64,000 bases of DNA from a virus, in IMG/VR virus record IMGVR_UViG_3300031576_001126, positions 32,001-96,000 of that record; one strand, 5' to 3'. Both the position numbers and the translations under genes were made by a program. Below the pieces are notes generated by a model, which saw only the letters and a list, made by a program, of their open reading frames with translations, was not told the origin of the DNA and searched no databases. Numbering within the stretch: the first letter of the stretch is position 1; every line of letters starts with the position of its first letter. Shown piece after piece: positions 1 through 64,000 of the stretch.

Positions 1-1
1 C

Positions 2-187
2 ATTATGAAAAGTTTAAAAAAATTTGAAATTTTATCACATCCAATTAGATGGCTTAGTGAAAAAAAGAGAATTCCCATAAAAAAAATACACGATAAAAAA
101 ATTAAAAAAGATAGTTTTACAATACAAAGAGCAATAAATAAAACATACCATAAAAATAAAATGGAGAGTGAACAATGCCTCGTGTAA
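2..187 (+). CDS. Probable 3' end of an upstream gene, or a short Lys-rich ORF; hypothetical
   Basis: Frame is open from the window edge (ATT ATG AAA...) to TAA at 185-187 and overlaps the next start. No recognisable motif. Confidence 0.3.
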   Translation: MMKSLKKFEILSHPIRWLSEKKRIPIKKIHDKKIKKDSFTIQRAINKTYHKNKMESEQCLV

Positions 188-3100
188 CAGCCGTTTTTCG
201 CATGCCGTATATTTCGGCTGCTGGCGAAATACTTACCGGACAAATGGAGTCTACAAGATGGAAAATCGTAGACAAACAATTGGAGGCCCTTTATTCTTTT
301 CTTGGCGATGGCATTATTTCTGGTTGGGAAATTGAAAAAACTCCGAATATACCCTTATCGATTACAATAACACCAGGATCTGGTGTTGTTTCTGGAATAG
401 CTGCTGCAAGTTCAGATAATACAATTCTAGAAAATCTTGTGCCCGGCACTGTTTCTGGAAATACCACAAATTTTTTGTATGCCAAACTCCTCGGCCATAC
501 TCCATATACGGCACAAGTTGACTTTGTATCGTCCACGGTTTTTTATGATTCGGCTGTTTATTTGAAACTTGGAAAAGTTATTGTAGATGCTCAAAAAAAG
601 ATAGTATCTATAGACATGTCTGAGTCATCTGGAAGAAAAAATCTTAGTTTTGTCAATTTTGTCCTGTCCATTGTCAAAGAACATTTACATACTGGAGCGC
701 CAACAGAACCATCAAAGATCGATCTTCAAAATCATGTAAAGGGTATTTTAGATTCATCTCATATTGGAAATATTTCGGCATCCAAAATAACGGGAGGCTT
801 TATTTCTCCAGATAGATTTAAATTATCACATAAAGATTTACAAGATGTTGGCACACTGACACACGAAGAAATAGATTCTTTAATTGAAAAACTTCAAAAC
901 ATAAATAGATTGCTTTTTGGAGATATAATGACATCTAATTTGATGCAACTATATCTTTCTTTTAAACATATTTGGCCTGAAGTTGATGAATTTGCGCAAA
1001 ATTTTATCGCCATTATCCCAGGTATAGGAAACAACAAACTTTTAAACCCGAATAGTTTTATTGATCTTAATGCAACTACGGCTGAAATTGATTTCACAAA
1101 TCACAGAATAAGAGGAAAATCTTTAGCGGCAAAAGAACTTGCTCAAACCACAATAAACACTTTAGCCGAATGGAATTCTGGAGAATTTAATTCAAGTTTT
1201 GTAAGAATTCTAGATACAGGATCAGCTTATGGATATGGTTATGGTTATGGTGAAGGATTAGATTTCTTTGATGTATTTCAAACATCAGATTTTAATTTTC
1301 TGACAGGAACAGATCAATTTATAAGTTTTTCTGGGAATCAAACCGGATATGGCGCTGATGATTTTGAAACTGTTTTTGCGGGACAATATAGTTATGGATA
1401 TGGTTACGAATATGTCTCTGGATTTCCAAACACACTAACCACAACTTTAGTGACTTTAAATCCATTATCGCAAACATTAAACATTCATGACGAAAAACTT
1501 TCAGAAAATGAATCTGGAGGAAATGATTATATCGCATCTGATGTAAATTCTGGATTTTTTGTTCAAAAAGATCTTATTCCAGATGGAACAACAAAAGCTG
1601 CTTTTATAAAAAATTTAGGGAAAGACATAGCAACAACCGCCAGCGGACGAAGAAGCACGTCTATTGATCCATTTAATAATGGTATAAATAATATTCCTGA
1701 TGATTTATATTCTTTTTATTCATTTAAAGTTTCTTCGGGTGCTGATGGTCAAATCACCGATTCCGACAGAGCCACTGTTTATGTTGTTTGGGATAATCCC
1801 GTTGACATGACAATTAACAATGTAATCACCTTCAGAGTCGTCCAGGCAAAGGATGGTGAAGGAAATTTAACGACTTTTGATGAAAATTGGACTTTTGATC
1901 ATAGTTTTCAACTAATACTTGAAGCTACTGATGATACGCATAGAGCATATTATCTTTACAAAACAACAAATTCAACCAACAGATTTTTTGTCGGAGACGA
2001 ATACACGAATCAAAATGAAACCGCTCCTCTTGGTTTCTTTGGAACAAAATATTTTCAATCTCTTGGAGAATTTATAGACGGCAAACACAGATTCGAGTTA
2101 GCTGCCACAATAACCAGTGATTCTCTTGAGTTTGTCACGGCTTTTAATAAGAGCACTGAAGTCACCGTCAACAATCCATTTACATTTACCACATTAATTC
2201 AAAAAATAACTGGAATAATCTTATATACAGATACTATTTTTGGTCATGATAATAAACAACAAAATAATTTAGGAGCCACTTTTGTAAAATTGCCACAAGG
2301 AAGAAGAGAAAGACTACAATTTTATCCGGGTTTCGATCCTTCCGCCAGAATGCTTGCCGATATAGATAAAATATTTATTGGAGGCCCATTTGGTTTCGGC
2401 GATGATGCGGATAACAATGACATTGTGGATTTGATTGTTTCTTTTCCAGATAGAGTTGATTTTAATTCAATTAGTTGGATTTCCGATGAACCCGGAGATT
2501 CCATTGTTTGGATTCAAGTCAATAGACTTGAGGAAGATTCAGCAAACGATTATAGAACAGAACCAATTTATAGCAACAATGTGACACGAGCATCTTCCAT
2601 ATTTCCTTCCTCTGAGATAAGGGGGCCTGGAGAAGATTTTACAGACATATTTAAAAATATTCGTGGTATAAGAATGAGAGTTGTCTTATTGCCAACAACT
2701 GATAAAAGAGTTGCCCCAACAATAAGCAGCATAAGTGTTAATTATTCATCAAATACATTATCTAGTTCTTTAACAATAACTTCTTTTGAAGATTGGCAAA
2801 ATGCACGATCTGTTAAAAATTTGAAGTTGACTACAGATGGAACTGTCTATATCGATTTGCCAACGACAACCTTTGGCAAGGTTCAAAACATTTTTTATGG
2901 AACAGACAGATCTGTGGTTGAAGTAAACAATGATTTTAATACCGTTGTAAAAAGATATAATGGTTCTAATCTTCCTCTCACGGTAACACAACAATTAAAT
3001 AACCGACCCACTGGTCTTTCTGGGGCCATAACAGACCTTAAAAAGATGCGAGAAGGAGACATTGTTCTTCTCGACAGAGATGAGAGTCGGATTGTATATT

Positions 3101-4296
3101 TGGATCAAAATTATAATTTGAAAAAGATAATATCTTCAGAAAGAGTATTTTTTTCAAATATGGATGTCGGCGCTGGAGCGGCCGGAGATACGGCAACTTT
3201 AGTGAAAGCCATTTACAATAGAGAATTGAGTGATGATGGAATTCTTTATTTGGTTTTCTCTCATCAATTAGCCGCATATCCATCTCCAAATAATACCAAT
3301 GTAAAACCAAGCCAAATGTTTATAAAAAGCAAAGGACAAACAATAGATTTATCTTCAATATCCGTATCTGGAGATAGTGTCATAGCTTGCGACAGAGGGA
3401 TTTTGTCATTGAAACTAGACAGCACTATAGCCAATTTTATAGAAAGTGCTGTCAATCCGGTATTTCAGATAAGATTGGATTCAAATCCCGCTGTTATATT
3501 CGCTGGGACAACCACGGTAACGGCTGGAAGAATAGACATGCCAATCGTAAAAATTGGATCCAAGGGTATCTTTTCAAGTTATAATCTTATTTATGCTCCA
3601 ATTCAAGGCGTTGTTGCTTTCGATATAGACAATGATCTTGATATATTGCATCTATTAAAAAGTCAAAAACCTTATTCTTGGGACACCGATTCCAGTGTTG
3701 ATAATGTCTGGTATGCAAGATTCAGTGTAAATAGATTTTGGACATCTTGGAACTCATCTGATTCAAATAGCGCCCTTATTGATCCGAATATAGAAACTAA
3801 CATTAACACTATTCGTGGAACTGAAAGTGATCCAAGTTTAGTTTCTCCAAACTTTTTTATTAATAATTTCTTTGGATACAAGGGCTCATTACAAAGATTT
3901 GGTGATTGGATGCTCATAACGTTATGTGGAGATAAAAAAGTATTCATTACAAAAAAAGATGATTCTACTGAAGGTGTTTTAAAATTCAGACAACCAACAA
4001 CAATAGATTTGCCGGAAGACGGAACAACACCAATGGCGGCGAGACTGGACCCATTAACAACAACCGCTGATGATTTTAATTTTGTTTATGTGGCTTTGAG
4101 TGATTTAAGAAGAGGGACAACAGATAAAACTGGCGAGTCCAAAATTGTAAAAATTCAAGTAGGAGTTGTTCCCTCTCAAATGATTATCTGGACTTGGGGA
4201 TCGGGCAGTGATGAGCGCACGACCCAGGCAGTGTCGTGTAACGATATCCGTCCTCTTCTTTATACAGATGCCGAAGGTGTATTTGTGAGCACATAA
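175..4296 (+). CDS. Large putative virion structural protein (1373 aa): tail/baseplate-anchor-like N-terminus, Tyr/Gly tag, beta-sandwich, C-terminal beta-propeller-like region
   Basis: GGAGAG about 8 nt before ATG. N-terminus (GDGIISGW...ITITPGSG...HLHTG..PSKIDL...DVGTLTHEEID...TSNL) is paralogous to the N-terminus of the 6287-aa ORF. C-terminal DIVLLDRDESRIVYLD / SKIVKIQ..IIWTWG resembles NHL-like blades. Confidence 0.75.
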   Translation: MPRVTAVFRMPYISAAGEILTGQMESTRWKIVDKQLEALYSFLGDGIISGWEIEKTPNIPLSITITPGSGVVSGIAAASSDNTILENLVPGTVSGNTTNFLYAKLLGHTPYTAQVDFVSSTVFYDSAVYLKLGKVIVDAQKKIVSIDMSESSGRKNLSFVNFVLSIVKEHLHTGAPTEPSKIDLQNHVKGILDSSHIGNISASKITGGFISPDRFKLSHKDLQDVGTLTHEEIDSLIEKLQNINRLLFGDIMTSNLMQLYLSFKHIWPEVDEFAQNFIAIIPGIGNNKLLNPNSFIDLNATTAEIDFTNHRIRGKSLAAKELAQTTINTLAEWNSGEFNSSFVRILDTGSAYGYGYGYGEGLDFFDVFQTSDFNFLTGTDQFISFSGNQTGYGADDFETVFAGQYSYGYGYEYVSGFPNTLTTTLVTLNPLSQTLNIHDEKLSENESGGNDYIASDVNSGFFVQKDLIPDGTTKAAFIKNLGKDIATTASGRRSTSIDPFNNGINNIPDDLYSFYSFKVSSGADGQITDSDRATVYVVWDNPVDMTINNVITFRVVQAKDGEGNLTTFDENWTFDHSFQLILEATDDTHRAYYLYKTTNSTNRFFVGDEYTNQNETAPLGFFGTKYFQSLGEFIDGKHRFELAATITSDSLEFVTAFNKSTEVTVNNPFTFTTLIQKITGIILYTDTIFGHDNKQQNNLGATFVKLPQGRRERLQFYPGFDPSARMLADIDKIFIGGPFGFGDDADNNDIVDLIVSFPDRVDFNSISWISDEPGDSIVWIQVNRLEEDSANDYRTEPIYSNNVTRASSIFPSSEIRGPGEDFTDIFKNIRGIRMRVVLLPTTDKRVAPTISSISVNYSSNTLSSSLTITSFEDWQNARSVKNLKLTTDGTVYIDLPTTTFGKVQNIFYGTDRSVVEVNNDFNTVVKRYNGSNLPLTVTQQLNNRPTGLSGAITDLKKMREGDIVLLDRDESRIVYLDQNYNLKKIISSERVFFSNMDVGAGAAGDTATLVKAIYNRELSDDGILYLVFSHQLAAYPSPNNTNVKPSQMFIKSKGQTIDLSSISVSGDSVIACDRGILSLKLDSTIANFIESAVNPVFQIRLDSNPAVIFAGTTTVTAGRIDMPIVKIGSKGIFSSYNLIYAPIQGVVAFDIDNDLDILHLLKSQKPYSWDTDSSVDNVWYARFSVNRFWTSWNSSDSNSALIDPNIETNINTIRGTESDPSLVSPNFFINNFFGYKGSLQRFGDWMLITLCGDKKVFITKKDDSTEGVLKFRQPTTIDLPEDGTTPMAARLDPLTTTADDFNFVYVALSDLRRGTTDKTGESKIVKIQVGVVPSQMIIWTWGSGSDERTTQAVSCNDIRPLLYTDAEGVFVST
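1228..1413 (+). repeat. Tyr/Gly tag copy 1
   Basis: YGYGYGYGEGLDFFDVF...GYG..DFE...QYSYGYGYEY. Confidence 0.85.
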
Positions 4297-7200
4297 ATGT
4301 ATGAGATAACAAAAAAAAACTATATATTTGGTGTGGATGTCTTATCAAAAACTTTTAAGATAACTGTTGGAAGAAGTTGTTTTTTCATGTGTTTCCCTGA
4401 TTTTAATTTTTCTAAAATTGTTTTTGGTGAAAACAGTATATCGATAATAGAAGCTTTGTCTGGAATTGACATTGTATATAAAACATCCAATAATTTCGTC
4501 AAAGAAGATATAATAATAAAAGACAAAAATCATGTAAACAACATTCGTTGTCAGGTGTCCATGAAAAATTGCATGATTTTTTATAATAAAATCAACAAAA
4601 ATTATTCAATTATAGGAAATAAAGGCAAAGATATATTTTCTTTTGGAAAAATAACTTCTTATAATTCCAAAAAAGAAATAGAAAGTTTTGCAAAAATATC
4701 ATATGATTCATTGTTAAATATAATTTTATATTCTTTTAAAACTTTGTCGTTGAACGAATACCCCATCACCGTTGATCCAACCTTTTTATTTCCTTCTGAA
4801 GCGAAAACAGCAAGCAAAGATGATATAAGTAGCCAAAACAATATGTTTATTGTTGGACTTAGTTCTGCGGACAAGCTTATAGAGGACGCCGAAGAAATAA
4901 CAAATCCCTTGACTGGCTCCAAACAAAAGCTTTTTTCTTCAGACGATGTTGTTTTTGAAAAAGATATTCAAGTTATTTTTCCATATTTAAATCCAAATAA
5001 TGTAGATTCGGTTTCTTTGCAAATAGAGCATAGTGGTTCTTTGCGGAATTTAACGTTTCCAAAAAGTGGAGATAATGCATTTGTCATAGCTTCATATTTA
5101 GTCGGAGAAACTTTAGTTAGTTACATCTATGTGGTTTTTTCACTAAAATCTAATTTAGTAGGAACTGTAAAAGTTATTGGAGATGTGAATTTTAATCCAG
5201 ATCTTTATGGAAATTTTTCGGTATCTTTTAGTAGAACCTTTTTTTTTGTTTTCGATGTTAATTTAAGAATGTCATCTGAAAATATTGTATATAATAATGA
5301 AAACGAGTTATTAAAAAACAATATAGTTGTGAGTCATTTTTCAAAATTTAGTCCATTGGAATATAATATTCTTCCATATGAATTTGAAGATGAAAACATT
5401 AATAAATTCACAGAAACCGTGACATTTAGTATTGCTCCAACCAAAGTTGAAAATCGGAATCCGGCAAGAACAAATGTTCATTTTAAGTTTGATCCCAGCA
5501 TAATCCCAACTCCTTCTTTTAAAGATAGTCGTCAAGATTCGTCTGCCGAAATTGATATGGAGACGCTATTAAAGACTTTGCCGGGCATGGACTATGAACT
5601 TTTGGATAATGACGGAAATCCAATGCCAAAATTTTACAAAATATCTAATCCGGGTAATTGGGAATTTTGGGCTTTATTTCCAAATATAAATTATGATATT
5701 CAAAATTCTTCACCAGATATAAGAGCTTATATTGCTGTAAAAAACAATTCCAGATTCAAAAGAACTATTTTAAAAATAATTATTGGGGGACAAGGATCAT
5801 TCAGAAAAGAATGGAAACCCGGAATAACGGATGCCAATGATTTTTGGCAAATGTTTTTCGACAACACTGGGCCTGTGGAAAAAGATTTGTTTCAAAAATT
5901 AGCCGACGAATATATTGTAAATAAAAAAAGCCCCTATGTGTCTAATGGCATTGGAATCAACATGACTGTGCCGTTTAGAAGGATATTGGATCAGGATAAG
6001 CCGGGAGAATATTTAGAATTAAAATGTTCTATAAAAGTTAGTGGAAATAATTTTTTTGATATCATATATGAATATAGAAATACCACATCTGAAAAGTTAA
6101 AACTCATAGGGAATTCAAATGCTGTTGATTTAATATATGGAAATAATTTTTTTCAATATAATCAGGGCATAGATATAGACATGTCGAGTGGACATTTTGT
6201 AAATATAAAAAGAAATGATTTTAGAGATTCGCAATTTGACTGGATACCTATCGACAGAAGCCTTGATTCTTTGAAGACAAATATAACTCTTTCTGAATTC
6301 TACGGGGTTACGAGTTCAACAACATCAGATCGGGCCAATTTGTTTGTTTACACTGTTGAAAGAAATTTGTCCAATATAGAAATGAAACCTGGCAATATGA
6401 TTGCTAATGGTGATTTTGAATTTTTTACAAATAATATTCCCGCTTCATGGACTTTTTTCCCAAGCGATTCTGAAAATTTTCCAGTTACTATAAAAGAAAC
6501 ATCAATAGTTTTTTCAGGAACAAGCAGTTTGAGATGGTCTCACGATGGAAATAGTGTGGGAATTGGAGTAAGCAACAATCTAAAATTTCCATCTTTAAGT
6601 CAAGCTTTTTTGATTGGAAACAATCCCACAATAAGGGATAAAAGATTATACTATTCTTATCAAATAAGAGCTGTTTTGGGAACAAATAAAACCAAAACAA
6701 CTTTAGGATTCGGGACCTATAATAATTTTCAAGAAATATCCCCATCGTTTGGGAATGTTGAGGTAAATTATGACGATTCCAAATGGACAAAAGTTTTTGG
6801 ATATTTCGAATTAAGTGATCTTCCTTCTTCTAATGATTCTCAAGAATTCTTTAATAATGAAGTAAGAATTCTAATAAGGCCCACTTCGGAAAACAGTGTT
6901 CAAGAAGCTATTTTGGATGATGTTAGAATTTCTCTTTTGTCTTCGACACAAATAGAGCCTCCTTCAGATCCACGTAACGACATTCGATTTATTAGTACAG
7001 AATTAGATCCGAGATGGTATAGTGGGCGCATTTATTCTCAAATTGTCCATGATTTTTCCGATCCAAATAATTGGCCTCATGTTTTGGCTCATGATGATTG
7101 GTCTGTGGACGATGTAACAAGTGATGCTTGGTATTTCGAGGAACAAATAGAACCATTTATCATTTTCGACAGAGAATTACCAGTTTTCGATCCTGAAATT

Positions 7201-9996
7201 GGAGTTTTGGCAATAGTAGCAGAACATCCATATGGCATGTTTTATAATACTCAAACAACAATAGACAGACCAACAAATGAGTTTTTAAATCACTTTGGAA
7301 TTAATTCTGGTGTTCCAGAATTATCTTCCAAGAGTTTGGCTTTAACAAGGGTTAGATTTTATTTTGACACAGAAAACGGATCGAGAGAATCCTGGTATAA
7401 TAATGTGTTTTTAAATATTGATTTTGCTGATACTGATTATTTTTCCATAGGTTCCATTGGGACATCTAATTCCTTTAAAAACAATATAGAAGTTGCTTTG
7501 AAGTCGGCAATAAACGATAGAACAAACATAGAAAGCGGATCAAGATTCAAATCTGAATATGTCCTGATTGATTCTGATGACTTTGTTTACACAATAAGCA
7601 ACGAAGATGGCACAGTTATTCCAGGTAAAATATCCTTGGTCAATAGCGATTTTAACCTTTATCCAATACAGAAAACAAATTTTCTATATCAAAAAAGTCT
7701 TGATAAGGGTTTTGAAGTTTTTTCTGATGTGCATATTATAAAATGTTCCGTTATCCCCCCCGTAGATGATCCTTTGAAATTGATTTTTACGGCAGGATCA
7801 ACAATTAGGCAAAATAAAACAGGATCTTCTGCAATAATAATAAAAGAAACAGTTAATAGCGAGGACGGATCTGTTAGAACTCTTTATGTTTATAGAGTAG
7901 TGAAAGAATTTGATGAAGTAAACATTTTCACGGAAGTCAGTAATTTTTCAGGATCAAGTGGAAAGAGTGGAACACCAATTGGAAAGACGATTCCAATTTA
8001 TAATGGTCCGCATACTTTTGTTAAATTTGTTTCTCTTGGAGAAAATAATGAATCAATAGATGAGGACGAGATATTTTTCGAAGAATTCGATAGGCCATAT
8101 GATATCATTTTAAAGGATGAACTTTTTCAAGAAAGCTGGGGATTGAAAAAATTAAGTGATGATATATTTGCTGGAGGATATTTTCATTATGAAACTGGGA
8201 ACCTATTAAAGACCGCAAAAATTATATCCAATACATCCAGCACCATATTGTTGTCCGGGACTATAAAATCCGGAATAAAAAATTCTGAAAGATTTTTAAT
8301 AACTTTGTTTAATCCTGACAAAATTTCTTTTGATTTTACAGGCAATTATAAGGAAAAAACAGAAGTTTTACAAAAACTTAGAATATCAACAGACGGCAGT
8401 ATATTGTATGGACCAATAAAAATAAATTTAGAATCAAATAACCAGACAGAAATCATTGCTTCTGTGAGAGACAGTTTTAAAAAATTTGGCGGTATTTCCA
8501 AAAAAGTTACAATTGGTGGAGAATCTGTTTTTGATTTCACTGGAATTGTTGAAAGCAATGTAAGAGTTTTTGGATATGTAATGTCTGAAAATGATTCGGA
8601 AAGTTTGAATCCCGAAAAAATACCCCTTGCAATCGGAGGTGAAAATCTAGATGTTATTATTGTTCCTAAAGATTTAAAAGACAAAATAATTTATTTAGAT
8701 GTAAGAACAGCATTACCCTCTCAAAATGTTCGAGCGATTATAAACAAAACAGACGGAACAGAATTGGAAGTAAATGCTGAAGAATCTATAACTGATAAAA
8801 GATTTATAGTTAAAATAAATCAAAATGGAATTTCATATCATAATATAGAAATAGTGGCTGATCCTGCTGCTGGAAGTAGTCTTGATCCCTTGGGCATTCT
8901 TGAAAACGATGAAGATGCAGGTATTTCTTTGGAAAATGATGTTATAACAAAAACATTGTATAAAGCAATTAATTATGCAAGATCAAGAGATTTTATAAAG
9001 TTGGATAATTTTGATTCAATAAACTTTACATCGACCGCTGAACACAACGGTAAAAGCACCAACAAGAATAGATTGGCATTTAAAACTTTTATAGATAATT
9101 TTACAGGTAGTGCGATTGTTCATACGACAAGTGATCATTTTTGGTTCACTCCAACGGCAGCAAGTCAACCGGCAAGTCCTACCTTATTTATTCCAGCTTA
9201 TGCAAAAGATTCGAATATAAAGGAAAATTATTGGAAGAAATCAGGGTCAGAAAATATATTAAATTACATAAGTTATGTAAACAATTCTGGAATAGATATG
9301 AGATTTTATTTAAAGTATTATTTCCAAGAAAAACATAATTGGTTTTTTACTGAGATGGATTATGTAAATAGAGGAGTGGATATAAATAATTTAGTAATGT
9401 TATATAGAATTGACTTGCATCATCTTTTGGAGTTTTTACCTGATTCCTTGCTCCTTCCCAGGGATGATTTTTCCACAGAGGAAAAGGCCAACTACGATTT
9501 AAATTTTAGAAATTATGTCTCCAGAAATTTCTTTTTTTCTCTTCCAGATGGATCTCAGGTCGGAATAGGTAGCCAAGATCTGATCCAGGGAGCAGGAGCA
9601 AACATAAATGTAGGAGATTCGGTTATTTATCCAATAGGTTATCAAGGAGTGCCTCAAAGCGAACTTTTGCCAATAGGGGGAGTTATTTCAAAACTTCAAT
9701 ACAATGACGAAAATATATCTAATGATATAAAGGTTTCTAATAAAAATGTAGGAGTGCAATTCTTTTTGAATAAAGAAGACGGAAGCGGAAGGATAGTTGG
9801 AACATTATTTTTTGAAGGCAATTTGTTTTTAAAGGAAGACATGGGTTCTTTTCAACTTACAGATAATGATTTTATCAGGCCCTTCATAGGTCATTCTGGT
9901 GCTGGAGATAGTCTATTATATGGCGCTGGTTTGAAAAAACTAACTAAAAACAGAGGATTCTACATAGGAATGATATTGCAGTATCAAGATTTTTAA
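4297..9996 (+). CDS. Large putative virion/surface protein (1899 aa) with WapA/Rhs-N-terminal-like domain and CBM-like domain
   Basis: ATG directly abuts the upstream TAA. GIDIVY...VKEDIII...YPITVDPT at the N-terminus. NMIANGDFE...WTKVFGYF...LDDVRI jelly-roll signature. FTAGSTIRQNKTGSSA T4-like virion motif. Confidence 0.7.
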   Translation: MYEITKKNYIFGVDVLSKTFKITVGRSCFFMCFPDFNFSKIVFGENSISIIEALSGIDIVYKTSNNFVKEDIIIKDKNHVNNIRCQVSMKNCMIFYNKINKNYSIIGNKGKDIFSFGKITSYNSKKEIESFAKISYDSLLNIILYSFKTLSLNEYPITVDPTFLFPSEAKTASKDDISSQNNMFIVGLSSADKLIEDAEEITNPLTGSKQKLFSSDDVVFEKDIQVIFPYLNPNNVDSVSLQIEHSGSLRNLTFPKSGDNAFVIASYLVGETLVSYIYVVFSLKSNLVGTVKVIGDVNFNPDLYGNFSVSFSRTFFFVFDVNLRMSSENIVYNNENELLKNNIVVSHFSKFSPLEYNILPYEFEDENINKFTETVTFSIAPTKVENRNPARTNVHFKFDPSIIPTPSFKDSRQDSSAEIDMETLLKTLPGMDYELLDNDGNPMPKFYKISNPGNWEFWALFPNINYDIQNSSPDIRAYIAVKNNSRFKRTILKIIIGGQGSFRKEWKPGITDANDFWQMFFDNTGPVEKDLFQKLADEYIVNKKSPYVSNGIGINMTVPFRRILDQDKPGEYLELKCSIKVSGNNFFDIIYEYRNTTSEKLKLIGNSNAVDLIYGNNFFQYNQGIDIDMSSGHFVNIKRNDFRDSQFDWIPIDRSLDSLKTNITLSEFYGVTSSTTSDRANLFVYTVERNLSNIEMKPGNMIANGDFEFFTNNIPASWTFFPSDSENFPVTIKETSIVFSGTSSLRWSHDGNSVGIGVSNNLKFPSLSQAFLIGNNPTIRDKRLYYSYQIRAVLGTNKTKTTLGFGTYNNFQEISPSFGNVEVNYDDSKWTKVFGYFELSDLPSSNDSQEFFNNEVRILIRPTSENSVQEAILDDVRISLLSSTQIEPPSDPRNDIRFISTELDPRWYSGRIYSQIVHDFSDPNNWPHVLAHDDWSVDDVTSDAWYFEEQIEPFIIFDRELPVFDPEIGVLAIVAEHPYGMFYNTQTTIDRPTNEFLNHFGINSGVPELSSKSLALTRVRFYFDTENGSRESWYNNVFLNIDFADTDYFSIGSIGTSNSFKNNIEVALKSAINDRTNIESGSRFKSEYVLIDSDDFVYTISNEDGTVIPGKISLVNSDFNLYPIQKTNFLYQKSLDKGFEVFSDVHIIKCSVIPPVDDPLKLIFTAGSTIRQNKTGSSAIIIKETVNSEDGSVRTLYVYRVVKEFDEVNIFTEVSNFSGSSGKSGTPIGKTIPIYNGPHTFVKFVSLGENNESIDEDEIFFEEFDRPYDIILKDELFQESWGLKKLSDDIFAGGYFHYETGNLLKTAKIISNTSSTILLSGTIKSGIKNSERFLITLFNPDKISFDFTGNYKEKTEVLQKLRISTDGSILYGPIKINLESNNQTEIIASVRDSFKKFGGISKKVTIGGESVFDFTGIVESNVRVFGYVMSENDSESLNPEKIPLAIGGENLDVIIVPKDLKDKIIYLDVRTALPSQNVRAIINKTDGTELEVNAEESITDKRFIVKINQNGISYHNIEIVADPAAGSSLDPLGILENDEDAGISLENDVITKTLYKAINYARSRDFIKLDNFDSINFTSTAEHNGKSTNKNRLAFKTFIDNFTGSAIVHTTSDHFWFTPTAASQPASPTLFIPAYAKDSNIKENYWKKSGSENILNYISYVNNSGIDMRFYLKYYFQEKHNWFFTEMDYVNRGVDINNLVMLYRIDLHHLLEFLPDSLLLPRDDFSTEEKANYDLNFRNYVSRNFFFSLPDGSQVGIGSQDLIQGAGANINVGDSVIYPIGYQGVPQSELLPIGGVISKLQYNDENISNDIKVSNKNVGVQFFLNKEDGSGRIVGTLFFEGNLFLKEDMGSFQLTDNDFIRPFIGHSGAGDSLLYGAGLKKLTKNRGFYIGMILQYQDF
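6394..6935 (+). other. CBM4/9-like galactose-binding-fold domain
   Basis: N(L/M)IxNGxFE...W...SLRW...LSQ...WxxxxGYF...LDDVxI pattern. Paralogous copies at about 23590-24270 and 29294-29825. Confidence 0.6.
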
Positions 9997-10009
9997 TGGA
10001 GCTTAAAAA

Positions 10010-13000
10010 ATGGCGGATGTTAGTATACAGGCGAATGAAGCCTTTTTAAATTTCTCAGACTTGGAAGGAGATATAAGCTCTCAAAAGTTTTCTATTACAC
10101 CTAATTTGTGGGTCGGACAAGTTTTTTTGTCAAGAACTGATGAATTAGACAAGATTTTTTTCCTTTGCGACAATACGGAAGCTTTAGAAGTTGAACTTTA
10201 TACAGCTTTAGTGAGCGGCGGAGGACAAGTGTTTACCCCCGACTTTCTACTCGCTTCCGTTTCTCATCCAGAAAATGGGGCAAGTCCATTTCAAGATATT
10301 TCTGTTGGGAATCAAAGTAATTCTGGTGGAATTTGGAGAAAAATAACATTTGATACGCCAATTTCTCTTGTTGAGGGCGCATTTTATATAATAGTTTTTA
10401 AAACAACAAGCACATCTAAAAGTCCAACAATTTTCTGGACAGCAAATTATAGACAATCAATAAACCCAATAATCACCGCATCCAATGATGCTGGTGCTAC
10501 ATGGTCAAATGACAATATTGAAACAATAACGGCAGGAAATACACAAGCCGGAGCGGTTTGTTTCGGATACGTTGGAAAAGAAGTTGATACAATTACTTAT
10601 TTGGACTCTGGAACGGTCACAATAGGAGGAACAGTCTCTTCAAGAAGAGGATATTCTGTTTTTCTATATGTTGAAAATTTAGATCCATTAAGCACAACTG
10701 TTGGAATTAACTTTTCGCAATTACCTCCTTCTGATCCAATAAATGGAACCAGCGAAGAAACCGATCAGGCCATGATGAGATGGTATTTTTTTGAAGAAGG
10801 CATTTTGCCAGTTTCTGCTGATTTTGAACCAGTTTTATTCAAAACAAATGTACAAGCAAAATTAGATATTAATGCTGAATTTGTGTTGTATATCCAACCA
10901 GATAGAATCTCGCCCTTGGCCGATACATATTATCCTGAAAGTGAAATAAACACATATGCAAATCCGATAGGGTTGATTCCTATATATAGCAGCACAAAAG
11001 AATTCATAGATTTTGATACTCCTTCCAATGCCTCTGATGAAAACGTCAATATGACTGCATCAACTGATGTAACTGATAGATTTGGAATTCAAAACTGGGC
11101 TCATTTAAAAAACAAAGCTAAACTTGAAACTTCGGGTAATCAAAGGCTGGCTTCTAGTTCTCAAAATCCAAGTTATTTTGATTTTTCAACAGAAAATCCA
11201 AGCAAAGATGTCGAAATTATAAAAACAATAACTCTAGATGGAACATTAGATGGAATAGAAAATGAAGAAGATGTAACAAGAGGATTTAATAGATCTGAAT
11301 TTTTAAAAAACAAATATATATTTTTTTCAAAAAAAGCAGAACAGGGTTATATTTCTTCTCCGTCATATCCAACTACTCCTGGCAAACTTTTGGCTTATGT
11401 TGCCGATAGTGATTTGATAAATTGGGAAAGAAAAACAATATCCGTGCTGGATTCTTCTCCCTCGACTCTTGGTTTGACTTTTGGAGATACAGCTTCAACA
11501 TATATTATTGGAGTTTATGACTCTGTTGTGGTCGCTATGCAAGGTGTTGAAACATTATTTGTTTTATTTCAAACCATATCTTTTTCGACAATTGGATCGG
11601 CAACATTCCCCTCTGGATTCCATATCGGATATTATCAGGGCGATTTTAGTGAAAGCGATATTCAATTTCAATTAATCAATCATGAACTTACAGATGTTCC
11701 AAATCTTGCCGACGTTAATTTTTCAAAGTTTACAGTAAACAATATTGATGAACAAAAATCAAGATTTATATTTCCAAATAATTCGGAAATTTTATATTTT
11801 TCGGCATCTAATGCTTCTGCTATATATGGTCTTGGAATATGGAAAATAAATCTTACTGATAGTTTATCTTCAATTTACGAAGCGGAGAGATTAAAAGTAA
11901 ATTCAGATACATCTATAGAACAAACGGGTATTTCCGACGAAAAAGACAAACAAATAACATTTGTTCTTTACGATGGAAATACAACTTATCTTGGGATTAG
12001 AACTAGTATTTCATACACATTTAGTTCGGTAAATGTCCCTACGATTGGTTCAAGTTATTTTGCAAGAGTTTATAGAACTGATGATTTTACAACATTCGAA
12101 CAATTGCTTGGCGGAGAAGCTTATAATTCGGCTTCTGCCGCCAATTTTCCATCCTGGCTTTCTGGAATTCATAGCGCACAGGATTATGATCCAACAAACG
12201 AAGGTGTTGTTTGGCCTCAGGTCGGAGAAGATTTTATTCCAAGCAACGAAGTCAAATTCATGCATAAAGTTGGAAACATATTGCATGTCTGGACTAATTG
12301 CTCTGCCTTTACTTCTGCGAATACTCCAATACATGTTGCCATAGATATTGTTTCAAAATCGACCAAAGTATTAAGATTGTTCCCAATAGAAGATGAAGCC
12401 GATTCCAGTTACGGAACAATTCCCAAAGTTTCAGATCTTGAGTTATATCCAAGAAGCAAAGCGTTAAGATGGATCGAGGGTGGTTCGGTAAATGGCAATC
12501 ACATTTTTATTTATGGAGCAGAATCATTAACATCATCTCTTGAACCCGCCACAATGAGCGCCTCATTGGATACTTTTGATTATGTCGCTGATCATGTCTT
12601 TAAATCTGATGATTTTAAAACAAGATGGTTGATTTATGATGATAGAACTATAAATGATGCTTTTGAAAAATATAATAGCTTGTCTGATTTTATAGGAAAT
12701 GCTGGAATCTCATCCATTTTATTTGAAGGAACTGGAAATGATGATATAAATATTGGTGGGACATATAGCGGAACAACATTTGACGAAAGATATTTGATTG
12801 AAGTCGAAAATAAAGGTTTGGTTGAATCCTTCACTGCCGGGGTTGGGATAGGTAACGGTCCTCTTGATGATTTTAATGCCAGCGGAACACCAACGGCCAC
12901 ATCTCAAAAAGAATTTATTGTTGAAATAGATAGAATTGCAGAAGTTGGAACAGGAACAGTAGCTAATGCCGGAGTTGGATCTCTAAATGATCCAAGCGCA

Positions 13001-16000
13001 GGATTTGCCGGATCTGGATCCAATGATGCTCAATTTACAACATTATTGTTGACACCTCTCTCTCCCAAAGCCATTGGCGTTGAAATAACATCTCTTGCTG
13101 CAGCAGACGTTTTCACTGGGTCTGGACTTAATGATTTGACGGCGCAAGCATCTTTGAATCCCGGATTAACATCTCAAGAAGAATTCAAGGTTGAAATAGA
13201 TAGCGCAGGATTAATTCCAAATAATACGGGACTTACGGCCTCTGCAAGTCCTGCTCCGACTCAGCAAAAGGATTATCATGTTGAAATAGTCGAGGATGCT
13301 GGAACAGAAATATTTTTAGGTTCAGGGCAGGATGATTTAAATGCAACTGTAACTTCACCATCAGAAAGCTATACTTATCAAATAGAAATAGAAAAATTAG
13401 CTTATGAAGATCAATTTGATCCAGCTATTATTACATCTGTTGTCGGTGATGATTTGGAAGCTTTTGGCAATTCAACAGAAGGATATCTCTATCAAGTAGA
13501 AATCGTCAGAAAAGCCATGGATGTAGAAACTGTAACTGGAACATTTTTGGATGACTTCCAAGTCACAAGACAAGTTGTTTTTAATGGAACTGGAACCAAT
13601 GATTTTGAAATAGTAGAAAGTTTAAGTCAAGATGGAATAGAATATAACTATGATATTTTAATAGAAATAGATGGACTTACATCATACAAATTATCAACTG
13701 ATGGAGGAGCAACTTTTGCCAGCGCATTAAATCCAATTGTAGCCAACACTCCATTTAATGTTGCTAGTTCTGGCTGGCGTGGACAATTCACGGTTGGATC
13801 TGGCTATGTTGTTGGTGATAAATGGTCTTTTCAAACAGTAGCAAATGTTTCGGCTGTTTACAAAGTTGAAATTGATAGTATTGGTTTGGATCCTGCTCCT
13901 GACACAAGTCCAGCAAATGGGGGTATTGATGATTTATCGGCGTCAACATCTGGTGGTGGGCCTTTGGATCAATTTTTATATGAAGTTGAAATAACAGATC
14001 AATCAGCAAGGAATGTGAGTTTTTCAAATCCCAGAATAGCCACAAATGAAGATGGAATATTTACGGCGAACCAAAACTACGATCCATCAACTAGCGCCGG
14101 TGCTTTGATAAAAGCCCTTGGAAATATACCAGAGAATAGGGATTTTGACGATCTTCCATTCGGATCCGATGCAATAGCCTATAGAACAGAAATAGACGGC
14201 AAAGCCCTAGATGCGTCCGTTTATGGATCTTATTTATATACTATTTCAAGAAACATTGTATCAAATTCAATATTTAAAATAATAAACACGTCTCACTTGG
14301 ACAATATACCGTCTCCATTGTCGACAACAAATGTGTCTGTGGATGGTATTGATTTTGTTGTATCTGGAAATTATGCTTATATAATATCAACATCTCTTGG
14401 AGATAATTCTTTAGAGATATACGATGTTTCTGACAAAACTTCTCCAATGTTATTATCAACATTGGATCTCGGAATATTTGTAAGTTCGGTCATTTCTATA
14501 ATTGGAGATACTGTTTATTTAGTGTCTAATGTTGTCCCCTCTCTCCCAAATTCAAGTTCTATAAATTTAATAGTTATAAATGTTGGGAATCCATTAAACC
14601 CATACATAAGAAGTGTGACAAGATCAACCGGAGGAGGAAGCGCTTCTGCCCTTTTTTCATCAAAACCTTTGCCATTAAGAGAGATGGTTTATCTTTCTCA
14701 ATCAAGCACAGCCTCGTTTTTTATTGTTAATGACAAAGATATTCCTCTAAATATAGGCCCAACGGACAACACTTTCGATGGTGGAAGTGGACAGACCGGC
14801 ATAGAGGCTTTAGATGACAGACTTTATGTTGCAAGCAGCAACAATAGAAAAGTTTTTGTATATAACGATCTCTCTTCCATGGAGTCCTTTGTTAGTTATG
14901 TTTTGCTTTCTGGTGGACCATTTTTTGAAGGAGAAATGATTGTAAAAACTTCATCGACTCCTACGGCCGGTGCTAATGCTACAATATTAACCGTAGTTGC
15001 ACCTTTTCCAACATCAGGTGAATTAAAATTAGGAAATGCATCACAATTAACTGGGATAACCATAGCTCCAAGTTCACAGTTTATATCAGGAGATACAATT
15101 TTTGGGGTTGAAAGTGGTGCTACTGCGACATTATCCTCAGGATTAACATTTAAAAACAAAGATGCTTCTGGTGCAAATCAGACTTCTACTGTTGGATTTA
15201 GAAAGGCAGCAACGATAACAACCTTTGGATTGAACCCAAATAATGTTCATCCTTTTAATTTTCTTATAAAGTCCAGTGAAGCAATCATTCTTAGCTCGCC
15301 GCCCATAACCATTGATTCGTTTGAAAATTCTACAGAATTTACATTTACTGTCTCTGGAACAACGGCAACAATATCTGGAAACATTACAGCACAAATTTTA
15401 AATGGATCTACTGTTAAATTTTACAATTTAACTGGCGGATCTGCCAATATTCTATTTGTAACATACAGAACTGTGCGCTCTGTCACCTATAATTCTGGTC
15501 CAAACACTACGACATTTACAATTTCTTCTATTTTAAGCGATAGAACTGGAGGAAAATGCTTTAAAATTGTAAATTATACGTTGCTTGCAGTTTCTTTGAC
15601 TGGAACAAATGCGGGTGTTGAAATTTACGATATGACAAATATCATAAATTTGGATGCATCTTTAAATCCATTAATATATCCATCACAAATGCTTGCAAGA
15701 ATTCCATTGTCAGATTTATCAGGATCTCCAAATTTCATATCAAATAGAGGCGATATTTTATATATATCCACAAGTGCCGGAGTGGATATATTTGAAATAT
15801 CAAGATCTTCCATAGTTCATAGTCATGAAAATCTTGGACATCTTATTGCTAAAAAAATAAACTCAACATCCGCCGGATCAACAATTGGAAGACTTGCCGT
15901 TTCTCCGATAAGTATATCTAATAATGTTGAATTTATAGGAAGGGTTGGACCAGTTTCCTTTACTCCTGTTTCCCTGGCGTCATCTGCTGGAAACAATATT

Positions 16001-19000
16001 CTACAAGCCATATCTGTGGATGGGAGATTGTCATTATCTTCTATTTCTGGATTTAATGCTGGAGATACAATAACTGGCTTGACATCTGGAGCCACGGCTA
16101 TAGTTTTCGCCTCTACAATTGGTTCGACGGCATATGGAAATCTTAATGGGAAATTTATACTTGGAGAAACAATTTCAAGTTCGGGAGGAGGCTCGGCTTC
16201 AAATTTTGGGTTATCAAATCCAGAACTACTAAGTATGAAGTCTGGAAAATACATTATAAAAGCAACATCAAGCACACAATATGTTTACTCTACAGATGGT
16301 GGAAAAACATTTACCACAACGCCAATTTTAATGTTAACATCCTTTGCGGGAATTGGATCAACTGGAGTTAGTATCAGGTTCGAGAGCACAACAACTCATG
16401 TCGCCGGAGATATTTGGGAATTCGAGGTTGGTCCAAATGGAATTTTCGATTACAAGGTTGAGATAGATAGTCTGTGGAATGATTCTTTGATTTTCACTGG
16501 ATCTGGATTGGATGATCTTAAAGTTTTTGGAGATCCGACCAATAATATTGATGTCGAAATAACAATAGATGGAACAGCGGAACAATTCGGATATGGTTAT
16601 GGGTTTGGATTGGGTGGAGACTTTTTCAACATATTCGGTTTTGCCGGCCCAGATTATGGTTATGGCGGAGGATCTTTCGAATATGATTATGCATATTCTT
16701 ATGATTATGGACTAGGATACGAGTATGGATATGGATATCCATTTGAAAACAACGCCACATCAACGGACACATTCTCTTATGTTGCAACAGTAAATAGCAT
16801 AACTATAGCATCTGGTTTTCAAATACCAATAACAGAAGATTTACAAAACATAACAAATGGAATACAAATAGAGTTTGGAAGCAAAGGCAAATTTAGCGAA
16901 GACTATCTCTTCACGTTATTCGGTTCTGCATCTCCGAGTGATGGATTCCAAATAATAAAATTGGATTCTATATATTCTGATTTAACATCTGGAGCAATAG
17001 TAGAAACACAATCTGTAGAAGATGCTGTTACTTTAGGACAAGTTAGTATTGCCTGCGATGAAAACTTAATGATAATAGGCAATCAAACTACTCCGTCTGT
17101 TTATATTTACAACACTAGAGATCCAGAGAATACCCATCTTGTTGGTGTGGAATCAGTAGTCCAGAATTGTGAAGACATTAGAATAAATGACAATTTACTA
17201 TTTATCGGTGGAAATTCTGGAGGAAACTCTCAATTTGTTATATATGATTTAACATATGCACAAGTTTCTGAACTTGTTGAGGACGATGTTGTTAATTTAT
17301 CGGATCCTTTTGTGAACATAAGAATAAAAGATGATTATGCTTTTGTTTTGGTAGATGACAGCGTTAATATAATTCTTCAATCTTGGGATATTTCCAATCC
17401 AATCAGTGTTCCAGTTTCGCCTGATGATACTTTGTCTTTGTCGTTTACGTCCGGCGGAGCGGATGCCTTGTCGTCTACAATTTCTGGAAATTATCATTAT
17501 TCTGCTGGGAATGTATCTGGAACATATTTTTTGAAAACTGTCGACATAACAAATCCAACGGCGCTTGTTTTATCAAGCTCTATATCTTTTGAATCTTCTT
17601 TTGTGGTTTTTTCCATAACATCTACTAATAATTTTTTATATATAACAGGACATAGGACAGTCCCAATTAATGCCGAAAGGCTTGTAAAGGTGTATGATAT
17701 TGTTTCTACTCCTGGAACTCCGGTTTTTACTGGAGAATATAAAGACTCCTTTGATGGTGCAGATTCTAGGATGACAGACATAAAAGCCAAAGATGGTATT
17801 GTGTATACAATGGCATTAAATAATAGCACTTCAGCATCATCCCTCTATATAATAGATGTTTCTCAACCAACAAATCCGTCATTATTAACAAGTATATTGG
17901 TTGCTGATTACACTGTTTTATTAAATCTATGCACATTAACAAGAACGCAGGGGCATACTTATGGGGACAAATGGAATTTTTCATCCAGAGACACATTTAG
18001 ATGGACCGATGACGCAAGAAGACCAGTTACCATTTGGAACGAAGAAGAAGTCGAGATAAATTCTGGAATTCAGAACATAGACAATTTAACCGCAGTGCTT
18101 TTCTTAGAAAAAACAGCAGGATATGCTCTTGGTGACACTTGGGATTTTTCAACTGTTGATACTTTTAGATGGGCGGCGGATATAACTGGAACGGTATTGG
18201 ATATTTCTGATTCAAGTTTTGAATGGCAAGAAGAAAAAATCAAAGCGCCATTTGAAGGCGGAGTTATTGATCTAGAATCCACTTCTCCATTTGACAATCC
18301 AAATGTTAAATTGGATTTCTTTGATTCCAACGGATATTTCATAGGAGATTTTATAGACTGGTCATACACTCAACAAGATAGTTATTCTGTAAGAATTTAT
18401 GAATTTAATCCACTTCTTGGTTTGGATGTAATTAGAACATCACCATTTTTGATTACTCCAACTACGCCAACTTTGCCAACAAATCAACTTGTTACCGCAG
18501 GATCTCCGGTGTCGGTTGCAATAACTTCTCCTGAAGCAACTGGCCCTGTTTTTGTGGAGTTTGATGGTGGAATAGGACACAAAACTGGAGATAAATGGAC
18601 ATTTACAACACTAGATACATTCAGATGGACAGATAAAGTTTTTCCTCAACTTATTGACAACGATCCTATCTCTGGTTTTGTTATTCAATGGAATGAAACA
18701 AAAGTTCCAATTATGACGGACGTATTAACTCTATATTCTTTAAATAATAATGTTGATATTACCATAGGTAATAAAAATGGCCATGATATAGGAGATGCTT
18801 GGATTTTTTCAACTGTTGATACTTTTAAATATTCGGTTGGGGATGATCTAGATGACTTGTCTCAAAAAAGAACCGATATTCCCATACCTCTCGAAGGAGG
18901 AATTTCAAGCATTGGAAAACAAGATACTGCCGCAAACGATAAAGATTCTGAAAATAATGTATTTATAGATTCAAACTATGATGTAGGACACAGTATTGGT

Positions 19001-22000
19001 GATAAATGGACATTTTCAACAACTGATGCCTTTAGATATATCATATTGAACTTTGGATATGGTTATGGATTTGGATCGGGGGCCGATTACTTTGATGTGT
19101 TTGGTCATCTTGGAGGATTTGTTGGATATGGATGGGATACTTCAAATCAAATAGGCACAAATAATCAATTATTTGAATCTGTTAATGCATCACAATATGG
19201 ATATGGAACGGGATATGAATATGGTTTTGGTCAATATGGATTCTCTTTTGACATAGACATTAATTGCATTCCAATAAAATTAACAAACAACATAGGCAAT
19301 GGTGTTGTTTTGGATTTTTCAAATCTTTCTGGGCACAGTGGAAATGAAATTTGGCAATTTTCATCATCAGACAAGTTTGTCTACAATATAGACGGTGGAT
19401 CTGATATTGGACCAATAAATGTGAGTGATGATTTTGTTGGTGTTGAAAACGGGATATCAATAAAATTCAACAGTCTTTCTGGATTTTCAGTTGGAGATTC
19501 TTGGGATTTTAAAACAATAGATACTTTTAAATATTATGAAGATAATGTTCTTATTGCTTCTAATATTAATTTATCAACATCGTCAATAAGTCTTGAGTCA
19601 TATATGAGCATATCGTTTGGAAACGTGACTGGCCATACTGTTGGCAATTATTGGACTTTTGATGCTTTAGATGAATTCACGTATGAAGTTAAAACTCTTC
19701 CAAACACCAAAACGCTTAACGATAGCATAGTTCTTGGATCAACCATTACTGGATCGACATCTGTTATAACTGGGATTTCTCAACCCGTTGGAGGAGGCTC
19801 AGATGTTGATGTTACATTTACAAATCAAAATGGACACACTCTTGGAGATAAATGGAGAATAGCAAATGTTGATTCTTATAAGTGGAGTGATAATAATGGC
19901 TTATCTTATACCATATTAAAAATAGCGACATCAACACCAAGTCTTCTTTCCAATGGAATTTCAGCAAGTTTCCCAACTCTTAACAATTTGAGAAATCACA
20001 ACGTTGGAGACAAATGGACTTTCGATGCTTTAGATGAAATTAAGTGGTCTAAAAATAATGGGTCCACATTTGAAGCAAGTGGATTGCCCGCCTTGATATC
20101 TCCGACAACATCGATAGGGAGTGGTCTTAATTTTTCATTTGATGCATCACTTGGACATGATATCGGGGATATATGGACTTTTCATCCAGTTCCAAAAATA
20201 GGGTATCAACTTGTGGAAGGGAAAGGTGTTTATCATGGAAAAACAATAGCGATATTTGATCACGATGAAACAGCAAGAATGTTTTCTGATTATCCCGCTC
20301 TTTCTCCGGATCTTAGTACTCTATCAACAAAACCAAGGGCTGGAATTTATTGTGGATTAGTTAACTATGCTGGAAGTTCTGTTGATAATATAGAATTTGA
20401 CAATTCAAATACCCCAGAATCAATAATAACAGCTAATGGTATTACTTATATAATATCTGAAAATGATGACGACGGAATAAGAGCGTTTAAAACCTATGGA
20501 ATAAAAGAACTTCCTCAAAATTGGGGTAAATCTTTTCAAACATCTTTGGGAGCGCAATCAACTATAACTGCTTTTGAAAAAATAGATATAGATAAAGCAA
20601 ATTTTGAACTCGCTGTCGGAGGGCCAAGCACTTTTGTAAATATCATAAGAAGAGGCCATGTTCAAAAAATAAATGGCGCTGTATTTATTTCTGAAATAAA
20701 AAAAGATTCATTATCTGCTGGATTTGATAATGTAAACTTAACATTTCCCAATAGATCTATTTTAGCTATATCTAATACGCTAAGAAGACCTCAAGAAATA
20801 ACAGCTTTCTTTAATATTAATTATCTTGGAGATATAGAGTCGGATGTCATAGGCGGTGTTCCTGTGGCCGATATTCTCTCAAATATAGAGGCTTCCAACA
20901 CGAATATTTTTATAAAATGCGCAGAAACCATAGAAAAATTATTTGAAGAACCAAAAGCCATATTAGATATTCCCCTGGCTCAAGATGTTGATGGAAGTAA
21001 TTCTACAAGATCTCTTATATCAAACACATTCCAAACAGATACTGAAAATAACTTCTTCAGAATAGAAAGTAACAATCTTCTATCGGATGATAGTGGAAGC
21101 GGAAATCCAAGAGAATTAGTTGATTTGAAAATAAAAGGATTAAGATTACACGATATAACTTTGCAAGGTCCTGAAGAAAATACAAACAATATGAAAGTTG
21201 CTGTTACTGGCATAATTGACGAAGGATCAGGAGTTCCTGAAAATGCTCTTCAAAACGGAGTTCATGTGCCTTCCAATGGGGAGATAATCGTTGATTTCAA
21301 CAAACCAATTTATTTAAGCGAAATCAGCTTTGACGTTGAATACTTTGGAACGGATTTAGCTGGCGCTAACCAATCTCAATTCTCGATATATGCTCTTACG
21401 ACATTCCACAATCAAAAATATGGAAATAATATAATTGACAAGAATGATTGGACTTTAATTGGATCTCCGGAGTTTGTAAGTCTTACTGGAAATCAAGATT
21501 CCATTTCAAAAGATGCCATAGGCATGTTTGTAAAGTCAGTAAGAATATTTCTTAATTCCGGGGTCACCCTGAAAGTAAAGAATCTGTCATTCAAAAGTTT
21601 TACTGGATCTTCTGATCAATTTTCTTCAAGTGGAGATGTGAAGTCCCCGGAAATGATAACAATAGATGATCCATTCGGAATCCTTGTTGCGGATATTTCC
21701 GGGATGCCGTCTTCTTTTGCAGTGTTAAATAGTGACGGCAGCAATATAACTATAGATTTAGAGGAAAACGTTCCTGTCACAAGAATTTCTCTCGGAGCAT
21801 ATTCCGGAAACGATCCAACAAAATCTTTGAAAATAGAATCATGGGACGGAGCCACTACATTGCTTGGGTCTCCGGTTTATGAAATACTTCATAATGCTCC
21901 AATAAGCGATTATGAACTTTCTGTTGTACAATGGACTCCAAGATTAAAAGATAAGTCCAGAGAAGTTCAAGTTATTTTCCTTTCTTCAGGGGATATAGAA

Positions 22001-22450
22001 AGCGAAAGTCAATTGAACGATTTAATTGAATCATATAACAAACCAGAAAACTCAGCGTTACTTGCAAATTCTGGACTTTCCGGTTTTGTTTTCAAGCCAA
22101 ATACTTTAAAGGATAGAACGCTTACAATAACTTCTTCAAAAGAATCTTCTGGGGAATTTGACGGTTCTATTTTTGTCAATGCACAGATGGATGAAGATGG
22201 ACCTTTTGCTTCTGATTTATCAGAGGAAACTTTAGGATTAATTGAGAAAAAGATTAATGTAGATTTCCCGCTTAGACAAATAAGAAAAATAAAAATTTCT
22301 TTGACTAGCCAAATGCCTAACAACGCTGGTGTCAGGGTAAACGGTCTCAAAATATACTCGCCAATTGTCGATGAAACAGGCACAGCGGAATTCCCAAGAA
22401 CTGGGGTTGCATGGACAATAAGACTCACAGCAAGCATTATAACGCAATAA
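10010..22450 (+). CDS. Giant putative virion fibre/adhesin (4146 aa) with nested repeat stalk, two LVIVD beta-propeller regions and two Tyr/Gly tags; paralog of the next gene
   Basis: GGAG 8 nt upstream of ATG. LVIVD-type blades (VVSGNYAYI...LEIYDVSDKTSP, LYIIDVSQPTNP). FISGDTIFGVESGATA and FNAGDTITGLTSGATA motifs typical of T4-like virion proteins. N- and C-terminal blocks align with 22464..29219. Confidence 0.75.
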   Translation: MADVSIQANEAFLNFSDLEGDISSQKFSITPNLWVGQVFLSRTDELDKIFFLCDNTEALEVELYTALVSGGGQVFTPDFLLASVSHPENGASPFQDISVGNQSNSGGIWRKITFDTPISLVEGAFYIIVFKTTSTSKSPTIFWTANYRQSINPIITASNDAGATWSNDNIETITAGNTQAGAVCFGYVGKEVDTITYLDSGTVTIGGTVSSRRGYSVFLYVENLDPLSTTVGINFSQLPPSDPINGTSEETDQAMMRWYFFEEGILPVSADFEPVLFKTNVQAKLDINAEFVLYIQPDRISPLADTYYPESEINTYANPIGLIPIYSSTKEFIDFDTPSNASDENVNMTASTDVTDRFGIQNWAHLKNKAKLETSGNQRLASSSQNPSYFDFSTENPSKDVEIIKTITLDGTLDGIENEEDVTRGFNRSEFLKNKYIFFSKKAEQGYISSPSYPTTPGKLLAYVADSDLINWERKTISVLDSSPSTLGLTFGDTASTYIIGVYDSVVVAMQGVETLFVLFQTISFSTIGSATFPSGFHIGYYQGDFSESDIQFQLINHELTDVPNLADVNFSKFTVNNIDEQKSRFIFPNNSEILYFSASNASAIYGLGIWKINLTDSLSSIYEAERLKVNSDTSIEQTGISDEKDKQITFVLYDGNTTYLGIRTSISYTFSSVNVPTIGSSYFARVYRTDDFTTFEQLLGGEAYNSASAANFPSWLSGIHSAQDYDPTNEGVVWPQVGEDFIPSNEVKFMHKVGNILHVWTNCSAFTSANTPIHVAIDIVSKSTKVLRLFPIEDEADSSYGTIPKVSDLELYPRSKALRWIEGGSVNGNHIFIYGAESLTSSLEPATMSASLDTFDYVADHVFKSDDFKTRWLIYDDRTINDAFEKYNSLSDFIGNAGISSILFEGTGNDDINIGGTYSGTTFDERYLIEVENKGLVESFTAGVGIGNGPLDDFNASGTPTATSQKEFIVEIDRIAEVGTGTVANAGVGSLNDPSAGFAGSGSNDAQFTTLLLTPLSPKAIGVEITSLAAADVFTGSGLNDLTAQASLNPGLTSQEEFKVEIDSAGLIPNNTGLTASASPAPTQQKDYHVEIVEDAGTEIFLGSGQDDLNATVTSPSESYTYQIEIEKLAYEDQFDPAIITSVVGDDLEAFGNSTEGYLYQVEIVRKAMDVETVTGTFLDDFQVTRQVVFNGTGTNDFEIVESLSQDGIEYNYDILIEIDGLTSYKLSTDGGATFASALNPIVANTPFNVASSGWRGQFTVGSGYVVGDKWSFQTVANVSAVYKVEIDSIGLDPAPDTSPANGGIDDLSASTSGGGPLDQFLYEVEITDQSARNVSFSNPRIATNEDGIFTANQNYDPSTSAGALIKALGNIPENRDFDDLPFGSDAIAYRTEIDGKALDASVYGSYLYTISRNIVSNSIFKIINTSHLDNIPSPLSTTNVSVDGIDFVVSGNYAYIISTSLGDNSLEIYDVSDKTSPMLLSTLDLGIFVSSVISIIGDTVYLVSNVVPSLPNSSSINLIVINVGNPLNPYIRSVTRSTGGGSASALFSSKPLPLREMVYLSQSSTASFFIVNDKDIPLNIGPTDNTFDGGSGQTGIEALDDRLYVASSNNRKVFVYNDLSSMESFVSYVLLSGGPFFEGEMIVKTSSTPTAGANATILTVVAPFPTSGELKLGNASQLTGITIAPSSQFISGDTIFGVESGATATLSSGLTFKNKDASGANQTSTVGFRKAATITTFGLNPNNVHPFNFLIKSSEAIILSSPPITIDSFENSTEFTFTVSGTTATISGNITAQILNGSTVKFYNLTGGSANILFVTYRTVRSVTYNSGPNTTTFTISSILSDRTGGKCFKIVNYTLLAVSLTGTNAGVEIYDMTNIINLDASLNPLIYPSQMLARIPLSDLSGSPNFISNRGDILYISTSAGVDIFEISRSSIVHSHENLGHLIAKKINSTSAGSTIGRLAVSPISISNNVEFIGRVGPVSFTPVSLASSAGNNILQAISVDGRLSLSSISGFNAGDTITGLTSGATAIVFASTIGSTAYGNLNGKFILGETISSSGGGSASNFGLSNPELLSMKSGKYIIKATSSTQYVYSTDGGKTFTTTPILMLTSFAGIGSTGVSIRFESTTTHVAGDIWEFEVGPNGIFDYKVEIDSLWNDSLIFTGSGLDDLKVFGDPTNNIDVEITIDGTAEQFGYGYGFGLGGDFFNIFGFAGPDYGYGGGSFEYDYAYSYDYGLGYEYGYGYPFENNATSTDTFSYVATVNSITIASGFQIPITEDLQNITNGIQIEFGSKGKFSEDYLFTLFGSASPSDGFQIIKLDSIYSDLTSGAIVETQSVEDAVTLGQVSIACDENLMIIGNQTTPSVYIYNTRDPENTHLVGVESVVQNCEDIRINDNLLFIGGNSGGNSQFVIYDLTYAQVSELVEDDVVNLSDPFVNIRIKDDYAFVLVDDSVNIILQSWDISNPISVPVSPDDTLSLSFTSGGADALSSTISGNYHYSAGNVSGTYFLKTVDITNPTALVLSSSISFESSFVVFSITSTNNFLYITGHRTVPINAERLVKVYDIVSTPGTPVFTGEYKDSFDGADSRMTDIKAKDGIVYTMALNNSTSASSLYIIDVSQPTNPSLLTSILVADYTVLLNLCTLTRTQGHTYGDKWNFSSRDTFRWTDDARRPVTIWNEEEVEINSGIQNIDNLTAVLFLEKTAGYALGDTWDFSTVDTFRWAADITGTVLDISDSSFEWQEEKIKAPFEGGVIDLESTSPFDNPNVKLDFFDSNGYFIGDFIDWSYTQQDSYSVRIYEFNPLLGLDVIRTSPFLITPTTPTLPTNQLVTAGSPVSVAITSPEATGPVFVEFDGGIGHKTGDKWTFTTLDTFRWTDKVFPQLIDNDPISGFVIQWNETKVPIMTDVLTLYSLNNNVDITIGNKNGHDIGDAWIFSTVDTFKYSVGDDLDDLSQKRTDIPIPLEGGISSIGKQDTAANDKDSENNVFIDSNYDVGHSIGDKWTFSTTDAFRYIILNFGYGYGFGSGADYFDVFGHLGGFVGYGWDTSNQIGTNNQLFESVNASQYGYGTGYEYGFGQYGFSFDIDINCIPIKLTNNIGNGVVLDFSNLSGHSGNEIWQFSSSDKFVYNIDGGSDIGPINVSDDFVGVENGISIKFNSLSGFSVGDSWDFKTIDTFKYYEDNVLIASNINLSTSSISLESYMSISFGNVTGHTVGNYWTFDALDEFTYEVKTLPNTKTLNDSIVLGSTITGSTSVITGISQPVGGGSDVDVTFTNQNGHTLGDKWRIANVDSYKWSDNNGLSYTILKIATSTPSLLSNGISASFPTLNNLRNHNVGDKWTFDALDEIKWSKNNGSTFEASGLPALISPTTSIGSGLNFSFDASLGHDIGDIWTFHPVPKIGYQLVEGKGVYHGKTIAIFDHDETARMFSDYPALSPDLSTLSTKPRAGIYCGLVNYAGSSVDNIEFDNSNTPESIITANGITYIISENDDDGIRAFKTYGIKELPQNWGKSFQTSLGAQSTITAFEKIDIDKANFELAVGGPSTFVNIIRRGHVQKINGAVFISEIKKDSLSAGFDNVNLTFPNRSILAISNTLRRPQEITAFFNINYLGDIESDVIGGVPVADILSNIEASNTNIFIKCAETIEKLFEEPKAILDIPLAQDVDGSNSTRSLISNTFQTDTENNFFRIESNNLLSDDSGSGNPRELVDLKIKGLRLHDITLQGPEENTNNMKVAVTGIIDEGSGVPENALQNGVHVPSNGEIIVDFNKPIYLSEISFDVEYFGTDLAGANQSQFSIYALTTFHNQKYGNNIIDKNDWTLIGSPEFVSLTGNQDSISKDAIGMFVKSVRIFLNSGVTLKVKNLSFKSFTGSSDQFSSSGDVKSPEMITIDDPFGILVADISGMPSSFAVLNSDGSNITIDLEENVPVTRISLGAYSGNDPTKSLKIESWDGATTLLGSPVYEILHNAPISDYELSVVQWTPRLKDKSREVQVIFLSSGDIESESQLNDLIESYNKPENSALLANSGLSGFVFKPNTLKDRTLTITSSKESSGEFDGSIFVNAQMDEDGPFASDLSEETLGLIEKKINVDFPLRQIRKIKISLTSQMPNNAGVRVNGLKIYSPIVDETGTAEFPRTGVAWTIRLTASIITQ
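14190..15910 (+). other. LVIVD-repeat beta-propeller region 1 (with inserted small domains)
   Basis: ALDASVYGSYLY, DFVVSGNYAYI..LEIYDVSD..SP, LIVINVGNPLNP, GVEIYDMTN, ISNRGDILYISTSAGVDIFEIS. Confidence 0.6.
16586..16738 (+). repeat. Tyr/Gly tag copy 2 (apex of nested stalk)
   Basis: FGYGYGFGLGGDFFNIFG..DYGYGGGSFEYDYAYSYDYGLGYEYGYGY. Confidence 0.85.
16900..17940 (+). other. LVIVD-repeat beta-propeller region 2
   Basis: VYIYNTRDPEN, DIRINDNLLFI, IRIKDDYAFV..WDISNP, TISGNYHY..VDITNPT, LYIIDVSQPTNP. Confidence 0.65.
19052..19243 (+). repeat. Tyr/Gly tag copy 3
   Basis: FGYGYGFGSGADYFDVFG...GYG...LFE...QYGYGTGYEYGFG. Confidence 0.85.
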
Positions 22451-22463
22451 GTGGAGAGAATTA

Positions 22464-25400
22464 ATGTCCACTCGCACGGATTTTAAAATAAAAACAAGTG
22501 AATCATTTTTTAATTTGCCGGACACTTCTAATGTTGCTGTGCAGAAATTCACAATAACTAATGAAAATTGGATAGGTCAAGTTTTTATTTCAAAAAGTTC
22601 AGAACTTCAAAAATTCTTTTTCCTTTGCAACGACACCGAAGGTCTTGAAGTTTTTATTCACAAAGCTGATGTTTCTACTTCAAACGGAAGAACAATTTAT
22701 ACTCCAAATCAAATTGTTGTTTCTATCATTCATGAAGTTGATGGCCTAAGTCCATTTCAAGTTATTGAAAAAGACAATCCAGATAGTGTTGCCTCGTGGA
22801 ATTATCCGAATTGGCTTGCAACACCGCAAACAGCGAATGATCAGGAAGAACCCTACATTGTTGTTTTCAAGACAACATCAGATAAAAAACCCGAAGTTTA
22901 TTACACTTTTGAATACAGACAACCTATATTTCCTCAAATAATAGGTTGGAACGGAGAAGCATGGTCGAATAACAACATATCCACAAAAACAGTGAACAAA
23001 ACACAAATAGGCGCAGTCTGTTTTGGATTTATAGGAAACAATTTAAGAGAACATGATCTTGACTTGGGATCTTTGATTGTTGGAGGAAGAGATACGGCAA
23101 GAAGAGGATACCCGGTATTTATTTTTGCTGAAAATATTTCTTCTCAAAACGACAATATTATTTTGGATTTCTCAACAGTTTCTCCTGAAGATTCTTCTCT
23201 TGGAACTCCTGAAGAAACTTCAAAATCCATGATGAAATGGTATAGGTTCAATAGAAACACATTGCCGACTTCTAAGAATTTAGAATTGCTTGATGCTGAG
23301 TTTAAGACGGAATTAAATGCTGAAAACAATTTTGTGTTATTTATACATCCCGATAAACTGTCTCCATTTGCAGACACCTATCTTCCACCGTCCGACATAG
23401 AAATGATATCTAATAAAATAGGAGTTGTTCCAATTTATGATAGTGGAGAGACCAACAATAGATTTGCAACCGATTTTACAAATAGATTTCAGAAAAAATT
23501 CTGGGCTAAGTTTTCTAAAGATACTATTCTTGATCCAATAATATCTACTATAACAACTTCGGAAAAAGATCTTGATGAGAAAAGTTTAAGTGGTTTTTTG
23601 AATGGTAACTTCGCAAATGGAACAACCTCATGGCTAACTTCAGGTTCCACTATTGTCTCGGAAACTGGGACTGGAAATTTTTTGACTGGGAACGGAATAA
23701 CAAATTCAAAAAGTATAAAATTCAACCATCCTTCAAGTGGCGCATCTTTTGGTTCTCAATCTCATCCATCGTTTTTTCAATCCATAACTACTCAAAATTT
23801 GGAATCTCAAATTACTGGCAATAGTGTTTATGATTCAATAACACCGGCCGATGAATTGGAAAATCCAAGCGATCCAGATGGAGATGGGACAAGTGGAAGA
23901 TTGCATTATGTTTATTATGTCAAACGCTCAATGACGGGGTTTGCGGCAACAGAAAACGGCATAACAAGATTAGCTTTTGTGAAACAAAATGGCCAAAGTT
24001 ACATAGAAATAGTCCCAAATTATGAAGAAATATTACCTGAGGGAGAAACGGTTCCAACAACTATATCGCCTTTGGATGGCTATGAATATAGTGACACTCA
24101 GGGATGGGTCAGAATTAGTGGATATTTCAATCTAAGGACAGGCGGATCATATACAATTGATTTTTCTCCGACAGGGGCATATATAAATGGAACTTCCTAT
24201 TTTGTTATAAGGCCAACTATTCCAGCTTCAACTCAAGAAGTTTTTGTTGATGAAGTTTCTTTGACTTATTTTGATGCAACGCAGATAACGCAAACAGATG
24301 ATATAATAACAGGCAGAAACGCTTCTGGTAGCAGAAATCCAGACTATATAGATTTTTCTTTCGAAAATCCTAATGGAGAAGTTGATATTGTAAAAAAATT
24401 AACTCTATCTTCAGACATATTGGATGGGTCTTTAACCGAAAAAGAATTGGTTAGGGGTTTTGATAAGGTTGTGTTTTACAAAGGCAAATATGTTTTTTTC
24501 TCAAAAAAAACAATTGACGGACTGTTGGTTTCAAGTCCAGCTTCTATTCCAGCTACTCCGGGCAAGCTTGTTGTTTATGTTGCCGATAGCGATCTGACAA
24601 ATTTTCAAAAGAAAACAGTTCAACTTTTGGATTCTTCGCCATCAACACTTGGAATTGGCACTGGTGGAACAGAAAAAACTTATATCATAGGATTGAACGA
24701 TACAATTGTCACGAATGTATCTGGTGAAGAAACAATATTGTTTTTAACAAAAACTTTTGTAGCTTTGGGTGTCTCTCCAATTTCATATCCATCCCAATTT
24801 GACATTGGATATTATCAAGGAGATCTCTCTGAATCAACAATAAATATTCAACTAATAAATCACGAATCCACGGGGGCTCTAGACCTATCGTCAACACCAA
24901 TTGATAGATATTTTGGATCTTTTGCTCATCTTGACTCAAGAATACTTTCCGATGATAAAAATAATGCAATTTTCATATCTCCAAATAATTTAAATAATAT
25001 TTATATTTCTGCAAGTTCTGATAATTGTTCTCAAAATAAATTTGTTGGATTGGGATTGTGGAAAATAGATCTTAATGATAGTTTGTCGTCAATTTATGAA
25101 GCCGAAAGATTAAAGCCAAATTTTGAAATTCAAGCTATAGATATAAATCTAGGAACATTAAACACTGCTCAAACTGGCATATCTTCATTTAGAGATTCCA
25201 GAATAACATTTGTTTTATACGACGGGAATACAACTTATCTCGGAGTCAGAGGAAGAACTCTTTGGACGCAACCATTGTCGGTCAATGTTCTTTCCGAACA
25301 AAATACATGCAGAATATATAGAACAGTTGATTTTGTTACATTTGAACAATTGCTGGGGAACGAACCAATTTATTCTTCTGGCAATTTGCCATCTTGGCTT

Positions 25401-28400
25401 GCTGAATTTAGTTCAATAGAGGATCTGTTCACAACATCTGGGCTTGGAGACGAGATAATAAATAATGATGTAAAATTCATGTATAAAGTAGGAAATATAT
25501 TGCATGCATGGATATGTCCTCATTTTTTTGATGAAAAAAACACACCAATGCATATTGGCATAGATACAAATAACAAACTTATTTCGGTTTTAAGAAAATT
25601 TCCAATAGAAAATGTTGGCGATTCTAATTATGAGATATCTCCAAAAGTTTCAGATCTTGAGCTATACCCAAGAAGCAAAGCGTTAAGATGGATCGAAGAC
25701 GGTTCAGTAAATGGAAACTATATTTATATCTGTGGGGCCGATACATTATCCTCAAACACTGAAAATCCAACTCAAGATATAATAAATATAAATGATAATG
25801 TTCCTGTTTGCCATAGTTATCCAGATTCTTATTCTGCAAGATGGATAATGTATGATGACAGAATAATAAACAAACCTTTTGTATCTGATATAAACAATAG
25901 AAAATTTTTTATGTTTATCCCAAACTCAACATCCTTAATTGCGATTGGTGTCGGAAGAGATTCCGCAGAATTGGTAAAGGATTATCCCAGTATAACGTCA
26001 ACGTATGCCGACTTAGCTGTGAAATTAAATAGCGATGTTGGATATTACAAAGAGAATCCTCCAGTAAATAAAATTAAAATACTAGATATGAGAGACGGAA
26101 CAAATATAACTGTTATTAATAATACTGGAATAAGTGGAGGTGAAAATTTTGGAACAATAAACAATGGAATTTTTGTAACAAACAACAATGTTTATATAAC
26201 AAAGGGATCTGATTTTAGAATATATACTTCGGCTTCCATTTTAAACCCAAATTCTTCAGTTTTTGGATCCGTTTCCATTTCATCTCCTTTTGGGAAAAAG
26301 TTTTTTGGAACAGTTTCTGTATTTGAGCCAAACATTGCAGTAGGAATAATTGTAGATCTAGCAACCGGATTCCTGTCTAGTTTGGTTTTGATAAACATAT
26401 CAAATAAAGCATTCCCTTCGGCAATTCAATATTTGCCAAATCTTCCCTTTGGTGAAAGTTATTTATCTTTAGATTTTAGCGATACAGGAAACACATTGTA
26501 TGCCGCCGGGAGAAATGTTAGTGGAAATTTTATAGATATTTTTGATGTAAGTTCATCAATGTTGAATTTTGTAACGAGATTACAGACGGGCTCAACTTTT
26601 TTCTTTACAGACAGAATAAAAGTTCAAAGAGGAAAAAACAAAATAATATACAACATTTCTAATGTTGTTTTCGTATACGATATCTCTGCCGAATTAAATC
26701 CTATTCTTATGGATTCAATTGGTTTTTTAGCAAACATAGCTTTTATATCTTTCTTAAACGGAGGTCATCCTGAATCTGACGAAATTGATGATATAATATT
26801 CGTGGTATTAACAAATGGCGAAATCAATGCCTTGGATATCTCGAATATATCTATTGATGGTATTGTTACTTTGTATAATAAAAAAATATTAAATAGCGTT
26901 GTTCCTTTTACTCATTTTTCTGACATAGGAAGTTCTATAAAAATCAGAGAAGGTTTTGAAACGATAAGAGGCAAGGGCATATACAATGGAAAAACGGTTA
27001 TAAAATTTGATCATGATGAAAAATCATCAACTTTTAAAAAATATCCAGCTTTATTCCCTGACGATTCCACCGTAGAGACTAAACCAAGAGTCGGCATGTA
27101 TTGTGGATTGGTTTCTTATGGTTCTGATGAAAACATAGGAATAGAAAATGACACAAACAACATTATATCAAAATTATTTTCTTATGGTGGTATAAATTAT
27201 ATTTCTGTTAATAATGAAAATAGTGGATTTAATTTATATAAAACATATGGCATTAAAGAACTTCCACAAAATTGGGGCAATTCTTATAGAGACATAGAGG
27301 GAAACTTGGCCGACATAAACACCTATTATTCTCTTGATATAGATAAAGCTGCATTTGAAAATGTTTTTTTTGGCAAAGAAACATTTAAAAATATATCTAG
27401 AATATCGGAAACAATAAATTCAAACAATACATATTTTATTTCAGAATTAAAAACAAACAATTTATCATCCAATTTTATTGACATAGATACGGATAATCCA
27501 GAAAGAAATCTTGTATTTTTAAATCTAAATTACAAAAAACCACAACACATATCTATGTTTTATAATCTAAATTATTTTGGAGATGGTTCTGACATATTGG
27601 ATTTGAGTGACACAAACACATCTGAGACAGAATTAACGTTTACTTCCGCACAAACATTGGAAAAACTTTTTACAGATCCGGATCAAATTATAACCATACC
27701 TTTGGCTCAGGAAGTTTCCAATGATCCATCAAATAGGACTTTTATAAGAAAAACTTTACCAGCAGATATCTCATCTAATTTTTTCAGAATAGAATCAAGC
27801 TCAGTTTATGATAATGAGGCTAATGGTATAAATGTTTATATAAAATCTCTTTCTGTGAATGATGTTTCTCTTAGTTTCCCCGATTCTGAGACAGCAATTA
27901 AAACCGTGGTGGTTAATGGAATTGTATACGGAACATCACAAAGTCCAGAAAATATTATAGAAAATGACGCTATTTTGCCTCCAGATGGGGAAATAATAAT
28001 AGACTTCACTAAACCAATATATATAAATGAAATAAATTTCAAAGCCAAATATTCAAGCCCAGACTTTAAAGGTGTTGGAAGAGCAGAGTTTGAATTTTTA
28101 GCAATAACAAATATTGAAAAGGAATCAACGGGCAATGACTTGGTGTCTTCTAAAGACTGGATAAGTCTTGGAAATTCTGTATTTTATGGAAACCTAAATA
28201 ACGAAAGCGAAATATCAAAGAAAAACATATTGTCATACATACAATCTATTAGAATAATTTTAAAGTCTTCAATATCTATAACAATCAAAGAATTATCGAT
28301 AAGGGGCTTTTCTTCTGGATTATTAAATCAATTTGTTTCGTCTGGAGATATCAAATCCCAAGAATTAATTTTAGTAGATGATATTTTCGGTTTGCTTGAG

Positions 28401-29219
28401 GCCAATAACGGTTCTGTTGCTGGTGCTTTTGCTTCTTTTGAATCAAACAATAGTTCATTGGAATTTGATCTTGGTCAAACAGTTCCGATAACAAGGATAA
28501 CAATGAATGTTGCTGGAGAAGAAGAAACAAACACAAGAACACTTCAAGTTGACACTTGGGATGGAACCACTCTTTCGGAAGGGAATCCTCAGTTTGATAA
28601 TGTTTTTACAGGATCTGTGCCAAATTATGGGTTTTCATTAGTTAGATGGAAAGCAAGACCAAAAGAAAGATCGAGAGAAGTGGAAGTTGAATTCTTGGAT
28701 TCATCAGCGCCATATACTCCAGATCCATTATTAAACGACTTAGAACTTGGCGATTTTTTACTTGATTTTAACAACATATCTAATAATTCTGGGCTTCTTT
28801 TAAGATCCGGTTTGTCTGGATGGTCGTTTAGGCCATCTGTTTTTAAAGATAGATCAATTAGCGTATCTTCAAGTGAAGGAAGATTTGAAAGCGGAGATGA
28901 TGAAGATTATGTGGATGAAAATACAGATGGTTTTATTGTCGTTAATGCGCAAATGGATGAAGGTGGACCGTTTAAGGATGATGGAACAGGAAATGCCATC
29001 GGGCTTCTTGAAAACAAATTAAGTATAGATTTTTCAGCAAGAGATGTTAGAAAGATAAAAATAACTTTAAGGAATCAATTGTTCGGTGGAAGTTCTCTTA
29101 AAATCAATGGATTGCGAGTCTATACGCCAATTGTGGATTCTTTAGGAATGGCCATATTTCCAGTTTCAATGCCTGAATTGACAATAAGATTCAAAATCAA
29201 TGTTTCAACGGAAAAGTAA
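22464..29219 (+). CDS. Large putative virion protein (2251 aa), tandem paralog of the 4146-aa gene with a short LVIVD-like central cassette and an extra CBM-like insert
   Basis: GGAG 7 nt upstream. Identical peptides shared with the preceding ORF: PKVSDLELYPRSKALRWIE, ITFVLYDGNTTYLG, DSLSSIYEAERLK, KTYGIKELPQNWG, VNAQMDE. Confidence 0.75.
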   Translation: MSTRTDFKIKTSESFFNLPDTSNVAVQKFTITNENWIGQVFISKSSELQKFFFLCNDTEGLEVFIHKADVSTSNGRTIYTPNQIVVSIIHEVDGLSPFQVIEKDNPDSVASWNYPNWLATPQTANDQEEPYIVVFKTTSDKKPEVYYTFEYRQPIFPQIIGWNGEAWSNNNISTKTVNKTQIGAVCFGFIGNNLREHDLDLGSLIVGGRDTARRGYPVFIFAENISSQNDNIILDFSTVSPEDSSLGTPEETSKSMMKWYRFNRNTLPTSKNLELLDAEFKTELNAENNFVLFIHPDKLSPFADTYLPPSDIEMISNKIGVVPIYDSGETNNRFATDFTNRFQKKFWAKFSKDTILDPIISTITTSEKDLDEKSLSGFLNGNFANGTTSWLTSGSTIVSETGTGNFLTGNGITNSKSIKFNHPSSGASFGSQSHPSFFQSITTQNLESQITGNSVYDSITPADELENPSDPDGDGTSGRLHYVYYVKRSMTGFAATENGITRLAFVKQNGQSYIEIVPNYEEILPEGETVPTTISPLDGYEYSDTQGWVRISGYFNLRTGGSYTIDFSPTGAYINGTSYFVIRPTIPASTQEVFVDEVSLTYFDATQITQTDDIITGRNASGSRNPDYIDFSFENPNGEVDIVKKLTLSSDILDGSLTEKELVRGFDKVVFYKGKYVFFSKKTIDGLLVSSPASIPATPGKLVVYVADSDLTNFQKKTVQLLDSSPSTLGIGTGGTEKTYIIGLNDTIVTNVSGEETILFLTKTFVALGVSPISYPSQFDIGYYQGDLSESTINIQLINHESTGALDLSSTPIDRYFGSFAHLDSRILSDDKNNAIFISPNNLNNIYISASSDNCSQNKFVGLGLWKIDLNDSLSSIYEAERLKPNFEIQAIDINLGTLNTAQTGISSFRDSRITFVLYDGNTTYLGVRGRTLWTQPLSVNVLSEQNTCRIYRTVDFVTFEQLLGNEPIYSSGNLPSWLAEFSSIEDLFTTSGLGDEIINNDVKFMYKVGNILHAWICPHFFDEKNTPMHIGIDTNNKLISVLRKFPIENVGDSNYEISPKVSDLELYPRSKALRWIEDGSVNGNYIYICGADTLSSNTENPTQDIININDNVPVCHSYPDSYSARWIMYDDRIINKPFVSDINNRKFFMFIPNSTSLIAIGVGRDSAELVKDYPSITSTYADLAVKLNSDVGYYKENPPVNKIKILDMRDGTNITVINNTGISGGENFGTINNGIFVTNNNVYITKGSDFRIYTSASILNPNSSVFGSVSISSPFGKKFFGTVSVFEPNIAVGIIVDLATGFLSSLVLINISNKAFPSAIQYLPNLPFGESYLSLDFSDTGNTLYAAGRNVSGNFIDIFDVSSSMLNFVTRLQTGSTFFFTDRIKVQRGKNKIIYNISNVVFVYDISAELNPILMDSIGFLANIAFISFLNGGHPESDEIDDIIFVVLTNGEINALDISNISIDGIVTLYNKKILNSVVPFTHFSDIGSSIKIREGFETIRGKGIYNGKTVIKFDHDEKSSTFKKYPALFPDDSTVETKPRVGMYCGLVSYGSDENIGIENDTNNIISKLFSYGGINYISVNNENSGFNLYKTYGIKELPQNWGNSYRDIEGNLADINTYYSLDIDKAAFENVFFGKETFKNISRISETINSNNTYFISELKTNNLSSNFIDIDTDNPERNLVFLNLNYKKPQHISMFYNLNYFGDGSDILDLSDTNTSETELTFTSAQTLEKLFTDPDQIITIPLAQEVSNDPSNRTFIRKTLPADISSNFFRIESSSVYDNEANGINVYIKSLSVNDVSLSFPDSETAIKTVVVNGIVYGTSQSPENIIENDAILPPDGEIIIDFTKPIYINEINFKAKYSSPDFKGVGRAEFEFLAITNIEKESTGNDLVSSKDWISLGNSVFYGNLNNESEISKKNILSYIQSIRIILKSSISITIKELSIRGFSSGLLNQFVSSGDIKSQELILVDDIFGLLEANNGSVAGAFASFESNNSSLEFDLGQTVPITRITMNVAGEEETNTRTLQVDTWDGTTLSEGNPQFDNVFTGSVPNYGFSLVRWKARPKERSREVEVEFLDSSAPYTPDPLLNDLELGDFLLDFNNISNNSGLLLRSGLSGWSFRPSVFKDRSISVSSSEGRFESGDDEDYVDENTDGFIVVNAQMDEGGPFKDDGTGNAIGLLENKLSIDFSARDVRKIKITLRNQLFGGSSLKINGLRVYTPIVDSLGMAIFPVSMPELTIRFKINVSTEK

Positions 29220-29221
29220 GA

Positions 29222-30553
29222 ATGGCAAGTCAGATTCAATTCGATATATCAATATCCGCTTCTGCTCCAATTGTCGCTGCAATTGGTTCGGCTAATCTTT
29301 TATTGAATGGAAGTTTTGAAAGTTTTGAATCTCTTACTCCTTTTCTCCCTTCGGATTGGGTTTTGCTTCCACTTCCTCCGGGACCAGGAAGTCCTGTTTT
29401 TGGACCTGAGACATCAACTGTTTTTGATGAAATAAAAAGCCTTAAGTGGTCCCACGATGGAATCGGGCAGCGTCCAAGCATTCAACAAATAATAACCGCT
29501 CAAACATACATGGATGGTAAAACCATGAAGGTGACCGGGAAAATCAGGTCATCAACATCAGACAAACAAACTTTGTCTATGTCGGTAGGCATTAACGGAG
29601 TTGGAACACCAACTCTTGTCTTGCCAAATGGTAGTCAGAATGAGAACATAGAAACTCCAGAAACTGGGGTTGTTTTTAATTTAGAATATGATAATCAACA
29701 ATGGTATGATTTTGATTTTTATTATCATGTTCCAGAATCTGGAATTTTTTCATTAGGCCCAGTTCTTTTCCCAACAGCGACAGACAGTACCACGGAAGTT
29801 TATCTCGATGATGTAAGAATGTTTTTTGAAATAACGAATAGGTCGGAATCGTGGAGAATAGATCTTGAACCAATTGATAATCTTCTTTATGGATATGGAT
29901 ATGGGTATTCATATGATTTTATAAATGTTGGAGATCCAATTGACTTAACCGATTTGAGTTATTTTAATGTATTCGGTATTCTTGGAGATTATGAAGGAAT
30001 TGGATATAATAATACAGTAACAAATATTGACTTGCCATCTGAGTTTGTTGATGCCGGATATCAATATGGATTTGGTTATGAGTCAGGACCATTCTTCAAG
30101 GCTGACGGAGAAGACACCATAACAGTCAGAGCAACTGTTTTTGAAAACAATATAAGACAACCGAATATAAGAGTTGTTTTTAAAGCATCTCCGTTTGTTA
30201 CTTTGTCCCCGCATTCAACTACCACGGATGCTTTTGGAGAAGCCTTTTGTAATGTGAGTTTCAATTCCGATGTAAGCCAAAACACTTTAAGACAACCTGG
30301 AAATACAGTTTTATCAAATGTTAGCTTCAATGGATTTCTTTCGATATTTTGTGAGATTGATAAAAACCCAGAAGAAGAAGAGGGAATATTCTTAATACAA
30401 ACAAGCTCTGTGCAAGTAACGAACACATCCTTAAATATATTGGATATAGGAACATATGGGTTCGGAAAAAGGACATATGGGTATGGCTATAATTACGGAT
30501 ACGGTTATACTCCAAATAATTTTGATATAAATGATCTGTTTTTCATATCGTGA
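29222..30553 (+). CDS. 443-aa protein: CBM-like domain + Tyr/Gly tag + Big_1 (invasin/intimin Ig-like) domain + C-terminal YGYG tail
   Basis: NLLLNGSFE...KSLKWSHDG...VYLDDVRM. KADGEDTITVRATV...VVF...LSPHSTTTDAFGEA is a Big_1 signature. Confidence 0.7.
   Translation: MASQIQFDISISASAPIVAAIGSANLLLNGSFESFESLTPFLPSDWVLLPLPPGPGSPVFGPETSTVFDEIKSLKWSHDGIGQRPSIQQIITAQTYMDGKTMKVTGKIRSSTSDKQTLSMSVGINGVGTPTLVLPNGSQNENIETPETGVVFNLEYDNQQWYDFDFYYHVPESGIFSLGPVLFPTATDSTTEVYLDDVRMFFEITNRSESWRIDLEPIDNLLYGYGYGYSYDFINVGDPIDLTDLSYFNVFGILGDYEGIGYNNTVTNIDLPSEFVDAGYQYGFGYESGPFFKADGEDTITVRATVFENNIRQPNIRVVFKASPFVTLSPHSTTTDAFGEAFCNVSFNSDVSQNTLRQPGNTVLSNVSFNGFLSIFCEIDKNPEEEEGIFLIQTSSVQVTNTSLNILDIGTYGFGKRTYGYGYNYGYGYTPNNFDINDLFFIS
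29888..30082 (+). repeat. Tyr/Gly tag copy 4 (divergent); partial extra copy at 30455-30508
   Basis: YGYGYGYSY...LSYFNVFG...GYQYGFGYE. Confidence 0.75.
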
Positions 30554-30623
30554 GGTTAATTAAAAATGTCATCATTACTTTTTATGGGGAAAATATAAAG
30601 GATAAAAGATAAAAATATCTTAA

Positions 30624-30629
30624 AGAGGT
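30624..30629 (+). promoter_or_regulatory. Shine-Dalgarno (AGAGGT) for the 2195-aa ORF
   Basis: 8 nt upstream of ATG 30638. Similar GGAG sites at 163, 9998, 22453 and 56840 precede other starts. Confidence 0.55.
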
Positions 30630-30637
30630 ATTTTCAA

Positions 30638-33600
30638 ATGATATCTAATTACAGTTCCATTTTATATTACAGCCCGAAGTCAAGGATTCCAACCATTATT
30701 CGTCCAATAAACAATAAATTTTGGACAACTGATAGAACCAATGTGTTGTTTGCCTGGATACACAATTCTTTTGATTTACAGTTGGAATATCAAATACAAG
30801 TTTATTCTTTCAATGTGAAACAACAAGCTATCCCCGATGAATGGGAACAATTAATCGAAGAAGGCAATGACGATGTTTCACCATTTGTTGGTTCGCCTGT
30901 TGTTGATATCTCGGAAATAACCACTGCTCAATTCAAATATATAGATTTTTCAAGCATAGCTCCATTCAATGACGTGGATGGGCAGTATCTTTTTCGCCTG
31001 AAAACAAGAGGGAATGTCGCTTCTGAGTGGTCTGATTGGAATACCGACGGAAGGTTGAATCTTGATGCCGTTAACCCAAAAATCAGGAATGTCTGTATTG
31101 AAAGTCCAAGCTCGTTTGACGAGAACAACAAACCCAATATGGCTTCTTTTATATCGGATTTGTCTATGCCCTTTATATCTTCCGAAAGAATAGTTGGTCT
31201 TGGAACAGTAGAGGATAGACACATAGATAGACAGGAAACAGATGGTCTATTTGTTTATTATGACTATAGAGATAATGCTATTGTTCTAAGGGCACAAAAA
31301 GGAGGGGCAACTACAAATCCAAGATTTTATGGAATGATATCTTTTCATGGAACTGAAAATAACATTGTTCCAGATTTTAGTATTCAATCAGCCATTAAAT
31401 CTTCATATCTTTACAAAATAAACAAGGGGCATCTTGAAGGACCCTTTGAACAAACCAGATTTGAAGATGAAAGCAATGGATTCTTTGTTGGAGATACTAT
31501 AGAAAAAATAATATATAAAGATGATTTTGGATCTACGGTAAACGATTTTATTCCAAAGGGGTTCCCAAAATTTTGGCAGGGTGGAATTTATGGTGGAGCT
31601 TCTGATCATGAAAAATATCCAGCAGGGATGGATAGAAACATTTCTTTCTTTTCTGTTTTTCCATTTAGCACGAAAGTCGTAACTAGAACACTAACCTTCC
31701 CACTAGCTGGGCCAACAGGATTTGACCAAACACAGACTTTTACAGATGCCATAGAACTAACATATCCTGTTCCGTATAACGATTTGTTTATTTTATTTGA
31801 TGGAGCCATGTCTAATATATTAGCTTATGGTCAATATAGAGATACAGATTTATCAGCAACAAAAGATAGTGGCGGAAGTTTTGTTCTTCTTCGAGGCTTG
31901 GATGTCGAAAGCTGGAGAGCCTCTGGACAATCCTTACCGAATCCAAAAGATGAACCAAAACATCAATTTTTCAATGTTACTGGAACAGTTTCCAATCCGC
32001 CAACATTAGGCGAGCTAAGAAGAGACCCCGTTCTTAGAGGAGCTTTCCCACAATTTTCAACTGATCAAATTGATAACGGTCAAATTAGATCTCATTATTT
32101 ATTCTATAATTTAACAGCGGATGATGATAATGATAATGCGTTCAAAATCTATCTAAGACCAAAAGCATTAACATTTAGTGAAAATGGAGCAATTGACAAA
32201 ATAGACGAACAAGATTCGGTTCTTTCTTCACAAATCTCATTTATAGATTTTCAAATGTCTCCGGAAACAGATTGTGTTTTTGCTGGAACATCTCCAACTG
32301 GGAATCCAATAAATATTTCCAAAGTATTTATCGGAAAAGGAAAAATTTCTCCAAAAGCCTTGTCATATGCCGAGAGAAATCCACAAGACAAACAATTTTT
32401 GACAAATCCAAAAATAGCCCCAATTCCATTTAAAAACGAGGGGAATTTAACACAGGCAAATAATAGTTTGTGGACCATGGCAAACCGATGGGGAGTTGAA
32501 CAAGATGATGAAAACTTTAGTCATAATCCAGATTCGTACAATGCTTCTTTTAGAATAAAAATCCCATTATATAAATATGTTCCATATTATCATCCTGGAA
32601 GTGTAAATTATTCAAATACTCCAACCAATCCACAACCCCCGGTTCCATACATTTTTGATGCAAATCCTGATCAAGATGTAAATTATGTTATCGGTTGGGA
32701 TACCATAACCATGGAAACCAAAGACGATTCATCGTTTGTAAACGAGGCTTTGCCGCAATCTGATGTTATTTATCGTGGAGATTTTATTAGATTCATGGGC
32801 ACAACCAGAGCCATGGGACAAATCAATCCATTTTTATACAATTTCGAAAAATGGTCGGAGCCTGGAATTGCTCAAGGAACAATTTTAAGAGTAAGAGACG
32901 ATGGAGTATTTCAACCATTTATGTTAAAACCAGAGGATTATTTTTTCTTTGGGAAAACAATGTTTGAAGATGGATGGTTTTATGATGGCACTCATTTTAA
33001 TGGGGTAGACAAGGGATTATATTCAATTGGAGATTTGTTAAGAAATAAAACCTCAACAAACTCTGATATATATATTATAAATTTTTCATCGTATTTGTTT
33101 CGAAGATCCATCGAGGCCGCAAATAAAAGTGTTTTCTTAAGCGCCGATGAATATACAGATGATCTATTCGCTATAGATGATAATATACCAAATCCAAATT
33201 CAACACTGTTGGACGAGACTGTTCTTGAGGCAGCTTCTTCAACAAATGGCCCATCTTTTATTTACAGAATAACAATAGACAATGATTTTCAAAACGCACT
33301 AATTACAGGAGATGACTTGTCTGCTCAGGGACATTATGGAAGAACAGGATCTATTGATGATAGATGGCTGGAAGACGAATCAAACTCATATGGCGGATAT
33401 TATTTGATAGAAAGAATAAGTGATTTCGATACGGCAAATCAAATAAAAAGAATTATCACAATTGGCGGCAGTGACTTTAATTACACCACGATGAGCCCAG
33501 TGGATAGATTCGATATTGATATTACTCCGGTTTCTGGAAAATCAACAAGAATAACTGGAGACAATTTTTCAATGGGCAATATATTTGGCAACATAATACC

Positions 33601-36600
33601 AAACGAAGACAACAAGGTGAAGTTGTTTTTTGATTTTAAAGAAATAAACGCCGGAATAGAAAATATCAAGATATTTCAAGTTGATCTGGAAACAGCGCCC
33701 ATAAATTTTGGGGATACCAACCTCAACGTTATTGATTCGGCCCAATATATAGGGCCTTTAAACACGGGAAACGATGATACAAAAATCGGCATATTGATGC
33801 AGAAGATAAACAATAGACAATTTGATTTGAACATACCATCAACCGTGACAAATGCCTTGGCAATCATTAAAACATCAAGAAGTCCGCTATCTTTGATGGA
33901 ATATTATTTTGATAATAATATAACTTTATGGGAATCAGCCGAAACATCAGAAAGAACAATAATAGACGCAAGCTCAGGAACCCCAACAGAAAAAACGATA
34001 GAATATACTTCAGATCAGGCTGGATATTTTCATGAAATAACAGTCGTTGGAACTGGACTCAAATTGCTGTTTATTCAAGCACAAGATAGAAGCGGAAATA
34101 TTTCCGACATTTATAGCGTTCCAGTTTTTATTCCTGCGGCTTCAACAATACAACAAACGAACAGCATTAAGAGCGCTGTAACTTCCGCCGATGACGGACA
34201 AGTCATAAGAACAACAACAACGGCAACAATTTACGGAAATGATTTTAATTTTGTTGAACACCTTCTTACTGTAGATGTCGATAAATCAAGATCTATAATG
34301 ATAAAAAAATTAATTATAGAAGATTTGGAAGATCCTGGCAATTATAGAGCCGTAGAAAACGTAAACGATCTCCTTGCTGGATTTAGTGATAATTATGGAT
34401 TAAGTTACAATCTATATTCTCCTTTGTCTTCAATTACATCCTGGAGATTCACAAGGCCATTTTCCATAAGAATAAAATCTCTAGACGAAAATTTAAGAAA
34501 GAAAGAACCTATGTGGTATTTCGATCCCAACCACGTAAGACATTATAAGACCGATACTGATGCTGATTTTATCTTATTAAGTCAAAATGATAAAATTCAA
34601 TCAAATAATTCCGTGTCCAACGTTACTCTTTTTGGGTTTCAACTTTCATCATCGGGAAGTGTTAACGACACAAATCCGGTGGCTGACATATTGTATAAAT
34701 TTAAAGAAGAGTTTATTGGGAAAACAATAAAACTTGGAAATATAATGGACAGGTCTTTCACTATTCTGAATATATTTAAAAAATCTTTGAATTCTGTTCT
34801 TAAAACAGCAGAACCAAATTCTCAAGCGGTTCATTCGAGTGGAACAAAAACAATAGATGGATCAACTGAAAAAGTTTGGGTTGTAATAGAAGATCCAGAT
34901 GCCCTCGGAGCTATGATAGCCAGTCGTAAAATGCAATATGCCAGAAGCAACAGCAACCAAGCTAATTTTGATAGGTTTAAAAAACACACATTCAAAAACA
35001 ATAGCACGGACTTTTCGGGCTCTGTATATACCCAAGTTTTTGGATACGAACCAGTTGAAGCCAATATAGATGATGCTATAAATGAACTTGTAAATGATGC
35101 TTTAAAAATGAATGGGAACGTTATAGCCACGAATGGGAATCCAAATACCTCACCAATAATAAATACGCCCGGTAATGCTGGTGATTTTTCAGAGGGTGAA
35201 CTTAGCATTTTCTTTATTCCAAATTCGGCTCTTAATGCTTCTAGCGGAGTGCCGACGGACGAAGGCTGGACAACACAATTGTTTCAGGCATTTAATGTTA
35301 ATGAAAATGATGAAATAATAGAATCGTCTGGATTAACAATTCTGAATAACTTGACCCAAAGGCAATTAATTGGACTAAAAGTATATAATAGATTTGTTTT
35401 TGGGGAAAGACTTTCTCTAAAGGCCGACATTGATTCTACAAGTATTTTTTCAGTGCCTCTTGGTGGGAGTTTGTTGCTTCTTGATGGAGATCCATTTGAC
35501 GAAACAATGGTTTCCATGGCTTATAAAATAAGAAATAAAACCATAGATGTATTTTTGGAAATAAACAATCCTCAAATAAAAAGGGTAGAAATTGAAGGAC
35601 AAAGTGTCGTTGTCGAAGATGATATTATAGGTTTGATGAATTTTTCTCTCTATGAATATGAATTCATTGTTGAAATAGATCCATTGGACTCTATAGATCC
35701 GGCTTCTGAGGAAAACTTGATTGATGGTTGGTGGCCATCAATCGAGGGTTTGGTTGTTCCTCCCCTGGGAAACAGACTTGGAACAGTTGGATTGTCGAAC
35801 ACTTCGGCAAGAGAAAATGTTGATTTTGCTGTAGTTTCTAATGGGTCTTTTTATGTTCCAGAAAATGGACATTATACTTTCAAATTGGAAATTGACAGTA
35901 GTCTTGGAACTTACGCTGATTTGAACATAGATTTTTTAAGAAATTCATTTGGAGAAGAGATAACAACTACAGTAAAAGATATAATAGATTTTGGCGGGGT
36001 TTTTGTTGAAGAAGATGTTGGAGGATTTTTTAGCACAAATTTAGCAAATCCAGAAAAAACATATTATTTAACCAAGGGATGGCATATAGGAAGATTTAGA
36101 TATGTTGCAAAAGATCAATCAAATACAAATTCAGCAAGTATTTTATATAGCAAAGCAAGCTGGGATGATTCGTCTCTGAAAGCCCCAATGGTGGGAGATA
36201 ATTCTTCAAAATACAGTTTCTTATCAAGAAGTTATAGATCAATATTTTGCAAAATAAGAAATCAACAATTTGAACAAATTTATCCGGATTTATCGGCATC
36301 ATCTATTTCTGCAAGTCAATTTTGTAGAACTGTTCTTGGATTCATCAGAGAGTTAACGGATGTAAGTTCTTCAAATACAGTTAATCAAGTAGCTTTAATT
36401 GAGAGAAATCCACTAGAACCTGATTTTGGAGAAAGAATTTCGACAACTCTCCCCGAAGCTTCTCCAACCTTCGGAGGACAAAAGTTTGAAGAGGTATATG
36501 CGATATATATCTCGAATATCTTTGATACTGGTCTCGATTTTCGTTTTTATCGCACAATTTCTTGGACTCCTCTTCCAACAAGTCTCCCTGCGGGGACAAG

Positions 36601-37225
36601 TGTTGAATTTGAAATCCGCACAGGCTCGACAGAAGATGAATTATTAAGCAGAGAATTCAATACCATAATAGCAAATGACGAGACAATAACTTTTGAGCCA
36701 TTCACTTCACCCGGTGCTGATATTATAAGATTCTCCCACACTGGAGCAGGCGATGACCCAGATGATATTAAATTGAATAGATTTATTCAATTTAAAATGA
36801 CATTAAGATCAAGAATAAGAGATGTCACTCCTCAAGTTGATGATGTTACAATAGCATACTCAAAAAGTAATTCTGTTAATTTTTTCACGACCAGTTTTAA
36901 TTTACAAAGCAGACTTTTAAGGGGTATTTTGACGTATAATGGAGAAAAACCTGTTGATCCTAGTGGAATTGCTCTGACCGACATTCAGTTTGGGATTTCG
37001 ACTGAAGAAGTATCAGATGGAATAGTCTCTACAAATTTCTCGGATTACAAAATAATAAATCCAAATGAGGTTTTTTCACTATCTCAAATTGGAGTTCCCG
37101 AAGGTAAAAACTTTAGGGTTGGAATCAGACTAATAAGCAGTTCGGAAAAAGTGCCTGTTGTAGATGAATTCGCAATTATGTTTTCCACTGATGGAAATTC
37201 TGAGCAACTTAATAAGGTTGCATAA
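30638..37225 (+). CDS. Large putative virion protein (2195 aa): N-terminal FN3/Ig-like domain, PA14-like domain, C-terminal beta-sandwich
   Basis: PTIIRP..LFAW..YQIQV..DGQYLFRLKT..SEWSDW (FN3-like). DFAVVSNGSFYVPENGHYTFKL...LTKGWHIGRFRY (PA14-like). ISW..PAGTSVEFEIRTG...RFIQFKMTL..TPQVDDVTIAY. Confidence 0.7.
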   Translation: MISNYSSILYYSPKSRIPTIIRPINNKFWTTDRTNVLFAWIHNSFDLQLEYQIQVYSFNVKQQAIPDEWEQLIEEGNDDVSPFVGSPVVDISEITTAQFKYIDFSSIAPFNDVDGQYLFRLKTRGNVASEWSDWNTDGRLNLDAVNPKIRNVCIESPSSFDENNKPNMASFISDLSMPFISSERIVGLGTVEDRHIDRQETDGLFVYYDYRDNAIVLRAQKGGATTNPRFYGMISFHGTENNIVPDFSIQSAIKSSYLYKINKGHLEGPFEQTRFEDESNGFFVGDTIEKIIYKDDFGSTVNDFIPKGFPKFWQGGIYGGASDHEKYPAGMDRNISFFSVFPFSTKVVTRTLTFPLAGPTGFDQTQTFTDAIELTYPVPYNDLFILFDGAMSNILAYGQYRDTDLSATKDSGGSFVLLRGLDVESWRASGQSLPNPKDEPKHQFFNVTGTVSNPPTLGELRRDPVLRGAFPQFSTDQIDNGQIRSHYLFYNLTADDDNDNAFKIYLRPKALTFSENGAIDKIDEQDSVLSSQISFIDFQMSPETDCVFAGTSPTGNPINISKVFIGKGKISPKALSYAERNPQDKQFLTNPKIAPIPFKNEGNLTQANNSLWTMANRWGVEQDDENFSHNPDSYNASFRIKIPLYKYVPYYHPGSVNYSNTPTNPQPPVPYIFDANPDQDVNYVIGWDTITMETKDDSSFVNEALPQSDVIYRGDFIRFMGTTRAMGQINPFLYNFEKWSEPGIAQGTILRVRDDGVFQPFMLKPEDYFFFGKTMFEDGWFYDGTHFNGVDKGLYSIGDLLRNKTSTNSDIYIINFSSYLFRRSIEAANKSVFLSADEYTDDLFAIDDNIPNPNSTLLDETVLEAASSTNGPSFIYRITIDNDFQNALITGDDLSAQGHYGRTGSIDDRWLEDESNSYGGYYLIERISDFDTANQIKRIITIGGSDFNYTTMSPVDRFDIDITPVSGKSTRITGDNFSMGNIFGNIIPNEDNKVKLFFDFKEINAGIENIKIFQVDLETAPINFGDTNLNVIDSAQYIGPLNTGNDDTKIGILMQKINNRQFDLNIPSTVTNALAIIKTSRSPLSLMEYYFDNNITLWESAETSERTIIDASSGTPTEKTIEYTSDQAGYFHEITVVGTGLKLLFIQAQDRSGNISDIYSVPVFIPAASTIQQTNSIKSAVTSADDGQVIRTTTTATIYGNDFNFVEHLLTVDVDKSRSIMIKKLIIEDLEDPGNYRAVENVNDLLAGFSDNYGLSYNLYSPLSSITSWRFTRPFSIRIKSLDENLRKKEPMWYFDPNHVRHYKTDTDADFILLSQNDKIQSNNSVSNVTLFGFQLSSSGSVNDTNPVADILYKFKEEFIGKTIKLGNIMDRSFTILNIFKKSLNSVLKTAEPNSQAVHSSGTKTIDGSTEKVWVVIEDPDALGAMIASRKMQYARSNSNQANFDRFKKHTFKNNSTDFSGSVYTQVFGYEPVEANIDDAINELVNDALKMNGNVIATNGNPNTSPIINTPGNAGDFSEGELSIFFIPNSALNASSGVPTDEGWTTQLFQAFNVNENDEIIESSGLTILNNLTQRQLIGLKVYNRFVFGERLSLKADIDSTSIFSVPLGGSLLLLDGDPFDETMVSMAYKIRNKTIDVFLEINNPQIKRVEIEGQSVVVEDDIIGLMNFSLYEYEFIVEIDPLDSIDPASEENLIDGWWPSIEGLVVPPLGNRLGTVGLSNTSARENVDFAVVSNGSFYVPENGHYTFKLEIDSSLGTYADLNIDFLRNSFGEEITTTVKDIIDFGGVFVEEDVGGFFSTNLANPEKTYYLTKGWHIGRFRYVAKDQSNTNSASILYSKASWDDSSLKAPMVGDNSSKYSFLSRSYRSIFCKIRNQQFEQIYPDLSASSISASQFCRTVLGFIRELTDVSSSNTVNQVALIERNPLEPDFGERISTTLPEASPTFGGQKFEEVYAIYISNIFDTGLDFRFYRTISWTPLPTSLPAGTSVEFEIRTGSTEDELLSREFNTIIANDETITFEPFTSPGADIIRFSHTGAGDDPDDIKLNRFIQFKMTLRSRIRDVTPQVDDVTIAYSKSNSVNFFTTSFNLQSRLLRGILTYNGEKPVDPSGIALTDIQFGISTEEVSDGIVSTNFSDYKIINPNEVFSLSQIGVPEGKNFRVGIRLISSSEKVPVVDEFAIMFSTDGNSEQLNKVA
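35810..36165 (+). other. PA14-like carbohydrate-binding domain
   Basis: F(A/S)VxxxGxxxxPxxGxYTF...LxxGxHxxxxxY consensus is visible. Confidence 0.55.
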
Positions 37226-37229
37226 ATAC

Positions 37230-37973
37230 ATGAAAAGAACTGGAATAATTTACAAAGCAACAAATAAAATTAACGGCAAATCTTATGTCGGACAAACAAT
37301 AAAAGGTTTTTCAGAAAGAGTTTCTACCCATAAATATGATCAAAAAAATAAAAATTTCCCATTTCAAATGGCTCTTAGAAAATATGGATTTGACAATTTT
37401 GAATGGTCTATAATAAAAGAAAACATTAATATTGAAAAACTAGATGATGAAGAAAAAGAACAAATTATAGTTAACAATACTATGTCTCCCTTTGGATATA
37501 ATGTGACTTGTGGAGGAAATTCAAAGAAAGTGTTTTCAGAAGAATCAAGAAAAAAAATGTCGGAATATGCAAAAAATAGAACACAAGAACACAAAAACAA
37601 ACTAATAGTATCGAGAAACGGATATGTGCATTCAGAAACGACTAGGATGAAAATATCCCAAAAAAATAAGGGGAAGATTGTTTCAAAAGAAATTATAGAT
37701 AGAATTTCAAAAAAAAATACCGGCAAAAAACGTTCGGAAGAAATGAAAAAAAAATTTTCTTTGCGTAATGCAAAAAAAGGAATTAACAAAAATAATACTT
37801 CTGGCTTCAAGGGAGTTAAAAAAACAGGAGATGGGTGGCAAGCTATTTTTAAAGGAAAAAGAGTTGGATTTTTTGCAACGCCCCAAGAAGCTGCAATGGC
37901 ATATGATAACAAAATTATAGAAAACTATGGTATTGATAATTGTGTAACAAATAAAATTCTGGGATTAATATAA
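37230..37973 (+). mobile_element. Free-standing homing endonuclease: GIY-YIG nuclease + NUMOD3 repeats + AP2 DNA-binding domain (247 aa)
   Basis: True start is probably MKRTGIIYKATNKINGKSYVGQT (ATG 37230, 4 nt after the upstream stop), followed by ERVSTH (catalytic R), E and GYN. NUMOD3-like FSEESRKKMS, HSETTRMKISQKNKG, RSEEMKKKFS. AP2-like NNTSGFKGV...WQA...VGFFATPQEAAMAYD. Confidence 0.9.
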
Positions 37974-37974
37974 C

Positions 37975-40900
37975 ATGGCAAATAGACGCACTAGTAAATA
38001 TTTGCTTCAATATTTTGAAGATGGCGATGTATATTCGGCGAAAGCTGATATGCAACGTTTCCAAACAGTAGAGAATCAACTTGATTTGGCATTAAAATTA
38101 AGCGGGGGAGGCGTACTGAGTGGATGGGGATTGTTACAGACTTCAGATCAATCTGGAACCACGGCGATAACTATAAATCCCGGTTTTGGAATTGTTCCAT
38201 TTACCCTCACCAAAATAGATCAAATTACTGGTGTTGCAACAAAAGAACAACATTTTATTGGTGTTAGAACTAATGCCCCCATAATTATCCCAAATTTGGG
38301 ATTAAATAGAATAAGTGTAATTTATATCGAAATAAACAATCAACTTATACAAAATTTACAAAATAATCCAGAAGCTATTATCGATCTTTCCGAAGAAGCA
38401 ATATTAATAATTGTAAGACCCTCTATAAACTCTCCAGCAGGATCCGGACCCTATAGAACAACGACATCGACAAACGAAGCCGGTCTTGAAAAAGATATCT
38501 CAACAGGACAGTCGTTTGATGAATATCCTATTTATTTTAAAAAAATAGATGGATTAACATTTATTCCAGATAACAATAAAGCCGTAGTTTTTATAAATGA
38601 TAAAAAGCTTTTTAGGAGATATTTTACAACCGGGTCCCAGGGAAATGTTATAGGTTTTAACGATCCTCTTCATCAAGAAGATAATGTTATTGTTCGTGTC
38701 GATCCATTAAACAGCTTAGTTATTGGTGAAGTTCGCACAGACAATACTAAAGTAATAGATATAAACAATGAAGCAAAAGAATTTGCAAGAGAAAAATCGG
38801 CAGATTCTTTGGTTGGTCCCGCAACACAATCTCATGTTCATGATGGTCAAGAAGGCAATCCGTCTAAAATTCTATTGACTACAAAAACTGATTTTATATC
38901 TCCATCATCTACGTCGGAAGACAGAATTTTTACTTTTAACAAACCCGACGAATCTGTTTATGGACATAATTTTGCTAATGGAACTTATGAAACTTTTGTT
39001 TATATAAATGGATTTTTTAGTTTTAATAGCGCATCTGTTTTGGATAATGGGAGCACCATAACTGTCACATTTCAACAAAGCTTAGAGCCAATAGATGTTG
39101 TTCAGATTGTTTTAGTTTTGAACAATGATCAAACACAAATAAAAAGCACATTAAATCTTTCAGGAAACAATCCATCTGAAGAAAAAGTCGATATAAACAT
39201 ATCTGGAGATAGTATAAAATTAGATCAGATAGATCCTATTTTAATTCCTGCTATAAGTCATATCGGAAGACACAAAGAGGCAATGCGTCCCGGAAATGAT
39301 CCCTTTTCGTCCAGAGAATATGTCCATCGTTCTGAAAATTTCGATTATCAAGAATTTTATCCAGTTCACAAGAATAAATTTAACGCAAGAAATGCAAAGC
39401 ATATCTTTTTTGATGAAAAAAATTCATCTTTAAAATTAATACATGCTTGTGCTTCTAATGATTTTTTGTATATGGAAACAGACAAATTGATGTTTCAATT
39501 GCCTGAAAATTTTATTGGTGGATGGTCAAGTATAACTTTAAACAAAGATATAAATGAATATGATTCTCCATTTATTATAATCCCAGTAAAAAATCCAATA
39601 AATATCACATCTGATAATTGGGATAGATTGTTTTACGTCGGAAATAGATTTATAAATCAAAACGACTGGCAAGATTTGAACAATCCTGATTTGGACGAAA
39701 TAGTAAATCTTTCATTTGATTTAAATACCACGCCCAATACAGCTAACAGAACCAATATCAATGGCATCAGAATACAAGACGCATGTGGTGGGGAAAGTCC
39801 ACTTTTGATGGATAAAACCGCTTTTATGTTATTGGATAATAGAGTTTATGTTTATGATTATATTTCTAATTTGAGCAAATATTTCTGGCTTGATATAACC
39901 TCGACTCCTCTATGGAATGAGGCTGTAAGTTTGAGTTGCATTGAGGTTGAAGAAAATACAATTCTTTTTGTTGGCACTTCTGATGGGAAAATTTATTGCA
40001 ATATATTGGCAAGCTCTGAAATAAACAATAGAATAGATTCTGGAGCTAATTTTGTTCCTAATGGAAATATTGATTTTAAACCATTCAATATATGGGAAAA
40101 TAATTCTTATAGTTATGGATATGGGTATAGCCAAGCTATTGATTTTTTTGATGTGTTTGGGGTTAGAGGAAATGTTTTTGGATACGGAACATCGGGATAT
40201 GGTTTCGGGAATGAAGAAAAACTTCCAATAAAAGTCGACAATAATTTATTATTTGTAACAGCCAATGTTTCAGAAAAAAATACTGTTGCTACTGTATCAG
40301 ACACCAGCCTATCTCTTGTTAATAATTTATTAAATACTTTTGTTGGGAAAACAAGCGGACTTCCAAACAGCTTTGTTTTATTAGATTGGTTTGAAATAGC
40401 AAATGGACTATCGGGAGAGATTAGAAAAGTAATATTTTCAAACGACAGGCTTGTTGTCACGTCCGATAGCGATGTTTATTATAGTGATGAGGTTGGAGAT
40501 AAAACAAATTTATATTTTAAAGAAGACTATACATGGACGAATGCCTTTGCTCCATCAGATACACACAATGATATTAATTCAACAAGTAATGACATTTTAA
40601 TATTGGCATCAGATAATAGCATTTACCGTGGTGTTTGGAATGGTTTGTTTTATTCATGGTCAGTTTCTGAGAATACAATATATGGAATATCTATAAATAA
40701 TATATTACATCCGTCTTCAACCATTATTGTTGATGAGAATGATATTTATTCTTGTGGGAAATATGGAATTTTCAAAAGTGTTGACGAAGGATTATCTTGG
40801 AGATCAACAACTCAAATAATCGGTCTTCCTGAAGATAGAAATTCTGTTTTTACCACAGAAAAGATAGAACTTAGAGTTTTAGATACCGATCCATCCCTTG

Positions 40901-43900
40901 GGCGAATTATTGTTTCAAAATCGGAATTTCCATATGGCTATGGATACGGCTACGGTTATGGAGAAGGATTGGATTTCTTCGATGTATTTGGTATCGAATC
41001 GACAACATATGGTTATGGTGTTGGAGATTTTGAATCAACCTATTCCAATCAATATGGCTATGGATATGGTTTGGAGATATCGGATATACTTGGTTTTATA
41101 AATGATAACGATTGGATATTCTTTGGAGATAATTCCGGTAGTATATATAGGAATATACCACTAAGAGTTCTTGGACATGGTGTTGATGTATCTGGGCTTT
41201 TTTATCTTGATGTCGAATTGGCTGACGCATCAAAGGCCGATTTTTCAGAAATAATTGAAAATCAAATATTTTCCATATTTAGAAAAAAAGAACCATTAGC
41301 TATAATAAATGGAATACCTCAAGACAGAAGATATGATTCCACTGATATCGAAGAATATGAGGCCGATTATTTTAGACAATCTGTTGTTTTTGATAACGAA
41401 ATAAATCCAGATGATGAGATAACTATAGCGTCCGAATACAAAGCCTATGAGCCTATATTTAAATCAATAATAGGATTGTCTATAGACGATATTCGAGTAA
41501 ATGGATTAACTGTTGCAGTTTTGCCAAGAGATATTGATGCTGATAATTTTATTGTGATTTCGGATTCAGCAAACATAGATGACATAGTAAGAATAACAAT
41601 AAAAAACCTATACATAACAGATGTTGGAAGTTTTTCTCATGAAGAAATAGAAGACAAATTGTCTATTGAAGAACTTGGATTGCCATATAAACTTGAGGGA
41701 ATAAGAACATCTAATCTTCTTATTTCTATTATGGCTATGCAACATATGTTCCCGAATACAACGGATTTGGATTCCGATACAGAAATCAATGGAACTGCAA
41801 CTTCTACCGCAAGAGATTATATCGATGATTCATCGAAAACTTTTGCTCCTGGTTCGCTCATTGGCAGAAGAATAATCTTGGATTCAGAAGATAAAGAGTT
41901 TGACTATACGATAGAAAACAACACAGCAAGTAGAATTTGGATTCTCAGAAAAAGAACATATGATAATTTTTCTGAAAATGCTAACGGCACAGAATCTTCA
42001 TTCTTACTTAGAACGCCAGCCATATTAAATGATTTCAGAGCCTATCTTGACGGGGAAGAACAGGCGTTGACTGCCGATTACACGTTAGAAAGCACACTAG
42101 AAGGCATTACGACAATTGTTTTTACAATGCCCCCTGTTACTGGATCTCATGTTATTGTTGCCTATGTAGCTGTTGAAGACGATTTAGATTTCAGAGATTT
42201 TATAAATGTTGGTGAATTGTATGAAATTCTTCCAATAAAAACCTCTCCTTTTTCAGACTTAATAAACACTTTTGTGACAATGTATGAAGATGAAAGTTCT
42301 ATTGACGTTGAATTTAGCTTTATAGAAAACATTATATTAATTTCAAACGATGATATTGGAAAGAAAACAGACCTGACAAGTTATATTTATTTTAATCCAG
42401 TGGATGAATTCATTTATGCGGGAACCAACAAGGGGATATGGAAAAGAGAAAAAGATGTTTCTGTTTTTTGTAAAACAAGCGAACTTCTTCCAACAATAGA
42501 TGCCACTGGTTCTTTTAATCCACCGGATACTTTAAATGGATTATATGTCCAATATAACAAAACGACAAACGAATGGACGTTGACATGGGGATTGGGAACA
42601 AATCAAAGGGACATAAACGATAATCTCGATGATATAAATATAACTGCCATAGCTCATAATCCCGCTGATACAGATATGATTTTGGCAGGATCCCAGGATT
42701 GTTTATATAGAACGATTGATGGCGGATTGAACTGGAATATTGTTTGGGATTTTAGAACGGACGACAGAATAAAAGAATTCCCTGTGCCAAGGCAAATTGT
42801 TTTCGATGATAAAAATCCCTGGATTGTCAATGTCGTAAATCAATCTGGATTGTTTAGAAGTTTTGATTATGGCAATAATTTTGAAACAATATCCACATAT
42901 GACATTGCAACAAGGAAGCTTGATGCCTCTAGATCTTTTTCTTATCAGGTCGATGACTCAGACATTCGTGGTCTGTATTATTATGGCGAGAATAAGTTAA
43001 AGATAAAAAACTATAAATCAATAAGTTCTTTTGGGGCCGATAATTCTACGGTTATCGAGACGGGAGACAAAAATATACTGGGAATAAGTTTAGCGGATTT
43101 GGTTATAAGGAAGATAGAAAATAATACAAGTAATGTTAATGAGGTTTTCTTGGCTTCTGAGGGATATGGGGTTTTGAAGTCCACTGTAATGGGCAACGAT
43201 CCTCAAGTTTCAAGATATGATTTTAAAAAACAATATTTTAATTTCACAGATGAATTAATAGATCAATTTAACAATCCCAATAATTTAAATTTTATAAATA
43301 ATACTGGGGCGTGGCATTTTCTTCCGGACCCCGATAGACCGGGAGAAACAGTTGGAAGATATGTCATTTTTATAGATAATATTCGTGGAAGAACCTATAT
43401 CTTAACAAAAATAGAAAATGGCAGAAGAGTTCCTACTCATGGGGAATTTATAGGAAAATTCATAACTCTCGAAGCCAATACTGGATTTTATACTTTTAAA
43501 GTAATTGGTCACTATAACAGAGGTTTGTTGCCAAGTAGAACTAATGCAATTTATCCAAATGGCAAAGAAATTTCAAGTCAAATTGTGGAATTTGTTTTAG
43601 ACGGAAGATATCCGTTCCTTTACAATTCTAATTTATTGCCCCTCATAGAGGATCCTCCCGGAAGTGGAAACTTTAGAAGAAAAAGAGAGGGCGATTTTAA
43701 ATATTATTGGTACGGACTTGATGCTCCGTTTAGTACTCATCCAGCTTTATTTCCTGTTATTGTTCAATTTGGATCTCAAGTCCCATTATTTGCCCCAAGC
43801 AATGGGTCGATTAATAGGGCGCTTGTTTCTAATGGAAATTTGTTTGAAAAAAATTTCTCAGGGTTGATAACTTTTGCAAGCTATAGAAGATCTGAAACAT

Positions 43901-46900
43901 TAAGCCCAACTAGTTCTTCTGGAAATATATCATACACATTTATAAAACCATCTGTGGATTTGTTTGAATATTCATATTTATTCGTTAATGGAACTTACAG
44001 GGCCGAAGTTGTTGTTAATGGAAAGTCTACTTCAAACCCGAATACAATAACCGACACTGGCTCGACTATAATAGTCGATTTTGATGTGGCATTGTCTTCC
44101 GGAGATACGGTGGGCTTGGTATTGTTTGTTATAAATGCTAATACTCAAAATGAAGAGATAATGATTGAAATACATTATCCAACATTTGGAGGTTTTGGTG
44201 ATGCCCCTCCATCTTATTTCCTTGTAGTTGATGGGTTAAAGGATTTCTACTTTGGAGATATCCAGGCCGAAGAAAAATATAAAATAATATCATCAAGAAT
44301 AAAAACGCTAACACCAGAAGAAATCCCACTTTTTTATGCAAAAATTTATTTAAAATTGGATCCAGAAAGTTTTCGAGATGACGATCTTGATGATTTGGTC
44401 AGGCTTTGGAATATTGACGCCCAAAATACCCCGCCAACTCCAAGCGGAAGAATATCTCATGCAGCAATATTTCATAGCATGATTATTTCGTCATTTGTTT
44501 CCAACGCCATAACATTCAACCAGGGCAATCTGCCAACGATATTGTCTGATGGATATGATTTAAGAGGATATGTTTTATATCCAAGACTTGATTCTTCCGC
44601 ATTTTTCAAGATTTTATCGAATACGGAAGATACAATTGTTTTAGATTCTAATAATATATTGGAAATAGCGAGAATAGGAGATCAATCAAGAGTTGGTATG
44701 GATATCCAATCTGGAAGAGTTTTGGATATAACCATAGATCGTAATAATCCTAAAATTATATATGCTTCAGCAAAAGACAATCCCTATATATCGCTTGACA
44801 GTGGAAGAACATGGAGACTAATCAATGATGGACTTCCTATAAATTCTTCAATAAATGAAAGTTTTGTAAAGTTTGAAAAAATAAAAATACATAATTCATA
44901 TTTATATGGTTGTGCTTTAAACTTTGCCGAAAACTTAGGTGGAGGGATCTATAGATTCGATGGAAATTCATGGGAACAAATTGGCGGTATTGATGGCGAT
45001 GATTTGATTCCAAAATCCGTTAATGACTTTGCTATTTTCGATGATTTAGGAGACACTATAATTTATGCAGGAACATTACAAGATGGAATTTATAAGGGAA
45101 ATGACACTCTTGGAAGTTTCGTTTGGGAAAAACAAAAATTACCAGACCACATCATAAATTCCATGGATCTTGTTAAAAAAGATAATGGAGATCTTGAAAG
45201 AGTTTGGATTGGAACAGCGGGTAAAGGTTTATTTAGAAAAGACGGACTCAGTGATAAAACTTGGGAAATAGAATATGACAACATATTGAAAAATTCAGAA
45301 ATAAAATCCGTACTTTGGAGACCATGGAACATCTTTGAAAAAAATAGCGATATTTTTGTTGATTCTTTGTTTTCAACAATAACCACAATAAACACAGGAT
45401 TCAATTTAATAGAGACTAAAAAATATGTCCAAGTCAATTATGGCCCCGCAGAAAGTCTTGGATTGGAAAACGATCCAGATTTATTTGATTGGGAAAAAAT
45501 AGGAGAAAAAAAAGACGACAAAGAAATTCCTCATGTATTCTCTATAGATCAATCTAATGCTTCCCACATAACAGAATCAATAGACAGAACCATCACTGAT
45601 CACGATCTGCCGGACAATAGAAGACTAACTGCATTTGTTTCGGGAATAAAAGGATCTGGCGCTTTATCAGAAAATTTTGGAAACGGAGCATTATTGGCGG
45701 GAATAGGAGTTCCTTCCAATTCTCTTGGAATTGAAAGAGTAAATATAGATTCCAACCAACCAACAATTTACGAAGAACCATTTAGTCATTTGCCAGACAG
45801 ACAATCTATAACCACAATAGAAGAATCGGATTCTGGAAGAATTTTTTTTGGAACAGATAGAAGCGGGGTATGGAGAACTAAATCTTCGAACGGAAGAAAA
45901 TATTTATTACCGTTTGTCGAAAATCCATCGGATTCTTTTGATCTTTCAAATTATGGATATGATTACATTGTCGGCAGGTTAGAGAGATTTTTAGCGACAT
46001 CAGTTTCTGATTTTCCAAATCAAAATACATTCAACAGAATAACAGGGATCGATCCAACTGGAGAAATAGGCTTCATAGACACATCGTCATTATTTGATGG
46101 AATTGGATATTCGGAAAGATTTTTTAGAGCCGAAAACATATATACATATACTGTAAAATCTTCAGAATCTCCTGATCTTTTTTCTGACATAACTTTACAT
46201 GGGTCTGATATTATTGGTGGATACTTTGTTCTATCAGAAATAACAAACGAAGCTCGTGGAGTTGTTGGGAGCAACAGGATTATTCTTGAGATAATTAATT
46301 TAAAATCCGAATCCGGGGATTATAAATTGTTTTTATCTGCCGGACAAAGACAGGCGATTTTGCCTCCACAAGTTATCTCGGATGCTATTTGGATCGCAAT
46401 AGATAAAGAAATTGAAAGTCCATCAGGAAATTATAATAAAATAGTTATTATGGATTTTGAAAAATATGAAGATATAAGTGGCAATCTTCCAAAAACAGAT
46501 ATTAAAAATTCTCTTGGTGTAAAAGAATCGGCGGTTTTCATAAGAGATATGAAAGTTATTGGATCTGAGGCTGTTATTGGATGTGGAATTGGAGGACTAT
46601 TTGTATCTAAAGATATAAATAATTTAAACACATCTGACATAGAATGGTTCAATATACTTGTTCCTTCTGAAATAAAAGACATTACTTCTATAGTTTGCAT
46701 TCCCAAAACACCGACTAGTGGTTATGGGTATGGATATGGCGAGGGACTGGACTATTTTGATGTGTTTGGGCTGGATGGCAGTTTATATGGATATGGGTTG
46801 GGTTTATTTGAATATGATTATTCATATGGATATGGGTATGGGGTCGGAATCGAATATGAAAGCTTGGATATTTATGTGGGAACTTGGGGAAATGGTGTTT

Positions 46901-49900
46901 GGGCACATAAAGGTGGACATTGGATTGGAGACATTTTTACCGGAGGAACATGGGAAGAAGTTGATGAATTAAATTTAAAACATAAAAATATATGGAAACT
47001 ATTCTTGTCTTCCAATGGTTTGCTATATGCGGGAACAGAACATGGTGGAATTTATGTTATTGATCCAAATGGAGGTTCGTGGATAAGGGAAATAGACAAT
47101 ATAACAAGATCTAAATTATTTATATGGAAAACCGAAGGATATTCTACTAAAAATGAATCTGTTTCTGTTTTCACAAACAAAGATAATATTCTTACATATT
47201 CCTTTGGCGGTGGAGTAATGAGAAGCCTAGACGAGGGAAATAGCTGGGAACAAGCCATCAATGGTCTTTCAAATATTTATGTTCAAGATTTAACAATTTG
47301 TCCAAATTCAACTTCTGATACGGCCTATGTGGCTACGGCCGGAGGAGGAGTTTACAAAACAACAAATGCATTCACTGGGAATTGTTCGTGGATAAAATTA
47401 CCAACAAATGGATTGCCAGAAAATCTAAATATAGACGAAATAGAAGTTGGTAATGATCCAAATATAGTTTATATAAAAACAAGAATAAATGATTTATCAT
47501 TCAAAAGTCTTCCGTTATCTATAAAAAATGTAGCTTCCGTTTCCGATCCTCCAATCTTTGAATTTGGAGATTGGACCGGATCTCTTAATACTTCTCTTTT
47601 CAATGGCACAAGATTCACGCCTCTTCAGCCATATACAAAGGGAGATAGGAAAGCAATAATATTTAGAAGCACGGATGGCGGAAATACTTGGGAATCAGTA
47701 TATGACAAAGATCCAAAATTTACGGATAGGGATTATAGATTTTCAAGTTCTGTCTTTGGATTGACATTAAGACCTGGACAAAATGATATTGTTCATTTCT
47801 TGTACAAATCGACTTTGACATCCAACAATCCCTCTGTCGGAAATATTGACTCATTTTTCTTTGTAACGATGAATGGAGACCAAATTATCTCAGAAACGAT
47901 ATTCCCATTGGATAGCTATCAAAACCTTAAAATATTAAATCAAAGAACAGACGCATACATATCTGTTAATCCAATGAATTTTGATGAAATATACATTTCT
48001 CTCCATGGAAATGTTGGTTCGACCTTTCAATTGCCTCCAATATACAAATCGACAGATGGTGGAAAAACGTGGTTTTATTCCAACGGACATTTTACATCAA
48101 GCGAAAGTTTTAATACAAAACTACAAATATCAAACAAAATCCCACCATCTGTTTCGGCTGTTGTGTCGGATGTGTCTTCAAGTATAAGTTTAATTGGCAA
48201 TACAGAAAATATAGATAAAAATACAGCTATTTTTGAGAATACAAAAATATTTTTTTCATCCAATTTTAATAGAATAATTACATCTAGTTTTACGCAAACA
48301 ACCACAGAAGATCCGTTTACAGATAGTTTGTTCTTTACATATCGAGACGAACCAGTTGTTGGCGAAATTAATTCTTATCCGAGATCATTTTATCTTACTG
48401 GAGCCACAATTCAGCCTAATATAAATCAGCCAACAATAATTGCGATTCAAAACGGTGGACATGGAGATTTTCTTCCAAAACTTACAAAGGGGGTGGGGAA
48501 CTCCAATAATCCACAATTTGTCACCGTGGTTCTTGATCAAACTTTTTCTGGAGCTATTCTTGATCCTATAAGCAACAAATGTAAAATAGGCAATTTGACA
48601 TCAATAAAAATTGACTATTCCTCTCTTCCCACCGAATCTATATTTAGAAAAGAAAACTCATTGATAGGTTTGGATATTAGTATCGGAGGGATTGCAACAA
48701 AAATAGCTATACATAGAGCTTTATATCCGGTAGTATCTTCGACAATTCCAAATAAAATAGAATTAATTGTTATTGGAGATTTTGGATCATCTATCGCCAT
48801 TGGAACCGTTATGTCCGTAACCTTAAAACAACCCATATATTCTAATTATGATAACGATTTAATGTTATCTGTGAATTCCGGTGTATCTTGGAAAAAAATA
48901 GGGAAAGAATCTTTTTCTTTGGCTTTGGACAATATAAAGGGGATAGCTAACAATACCGTATTGCCAACAACTGTTCCGTTAACGGTCAGGTCTACATACT
49001 TATTGCAAGATGAAGGAGAAAATAGCGTTGTCTACAGAGGAGACGCAAGAGACGAAAGATATGAGAATCAATCCATTGAAAGATTAATATGGACAAAAAT
49101 AGTCATAGATTCGACATTTAAGTCGAATAAAACCTTGTTTAATGGTCTGGCTTTTAGTGAATCTAGAAGCGCAATATATATATCCGAATCAAATAAAATT
49201 TCAAAAATATCAATATCTCCATCTATTTCTGTAACAACACTGTTTGATAACTTGAACATATCACATCCCCTGGTTGTTTCCGAGGCAAACAGTAACGATA
49301 TGTTATTTGTTGCCAATAGTTCAGTATATTCATCAAAAGATGGATTTGAAACTTTCCAAGTTTTTACATTGCCTCAAGCAATAACCCCGGCCTCAATAAA
49401 AAGAATTGTTTTGAGTAGAAATCCAGATATTCCAGATGAGGTTTTCCTTTGTGTCGATGCTGGACAGTCTTTTGAACAATCAACGTTTAATTCTTCAGGA
49501 GTTATTTCAGAGGGAACAACAAACATTATAAGATTTGCTTTATCTGTTGGACAAAAAAATCCTTTTGAAAACTTTATAAAAAGATATATTTCTTTCGAAG
49601 TTAATGGATCAAATTCTATATTCAATACGAGAATAGAGAGGATAACCTCGTCCGAAATATATACGCTCTCAACAATTGTTGGTTCTGTTATTTCTTTTTC
49701 TTATGATACAATAACCAACAAAACTTCACTAACCGGCAACGGTTCTCCACTGGATGCAGGCGCATATGCGGGGAACATTGTCACAATTCAAACAAGCTTA
49801 AATGTCGATGCTTTAACAATATTTACAAGCAGAGTAGAAGATGTGGAAAATATAACAGAATCAACTTTTGATATAATAGTCAACGGGGATTTAAGACAAA

Positions 49901-52900
49901 CATTCGAAGATAACGACATTGATTTCAATACTAAATTTCCTTCTTTAAGAATAGGAAAACTCGGAGATTTTTTAACTGTAGATTATAGTGGAAAAATAAC
50001 GGCAAGCAGATCGACAAATCAAACATTACAAAATGGATTATGGTATTCAAATACGTTCGGAGAAGGCTTTGTTAAAATAGATGGATTGGAAATCGGAGGG
50101 ATAGATGACAGACCAGGATGTTTGGATGCTTATCTTTTTGACAATGGGAGAGTTTCCGCAATATTAAATAATGACGATACAATAAGAATATTAACTAACA
50201 ATAATAGATTGCCGTCTGGAAATATTAATAAAGTTTTTACAACGCCAGACGGAAATATTTTTGCCCTAACCTCTAACGGTCTTTGCGTAATAGAAGGAGA
50301 TGAAGAACTTGAATTCTCTTCTTTTTTCTATAATAATTTCACAAATATAATGGATCTCGGTGCGGATCAAAGATATATTTTTGATGCGGAAAACAAAACC
50401 TTTATATTGAGTGGAATTCCTAATGAATTTTATGGAGACGAAACTCCAACGTTAGCTAGTTTTAACTTTAATAATGTCGTAGCCACGTTAAAAGACTCAA
50501 AAGAAACAATTTGGGTTGGAACAGAAGGGTTTGGTTTGTATGCTGTTTTTGGGAATAATATATACAACTTCAATGCTGATAATAGCAACATAGGAAGCAA
50601 TACAATAAGATCCGTAATAGAAGATAATAGAGGAAATATCTGGGTAGCAAGTGGAAATGGTGGGGTTTCCACCAGCTTTTACGGAGACAATATAAACGAG
50701 ATACCGGCAATAGTTTGGACAAACTTTCCAACTGGAATAGGGTTTACTGAAAATACAGGATTAACTGGGGCCGTAAATTCAATTAATGTAAGAAACACAA
50801 TGTCCATAATAGCCGACGGAACAGTAGATGTTCCTCAAGTAAATATAGATTGGACAAATATATCTTCTGTATTCCCAAAATCTATTATTTTACGAAGCAA
50901 TTCAACTATTACTCCGTCCGTCGTAAATGGGACAGATATAACTTTTGTTCCAATAAGAGACATAGTTTTAACCATCGAAGAAGAAACCAATAACGGGAAT
51001 CTTGTGTGGAGAATAACTGGCTCGACAGCAATCGATTATGGAACAAACAATCTTATTGGCAAGCACATTGTTCCAGACACAAGATCGAACACCAATGGTT
51101 TTGAAATAATTTTTAATTCTTTTAATTCGTTTGACATTCAAAGAGTTGAAGATGAAAATCCTCCGTCAATTGGTAATTTTATGATAGTCGAAAAGATCGA
51201 TTCCGCTTTTGTTGTCTATGCTGGTGACGGCACAGACATTGGTTTTAATTTTTCAGATGTCGATTTGCCAAACAACAATCAATATACATATTTCTTATTT
51301 TTTTATAATGATGTAAATTTCATATATAAATTAACAGACAGAAAGACTGTGGAGTTATCTGATTCTGAAATAGATTCTCAAAACGAACTCGATATGATTT
51401 GTGGTGGAAGTGGAGGATTGTTTAAATTTACTCCAAGCGAAGATACACAATTTACTTTTATTGCTTCGTTTGGAGAAGGAAATGATATCACAAATATATT
51501 CTTTGACACATCAAATATTGGTTGGCTTGCCGCAACAAGCAAGTTGGTTGAATTTAATTCTCCAAATATTATAACAGAATTCGGAATAAACGATTTATTT
51601 TCTGGTAAAACCGACAGTATCCCATCGTCCATGATTGTCAGAAATGCAGCCGAAAGATCAAACGGAGATATTGTCATAGCTACAGATGTGGGGCTATCCA
51701 TAAGGGATATTGCTGAATTTACTTCTATAATAGAGAATGATCCAGACATATCATTCAGAGATGATTCTGGAAATCTAACACTTAACGATTGGAGACCATC
51801 AACACTATTAAGTGCTGGGTCTGATCAGTTCAGTTTTATTGATGTTGGAGAAAACAACGCTCTTTTAGCCGTGAGAAAAAATATTTTTTCCACATCAAGT
51901 GGTGGTAATAATTGGTCAATAACAAACAACAACGATGACAACGTTATTTTCGATACTATAAAATTTGCTCACAAAATAGAAAAAGATAATGAAATAATAG
52001 ATATATTATTTTTCACAGACAGATCAATATATAGCTCTGGATCTGATAATATAGATATTTTAGAAACAGAAAATCTTCCATCAAGATCCGGCATTCTTGA
52101 ATCTTATTCAATAGGAGATATGTGGTTATCAGAAGGACCATCTTCATCAAGACTGATCATCGGGATGTATAATAACAATATTGTTGAAGAAGAAAGAGAA
52201 CTTGCTATTATTGATTTTTCATCACCTGATGAATTTACCACGCCTGTAACATTTATAAGTGGAAAAGATGGATTATCCATTCAATCTGCATATTCCTTCG
52301 CTGAAATAAATGACGGATTAGACATAATAATATGCTCAGGGTGTAAGGATTCGATAATATTTAAAAAGAATAGCGATTCTTGGAAACCCTTTATAACCGG
52401 AGAAATCGAACCGGAAACATTTGTTTATACCTCATTGTCCGCCAGAGTAGATGAAGAATCAATAGAACATGGAAAAACATTATATGCCACAAGAACTCCT
52501 ATCTATGGTGTTGATTTTGCACCTCAAGTATTATCATTCAGAATAGACGCCCCGTTGGTTGATAATAAAGTATTTAAATACGATGTAAACGGTTCGTTGG
52601 CTGGAAGAGTGCGAGATGGATTTCGGATTTATCCATCTCCGATAATCAAAGTGGACCGTCCAGCGATTGGCGAGTACAATCCCCAATGGTTCCAAAAAAA
52701 CATATATCGTGGGCATATTGGGGCAGTTAAATTTATAGAGTCAAGCAGATCTCTTGTTTTGGGAGGGTTTGCAAACACTTTAATGGTTATTCCCTTTACG
52801 GCGGAAAGATCGGATGATTTTAGGAAATTGGCATGTGGTGTTTATTCTGGTCTTAGAGGACATAGAAATTTCATTCCCAATCAAGCTGCTTATTCATCAA

Positions 52901-55900
52901 CAGAATATGTGGGATTTTATTTGCCATATGAAATCAATGAAGATTCAATATTCGCATCAGGTGTTTTCTCATTCTCTTCTGGCCTTAACAATAAAACAGA
53001 ATCGAACTTCTTGACAAAAAACAAAAATGCATGGTCTGTGAAATTTAACGAAGAAGATGGTTTCGCTTCATATTTACATTTTGGACAAAATAATTTTAAT
53101 GATAACAAGAAATTTAAATTTAATTCTACGGATAACATTAGTTATTTAATGAAGACAAGAGATGGCGGACAAATATGGTATTCCTCGATAAACAATGTCA
53201 CCGGAGAAAGCGAATTCCCGGTTGCCTCTGTCGGCGATTGGATTTTCAATAAATTAGATCAAGATAATATTATAATTTCAACAGTTAACGGTTTATATGA
53301 GTCTGGAGAATATAATTCTGGAATATTTGTTACGTTTGATGGAGGACATGGTTGGAGCAACGTTACTGATGTTCTTCCAAAGGTTCCGGCAAAATCCATA
53401 GAATTAATAGAAGATAAAGTTTATGCCGGTATGCTTGGGTACGGCGTTTTTAATACAAGCTTGGCTTCAATAAATTCTCTTGTTCCTGATTGGGAACAGT
53501 TTGAGTCAAGATACACAACTCTCAATGGAATTAATATAGGTCTATGGAATGTCACTTCTATAGAGGAGGACAGAATTAATCCCGAAAGATTATTGATTGG
53601 GACAACTAATCAAGGGGTTGTTCAATCTCTCAATTCTGGAGAAAGTTGGTCTTTCGATGATAATGGAATTCCTTCTGGAAATATAACCGTCATAAAAATG
53701 TTAGCCGTGAATCCCTTTGTCACTCTTGTTGGAATAAAAAACGATGGGCTTTACATAAAAAATAATGACATACAAAAATATGAAAAGAAAACAAATGGAC
53801 TTCCAACAAATTCAAATATAAGAGATATAAAAATAGACATAACATTCTCTGATATATATCTTGAATTTAATTATTCTAATTCTCTGAATGATTTTATATT
53901 AATAATAAGGGCTGATTTCTTGCCTCCTTCAAGGACTCCTGAAAACGGGGTATTATATCAAGTTGGAGGAGAAATAGAAAATGCTAACGTTGTATATTTT
54001 GGAAATGAAGATTTCTCTCTAAATAAATTTGTGGATAGGAACGGAAAGATAAGAGATGGTATTCCATATTATTATAGATTTTTTACATTGAATTTAGATG
54101 GGACATATACCGAAAGAGATATTATTCTTGGAAAATCAACCCTTGTGGAATCATTAAAAATAACAGACACTAGTAGCGCTCGTCTGGCCGATCCATTCCC
54201 AACGTCTGGGAATGGATTAAAACACAGAATCGTCAAACCATCCACATTAACAACACAATCCAAGCCAATGGAGATAGTTTCAAATACAGGAACAGAATTG
54301 TTCTTGAGAGCAGATCCTTTTGAAATATTAAATAGAGGGGGGGATGCTACTTTTGGAAACAGTATATTAAGGAATCAGCAATATCGCATAGATTCAACCC
54401 TTATCGTTATTCCAATAAAGATAAATCCCATTTATATTATAGCTGAAGATATTTCAAATGGAATTTCTAAAGTTTACTATTCTAACAACAACGGCGAATC
54501 CTGGTTTGAAAGAAATTCAGGAATAACATCTACGGACATTAGAACGTTAACTTTGGAAATATTAAATATCGAATCAAGACTTCTTTTAGAACAGGCTGCA
54601 ATATACATATCTACTGCCGATGGAGTTTTTAAAAGCGAAGACAATGGATTGAGTTGGAACGAAATAAGTTCTTCTTCCGGAACAAATATCCTTCCAAACT
54701 CCATTCCATATAGAAAAGTTGTAGTGGATCTTGAAGACTGCAATATAGTTTATGCTTTAAATGATAACGGAGAAACTTTTAGAAGCTTGAATGAGGGAGA
54801 TTCTTGGGAACTTATGAATTCTTTTGATGGAGAGTTTAATGTGGCGGATATTGTTTCTTTCTTTACAAACCATATATATGTTGGGACAAATGGAGATGGA
54901 ATAATAAGGTTAGAAAATTCAGTAAGAGATAGAATTGATCTAAACGTTATAGCTGATGGGAATATCTCGTTTTTCGATATAGATTTCATAGAAATAGGTG
55001 ATTTTGCATCGACAGATACAAACTCAATAACAGCAAGCACTCTTGTTAAAAATGATTCCATATCGAACAACAGAGAACAAATAAGATTTAAAACAAAAGA
55101 ATATGCAAACAATATTCAAATACTTATTAAAAATAATGATATTCCATTTAATGTTGAGGATGTATTCATCGGTGATCAGCTTGCTAATCCTCCTAGTAAT
55201 CCGTTTATCTTAAGAATCCCCGAAACAGAAGACGATCCTACAATAGTTAATCAAATTATATCTCTTTCTGATAATAATTTGTATGCCGCAACAAACAGGG
55301 GGGCCTTTTTTACGAGTGATTTTGGATTAAAATGGAATAAAATAAACAATCCGGAATTGCCAGATGAAATTCTGGATATCGCCGATATAAGAAATAATGA
55401 ATTGGCATTAGCGACAGCAAGCGGACTATGGACCAGCACTAACGATAGAAAAGATTTTGGAATAATAGAATCTTCAGGAAAAAGAATAAATACTATTTTT
55501 GAATCTTCAGATAGAATAGTGAGAAATTTGATTAGGGGAGGAGAAAATGGTCTTAGAATTACAATAGAAAATTCAAAAAGTATAATAGCCTTTTCTGGAA
55601 AAAACAGACAAATAAAATTAAGCTGGGGCGATATCTTTAACAGAGTGGACGGAGGATGGTCTGAAAACACTCAAATAATATTGGCTGATCCAATTTTCAG
55701 ACCAATAAAACCCGATGATAATTCTTTGACAAGTTTTGATGGATGGGATCATGCCCTTATTGTTAGGAAAGGACCGTTTACTACTTTTGAAAAAGCTTTG
55801 GCTGCTGGAATAAACAACAATATATTTGCTCCCCAAACACAAGTTGTTTATCCAACTAATACTTTGGTTAGCGTTTATAACACCCCAATATCAATTGCTC

Positions 55901-56838
55901 AATTTTTTGCATCTTCTAATTCTATAAAAGAAAGCCTAGAAGAAATAAGAGATGTTAATTTGAAAGGTAAAAATTTGGTTGGTGTTCCGTTCAGTCCTCA
56001 AAGATTTATGACTGATGGATCCATTATTGTGGGTGTTCTTCCCAATAGGAAGAGAAGTGTTGCCGGATATCCAGATGAGTTTGATTTCGGTCCAAGTCCA
56101 GAATATCCAATAATCGATTCGGTACAACCAATTACTCAAGACAGAACATTACCAAATAATATTGCCGATTTGGACGCAGGAGTCGTAGCTCCAATTATAA
56201 AAGACGATATGTTTTATCTTTATAGAATTTATCCTTATGTTCTTGTTCCAGAACCGTTTGCCATAACTCCTGATGAAGAATTTCCGAAACTTCCAAACTA
56301 TAGACCGTCAACGGGGGATCTCCCAGATTCGTATAGCTATAATCTTGATCCAGATGACTTTCAGGGAGGAATTTCTACGGTCTTTAGCGGAATTACAATA
56401 GATGGGAATAACTGGATAATTGGAACAGATAACGGAATTTTTTATTCGACACAAGCTGGTAGAGATCCGGTTCCAACCGATAGTCAAGGAATAGCTGGAT
56501 CTGGATTTAAAATTCCAGCTTTAATCCAAACTTCAACTAACATTGTTCTTGCGGCAATAGTTTCGAATCAGGCGGTTTATCTTGCCAAGAGTGTGGAAAT
56601 TCCTTTAGGCAAAAACTGGGAAATAATAACTCCAACTATAAATAAATTTTCTGCGGCAGATGTTAAACGTATTTTTAATATCACAGAGGATGCTAATGGA
56701 TTCATTTATGTCACTACTAACGCTGGCATCTTTAAAGGTGATGCTAATGGAGATAATTGGGTTCTTTCTGGCAGTGTTGGAGATTTGGAAGCATTAAGTG
56801 GGAATCGAGTAATTGGACAGGAATTTCTGGTTATATAA
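37975..56838 (+). CDS. Giant putative virion adhesin/fibre (6287 aa) with many BNR/Asp-box propellers, Reg_prop-like propeller, FN3-like modules and three Tyr/Gly tags
   Basis: More than a dozen SxDxGxxW Asp-boxes (KSVDEGLSW, RTIDGGLNW, ISLDSGRTW, RSTDGGNTW, KSTDGGKTW, KSEDNGLSW...). Reg_prop-like SNTIRSVIEDNRGNIWVA. N-terminus paralogous to 175..4296. Confidence 0.8.
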   Translation: MANRRTSKYLLQYFEDGDVYSAKADMQRFQTVENQLDLALKLSGGGVLSGWGLLQTSDQSGTTAITINPGFGIVPFTLTKIDQITGVATKEQHFIGVRTNAPIIIPNLGLNRISVIYIEINNQLIQNLQNNPEAIIDLSEEAILIIVRPSINSPAGSGPYRTTTSTNEAGLEKDISTGQSFDEYPIYFKKIDGLTFIPDNNKAVVFINDKKLFRRYFTTGSQGNVIGFNDPLHQEDNVIVRVDPLNSLVIGEVRTDNTKVIDINNEAKEFAREKSADSLVGPATQSHVHDGQEGNPSKILLTTKTDFISPSSTSEDRIFTFNKPDESVYGHNFANGTYETFVYINGFFSFNSASVLDNGSTITVTFQQSLEPIDVVQIVLVLNNDQTQIKSTLNLSGNNPSEEKVDINISGDSIKLDQIDPILIPAISHIGRHKEAMRPGNDPFSSREYVHRSENFDYQEFYPVHKNKFNARNAKHIFFDEKNSSLKLIHACASNDFLYMETDKLMFQLPENFIGGWSSITLNKDINEYDSPFIIIPVKNPINITSDNWDRLFYVGNRFINQNDWQDLNNPDLDEIVNLSFDLNTTPNTANRTNINGIRIQDACGGESPLLMDKTAFMLLDNRVYVYDYISNLSKYFWLDITSTPLWNEAVSLSCIEVEENTILFVGTSDGKIYCNILASSEINNRIDSGANFVPNGNIDFKPFNIWENNSYSYGYGYSQAIDFFDVFGVRGNVFGYGTSGYGFGNEEKLPIKVDNNLLFVTANVSEKNTVATVSDTSLSLVNNLLNTFVGKTSGLPNSFVLLDWFEIANGLSGEIRKVIFSNDRLVVTSDSDVYYSDEVGDKTNLYFKEDYTWTNAFAPSDTHNDINSTSNDILILASDNSIYRGVWNGLFYSWSVSENTIYGISINNILHPSSTIIVDENDIYSCGKYGIFKSVDEGLSWRSTTQIIGLPEDRNSVFTTEKIELRVLDTDPSLGRIIVSKSEFPYGYGYGYGYGEGLDFFDVFGIESTTYGYGVGDFESTYSNQYGYGYGLEISDILGFINDNDWIFFGDNSGSIYRNIPLRVLGHGVDVSGLFYLDVELADASKADFSEIIENQIFSIFRKKEPLAIINGIPQDRRYDSTDIEEYEADYFRQSVVFDNEINPDDEITIASEYKAYEPIFKSIIGLSIDDIRVNGLTVAVLPRDIDADNFIVISDSANIDDIVRITIKNLYITDVGSFSHEEIEDKLSIEELGLPYKLEGIRTSNLLISIMAMQHMFPNTTDLDSDTEINGTATSTARDYIDDSSKTFAPGSLIGRRIILDSEDKEFDYTIENNTASRIWILRKRTYDNFSENANGTESSFLLRTPAILNDFRAYLDGEEQALTADYTLESTLEGITTIVFTMPPVTGSHVIVAYVAVEDDLDFRDFINVGELYEILPIKTSPFSDLINTFVTMYEDESSIDVEFSFIENIILISNDDIGKKTDLTSYIYFNPVDEFIYAGTNKGIWKREKDVSVFCKTSELLPTIDATGSFNPPDTLNGLYVQYNKTTNEWTLTWGLGTNQRDINDNLDDINITAIAHNPADTDMILAGSQDCLYRTIDGGLNWNIVWDFRTDDRIKEFPVPRQIVFDDKNPWIVNVVNQSGLFRSFDYGNNFETISTYDIATRKLDASRSFSYQVDDSDIRGLYYYGENKLKIKNYKSISSFGADNSTVIETGDKNILGISLADLVIRKIENNTSNVNEVFLASEGYGVLKSTVMGNDPQVSRYDFKKQYFNFTDELIDQFNNPNNLNFINNTGAWHFLPDPDRPGETVGRYVIFIDNIRGRTYILTKIENGRRVPTHGEFIGKFITLEANTGFYTFKVIGHYNRGLLPSRTNAIYPNGKEISSQIVEFVLDGRYPFLYNSNLLPLIEDPPGSGNFRRKREGDFKYYWYGLDAPFSTHPALFPVIVQFGSQVPLFAPSNGSINRALVSNGNLFEKNFSGLITFASYRRSETLSPTSSSGNISYTFIKPSVDLFEYSYLFVNGTYRAEVVVNGKSTSNPNTITDTGSTIIVDFDVALSSGDTVGLVLFVINANTQNEEIMIEIHYPTFGGFGDAPPSYFLVVDGLKDFYFGDIQAEEKYKIISSRIKTLTPEEIPLFYAKIYLKLDPESFRDDDLDDLVRLWNIDAQNTPPTPSGRISHAAIFHSMIISSFVSNAITFNQGNLPTILSDGYDLRGYVLYPRLDSSAFFKILSNTEDTIVLDSNNILEIARIGDQSRVGMDIQSGRVLDITIDRNNPKIIYASAKDNPYISLDSGRTWRLINDGLPINSSINESFVKFEKIKIHNSYLYGCALNFAENLGGGIYRFDGNSWEQIGGIDGDDLIPKSVNDFAIFDDLGDTIIYAGTLQDGIYKGNDTLGSFVWEKQKLPDHIINSMDLVKKDNGDLERVWIGTAGKGLFRKDGLSDKTWEIEYDNILKNSEIKSVLWRPWNIFEKNSDIFVDSLFSTITTINTGFNLIETKKYVQVNYGPAESLGLENDPDLFDWEKIGEKKDDKEIPHVFSIDQSNASHITESIDRTITDHDLPDNRRLTAFVSGIKGSGALSENFGNGALLAGIGVPSNSLGIERVNIDSNQPTIYEEPFSHLPDRQSITTIEESDSGRIFFGTDRSGVWRTKSSNGRKYLLPFVENPSDSFDLSNYGYDYIVGRLERFLATSVSDFPNQNTFNRITGIDPTGEIGFIDTSSLFDGIGYSERFFRAENIYTYTVKSSESPDLFSDITLHGSDIIGGYFVLSEITNEARGVVGSNRIILEIINLKSESGDYKLFLSAGQRQAILPPQVISDAIWIAIDKEIESPSGNYNKIVIMDFEKYEDISGNLPKTDIKNSLGVKESAVFIRDMKVIGSEAVIGCGIGGLFVSKDINNLNTSDIEWFNILVPSEIKDITSIVCIPKTPTSGYGYGYGEGLDYFDVFGLDGSLYGYGLGLFEYDYSYGYGYGVGIEYESLDIYVGTWGNGVWAHKGGHWIGDIFTGGTWEEVDELNLKHKNIWKLFLSSNGLLYAGTEHGGIYVIDPNGGSWIREIDNITRSKLFIWKTEGYSTKNESVSVFTNKDNILTYSFGGGVMRSLDEGNSWEQAINGLSNIYVQDLTICPNSTSDTAYVATAGGGVYKTTNAFTGNCSWIKLPTNGLPENLNIDEIEVGNDPNIVYIKTRINDLSFKSLPLSIKNVASVSDPPIFEFGDWTGSLNTSLFNGTRFTPLQPYTKGDRKAIIFRSTDGGNTWESVYDKDPKFTDRDYRFSSSVFGLTLRPGQNDIVHFLYKSTLTSNNPSVGNIDSFFFVTMNGDQIISETIFPLDSYQNLKILNQRTDAYISVNPMNFDEIYISLHGNVGSTFQLPPIYKSTDGGKTWFYSNGHFTSSESFNTKLQISNKIPPSVSAVVSDVSSSISLIGNTENIDKNTAIFENTKIFFSSNFNRIITSSFTQTTTEDPFTDSLFFTYRDEPVVGEINSYPRSFYLTGATIQPNINQPTIIAIQNGGHGDFLPKLTKGVGNSNNPQFVTVVLDQTFSGAILDPISNKCKIGNLTSIKIDYSSLPTESIFRKENSLIGLDISIGGIATKIAIHRALYPVVSSTIPNKIELIVIGDFGSSIAIGTVMSVTLKQPIYSNYDNDLMLSVNSGVSWKKIGKESFSLALDNIKGIANNTVLPTTVPLTVRSTYLLQDEGENSVVYRGDARDERYENQSIERLIWTKIVIDSTFKSNKTLFNGLAFSESRSAIYISESNKISKISISPSISVTTLFDNLNISHPLVVSEANSNDMLFVANSSVYSSKDGFETFQVFTLPQAITPASIKRIVLSRNPDIPDEVFLCVDAGQSFEQSTFNSSGVISEGTTNIIRFALSVGQKNPFENFIKRYISFEVNGSNSIFNTRIERITSSEIYTLSTIVGSVISFSYDTITNKTSLTGNGSPLDAGAYAGNIVTIQTSLNVDALTIFTSRVEDVENITESTFDIIVNGDLRQTFEDNDIDFNTKFPSLRIGKLGDFLTVDYSGKITASRSTNQTLQNGLWYSNTFGEGFVKIDGLEIGGIDDRPGCLDAYLFDNGRVSAILNNDDTIRILTNNNRLPSGNINKVFTTPDGNIFALTSNGLCVIEGDEELEFSSFFYNNFTNIMDLGADQRYIFDAENKTFILSGIPNEFYGDETPTLASFNFNNVVATLKDSKETIWVGTEGFGLYAVFGNNIYNFNADNSNIGSNTIRSVIEDNRGNIWVASGNGGVSTSFYGDNINEIPAIVWTNFPTGIGFTENTGLTGAVNSINVRNTMSIIADGTVDVPQVNIDWTNISSVFPKSIILRSNSTITPSVVNGTDITFVPIRDIVLTIEEETNNGNLVWRITGSTAIDYGTNNLIGKHIVPDTRSNTNGFEIIFNSFNSFDIQRVEDENPPSIGNFMIVEKIDSAFVVYAGDGTDIGFNFSDVDLPNNNQYTYFLFFYNDVNFIYKLTDRKTVELSDSEIDSQNELDMICGGSGGLFKFTPSEDTQFTFIASFGEGNDITNIFFDTSNIGWLAATSKLVEFNSPNIITEFGINDLFSGKTDSIPSSMIVRNAAERSNGDIVIATDVGLSIRDIAEFTSIIENDPDISFRDDSGNLTLNDWRPSTLLSAGSDQFSFIDVGENNALLAVRKNIFSTSSGGNNWSITNNNDDNVIFDTIKFAHKIEKDNEIIDILFFTDRSIYSSGSDNIDILETENLPSRSGILESYSIGDMWLSEGPSSSRLIIGMYNNNIVEEERELAIIDFSSPDEFTTPVTFISGKDGLSIQSAYSFAEINDGLDIIICSGCKDSIIFKKNSDSWKPFITGEIEPETFVYTSLSARVDEESIEHGKTLYATRTPIYGVDFAPQVLSFRIDAPLVDNKVFKYDVNGSLAGRVRDGFRIYPSPIIKVDRPAIGEYNPQWFQKNIYRGHIGAVKFIESSRSLVLGGFANTLMVIPFTAERSDDFRKLACGVYSGLRGHRNFIPNQAAYSSTEYVGFYLPYEINEDSIFASGVFSFSSGLNNKTESNFLTKNKNAWSVKFNEEDGFASYLHFGQNNFNDNKKFKFNSTDNISYLMKTRDGGQIWYSSINNVTGESEFPVASVGDWIFNKLDQDNIIISTVNGLYESGEYNSGIFVTFDGGHGWSNVTDVLPKVPAKSIELIEDKVYAGMLGYGVFNTSLASINSLVPDWEQFESRYTTLNGINIGLWNVTSIEEDRINPERLLIGTTNQGVVQSLNSGESWSFDDNGIPSGNITVIKMLAVNPFVTLVGIKNDGLYIKNNDIQKYEKKTNGLPTNSNIRDIKIDITFSDIYLEFNYSNSLNDFILIIRADFLPPSRTPENGVLYQVGGEIENANVVYFGNEDFSLNKFVDRNGKIRDGIPYYYRFFTLNLDGTYTERDIILGKSTLVESLKITDTSSARLADPFPTSGNGLKHRIVKPSTLTTQSKPMEIVSNTGTELFLRADPFEILNRGGDATFGNSILRNQQYRIDSTLIVIPIKINPIYIIAEDISNGISKVYYSNNNGESWFERNSGITSTDIRTLTLEILNIESRLLLEQAAIYISTADGVFKSEDNGLSWNEISSSSGTNILPNSIPYRKVVVDLEDCNIVYALNDNGETFRSLNEGDSWELMNSFDGEFNVADIVSFFTNHIYVGTNGDGIIRLENSVRDRIDLNVIADGNISFFDIDFIEIGDFASTDTNSITASTLVKNDSISNNREQIRFKTKEYANNIQILIKNNDIPFNVEDVFIGDQLANPPSNPFILRIPETEDDPTIVNQIISLSDNNLYAATNRGAFFTSDFGLKWNKINNPELPDEILDIADIRNNELALATASGLWTSTNDRKDFGIIESSGKRINTIFESSDRIVRNLIRGGENGLRITIENSKSIIAFSGKNRQIKLSWGDIFNRVDGGWSENTQIILADPIFRPIKPDDNSLTSFDGWDHALIVRKGPFTTFEKALAAGINNNIFAPQTQVVYPTNTLVSVYNTPISIAQFFASSNSIKESLEEIRDVNLKGKNLVGVPFSPQRFMTDGSIIVGVLPNRKRSVAGYPDEFDFGPSPEYPIIDSVQPITQDRTLPNNIADLDAGVVAPIIKDDMFYLYRIYPYVLVPEPFAITPDEEFPKLPNYRPSTGDLPDSYSYNLDPDDFQGGISTVFSGITIDGNNWIIGTDNGIFYSTQAGRDPVPTDSQGIAGSGFKIPALIQTSTNIVLAAIVSNQAVYLAKSVEIPLGKNWEIITPTINKFSAADVKRIFNITEDANGFIYVTTNAGIFKGDANGDNWVLSGSVGDLEALSGNRVIGQEFLVI
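40108..40209 (+). repeat. Tyr/Gly tag copy 5 (short)
   Basis: YSYGYGYSQAIDFFDVFG...FGYGTSGYGFG. Confidence 0.8.
40933..41076 (+). repeat. Tyr/Gly tag copy 6
   Basis: YGYGYGYGYGEGLDFFDVFG...YGYGVGDFESTYSNQYGYGYGLE. Confidence 0.85.
46720..46860 (+). repeat. Tyr/Gly tag copy 7
   Basis: GYGYGYGEGLDYFDVFGLDGSLYGYGLGLFEYDYSYGYGYGVGIEYE. Confidence 0.85.
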
Positions 56839-56849
56839 TGGAGAAAAAC

Positions 56850-57074
56850 ATGAACGATGAAGAAAGGCTGAAGTTGGTCAACTACTTTGGAATAGATTAT
56901 GATGATTTTTTTAAAGAGTGTTATCAAGTTAATATTTATCAGGATATGCCGGATATTCCCATGGATGAGTATTTAGAAAAAATAAAAGAAGAAGACGAAC
57001 GTCTGCTTGATTTTTTAAAAGATATTGTGGATCTTGATAAAGATGTCAATATATTTAAAGATATAGGACTATAA
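56850..57074 (+). CDS. Small acidic hypothetical protein (74 aa)
   Basis: GGAG at 56840-56843 precedes ATG 56850 (alternative start TAATG at 56838). Fills the gap between two giant genes. About 22 of 74 residues are D/E. Confidence 0.65.
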   Translation: MNDEERLKLVNYFGIDYDDFFKECYQVNIYQDMPDIPMDEYLEKIKEEDERLLDFLKDIVDLDKDVNIFKDIGL

Positions 57075-57077
57075 AGA

Positions 57078-60000
57078 ATGTCTGTAACCGTAAATAATAT
57101 CGGTTTATATTTATCTAGCAGGGTTGGCAACAGAACTGATTATAAGCTAGTTTTGTCTGTCTATGTTGCAGATCATGCCAATGGAGGTGTTCCCGATGGA
57201 AATTTGCCGCTAATTACTATCGAAAGAACTGTTGACGATATAGATTACTCAGGGTGGTTTGTTTTCAATTTTCCATATCCTGTTGTTTTAATTCCAGACT
57301 ATTATTGTATAACGCTTTATCAAAAACCCGACAATGTTGATTTCCCTGTGGACTTTAGCGTAAATTTCGTTCAGTGGTTTTATACTTCTTGTGAAGATCA
57401 CTCTAACAAGGGCGTGAGTTCTTTCTCTTCTGATCTTCAATTCACTTCGGATGTCTATGGATATGGATACGGGGGAGGCGGCTATGGGAGCACGTATGCC
57501 ACTTCGCCAATTTATGGATATGGATATGGATATGGCGATCCGGCGGATGCTTTAGATTTTTTTAATATATTTGAAGCTGGCGAAAATGATTATGGTTATG
57601 CGATAGGTCAACCGTCTTTTTTTTATAGTTATGGTTATGGTTTTGAATATGTCGATTTTGTTACAGATGATGTTATACAGAGAAATTTTAAAGTTTATGA
57701 AGATTTCAATCATATCGAATTTGAAGGTGAAAATAATGCCTGCATAAACATACCTGCGGCAGAAGAAATAACGCTAATCTTAAATAATAGACAAGAATTT
57801 TTAATGGCAGAACAAGATGGAACGGCCATTGTTAATGATTTTATAACTCTCGATGGCTTTGGAGAAAGATTAATTTCAACAAATGTTTCTCCGTTAACAT
57901 CGGATTGCATTTCCAACAAAAATGTGGATTGGTTTCCGGCAAATTTCGCTTTATCAAGCAATGATTTGAATTATGTAGATACAGTGAATTCGCTGGGAAA
58001 TACAAATCCATTTAATGTTAATATGGCATCTTCGCCATATTATGGTGGGATATATATAAGTGTTGATGGAGGCTCTTCATGGGATGCTAAAAATGATGGA
58101 CTAACACTAGTCGACAATAGCATTAGAAATATAAGTTGTGTAAAGTTTGGACCAGATGGATCTTTTATTTTAGCTTTTGATAATACAAGTTTATCAGAAA
58201 GAGGAAAGGTTTTTAAAAGCATTAATCTCGGAGAATCTTGGACGGAATTAATTTTGGCAAGTGCGACATTATCTGGAATAATTGTTAATGATGGATTTGT
58301 AATTAGTTCTTCTGAGATATGGATAGGAACCGACAATGGGGTTTACAGATCTCTTGATGCAGGAACCACATGGTTCCCTGAAAACAATGGTTTACCATCA
58401 TTAACTAATGTTAATCAAATTCTTGTAGATTTAGATATTCTCGGAAACTATGGATATGGTTATGGTGGAGGAGAAGGAATAAGTTATTTTGATGTTTTTG
58501 GATCAGATGGTTCTTTATTCGGTTACGGATTCGGATCTTTTGAAATGAGTTTTTCAGAGAATTTTGGTTATGAATATGGATATGAGTATGGTTTTTCCGG
58601 AGGATCTTCGAGGATAGTTGCCATAGCTACGGAATTCGGAGCTTATTGGCTTGTTAACGGTGTTTGGGAAAGAATATATCCAGATATTGGCCAACCAGAA
58701 GAAAATACTAATACAATTCTATTTAGTAACAATAATATATTTATAGGCAAAGACGATGGATTAATAAGATCAGAAATAGTTGGACCTGACGAAGAATTCG
58801 ACAGAATTCGCTTCAGAGGGCATAAAACTTCAGAAGCGATAAATGGAGATTTTTATGTAATCGGTTTGTCTAGAAGAAAAACAACAAAAGTTAGATTGAA
58901 TAGAAATAAAGAATCTGAAATTTTTGTGGCACAACACGGAGGAGTGTTCTTTTCTGAAAATGATGGTGGAAACTTTGTAAATCTAACAAAAAGTATATCG
59001 GAAAGATCATTAAAAATAAAAGATATAATAACCAATCCAATAGATAGCGAAATTATATATGCATCCGTAGAAACCACAAAATTTGCAAATGCTGGGGTTA
59101 CAATCTTGGTGGATTGCTCTGGAAGCATGGTAGCAAACGATCCTGAAGAAAAGCGCATAGATATGGCCCTAAACATTGTTGATAACATTGTTTCTGTGGC
59201 GGTCAATACTCCATATTTCCAAATAATAAGATTCGGAGTTTCAGAAAATATTTTATTAAGAAATCAATCAATTTACAATTCATTAAGGACTCAAGGTGAA
59301 GATTTCGATATAATTGGAGCCTTTAATTTAACAAAAAATATAAAAGGAAGAATAGTTGATGCTGGATATTCAAGCAATGTGACTTTAGTAAGAAAGGCAC
59401 TAGATGTTTCTTGTCGAGAGCCTTCTAGTGCAAGAGAACATGCGAGAACGTTGTTCTTTGATGCCCTAACGGCAACATCTACTGGTTTGGCTAATTTTGG
59501 ATCAAGATGGGAATACAAAGAGAATGTATCTAAGTATATTTTCGATGATATTTCTTCTAATTTTTATAACAACTTAGATAAATCTTTGATAATAATAACT
59601 GATGGAAACGATACTGTTGACGGGAAAACTCTACAACAATTAATAGATAGCTCATCAAATTATAACAATATTCCGTCAAAGACATACATCGTTGGGGTTG
59701 GGCATAATATAAACTTTGAAAATTTAAAAGCGCTTAGAGAGAGCAATAAAAATTCAAAACTTTATCTGGCTCCATTCGATGAAAACATATATTCAACATT
59801 ATCAGATGATGTTTCTGATGTAATTCTTGATCGTGAAAAATTCAGGAACAGATCTGGAATTTGGAGAAAATTAATAGATCTCGAAGAACCAAAAATAACA
59901 AAAAATGTAATTTTAAAGGCCAATGTTCCGTCTTCAACAACACTAACCTATAGACTAAGAACTACAAACAATAAAAAAGACTTCACGGATTTCACTGTAG

Positions 60001-63000
60001 ATTTTCTTCCAAATACTATAAACACTGTGAATTTATCTGGAAGATATATTTCTATTGCTATCAATTTTGAAAGCGAATCAACTTCTTTTGCGCCGGAAGT
60101 TTCTGAAATAAGATTTACGATTTTAGAGCCAAGTAGAAGCTATGTCAATTTTCCGATAAAAAACACAAGCAATTCCGACAGAATATCCGAAATAGAACTT
60201 TCTTCATTAGATGATTTATCTTTGGGAAATGTTTCGTCCGATGTTGTTAAAATGAATTTCGGTTTAATTCAGTCGGAAAGCACAAACTTTAAATTTTCAA
60301 ACAAAGTTCACAGAGATTTAAGATCCGTCATGCTTAAAAGGGATTTTGAAGATTTAACCAGCGAAGATGGGTTCTTTTTTAAAGCAAAAAATGGCCCTTG
60401 GCCTGGAGATACTGTTGTTAGGGTTGTTGATTTTTTAGAATTTAACGCAAATCCAAACGAAGGCGTTATAGACGGAAGCCTTTATTTTGCCATACCAAGC
60501 GAGGGGCTTATTATATTTTTTGACAAAGTAAACTCCGATAAAAAAATAAAACTCGATCTTGATTTTATATCTCAGTACAGAATTGGAACAGAAATTATAA
60601 ATCTTAGCGATGCTATCGATTGTTTTAATCTTCATGATATTGCTTGGGTTTACTATACCGATTCTAATAGTGTTTTACCAAGATCAGCTTTGCCAAAAGT
60701 CCCATCTCAATTAGCTGGATTGGAAACATTTGGGATTCTTTCCGATGGAAATCATGAGACGGGCTTTGGGTTAGCAACGACATATCTTGTGCAGTATATA
60801 TTAAATGATGTTTTCAACAATGGCATAATATCTATAACAAATGGACAAAGAATAAATTTAAAAACAACTGGAAATTCAGATATACTTAGATTCTATAATC
60901 AGAATGCGTTTTTGCCTCCAACTCAAATAGAAAATGCCCTGGACGATGGATTTCTGAGAGTTTTAAACACTCAAGGAATTGATTTTGGAATAGTAACAAT
61001 TCAACAAACTACGACTTCTCCATTGCACTATCAAATCAACGTTAAAACAAGTAGTCAAATAACTGTTGGAGAATCTGTTGTGTTTTCGATTGGAGATAGA
61101 AGCCAAGGCAGCAGGGGAATTTCCACAGAAACATTTCAAGAGAATCTATTATTTAAAAGTAACGAAGAAACAGTTTGCGAGTTTCAAACTAATTTTTATA
61201 TTGGCCAGAAATCTGGAACTCAAACTCCAAGTGTTCAAAACGGAGACTTTGATAAAATAATAACTCCAAACTTGAACCTCATAGGTCAAAATGCAACTTC
61301 TATAATTGTTTTGTGTCCAACTACCGTTTCTCCGGGATCTTTCTTCAATGTAAAATTCATAGCCGTTGATGATTTAGGAATCGTAGACAAAGAATTTACT
61401 GGAACAATACAATTTGATATAGAAAACCCAACCATGGGGACTTTTGTTGATGGGTTTTCAAAACAATTTTCCCTATCCAATTCCGGTGTTTTGGATATGG
61501 CAGTTTTGGCATCATCATCCTTATCTGGATCAACAAGAATAAGATGTGGAATAATTGTAAATCAAGAACAATCTTCATCAACTTCTTTTGATCCAACTTT
61601 ATTTGATAATATTTTCTTTAGCAATACATTTCTGATAGATTCTTCGTTCTCTGTAAAATGGGGGGATCTAAATATATCCACTATATTTGGTGACGGAAGA
61701 CAAGATATAGATTTTGTAGCGAATTATGCTGAAAAAACTTCCGCATTGAATTTTATTGGAATAACAGATGATATCGATATTCTTGACGATCAAGAATGGG
61801 CATATACTTTATTCAGAACGGATGCTCTGACTAACAACAACTTGGTCATATACCCCGGATTTAGACATAGAGCAAGCGATTTTTATGGAGAAAGAATGGT
61901 TGTTTTTGGCGGAACAGATGCCACGACAACACCACAAACACTTGCGTCTTCTTTGAAACCAATAAATTTTTCAAATCCTCAAGAGCAACTTACAAATCTT
62001 GTTAATGGATTGACAAATAAAGACTATATAACAATACCAATTCACACTCCATATCAGACAGATCAAACGGATTTCTTCTTTAGAGGAAGGGGATTCCTTT
62101 TGGATAGATATAGAAATATTGTTGACATATCTGCTTCGATGGAATCTTTTATCACAAACATAGAGTCTTCTTTCGAAATATATTCCGAACATGGTAATGC
62201 CGAAACTCCAGATTTTTATCAAAGCGAAAATTTCATAGGGAGTGAAAGCAATCTATTTGAAACTACGGCTTATGTTCAAAGAGCACTGTTTATCGGGAAA
62301 AGATTAGGATTTGTTGCTGGATCCGGTGGTTATCATAGCCGTTCTGGTTATTATAAAGGAGATAGTTCTCCAAGAACTCAATTAATAGTGGGTTCCGTTG
62401 CCTCAAACAGGGGATTGACTGCCGTCTTAACTGAAAATGTAGATAGAACTGAAATATTCAACAAAATTAAACAAAGAAAAACATATGCGACAACAGGAGC
62501 AAGGATGTTTTTGCATTTTGAAGCAACAACCCAAAGTCAAACTAAAGGAATGGGAGAGGTTTTCTCGAATTTAGATTTTGACACTTTTGGAGATCCAATC
62601 GACACAATAACATTTAAAATTAGAGCTACTTCTGATAATTCTACAATAACAAGAATCCAGATAATAAAAATAAAAATTGACGAAAATATAACGACAGTTC
62701 TAGATAGCAGAATAAGTGGGGTTCCTCCGTTTAATGTTGTTGATTTTGGCAATGACACCGGGCTTCTTGCTTTTGTGGAAGATATAAGTGATAATGCTGA
62801 AAATCAAGAATATTGTTATTATGTAAGAATTTCCCAAGACGATGGACATTTTGCTTGGTCGAGTCCTATTTGGTTTAACTTTGGAAGAGAAGAAGGAATT
62901 AGAATCACAAGCGATGTCAATTTTAGAACTGTCTCTCAACCAAGTTTGAGTTCTGATCAAGGCGATATTCCGGAAATACCATATTCTTTGTCCAAAAATC

Positions 63001-64000
63001 CCCCGGATGGTGTAAGTCTCCCAATAGAGCATACCAATGATTTTTTTGGAAATGATAGCAATGAAAGAAAAACATACCTAGACAAATCTTTATTTGTTAG
63101 TGAGAAAAATATTAACTTGTCTGGAATAAGACTTATTGAAACCGGAAATATAAATGTAATATATGGAACTCATTTCTTAAAATTTATAGGAAGTCGAGAT
63201 GGAAACGATTTTACGATAGAAGCAAAAAGTCCTCTTACGGGGATTAATGGAACCGGGCAAAATGATACGGCTTATAAATTTTTAAACGATGGCATTGATG
63301 ACAAATTGCCAAACAGACCGAATTTTGTGAAAAGACATAGGTCTTATTGGTTCGGTTATATGTGGCAATATGTTTCCGAAGGAGAAGATTTCAGAACTCC
63401 TGAAACATTTTCGTTTGAAGGAAACGAAAATAATAATACAATTCACAAAACGTCTTCTCTTGAAAAAACCAAAGTTATAATGAAACCTTCAATGTTGTTT
63501 GAGGGAAACCGATTCTATTTGTTTTATTCTTCCTCTATTTCTCCGTATCCAGAAAGACCAGAGGCCGGTTTTGGCGGCGAAGCTGGAACGGAACTTTACA
63601 GAGATGAATCGAATAATACTAATCCAACAAGAATTCTTTCAGAAGAAGTAGTTGGTTTTAACATCCTGCCCAATCTTAACGACTGGGGACAAAATATGGG
63701 AATACATTTTGCTTCGGCTTTTAGTTCTGAAAGCAGAGAAGATTTCTTATTTAATTCAAGTAATATCCTTCCGAATTCTATTGATGGAAACCCAATTTTA
63801 TTTTCTCATTCCCCGTGCATATTTAAAGTGGATGGAGATGCCGAGCCATTTAAAGTTTATTATCTCGGATGGTTCGGAAATCCATTGAGGTTGAGTATTT
63901 TTCGTTATAGTTTTTCCGACATAAATAATCCAACTGCAGGAACTACAATTATTTGCTATCAATTTGGAACAGGAGATAGTTCTTATGACAAACATAATTT
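57078..64000 (+). CDS. Giant protein, 3'-truncated by the window (>2300 aa): two Tyr/Gly tags, BNR propeller, VWA domain, beta-sandwich, degenerate PHP/DUF3604 hydrolase, probable further propeller
   Basis: ATG 57078 lies 3 nt after the previous stop. Segments translated by hand (MSVTVNNIGLYLSSRVGNRTDY..., VWA, PHP, final QFGTGDSSYDKHN) are all in one frame. Its absence from the ORF track is consistent with no stop before 64000. Asp-boxes ISVDGGSSW, KSINLGESW, RSLDAGTTW. Confidence 0.85.
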   Translation, partial: MSVTVNNIGLYLSSRVGNRTDYKLVLSVYVADHANGGVPDGNLPLITIERTVDDIDYSGWFVFNFPYPVVLIPDYYCITLYQKPDNVDFPVDFSVNFVQWFYTSCEDHSNKGVSSFSSDLQFTSDVYGYGYGGGGYGSTYATSPIYGYGYGYGDPADALDFFNIFEAGENDYGYAIGQPSFFYSYGYGFEYVDFVTDDVIQRNFKVYEDFNHIEFEGENNACINIPAAEEITLILNNRQEFLMAEQDGTAIVNDFITLDGFGERLISTNVSPLTSDCISNKNVDWFPANFALSSNDLNYVDTVNSLGNTNPFNVNMASSPYYGGIYISVDGGSSWDAKNDGLTLVDNSIRNISCVKFGPDGSFILAFDNTSLSERGKVFKSINLGESWTELILASATLSGIIVNDGFVISSSEIWIGTDNGVYRSLDAGTTWFPENNGLPSLTNVNQILVDLDILGNYGYGYGGGEGISYFDVFGSDGSLFGYGFGSFEMSFSENFGYEYGYEYGFSGGSSRIVAIATEFGAYWLVNGVWERIYPDIGQPEENTNTILFSNNNIFIGKDDGLIRSEIVGPDEEFDRIRFRGHKTSEAINGDFYVIGLSRRKTTKVRLNRNKESEIFVAQHGGVFFSENDGGNFVNLTKSISERSLKIKDIITNPIDSEIIYASVETTKFANAGVTILVDCSGSMVANDPEEKRIDMALNIVDNIVSVAVNTPYFQIIRFGVSENILLRNQSIYNSLRTQGEDFDIIGAFNLTKNIKGRIVDAGYSSNVTLVRKALDVSCREPSSAREHARTLFFDALTATSTGLANFGSRWEYKENVSKYIFDDISSNFYNNLDKSLIIITDGNDTVDGKTLQQLIDSSSNYNNIPSKTYIVGVGHNINFENLKALRESNKNSKLYLAPFDENIYSTLSDDVSDVILDREKFRNRSGIWRKLIDLEEPKITKNVILKANVPSSTTLTYRLRTTNNKKDFTDFTVDFLPNTINTVNLSGRYISIAINFESESTSFAPEVSEIRFTILEPSRSYVNFPIKNTSNSDRISEIELSSLDDLSLGNVSSDVVKMNFGLIQSESTNFKFSNKVHRDLRSVMLKRDFEDLTSEDGFFFKAKNGPWPGDTVVRVVDFLEFNANPNEGVIDGSLYFAIPSEGLIIFFDKVNSDKKIKLDLDFISQYRIGTEIINLSDAIDCFNLHDIAWVYYTDSNSVLPRSALPKVPSQLAGLETFGILSDGNHETGFGLATTYLVQYILNDVFNNGIISITNGQRINLKTTGNSDILRFYNQNAFLPPTQIENALDDGFLRVLNTQGIDFGIVTIQQTTTSPLHYQINVKTSSQITVGESVVFSIGDRSQGSRGISTETFQENLLFKSNEETVCEFQTNFYIGQKSGTQTPSVQNGDFDKIITPNLNLIGQNATSIIVLCPTTVSPGSFFNVKFIAVDDLGIVDKEFTGTIQFDIENPTMGTFVDGFSKQFSLSNSGVLDMAVLASSSLSGSTRIRCGIIVNQEQSSSTSFDPTLFDNIFFSNTFLIDSSFSVKWGDLNISTIFGDGRQDIDFVANYAEKTSALNFIGITDDIDILDDQEWAYTLFRTDALTNNNLVIYPGFRHRASDFYGERMVVFGGTDATTTPQTLASSLKPINFSNPQEQLTNLVNGLTNKDYITIPIHTPYQTDQTDFFFRGRGFLLDRYRNIVDISASMESFITNIESSFEIYSEHGNAETPDFYQSENFIGSESNLFETTAYVQRALFIGKRLGFVAGSGGYHSRSGYYKGDSSPRTQLIVGSVASNRGLTAVLTENVDRTEIFNKIKQRKTYATTGARMFLHFEATTQSQTKGMGEVFSNLDFDTFGDPIDTITFKIRATSDNSTITRIQIIKIKIDENITTVLDSRISGVPPFNVVDFGNDTGLLAFVEDISDNAENQEYCYYVRISQDDGHFAWSSPIWFNFGREEGIRITSDVNFRTVSQPSLSSDQGDIPEIPYSLSKNPPDGVSLPIEHTNDFFGNDSNERKTYLDKSLFVSEKNINLSGIRLIETGNINVIYGTHFLKFIGSRDGNDFTIEAKSPLTGINGTGQNDTAYKFLNDGIDDKLPNRPNFVKRHRSYWFGYMWQYVSEGEDFRTPETFSFEGNENNNTIHKTSSLEKTKVIMKPSMLFEGNRFYLFYSSSISPYPERPEAGFGGEAGTELYRDESNNTNPTRILSEEVVGFNILPNLNDWGQNMGIHFASAFSSESREDFLFNSSNILPNSIDGNPILFSHSPCIFKVDGDAEPFKVYYLGWFGNPLRLSIFRYSFSDINNPTAGTTIICYQFGTGDSSYDKHN
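57456..57650 (+). repeat. Tyr/Gly tag copy 8
   Basis: YGYGYGGGGYG...YGYGYGYGDPADALDFFNIF...DYGY...YSYGYGFEY. Confidence 0.8.
58449..58595 (+). repeat. Tyr/Gly tag copy 9
   Basis: YGYGYGGGEGISYFDVFGSDGSLFGYGFGSFEMSFSENFGYEYGYEYGF. Confidence 0.85.
59094..59830 (+). other. von Willebrand factor A domain with intact MIDAS
   Basis: VTILVDCSGSM (DxSxS at 59112-59126), RTLFFDAL (T at 59448), LIIITDGND (D at 59601), TYIVGVG. Confidence 0.85.
61659..62879 (+). other. PHP-fold metallohydrolase domain (DUF3604 / CehA-McbA-like) with most metal ligands lost
   Basis: WGDLNIST, LNFIGITDD, EIYSEHG, ALFIGKRLGFVAGS, GLTAVLTENVDRTEIFNKIKQRKTYATTGAR, YYVRISQDDGHFAWSSPIW. Confidence 0.8.

Follow-up and report, generated by a model that had tools for sequence, protein, structure and literature searches.

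The window, by which we mean the whole 64,000-nucleotide stretch of DNA analysed here, belongs to a phage record of 140,188 bp and carries five open reading frames (ORFs), all on the plus strand, in which a Tyr/Gly-rich module of approximately 50 residues recurs. This YG cassette, or tag, reads YGYGYGYG / G-L-D-[FY]-F-[DN]-[VI]-F-G / GYG / FE / YGYGYEY. A profile HMM built from the nine window copies, run against the six-frame translation of the whole record, returned exactly nine tags, all within these five ORFs (domain E 2e-13 to 1e-19, next best match E 0.04), and a repeat search agreed. All nine sites listed in an earlier note on this DNA, made from the sequence by eye, are present at the coordinates it gave; its "five giant proteins" hold as five host ORFs, but one of these is only 443 aa long. 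Across the 11 large ORFs the core motif was observed nine times against 0.04 in residue shuffles, and YGYGYG-type runs 18 times against 0.013. The HMM found no tag in the 1899-, 2251- and 2195-aa ORFs, as the note had said, nor in three ORFs that precede the window (1230, 1749 and 1079 aa). The tag occurs as single units, one to three per protein and hundreds of residues apart. The YG cassette is real and non-random.

The first host ORF (175..4296, 1373 aa) is fibre-like and has no Pfam family; it has in common with the fourth host ORF an N-terminal stretch of ∼70 aa and HxH and DVGxxxHEEI blocks. Its tag, copy 1 (1216..1425, aa 349-418, E 1e-19, score 67), shows in the alignment a 15-aa extra loop after DFFDVF. 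The 10 other aligned proteins of the 1373-aa family retain this position, and in each of the 15 tag-bearing members the tag lies near aa 340-400. The second host ORF (10010..22450, 4146 aa) has a tag-free paralogue in the ORF at 22464-29219, and both of its tags lie within its extra middle of ∼2475 aa. Copy 2 (16574..16738, E 5e-15) separates the N-half (FTGSGLDD...VEITID) of a repeat unit from its C-half, while copy 3 (19040..19231, E 3e-16) lies within a GHxxGDxWxF-type repeat unit and has a 10-aa extra loop before FE. The third host ORF (29222..30553, 443 aa) runs from an N-terminal domain through the tag and a Big_1-like Ig domain (aa 293-345) to a C-terminal YG stretch. In one orthologue, P0072, the N-terminal domain has a stored match to PF02018, which we take to be a carbohydrate-binding jelly-roll family. 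Copy 4 (29876..30097, E 6e-17) immediately precedes the Big_1-like domain, and in an alignment of four orthologues of 53-60% identity its linkers vary while its motif residues are invariant. The isolated YG stretch near the C-terminus, YGFGKRTYGYGYNYGYGY (30455..30505, HMM E 5.3 only), is not a full tag, and a GYGY-type remnant of it is retained in the orthologues.

The fourth host ORF (37975..56838, 6287 aa) contains several propellers of Asp-box, Sortilin-Vps10 and Reg_prop type and carries three tags, at sites A, B and C. Copy 5 at site A (40093..40218, aa 706-752, E 2e-13; the note's copy at 40108) is shortened: it has no FE block and little of the third block. Copy 6 at site B (40930..41088, aa 983-1042, E 1.5e-19) is the canonical copy, and copy 7 at site C (46708..46863, aa 2909-2968, E 3e-19) interrupts a propeller loop, ITSIVCIP-tag-DIYVGTWGNGVW. 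The fifth host ORF begins at 57078 and extends 400 nt beyond the window end at 64000; its full product of 2440 aa comprises an N-terminal domain, a seven-bladed BNR propeller, a vWA domain and a DUF3604-like region. Copy 8 (57456..57662, HMM match 57498-57662, E 5e-15) has an extra YGYGYGGGGYG run in front and ends in ...FNIFE in place of FG, and copy 9 (58440..58592, E 5e-15) splits two consecutive propeller strands, VNQILVD and RIVAIAT. The hosts carry adhesin-type domains (BNR/Sortilin propellers, vWA, Big_1, LVIVD and F5/8-C-like), and their genes come after tail-type genes, bearing out the claim that the tag sits in otherwise unrelated domain contexts.

The tag copies differ at most synonymous sites, which look saturated between copies, and yet the peptide is kept; conservation is therefore at the protein level, as the note had held from the codon differences. 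Over 98 instances the motif columns Y9, G10, G12, F20, G31, G50 and E52 are conserved at 96-99%, with variable linkers. Tyr is strongly preferred over Phe in the first strand (96:3 and 91:5), and the core positions are occupied by Phe, Val or Ile. Invariant columns are about twice as dense in the tags as in the host proteins, but taken as 50-aa windows the tags reach only the 50th to 83rd percentile of conservation within those hosts, and much of the conservation may therefore be fold constraint. Their composition is extreme: Tyr 17.8%, Gly 21.4% and Lys plus Arg 0.7% (Lys 0.3%, Arg 0.4%), an exclusion of basic residues of about tenfold, with a mean net charge of -7.3.

Comparison of six collinear orthologues of the 6287-aa protein reveals how the tag comes and goes. 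At site A it is present in two, reduced to remnants in two and absent from two; at site C there is a clean gap in four of the six; at site B it is present in all six, which are 30-58% identical. Overall, presence varies at three of four sites while the host protein is retained, and in tag-less orthologues the same loop is bridged by only a few residues between conserved flanks. The tag therefore enters and leaves its hosts as a clean in-frame cassette, in loops that belong to BNR propellers, Ig-like domains or repeat units.

An AlphaFold2 model of the isolated site B copy, from a 28-row alignment, has three strands and a short helix (mean pLDDT 83, pTM 0.65). In the model of copy 9 within its host, the propeller is predicted at pLDDT ∼90 and the tag, residues 155-211, at pLDDT below 50, so that the tag fold rests on the one 28-row model. 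That model predicts, with good confidence, that the tag folds on its own. The propeller hosting copy 9 matches GH74 xyloglucanases and Ycf48 in Foldseek (E 1e-9 to 1e-7), and the host domain of copies 7 and 9 classes as a BNR/Asp-box seven-bladed propeller, with Asp-boxes present. Placement in loops, asserted earlier for the readable host folds, is now supported by the structure model for one copy and by clean indels between orthologues for three sites. The tag model itself has no fold match in the PDB (best Foldseek E 7.8; no Z of 2 or more among 48,161 chains with VIA-align), its best match in BFVD is only E 4, and by sequence the tag matches nothing in the PDB; since a 60-residue model gives little power, this is no proof of a new fold.

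The profile search of protein databases that the earlier note had proposed returned only 67 tag carriers among 1.84 billion proteins, mostly orthologues of the five tagged ORFs. With the tags masked, 48 of the 67 group with these ORFs, while 19 of 72 carriers have no similarity to window ORFs and form six clusters. The 19 are short proteins in phage contexts, some of them from unrelated low-GC phages, and tags also occur in proteins of 160 aa. In a contig of 26% GC one tag is 66% identical to the site B tag although the host proteins are otherwise dissimilar, and carriers as a whole span phages of 26-40% GC. The same five protein families are tagged across the clade, and the 72 carriers include no tagged relatives of the tag-free giant ORFs. 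Only a consistent subset of the virion-type proteins carries the tag, and the low-GC phages concerned form a rare group.

Searched against Pfam-A at E up to 10, the nine tags gave noise only (Keratin_2_head, E 6; DUF5320, E 7.4). Several known systems nonetheless resemble the tag in part. CW_binding_1 repeats (choline-binding, glucan-binding and toxin CROP repeats) are hairpins of aromatic residues and Gly that have a Y-[YF]-F-D-x-x-G core and bind ligands between aromatics, and their YFDxxG spacing is that of the tag core D-Y-F-D-V-F-G. The tags, however, are single rather than tandem 20-aa arrays, their flanking YGYGYG strands have no counterpart there, and PF01473 gave no match at E 10; we therefore reject membership. 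Each tag also contains one G-x-G-x-D-x-F-x stretch resembling a single RTX turn, but without a tandem array or Pfam match RTX/HemolysinCabind (PF00353) was rejected as well. An intein was rejected since the aligned tag ends, variable residues plus YGYG at the start and G-x-E-Y at the finish, have no HN+C/S/T junction.

Alternating Gly-Tyr runs like those of the tag are found in Gly/Tyr-rich stickers (LARKS, prion-inspired GYGYGYG peptides, and GY-rich eggshell and cuticle proteins), and the note had suggested co-assembly as an aromatic sticker of LARKS type. We reject a low-complexity sticker of this kind: the order of the five blocks is fixed, F20, E52 and the D-x-F-D core are near-invariant within columns conserved at 96-99%, the isolated tag is predicted as a confident fold (pLDDT 83, although below 50 in context), and the strong acidity, a net charge of -7, argues against simple tag-tag sticking. 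A likeness of architecture only is offered by the ultralong CDR-H3 of bovine antibodies, whose stalk of alternating aromatics (YxYxY), a two-stranded ribbon, lifts a small knob out of a loop of the host fold. The bovine D segment contains YGYGYG-type runs (PMC7366855). The tag has no homology to this stalk and lacks its disulfide-rich knob and diversification mechanism. Rickettsia palindromic elements and similar in-frame mini-insertions are likewise short cassettes set in-frame within many unrelated genes, usually at surface positions, but they are conserved as DNA, as palindromic repeats, whereas between tag copies synonymous sites look saturated and conservation is confined to the peptide. 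Comparable too are the accessory surface domains of phages (Big_1/Big_2/I-set, BACON), which are also small, autonomous, non-essential-looking modules variably present on structural proteins and are thought, in tailed phages, to give weak carbohydrate adhesion; one tag directly adjoins a Big_1-like domain. Unlike these, the tag is not Ig-like (∼50 aa, with three predicted strands and one short helix), sits inside loops rather than being appended as a bead, and has its extreme Tyr/Gly/acidic composition. The note's statement that it knew of no named family therefore stands: the YG cassette is an undescribed small, discrete, portable domain, conserved at the protein level.

That the cassette serves as a shared assembly or recognition tag, as was first proposed, is possible. 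We tentatively favour, at rather less than even chances, the reading that it is a self-contained binding knob displayed on the surface. Because tag-less orthologues bridge the loop with a few residues, we infer that the first YG strand has to pair with the last and so join the ends, a geometry that would allow the cassette to be inserted anywhere. The Phe residues would form a small core and the Tyr hydroxyls would be at least partly exposed, which fits the Tyr preference in strand 1 and the Phe/Val/Ile of the core positions. The knob would then present an acidic patch lined with Tyr, which a divalent cation might stabilise or bridge. Aromatic and acidic residues occur together in sugar-binding sites, and by analogy the patch may bind a generic ligand, for example a surface glycan, with several copies on several fibre proteins giving multivalent, low-affinity adhesion. 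This reading draws on the portability of the tag, its placement in loops and the adhesin-type domains of its hosts. Besides the unremarkable conservation at window level and the low pLDDT in context, further observations count against the binding knob. The motif residues are nearly invariant across phages of 26-40% GC, and receptor-binding parts of phage fibres are usually fast-evolving. Carrier P0063 lies in no obvious virion module, its gene being one of several small ones beside a ribonucleotide reductase. Finally, the genome encodes modification enzymes and a half-tag protein beside a sulfotransferase, which fit rival readings.

The first of these, which we consider possible though on balance improbable, is that the tags bind each other, or YG strands and half-tags, by strand pairing or Gly/Tyr-face stacking, perhaps with divalent cations bridging, and so knit the giant proteins into one fibre mesh. 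Such a self-contained function fits the portability of the tag and its restriction to a fixed subset of the giant proteins. Some tag proteins have isolated YG strands at the C-terminus (ORF 29222 with its orthologues, P0047, P0057 and P0061), and a 138-aa protein encoded outside the window ends in a half-tag, YGYGYG-LD-x5-NFNEIF, that is retained in a 34%-identical homologue in a related contig; on this reading the small protein would cap the tags or chaperone their assembly. Cross-beta fibrils form when the synthetic heptapeptide GYGYGYG self-assembles (PMC8163036). However, tags with a net charge of -7 and few basic residues should repel each other unless cations bridge them, and the AlphaFold2 model is a closed monomeric unit.

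Alternatively, the cassette may be an acceptor or recognition module at which phage enzymes modify the virion proteins, through Tyr O-glycosylation by the glycosyltransferase/methyltransferase island or Tyr O-sulfation by the Sulfotransfer_3 enzyme. An island of GT4 and GT2 glycosyltransferases and methyltransferases begins 39 nt past the last tagged gene, and directly upstream of the half-tag gene is one for a Sulfotransfer_3 enzyme (E 1e-14), a pairing retained in the related contig. Tyr-sulfation sites are known to be acidic, with many turn-forming residues and few basic ones or Cys, and the tags are likewise acidic, basic-poor and 0.1% Cys. RaxST is a documented bacterial Tyr sulfotransferase (PMC4646787). 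The phage enzyme matches the protein-tyrosine sulfotransferases TPST1/2 weakly (E 0.06-0.6), but polyketide sulfotransferases match it best in the PDB and sugars may be its substrate; nor is it tag-specific, its family having more than 370 homologues, some ∼54% identical on Planctomycete chromosomes. In a phage of another type, the 40 of its 65 kb seen around the tag gene contain one tag protein, adjoining the portal gene, and no stored Pfam match to a glycosyltransferase or sulfotransferase, which speaks for a function independent of any dedicated phage partner. Among the ORFs scanned in our phage we saw no peroxidase or tyrosinase. Acceptor sites are usually short and disordered, unlike a 50-aa folded unit with a predicted buried Phe core, and gene adjacency is the sole link between tags and enzymes. 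With the sulfotransferase and the glycosylation/methylation island in the genome a modification role is possible, but we judge this reading unlikely.

A similarly low probability attaches to a neutral or purely structural cassette, a self-folding insert spread by illegitimate recombination and tolerated in loops with no specific ligand, whose conservation would reflect only the stability needs of a tiny fold. The variable presence at three of four sites with the host kept, the predominance of Gly, aromatic and core residues among conserved positions, and the unremarkable window-level conservation all agree with this. Harder to reconcile with it are the retention of the site B tag in all six orthologues, the tagging of the same five families but, among the 72 carriers, of no relatives of the tag-free giants, the exclusion of basic residues, which fold stability alone does not require, and the persistence of the peptide where synonymous sites look saturated.

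Very unlikely indeed is the chaperone-docking option of the earlier note, in which the DFFDVFG core would imitate the DIF motif of the DnaJ G/F region so as to recruit Hsp70: proteins of 2000-6000 aa plausibly need chaperones, but the likeness to the E. coli region, drawn by eye, is to a short motif only (D-[IV]-F-G), scans of seven whole window ORFs, both halves of the 6287-aa ORF and the 2440-aa protein revealed no J domain, none of the 67 profile matches was recognised as a DnaJ relative (19 of these being without a J-domain scan), the core is predicted within a folded unit rather than a flexible linker, and tagged 160-aa proteins should need no such help, so that we reject the DnaJ G/F region as a relative.

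A further and rather doubtful reading is a two-part system, in which the cassette is a portable in-frame address label marking a chosen subset of the virion surface proteins as targets of one dedicated partner. Candidates for this role are the conserved half-tag protein, as a strand-complementing cap or adaptor, and the sulfotransferase or glycosyltransferases, which would make polyanionic sulfotyrosine or glycan patches. If true, either version would give phage fibres their first described code of protein modification or strand complementation.

All nine copies of the tag, a Tyr/Gly module of about 50 residues, were found at the window positions where the earlier note had placed them (1228, 16586, 19052, 29888, 40108, 40933, 46720, 57456 and 58449), in five ORFs that start at 175 (1373 aa), 10010 (4146 aa), 29222 (443 aa), 37975 (6287 aa) and 57078 (2440 aa). 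They share a single pattern: [YF]GYGYG[YF]G, two to three residues, D[FY]F[DN][VI]F-G, about five residues, [YF]GYG, about three residues, FE, five to six residues and YGYGxEY. An HMM built from the nine copies and run over a six-frame translation of the whole record yields exactly those nine, with domain E-values of 2e-13 to 1e-19 and a next best match of 0.04, as was confirmed in a second search. Within the eleven large ORFs the core motif occurs 9 times, against 0.04 in residue shuffles, and YGYGYG-type runs occur 18 times, against 0.013. By the same HMM the tag is absent from the 1899-, 2251- and 2195-aa ORFs, as had been proposed, and from three large ORFs upstream of the window. The synonymous divergence claimed for the copies is also real, in that Gly, Phe, Asp and Val codons differ at most synonymous sites; conservation is at the level of the peptide, not the DNA. 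The synonymous differences between copies lead us to reject a mobile element at the DNA level, and the absence of the junction residues leads us to reject an intein.

When the profile of the nine copies was scored against 1.84 billion representative proteins, only 67 carried the tag at E below 1e-3; with four orthologues of ORF 29222 added, the family comprises 72 carriers and 98 tag instances. After masking of the tags, 53 of the 72 carriers are orthologues of the five tagged window ORFs (with counts of 9, 2, 17, 15 and 10), in which tag positions are equivalent, while the remaining 19 fall into six clusters without similarity to the window's large ORFs. Among the 72 there is no tag-bearing relative of the tag-free giant ORFs. 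On two contigs of another phage type, a 163-aa carrier gene lies directly after the portal gene, followed downstream by a 1953-aa protein that weakly matches a head-maturation protease and, further on, by the major head protein. A 26%-GC contig has two carriers, of 241 aa and 1740 aa, and one of its tags is 66% identical to the window tag at site B, the canonical copy in ORF 37975, with no other part matching; a 186-aa carrier sits among small genes and adjoins ribonucleotide reductase. The clade that carries the tag is rare, with 67 clusters among 1.84 billion proteins. As a side observation, the phage type with the 163-aa protein (L010/L046/L047, a 65.5-kb Logan SRR27040915 contig, and L042) is unrelated and has 29% GC; its portal gene has a C-terminal DUF559/HNH-like endonuclease domain, and the protease-like part of its 1953-aa protein is the N-terminal region.

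The earlier note knew of no named family for the tag, and none emerged from Pfam, from the PDB (by sequence or by fold) or from BFVD. The PDB sequence matches to the profile, at E 0.46 or worse, involve the RYFNVFG motif of sugar epimerases and were judged to be chance, and the ESM Atlas returned unnamed viral clusters only, all below 0.9. In IMG/VR, the DNA pattern for GYG-x3-DYFDVFG had no match, that for DYFDVFG alone matched 19 loci of which none carried a tag by HMM (all are therefore chance matches), and the 1373-aa protein as query found no related loci.

Across the 98 instances, columns Y9, G10, G12, F20, G31, G50 and E52 are 96–99% conserved and positions 18 and 21 are Asp or Asn in more than 90%, while the linkers between blocks vary in both sequence and length. 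In full-length families, the density of invariant columns in the tags is about twice that of their hosts, yet 50-aa windows covering the tags rank only in the 50th–83rd percentile of conservation within those hosts. We therefore reject the idea that no other part of the hosts is as well conserved as the tag, and conclude that conservation is concentrated in the motif positions.

Comparison of six collinear orthologues of the 6287-aa protein (30–58% identity) shows that the tag behaves as a cassette. Site A (aa 706 of the window protein) holds a tag in two of the six, short remnants in two and nothing in the other two; site B (aa 983) is occupied in all six; and at site C (aa 2909) two have the tag and four a clean gap between conserved DITSIV and IYVGTWGNGVW flanks. 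At a further site, D (aa 5111 of the homologue P0012, aa 4747 of P0021), two others carry a tag and the window protein does not. ORF 10010 has a tag-free paralogue in ORF 22464, and both tags of the former lie within roughly 2475 extra residues, inside repeat units. These two ORFs (window 10010–22450, 4146 aa, and 22464–29219, 2251 aa) are adjacent and share three collinear blocks of 38–47% identity, the extra middle residues of the longer one consisting of split repeat units and parts of an LVIVD-like propeller. ORFs 175 and 37975 have a common N-terminal segment and two motif blocks (HxH and DVGxxxHEEI) in common, but the order of the tags relative to these blocks differs; we therefore reject paralogy by descent for their tags and regard them as separate placements.

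The placement of the tag in a loop, proposed previously, was borne out for one copy by an in-context AlphaFold2 model of residues 300–690 of ORF 57078 with 14 orthologues. The region forms a seven-bladed propeller at a pLDDT of about 90, for which Foldseek finds matches in GH74 xyloglucanases and Ycf48; the tag, at pLDDT below 50, lies between two consecutive propeller strands. Elsewhere in this ORF, next after the tagged propeller comes a vWA-like domain bearing a DCSGSM MIDAS-type motif (window 59100–59800, about aa 675–900; VWA_2 E 0.005), and a DUF3604/PHP-like region lies at aa 1772–1869. Modelled in isolation on an alignment whose 28 rows are tags of unrelated hosts, the tag reaches a mean pLDDT of 83 and a pTM of 0.65, and comprises in order a long strand (YGYGYGYGEG), a bridge at the core FF, a short strand (YGYG), a one-turn helix (FEST) and a second long strand (YGYGYGLEI). 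Since tag-less orthologues bridge the same loop with few residues, the ends of the tag must lie close together, and the first and last strands would therefore pair. With alternating residues, one face of the sheet would carry the Tyr side chains and the opposite face Gly. A buried core is probably formed by position 20 (Phe in 96%), position 22 (Val or Ile) and position 23 (Phe, Leu or Ile). Tyr is preferred over Phe in strand 1 (96:3 and 91:5), a bias suggesting that the hydroxyls matter.

Tyr makes up 17.8%, Gly 21.4% and Phe 8.7% of the tags, whereas Lys (0.3%) and Arg (0.4%) are scarce compared with the remainder of these proteins (4.4% and 3.2%). The net charge of the tags averages −7.3, with values from −13 to −3, and basic residues are lacking altogether in 64 of the 98. 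The structural and evolutionary claims of the earlier note hold, and are extended here by a family of 98 instances, the gain and loss of the cassette, a fold model and a charge signature.

The window covers bases 32001–96000 of a linear record of 140,188 bp and 33.7% GC. With an estimated completeness of 42% (CheckV), this record probably represents only part of a much larger phage genome. It encodes a DnaE-type polymerase, a DnaB-like helicase and a UvsX-like recombinase, and has no close relative among deposited phages, polymerase identity being at best about 30%. The polymerase apparently comes in two pieces, an N-terminal ORF of 454 aa and a C-terminal one of 715 aa (G000:C1:126443-131287 in whole-record coordinates; L004 14443-19287), which match consecutive parts of one PHROG profile; the roughly 1.3 kb between them holds two small ORFs and could be an intervening mobile element. 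Upstream of the window lie a Mu Gp36-like protein and a minor-tail-like protein; consecutive plus-strand ORFs of 443 to 6287 aa span about 77 kb. The recognisable domains in the large ORFs are of adhesin type (BNR/Sortilin/Reg_prop propellers, vWA, Big_1, LVIVD, an F5/8-C-like region and DUF3604). A GIY-YIG and NUMOD3 homing-endonuclease-like ORF (269 aa; window 37164–37973, plus strand) sits between two giant genes and overlaps the 3' end of ORF 30638–37225 by about 60 nt. On the opposite strand, a 1605-aa adhesin-like giant without tags (G000:C1:2442-7259, minus, L001) contains repeats of YadA-head type (Pfam E 3e-11), as well as one PHROG family repeated 12 times.

A glycosylation island of at least six GT4/GT2 glycosyltransferase and three methyltransferase genes (G000:C1:96439-109691; L003 2439-15691) starts 439 nt past the window end, and a further GT4 gene is at G000:C1:8519-10048 (minus). 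About 30 kb upstream of the window, at G000:C1:1153-2409 (minus, L001), a Sulfotransfer_3 gene (275 aa; Pfam E 1e-14) precedes the gene for a 138-aa protein whose C-terminus is half a tag, NYGYGYGLDHGNINFNEIFV. This gene order is kept in a related 37-kb contig (L039), where the 132-aa homologue (34% identity, E 2e-22) ends in KYGYGYGVDEDLDFDDIFS; a homologue search with the half-tag protein as query returned the self-match only.

Our tentative first choice is that the tag is a self-contained, multivalent surface binding knob, possibly cation-dependent. The cassette would function in unrelated proteins and unrelated phages, and the 40 kb examined in the other phage type contain a single tag protein and no stored Pfam match to a sulfotransferase or glycosyltransferase, which favours a function without a dedicated phage partner. 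Tags lie in surface loops of propellers on adhesin-like hosts, and a composition that combines aromatic and acidic residues is typical of sites that bind sugars or cations; it is for these reasons that we rank the binding knob first.

Association of YG strands with one another, likewise self-contained, is a somewhat doubtful possibility. Isolated YG strands at carrier C-termini and the conserved half-tag at the end of a small protein are consistent with it, as is the known self-assembly of GYGYGYG peptides (PMC8163036), but the strong negative charge opposes it unless cations bridge the tags. The tag is not a low-complexity sticker, which makes us sceptical of the LARKS idea raised earlier. 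Gene neighbourhood alone suggests that the tag may be a modification acceptor, given the island directly downstream of the last tagged giant gene and the Sulfotransfer_3 gene adjoining the half-tag gene in two phages; this enzyme family is, however, large and mostly bacterial, and we consider the reading unlikely. Just as improbable, in our estimation, is a neutral or purely structural cassette. A DnaJ-like lure for a chaperone, also suggested previously, seems to us very improbable indeed.

The nearest known kind in role to such a surface binding knob is the accessory surface domains of phage structural proteins, for example Ig-like domains. The YFDxxG of cell-wall-binding YG repeats resembles the tag core, as does a single RTX turn, but neither Pfam model matches the tag, and both families are defined by a tandem architecture that it lacks. 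We therefore class the tag as a putative new domain family within a known practice, that of small binding modules decorating virion proteins. It has no bearing on a long-standing open question, and its carrier clade is rare. The link to the sulfotransferase and the glycosylation island makes modification of virion proteins directly testable by mass spectrometry. If the fold and surface role are confirmed, the tag would be a new self-folding domain of very small size (about 50 aa), insertable in loops of unrelated folds and useful as a natural case of loop-grafted display. It would likewise provide a marker for poorly known large low-GC phages, with their tail region of about 77 kb of giant genes, and a way into the question of how giant fibres are built and functionalised in these phages.

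Follow-up and report, generated by a model that had tools for sequence, protein, structure and literature searches.

Within the stretch of viral DNA that we analysed (64,000 nucleotides, hereafter the window), a single plus-strand open reading frame encodes P0001, a protein of 4146 residues that contains the entire feature described here (Table 1), and all of the repeats that a preliminary description had placed at 12707-20195 were confirmed within it. P0001 is of virion type, comes from an uncultured jumbo phage and has a conserved two-part chassis formed by residues 1-892 and 3396-4146. These segments align to residues 1-793 (28% identity, E 3e-72) and 812-1565 (32% identity, E 9e-98), respectively, of a short homolog of 1570 residues (L011:6325-11037, called L011 below), in which 18 residues bridge P0001 positions 892 and 3396. 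As a result, the alignment identifies the entire 2,503-residue module lying between these positions as an insertion in one chassis loop, the two ends of which must meet. The same insertion junction is found with the syntenic orthologs P0002 (3993 residues) and P0003 (4897 residues). Moreover, the neighbouring chassis paralog, which has no stalk, carries an insert of about 360 residues (residues 1141-1505, window 25884-26978) in the loop that matches the P0001 module site; LVIVD-like motifs in this insert were recognised by eye, and Pfam gave no match. The 18-residue loop that stands in place of the module in L011, and the use of the same loop by the paralog, bear out the earlier suggestion that both ends of the module are anchored together. 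An exhaustive phmmer search for further array-bearing proteins gave P0002 and P0003 only, and no more relatives were found when viral contigs were scanned with the C-domain.

Table 1. Coordinates of P0001, its parts and the neighbouring paralog within the window.
Feature	Position	Strand	Basis or remark
ORF P0001	10010..22450	+	4146 residues; whole feature inside
N-terminal chassis domain, residues 1-892	10010..12685	+	alignment with the short homolog L011
Inserted module, residues 893-3395	12686..20194	+	replaces 18-residue loop of L011
Orphan N-halves A1-A7, levels 1-7	12707..13507	+	VEID strands at residues 928, 969, 1022, 1059, 1089, 1123, 1161
Extra FxGxGxDD-like segment and intact contiguous domain (strand 1216, C-half 1223-1276)	13508..13834	+	external profile, AlphaFold
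Orphan N-halves, levels 8-10	13835..14200	+	strand-only, 1284; full, 1296-1329 (strand 1324); short, 1375-1397 (strand 1391)
Large insert, residues 1398-2075, with LVIVD repeat propeller-type region	14201..16234	+	PF08309
Second contiguous copy (VEID-like strand 2081, C-half 2088-2139)	16235..16426	+	motif and HMM scans, external profile
Orphan N-halves, levels 11-12	16427..16567	+	strand-only, 2148; full, 2157-2186 (strand 2180)
Tyr/Gly-rich stretch, residues 2187-2250, turning point	16568..16759	+	between last N-half and B1
C-half B1 (level 12), interrupted before last strand	16760..17980	+	349-residue LVIVD insert
LVIVD insert in B1, residues 2293-2641	16886-17932	+	PF08309
C-halves B2-B12 (levels 11 down to 1)	17981..20185	+	linkers mostly 3 residues, one of 5
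C-half B7, interrupted	19022-19363	+	second Tyr/Gly module at 19052-19261
C-terminal chassis domain, residues 3396-4146	20195..22447	+	alignment with the short homolog L011
Neighbouring chassis paralog, 2251 residues, without stalk	22464..29219	+	LVIVD-like insert in same loop

The module contains N-halves with the signature FxGxGxDD...YxVEID and C-halves with the signature DTFKW...GHxxGDxWxF. HMM and motif scans revealed 14 VEID-type strands in P0001 (Table 1), most of which are preceded by FxGxGxDD; two of the 14 (strands 1391 and 2081) were detected only with a relaxed motif. The C-halves also number 14, at residues 1223-1276 and 2088-2139 and, as B1-B12, across residues 2252-3392 (window 16760-20185); P0002 and P0003 conserve all 14 strands and all 14 C-halves. 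Removing the two contiguous pairs leaves 12 orphan N-halves, after which come 12 orphan C-halves, and these numbers and their nested order are unchanged in all three orthologs (P0001, P0002 and P0003), the orphan N-halves of levels 8-10 being kept in both P0002 and P0003. The first N-half begins 8 residues past the insertion junction, and the last C-half stops 4 residues short of it. YQLVEG, which follows B12, was rejected as a fifteenth VEID strand since it can be aligned to L011 and is part of the chassis.

This inventory refines the preliminary description, which had reported about 11 consecutive N-halves, one intact repeat and 12 consecutive C-halves. The run of N-halves is real but is interrupted by two intact copies and by an insert of about 680 residues, and one N-half (1375-1397) had been missed, the corrected orphan count being 12. 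The intact repeat at about 13574-13840 was also correctly recognised (residues 1186-1279, matching states 4-95 of the external profile introduced below), and it is accompanied by a second, shorter intact copy at residues 2076-2139 that had gone unnoticed. B1-B12 are all present, with the qualification that B1 is split by the 349-residue LVIVD insert and B7 by the second Tyr/Gly module. The near-equal counts in the order A1..An then Bn..B1 can now be sharpened to exactly 12 and 12, both orthologs being alike, and the Tyr/Gly tag does lie at the turning point, between the last N-half and B1. Similarly, LVIVD propellers had been proposed, and PF08309 exceeds its gathering cut-off of 20.2 in both inserts, scoring 24.5 bits in residues 1332-2075 and 22.3 bits in residues 2293-2641.

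Profiles of the P0001 halves were matched to an external set of 31 unrelated phage proteins (P0004-P0034), of 343-979 residues and varied architectures, each of which has exactly one C-half. One N-half immediately precedes the C-half in 29 of these 31 proteins, and the alignment of the remaining two also shows the N-half motif, with a score under threshold. In Cellulophaga phage phi40:1 gp097, a structural protein verified by MS/MS, a single copy occupies residues 568-651 (E 1.9e-28). A profile of 97 states, built solely from the 31 single-domain proteins, matches the P0001 N-halves over states 4-46 (i-E 1e-6 to 4e-3) and the C-halves over states 40-93, most of them with i-E values of 4e-9 to 1e-5. 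Its match to the intact copy (residues 1186-1279) extends over states 4-95. Because this external profile maps the halves and the intact copy separately, the repeat pattern is not due to chance. As judged from these profile matches, the N-halves and C-halves of P0001 are two parts of one real domain, which is contiguous everywhere else. This domain, FxGxGxDD...YxVEID-turn-DTFKWSxDGG...GHxxGDxWxF, is a new family for which no Pfam, PHROG or PDB entry was found, sequence searches of all three with either half giving no match. Other identities for the halves were considered and rejected. That N- and C-halves are versions of one repeat was ruled out by hhalign (E 0.17 across 7 columns). The N-halves were not assigned as RTX or beta-roll repeats, HemolysinCabind giving no Pfam match at E 0.1, and the GxGxDDL turn occurs once per approximately 35 residues in P0001, unlike tandem RTX nonapeptides. 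An SxDGGxTF turn occurs in some of the P0001 C-halves; assignment of the C-halves as BNR/Asp-box propeller blades was discarded given the lack of a Pfam match and a model that is not a blade but a sandwich, with flagellar D2 domains as its matches. The sandwich form of the model was likewise a reason to drop the RTX roll for the N-halves.

In that model, which AlphaFold produced for the contiguous copy from a deepened alignment, pLDDT values are 82-90 for the VEID strand and C-half, 51-65 for the FxGxGxDD part and about 50 for the trailing strand. The VEID strand is confidently predicted to sit inside the beta-sandwich of the C-half. Efforts to model the N-half array (residues 895-1340) with a 3-row ortholog alignment gave a mean pLDDT of 30, and hence no confidence either way. 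The top structural matches to the model of the contiguous copy are FlgL D2 (Z 7.4, 85 residues, rmsd 3.1), FlgK D2 and flagellin outer domains, with five flagellar proteins leading 48,161 chains (Z 7.4, 6.7, 6.4, 5.5 and 5.3; next match 4.4). A further match is FliD D2, where the matched range of the chain runs across the FliD D3 insertion. The Foldseek E value for the model is 0.014, and Foldseek searches of the PDB and BFVD gave weak matches only. All of the Z values are less than 8, below the safe level for a shared fold, so that the likeness to FlgL and FlgK D2 is possibly just a common arrangement, and strand order within the sheet rests on FlgL by inference and was not read from coordinates. 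Within these limits, the predicted fold is like that of insertion domains whose termini are adjacent. FlgL D2, an inserted domain, is an eight-strand sandwich with its first strand paired to its last and its third strand mid-sheet (PMC6155364). By this strand order, the VEID strand would be flanked by the last strand of the C-half on one side and by its first strand on the other, with the split site opposite the termini. An arrangement in which the last strand of one C-half fills the strand slot of the next was rejected since, on topology that is itself inferred, it would give one strand three neighbours.

In our assessment, the module quite probably forms a 12-level, self-nested, two-stranded stalk in the chassis loop, although there is no direct evidence of contacts between distant halves. 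A first copy of the approximately 95-residue beta-sandwich domain would occupy a surface loop of the chassis, and the next copy would be inserted in the hairpin turn between its VEID and DTFKW strands, this being repeated to a depth of 12. On the outward run the chain would lay down 12 N-halves, each consisting of two short strands and the VEID strand, before turning at the Tyr/Gly loop and returning to lay down 12 C-halves of five strands each. Each C-half would complete the domain opened by its N-half in an inferred mirror pairing that runs from strand 928 with B12 to strand 2180 with B1. The outcome would be a two-stranded rod of about 12 domains, for which we estimate a length of roughly 30-40 nm, that raises the LVIVD propeller-type domains off the chassis. 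One of these would be carried in the tip domain, and the other would lie between levels 10 and 11 alongside an intact side bead; the second intact side bead (13508..13834) would fall between levels 7 and 8. The rod geometry is inferred, and the return linkers between C-halves are of the length expected for a rigid stack (Table 1).

The out-and-back, recursive-insertion reading offered in the preliminary description is supported on four independent grounds, namely the split domain, the 12/12 mirror order, the one-loop insertion and the predicted fold, the pairing of distant halves remaining an inference. The three N-halves that lack the usual FxGxGxDD part pair in our parse with B5, B3 and B2, which constitute a distinct C-half subtype with an additional W-N-E strand; this correspondence supports the parse but is suggestive only. 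A mirror-phylogeny test on unit similarity matrices gave no mirror pattern, the units being too diverged. The conservation of paired halves across the orthologs shows only a weak correlation (Spearman 0.42, p 0.18 for the final pairing), which is uninformative either way, as was the correlation of conservation rates between partners under an earlier provisional pairing (r -0.43). Among the known relatives, depth is either 0 levels (L011 and the paralog) or 12 (the three orthologs), with no intermediates, and matched gain or loss of halves has not been shown. It must also be counted against the nested stalk that its N-halves would wait unfolded during translation, a 12-deep nest implying very high contact order.

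Mirror-order complementation might instead take place between chains, the N-halves of one subunit zipping with the C-halves of its neighbour to give a domain-swapped dimer or higher oligomer on the virion, with crossed or paired stalks. Most phage fibre and baseplate proteins form oligomers, the complementation evidence applies to such a swap too, and sequence alone cannot separate a hairpin monomer from a swapped oligomer. Nevertheless, we regard exchange between chains as unlikely. Both ends of the module exit one 18-residue loop of one chassis, which makes closure within the chain the simplest solution; the members of the innermost pair are only a 64-residue Tyr/Gly stretch apart, and in all other proteins, where it is present as a single copy, the domain is contiguous and confined to one chain. 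It is also conceivable, if improbable, that the two sets of halves are independent arrays, the N-halves forming a repeat structure of their own (a hairpin stack or a solenoid, for example) and the C-halves a string of small five-strand domains, with the equality of their counts being coincidental. The exact 12/12 match in three orthologs is hard to reconcile with such a coincidence, and both halves retain the full signature of the contiguous domain. The C-halves do possess a rich aromatic core of their own, but the VEID strand is a confident and integral strand of the sandwich in the model, and in its absence each C-half would be forced to pair its first and last strands in parallel. In favour of independent arrays are the absence of AlphaFold confidence, either way, on the N-half array and the absence of a mirror pattern in unit similarity and conservation; a linear string of about 25 beads, however, leaves the meeting of the module ends unexplained.

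To call the nested stalk unlike every known design would be too strong, because recursive self-insertion has already been published for Si3 of the cyanobacterial RNA polymerase beta' subunit (RpoC2), in which sandwich-barrel hybrid / HABAS domains are inserted recursively; a survey of 2.7 million domains cites the six levels of Si3 as the greatest depth (PMC13114784). In Si3, as in the P0001 module on the nested reading, one family is self-inserted repeatedly, first halves precede their mirror-ordered second halves along the chain, and the product is an elongated arm. The two systems differ in fold and family, show no sequence relation, and reach depths of 6 and 12, respectively. Moreover, the host of Si3 is a polymerase whereas that of the P0001 module is a phage virion-type protein, and the P0001 stalk bears propeller-type domains and side beads. 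Flagellin D0-D3, FliD D1-D3 and FlgK/FlgL D2 are also similar to P0001 in that conserved termini anchor the core while a variable middle projects and returns, and D3 of FliD is a loop insertion of D2 (PMC8533109). These flagellar proteins, however, have 2-4 nesting levels of unlike domains, whereas one domain is repeated in P0001, and no similarity between the P0001 halves and flagellar axial proteins was detectable in sequence searches. The phage single-copy form (phi40:1 gp097, P0004-P0034) is homologous to the P0001 domain and has its motifs in the same order, but it is contiguous and present once per protein, whereas the domain in P0001 is split 12 times and nested.

On balance, we favour a broader interpretation in which P0001 contains the deepest natural self-inserted domain, its 12 levels being twice the published six, and in which the nest is built from an insertion domain not described before that occurs widely among phage virion proteins. 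The resulting two-stranded rod would set height and could fold only from tip to base once the return strand had been made; taken with the homolog that has the chassis alone and the neighbouring paralog that has an LVIVD-like insert but no stalk, this would imply that phages tune the reach of binding domains by recursive self-insertion. Zipping from tip to base during folding is an inference, as is any role in adhesion or in reaching receptors. A real rod would double the depth to which recursive domain insertion is known, and would make the P0001 module a natural system for studying folding at extreme contact order, with N-halves awaiting the return strand. Such an arrangement also points to a principle for designing rigid, length-adjustable spacers that have both ends at a single anchor point. 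The new domain family occurs in phage structural proteins, one member being MS-verified in Cellulophaga phages, and is portable between loops. Comparison of a single chassis in three states, with a bare loop, with an LVIVD-like insert on the loop and with a propeller atop the putative 12-level stalk, shows a growth route for giant phage surface proteins. Finally, P0003 has approximately 680 extra residues at the Tyr/Gly turning point.

Motif and HMM scans confirm the repeats noted in the preliminary description and resolve them into two unit types in P0001, the protein of a long ORF located within a series of giant co-directional ORFs. The N-type unit (~35 residues) runs from FxGxGxDD[LF] through a loop to a YxVEID strand, and the C-type unit (~50-80 residues) begins with DTF[KR]W, often continues with an Asp-box-like turn, and ends in GHxxGDxWxF. 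Within the genome, both are confined to the P0001 ORF, and the same set is present in the same order in two syntenic orthologs, P0002 (3993 aa, 48% identity to P0001) and P0003 (4897 aa, 40% identity), each from another assembly. Searched exhaustively with phmmer, 1.8 billion representatives yielded no array-bearing protein other than these two orthologs. Neither unit type is matched in Pfam, PHROGs or PDB sequences, and no relatedness between the two types is detectable (hhalign E 0.17).

A profile search with the C-type unit found the external protein P0004. Its matching region then retrieved 31 proteins, 343-979 aa long and diverse in architecture; PF11134, an S74 fibre end, and a deacetylase carrying a LamG-like domain are among the features seen. 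Every one of the 31 has a single C-type unit; P0001-derived profiles place one N-type unit directly before it in 29, and in the remaining two the alignment shows the N-type motif. When a 97-state profile built only from these external proteins is run on P0001, it matches the contiguous copy at residues 1186-1279 over states 4-95, the N-type units over states 4-46, and the C-type units over states 40-93. These profile matches identify the two unit types as halves of one domain. The domain is split at the short turn joining the VEID strand to the DTFKW strand, the length of which already varies among single-copy members. The domain is present in virion structural proteins of cultured Cellulophaga and Maribacter phages, and gp097 of Cellulophaga phage phi40:1 (L012:2294-6268), annotated from MS/MS proteomics, carries it once, at residues 568-651 (E 1.9e-28). 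The contiguous ~95-residue form (P0004-P0034, gp097) recurs widely in phage structural proteins, once per protein, and has no Pfam family; it is a candidate new family.

Counting a relaxed VEID motif over residues 850-3420, with conservation in both orthologs required, gives 14 strands in P0001 (928, 969, 1022, 1059, 1089, 1123, 1161, 1216, 1284, 1324, 1391, 2081, 2148 and 2180), and there are 14 C-halves. Strands 1216 and 2081 connect to their own C-halves via a four-residue turn, so that both represent contiguous copies; once these are set aside, the orphans that remain are 12 N-halves and, after them, 12 C-halves (B1-B12 in chain order). The count of 12 C-halves made previously is therefore exact, whereas that of about 11 N-halves had missed the unit at 1375-1397. 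Read as brackets, the orphan halves nest properly. N-halves 1284, 1391 and 2148 lack the usual FxGxGxDD part, and their bracket partners, B5, B3 and B2, are precisely the three C-halves that form a distinct subtype with an extra W-N-E strand; the full N-half 1324, located between short ones, is partnered by an ordinary B4. This coincidence lends the pairing support that is suggestive only.

Features of the array and its relatives (P0001 residue r corresponds to window base 10010+3(r-1))
Feature	Location	Strand	Details
P0001 ORF	window 10010-22450	+	4146 aa; whole feature within
Pairs by bracket parse	928-B12, 969-B11, 1022-B10, 1059-B9, 1089-B8, 1123-B7		
Further pairs by bracket parse	1161-B6, 1284-B5, 1324-B4, 1391-B3, 2148-B2, 2180-B1		
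Short homolog	L011:6325-11037		1570 aa, chassis only; 60-kb metagenome contig
Chassis paralog, next ORF	window 22464-29219		2251 aa; same comparison as short homolog

When metagenomes were scanned with the conserved C-terminal domain, a short homolog emerged that consists of the chassis, i.e. the regions flanking the repeat cassette. Its residues 1-793 align with P0001 1-892 (E 3e-72) and its residues 812-1565 with P0001 3396-4142 (E 9e-98), so that 18 residues occupy the place of 2,503 in P0001, where 8 residues separate the junction from the first N-half and 4 separate the end of B12 from the junction. The paralog has no stalk and carries, in the same loop (residues 1141-1505), a ~360-residue insert with LVIVD-like motifs for which there is no Pfam match. 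The cassette must therefore depart from and return to the chassis at a single point, provided that the chassis fold is kept at ~30% identity; under that assumption, the alignments bear out the earlier proposal that both ends of the stalk lie at the base. With adjacent ends and complementary halves located there, the outermost domain would close, and the same argument repeats inside its turn. A second insert of ~265 residues relative to the short homolog is seen in the paralog at 352-618. The 18-residue junction loop region of the short homolog contains a Tyr/Gly-like run, GFSYQYGYQFGVYDG, which suggests, as a hint only, that the original loop is marked by the Tyr/Gly module.

In P0001, the turn of the array is a Tyr/Gly stretch (residues 2187-2250), and a second Tyr/Gly module splits B7. 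LVIVD (PF08309) scores above gathering in the insert at 1332-2075 and in a 349-residue insert within B1; the latter (window 16886-17932) is in addition matched weakly by the DUF6923 repeat (E 2e-4, below cut-off). In P0003, ~680 extra residues (residues ~2190-2820; L005:16568-18460), rich in Trp/Gly repeats and without a Pfam match, stand precisely where the Tyr/Gly turn would otherwise meet B1, and the turning point is a hot spot for additional insertion.

AlphaFold prediction for residues 895-1340 using the three orthologs only gave a mean pLDDT of 30. For residues 1184-1335, with the alignment deepened by unit fragments of the three orthologs (30 C-type, 18 N-type), pLDDT is 82-90 for the VEID strand and C-half, 51-65 for the FxGxGxDD part, and ~50 for the trailing strand and next N-half. 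An all-against-all structural search ranks five flagellar proteins first: FlgL D2 (5ziz; Z 7.4, 85 residues, rmsd 3.1), FlgL (7c7z; Z 6.7), FlgK (4ut1; Z 6.4), a flagellin outer domain (Z 5.5), and hook-filament junction (Z 5.3). The best match after them has Z 4.4, and FliD D2, for which the aligned chain range spans the inserted D3, follows. All Z values are below 8, and Foldseek agreement with the flagellar matches is weak (E 0.014). In FlgL D2, a helix is interrupted by a sandwich of eight strands, with sheets b5-b12-b7-b8-b9 and b6-b11-b10 (PMC6155364). If the eight strands of the model are mapped onto it in order, rather than read from coordinates, the first short strand would adjoin the last, making the domain termini adjacent; the VEID strand would lie mid-sheet, flanked by the last and first C-half strands, and the split turn would be at the opposite end from the termini. 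This inferred layout would be the geometry required by a linear nest, and the C-half by itself would be without its central antiparallel strand. That the two arrays fold independently is improbable, though it cannot be ruled out.

We consider it probable that the halves nest recursively, with the chain running out through N-halves and back through C-halves, although no distant pair has contact evidence behind it. What is shown is the identity of the halves, their counts and order, and insertion into a single loop; a mirror signal between partner halves is not significant in either unit similarities or conservation rates. Nesting depth among relatives is 0 or 12 only. These sequence facts would be equally compatible with a swapped oligomer. 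Recursive self-insertion as such is already known, having been published for Si3 of cyanobacterial RNA polymerase, which a survey of 2.7 million domains ranks as the deepest case, at six levels (PMC13114784). Here the domain is a different, undescribed one, the inferred depth is 12 rather than six, and the host is a phage virion-type protein rather than RNA polymerase. In flagellar proteins, the nested domains are unlike one another and go 2-4 deep (PMC8533109), whereas P0001 would nest one domain to depth 12.

The window derives from a 140-kb IMG/VR virus record, the estimated completeness of which, 42%, indicates a fragment of a jumbo phage of ~34% G+C. In a PHROG scan of eight neighbouring proteins (seven upstream of the window and that of its first ORF), the sole named match is phrog_290, minor tail protein (L006:6448-7569, genome 16447-17568; E 1.3e-9), which fits a tail or virion module. 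A 2195-aa ORF at window 30638-37225 has 33% identity over ~2,000 residues with L011 ORF 13966-20844, and hence the giant-gene block is in part syntenic with the phage bearing the short homolog. A 1899-aa ORF (window 4297-9996) has 25% identity in its N-terminal ~360 residues to a 689-aa ORF that lies upstream of the short homolog, and this larger protein, too, may be an enlarged form of a smaller one.
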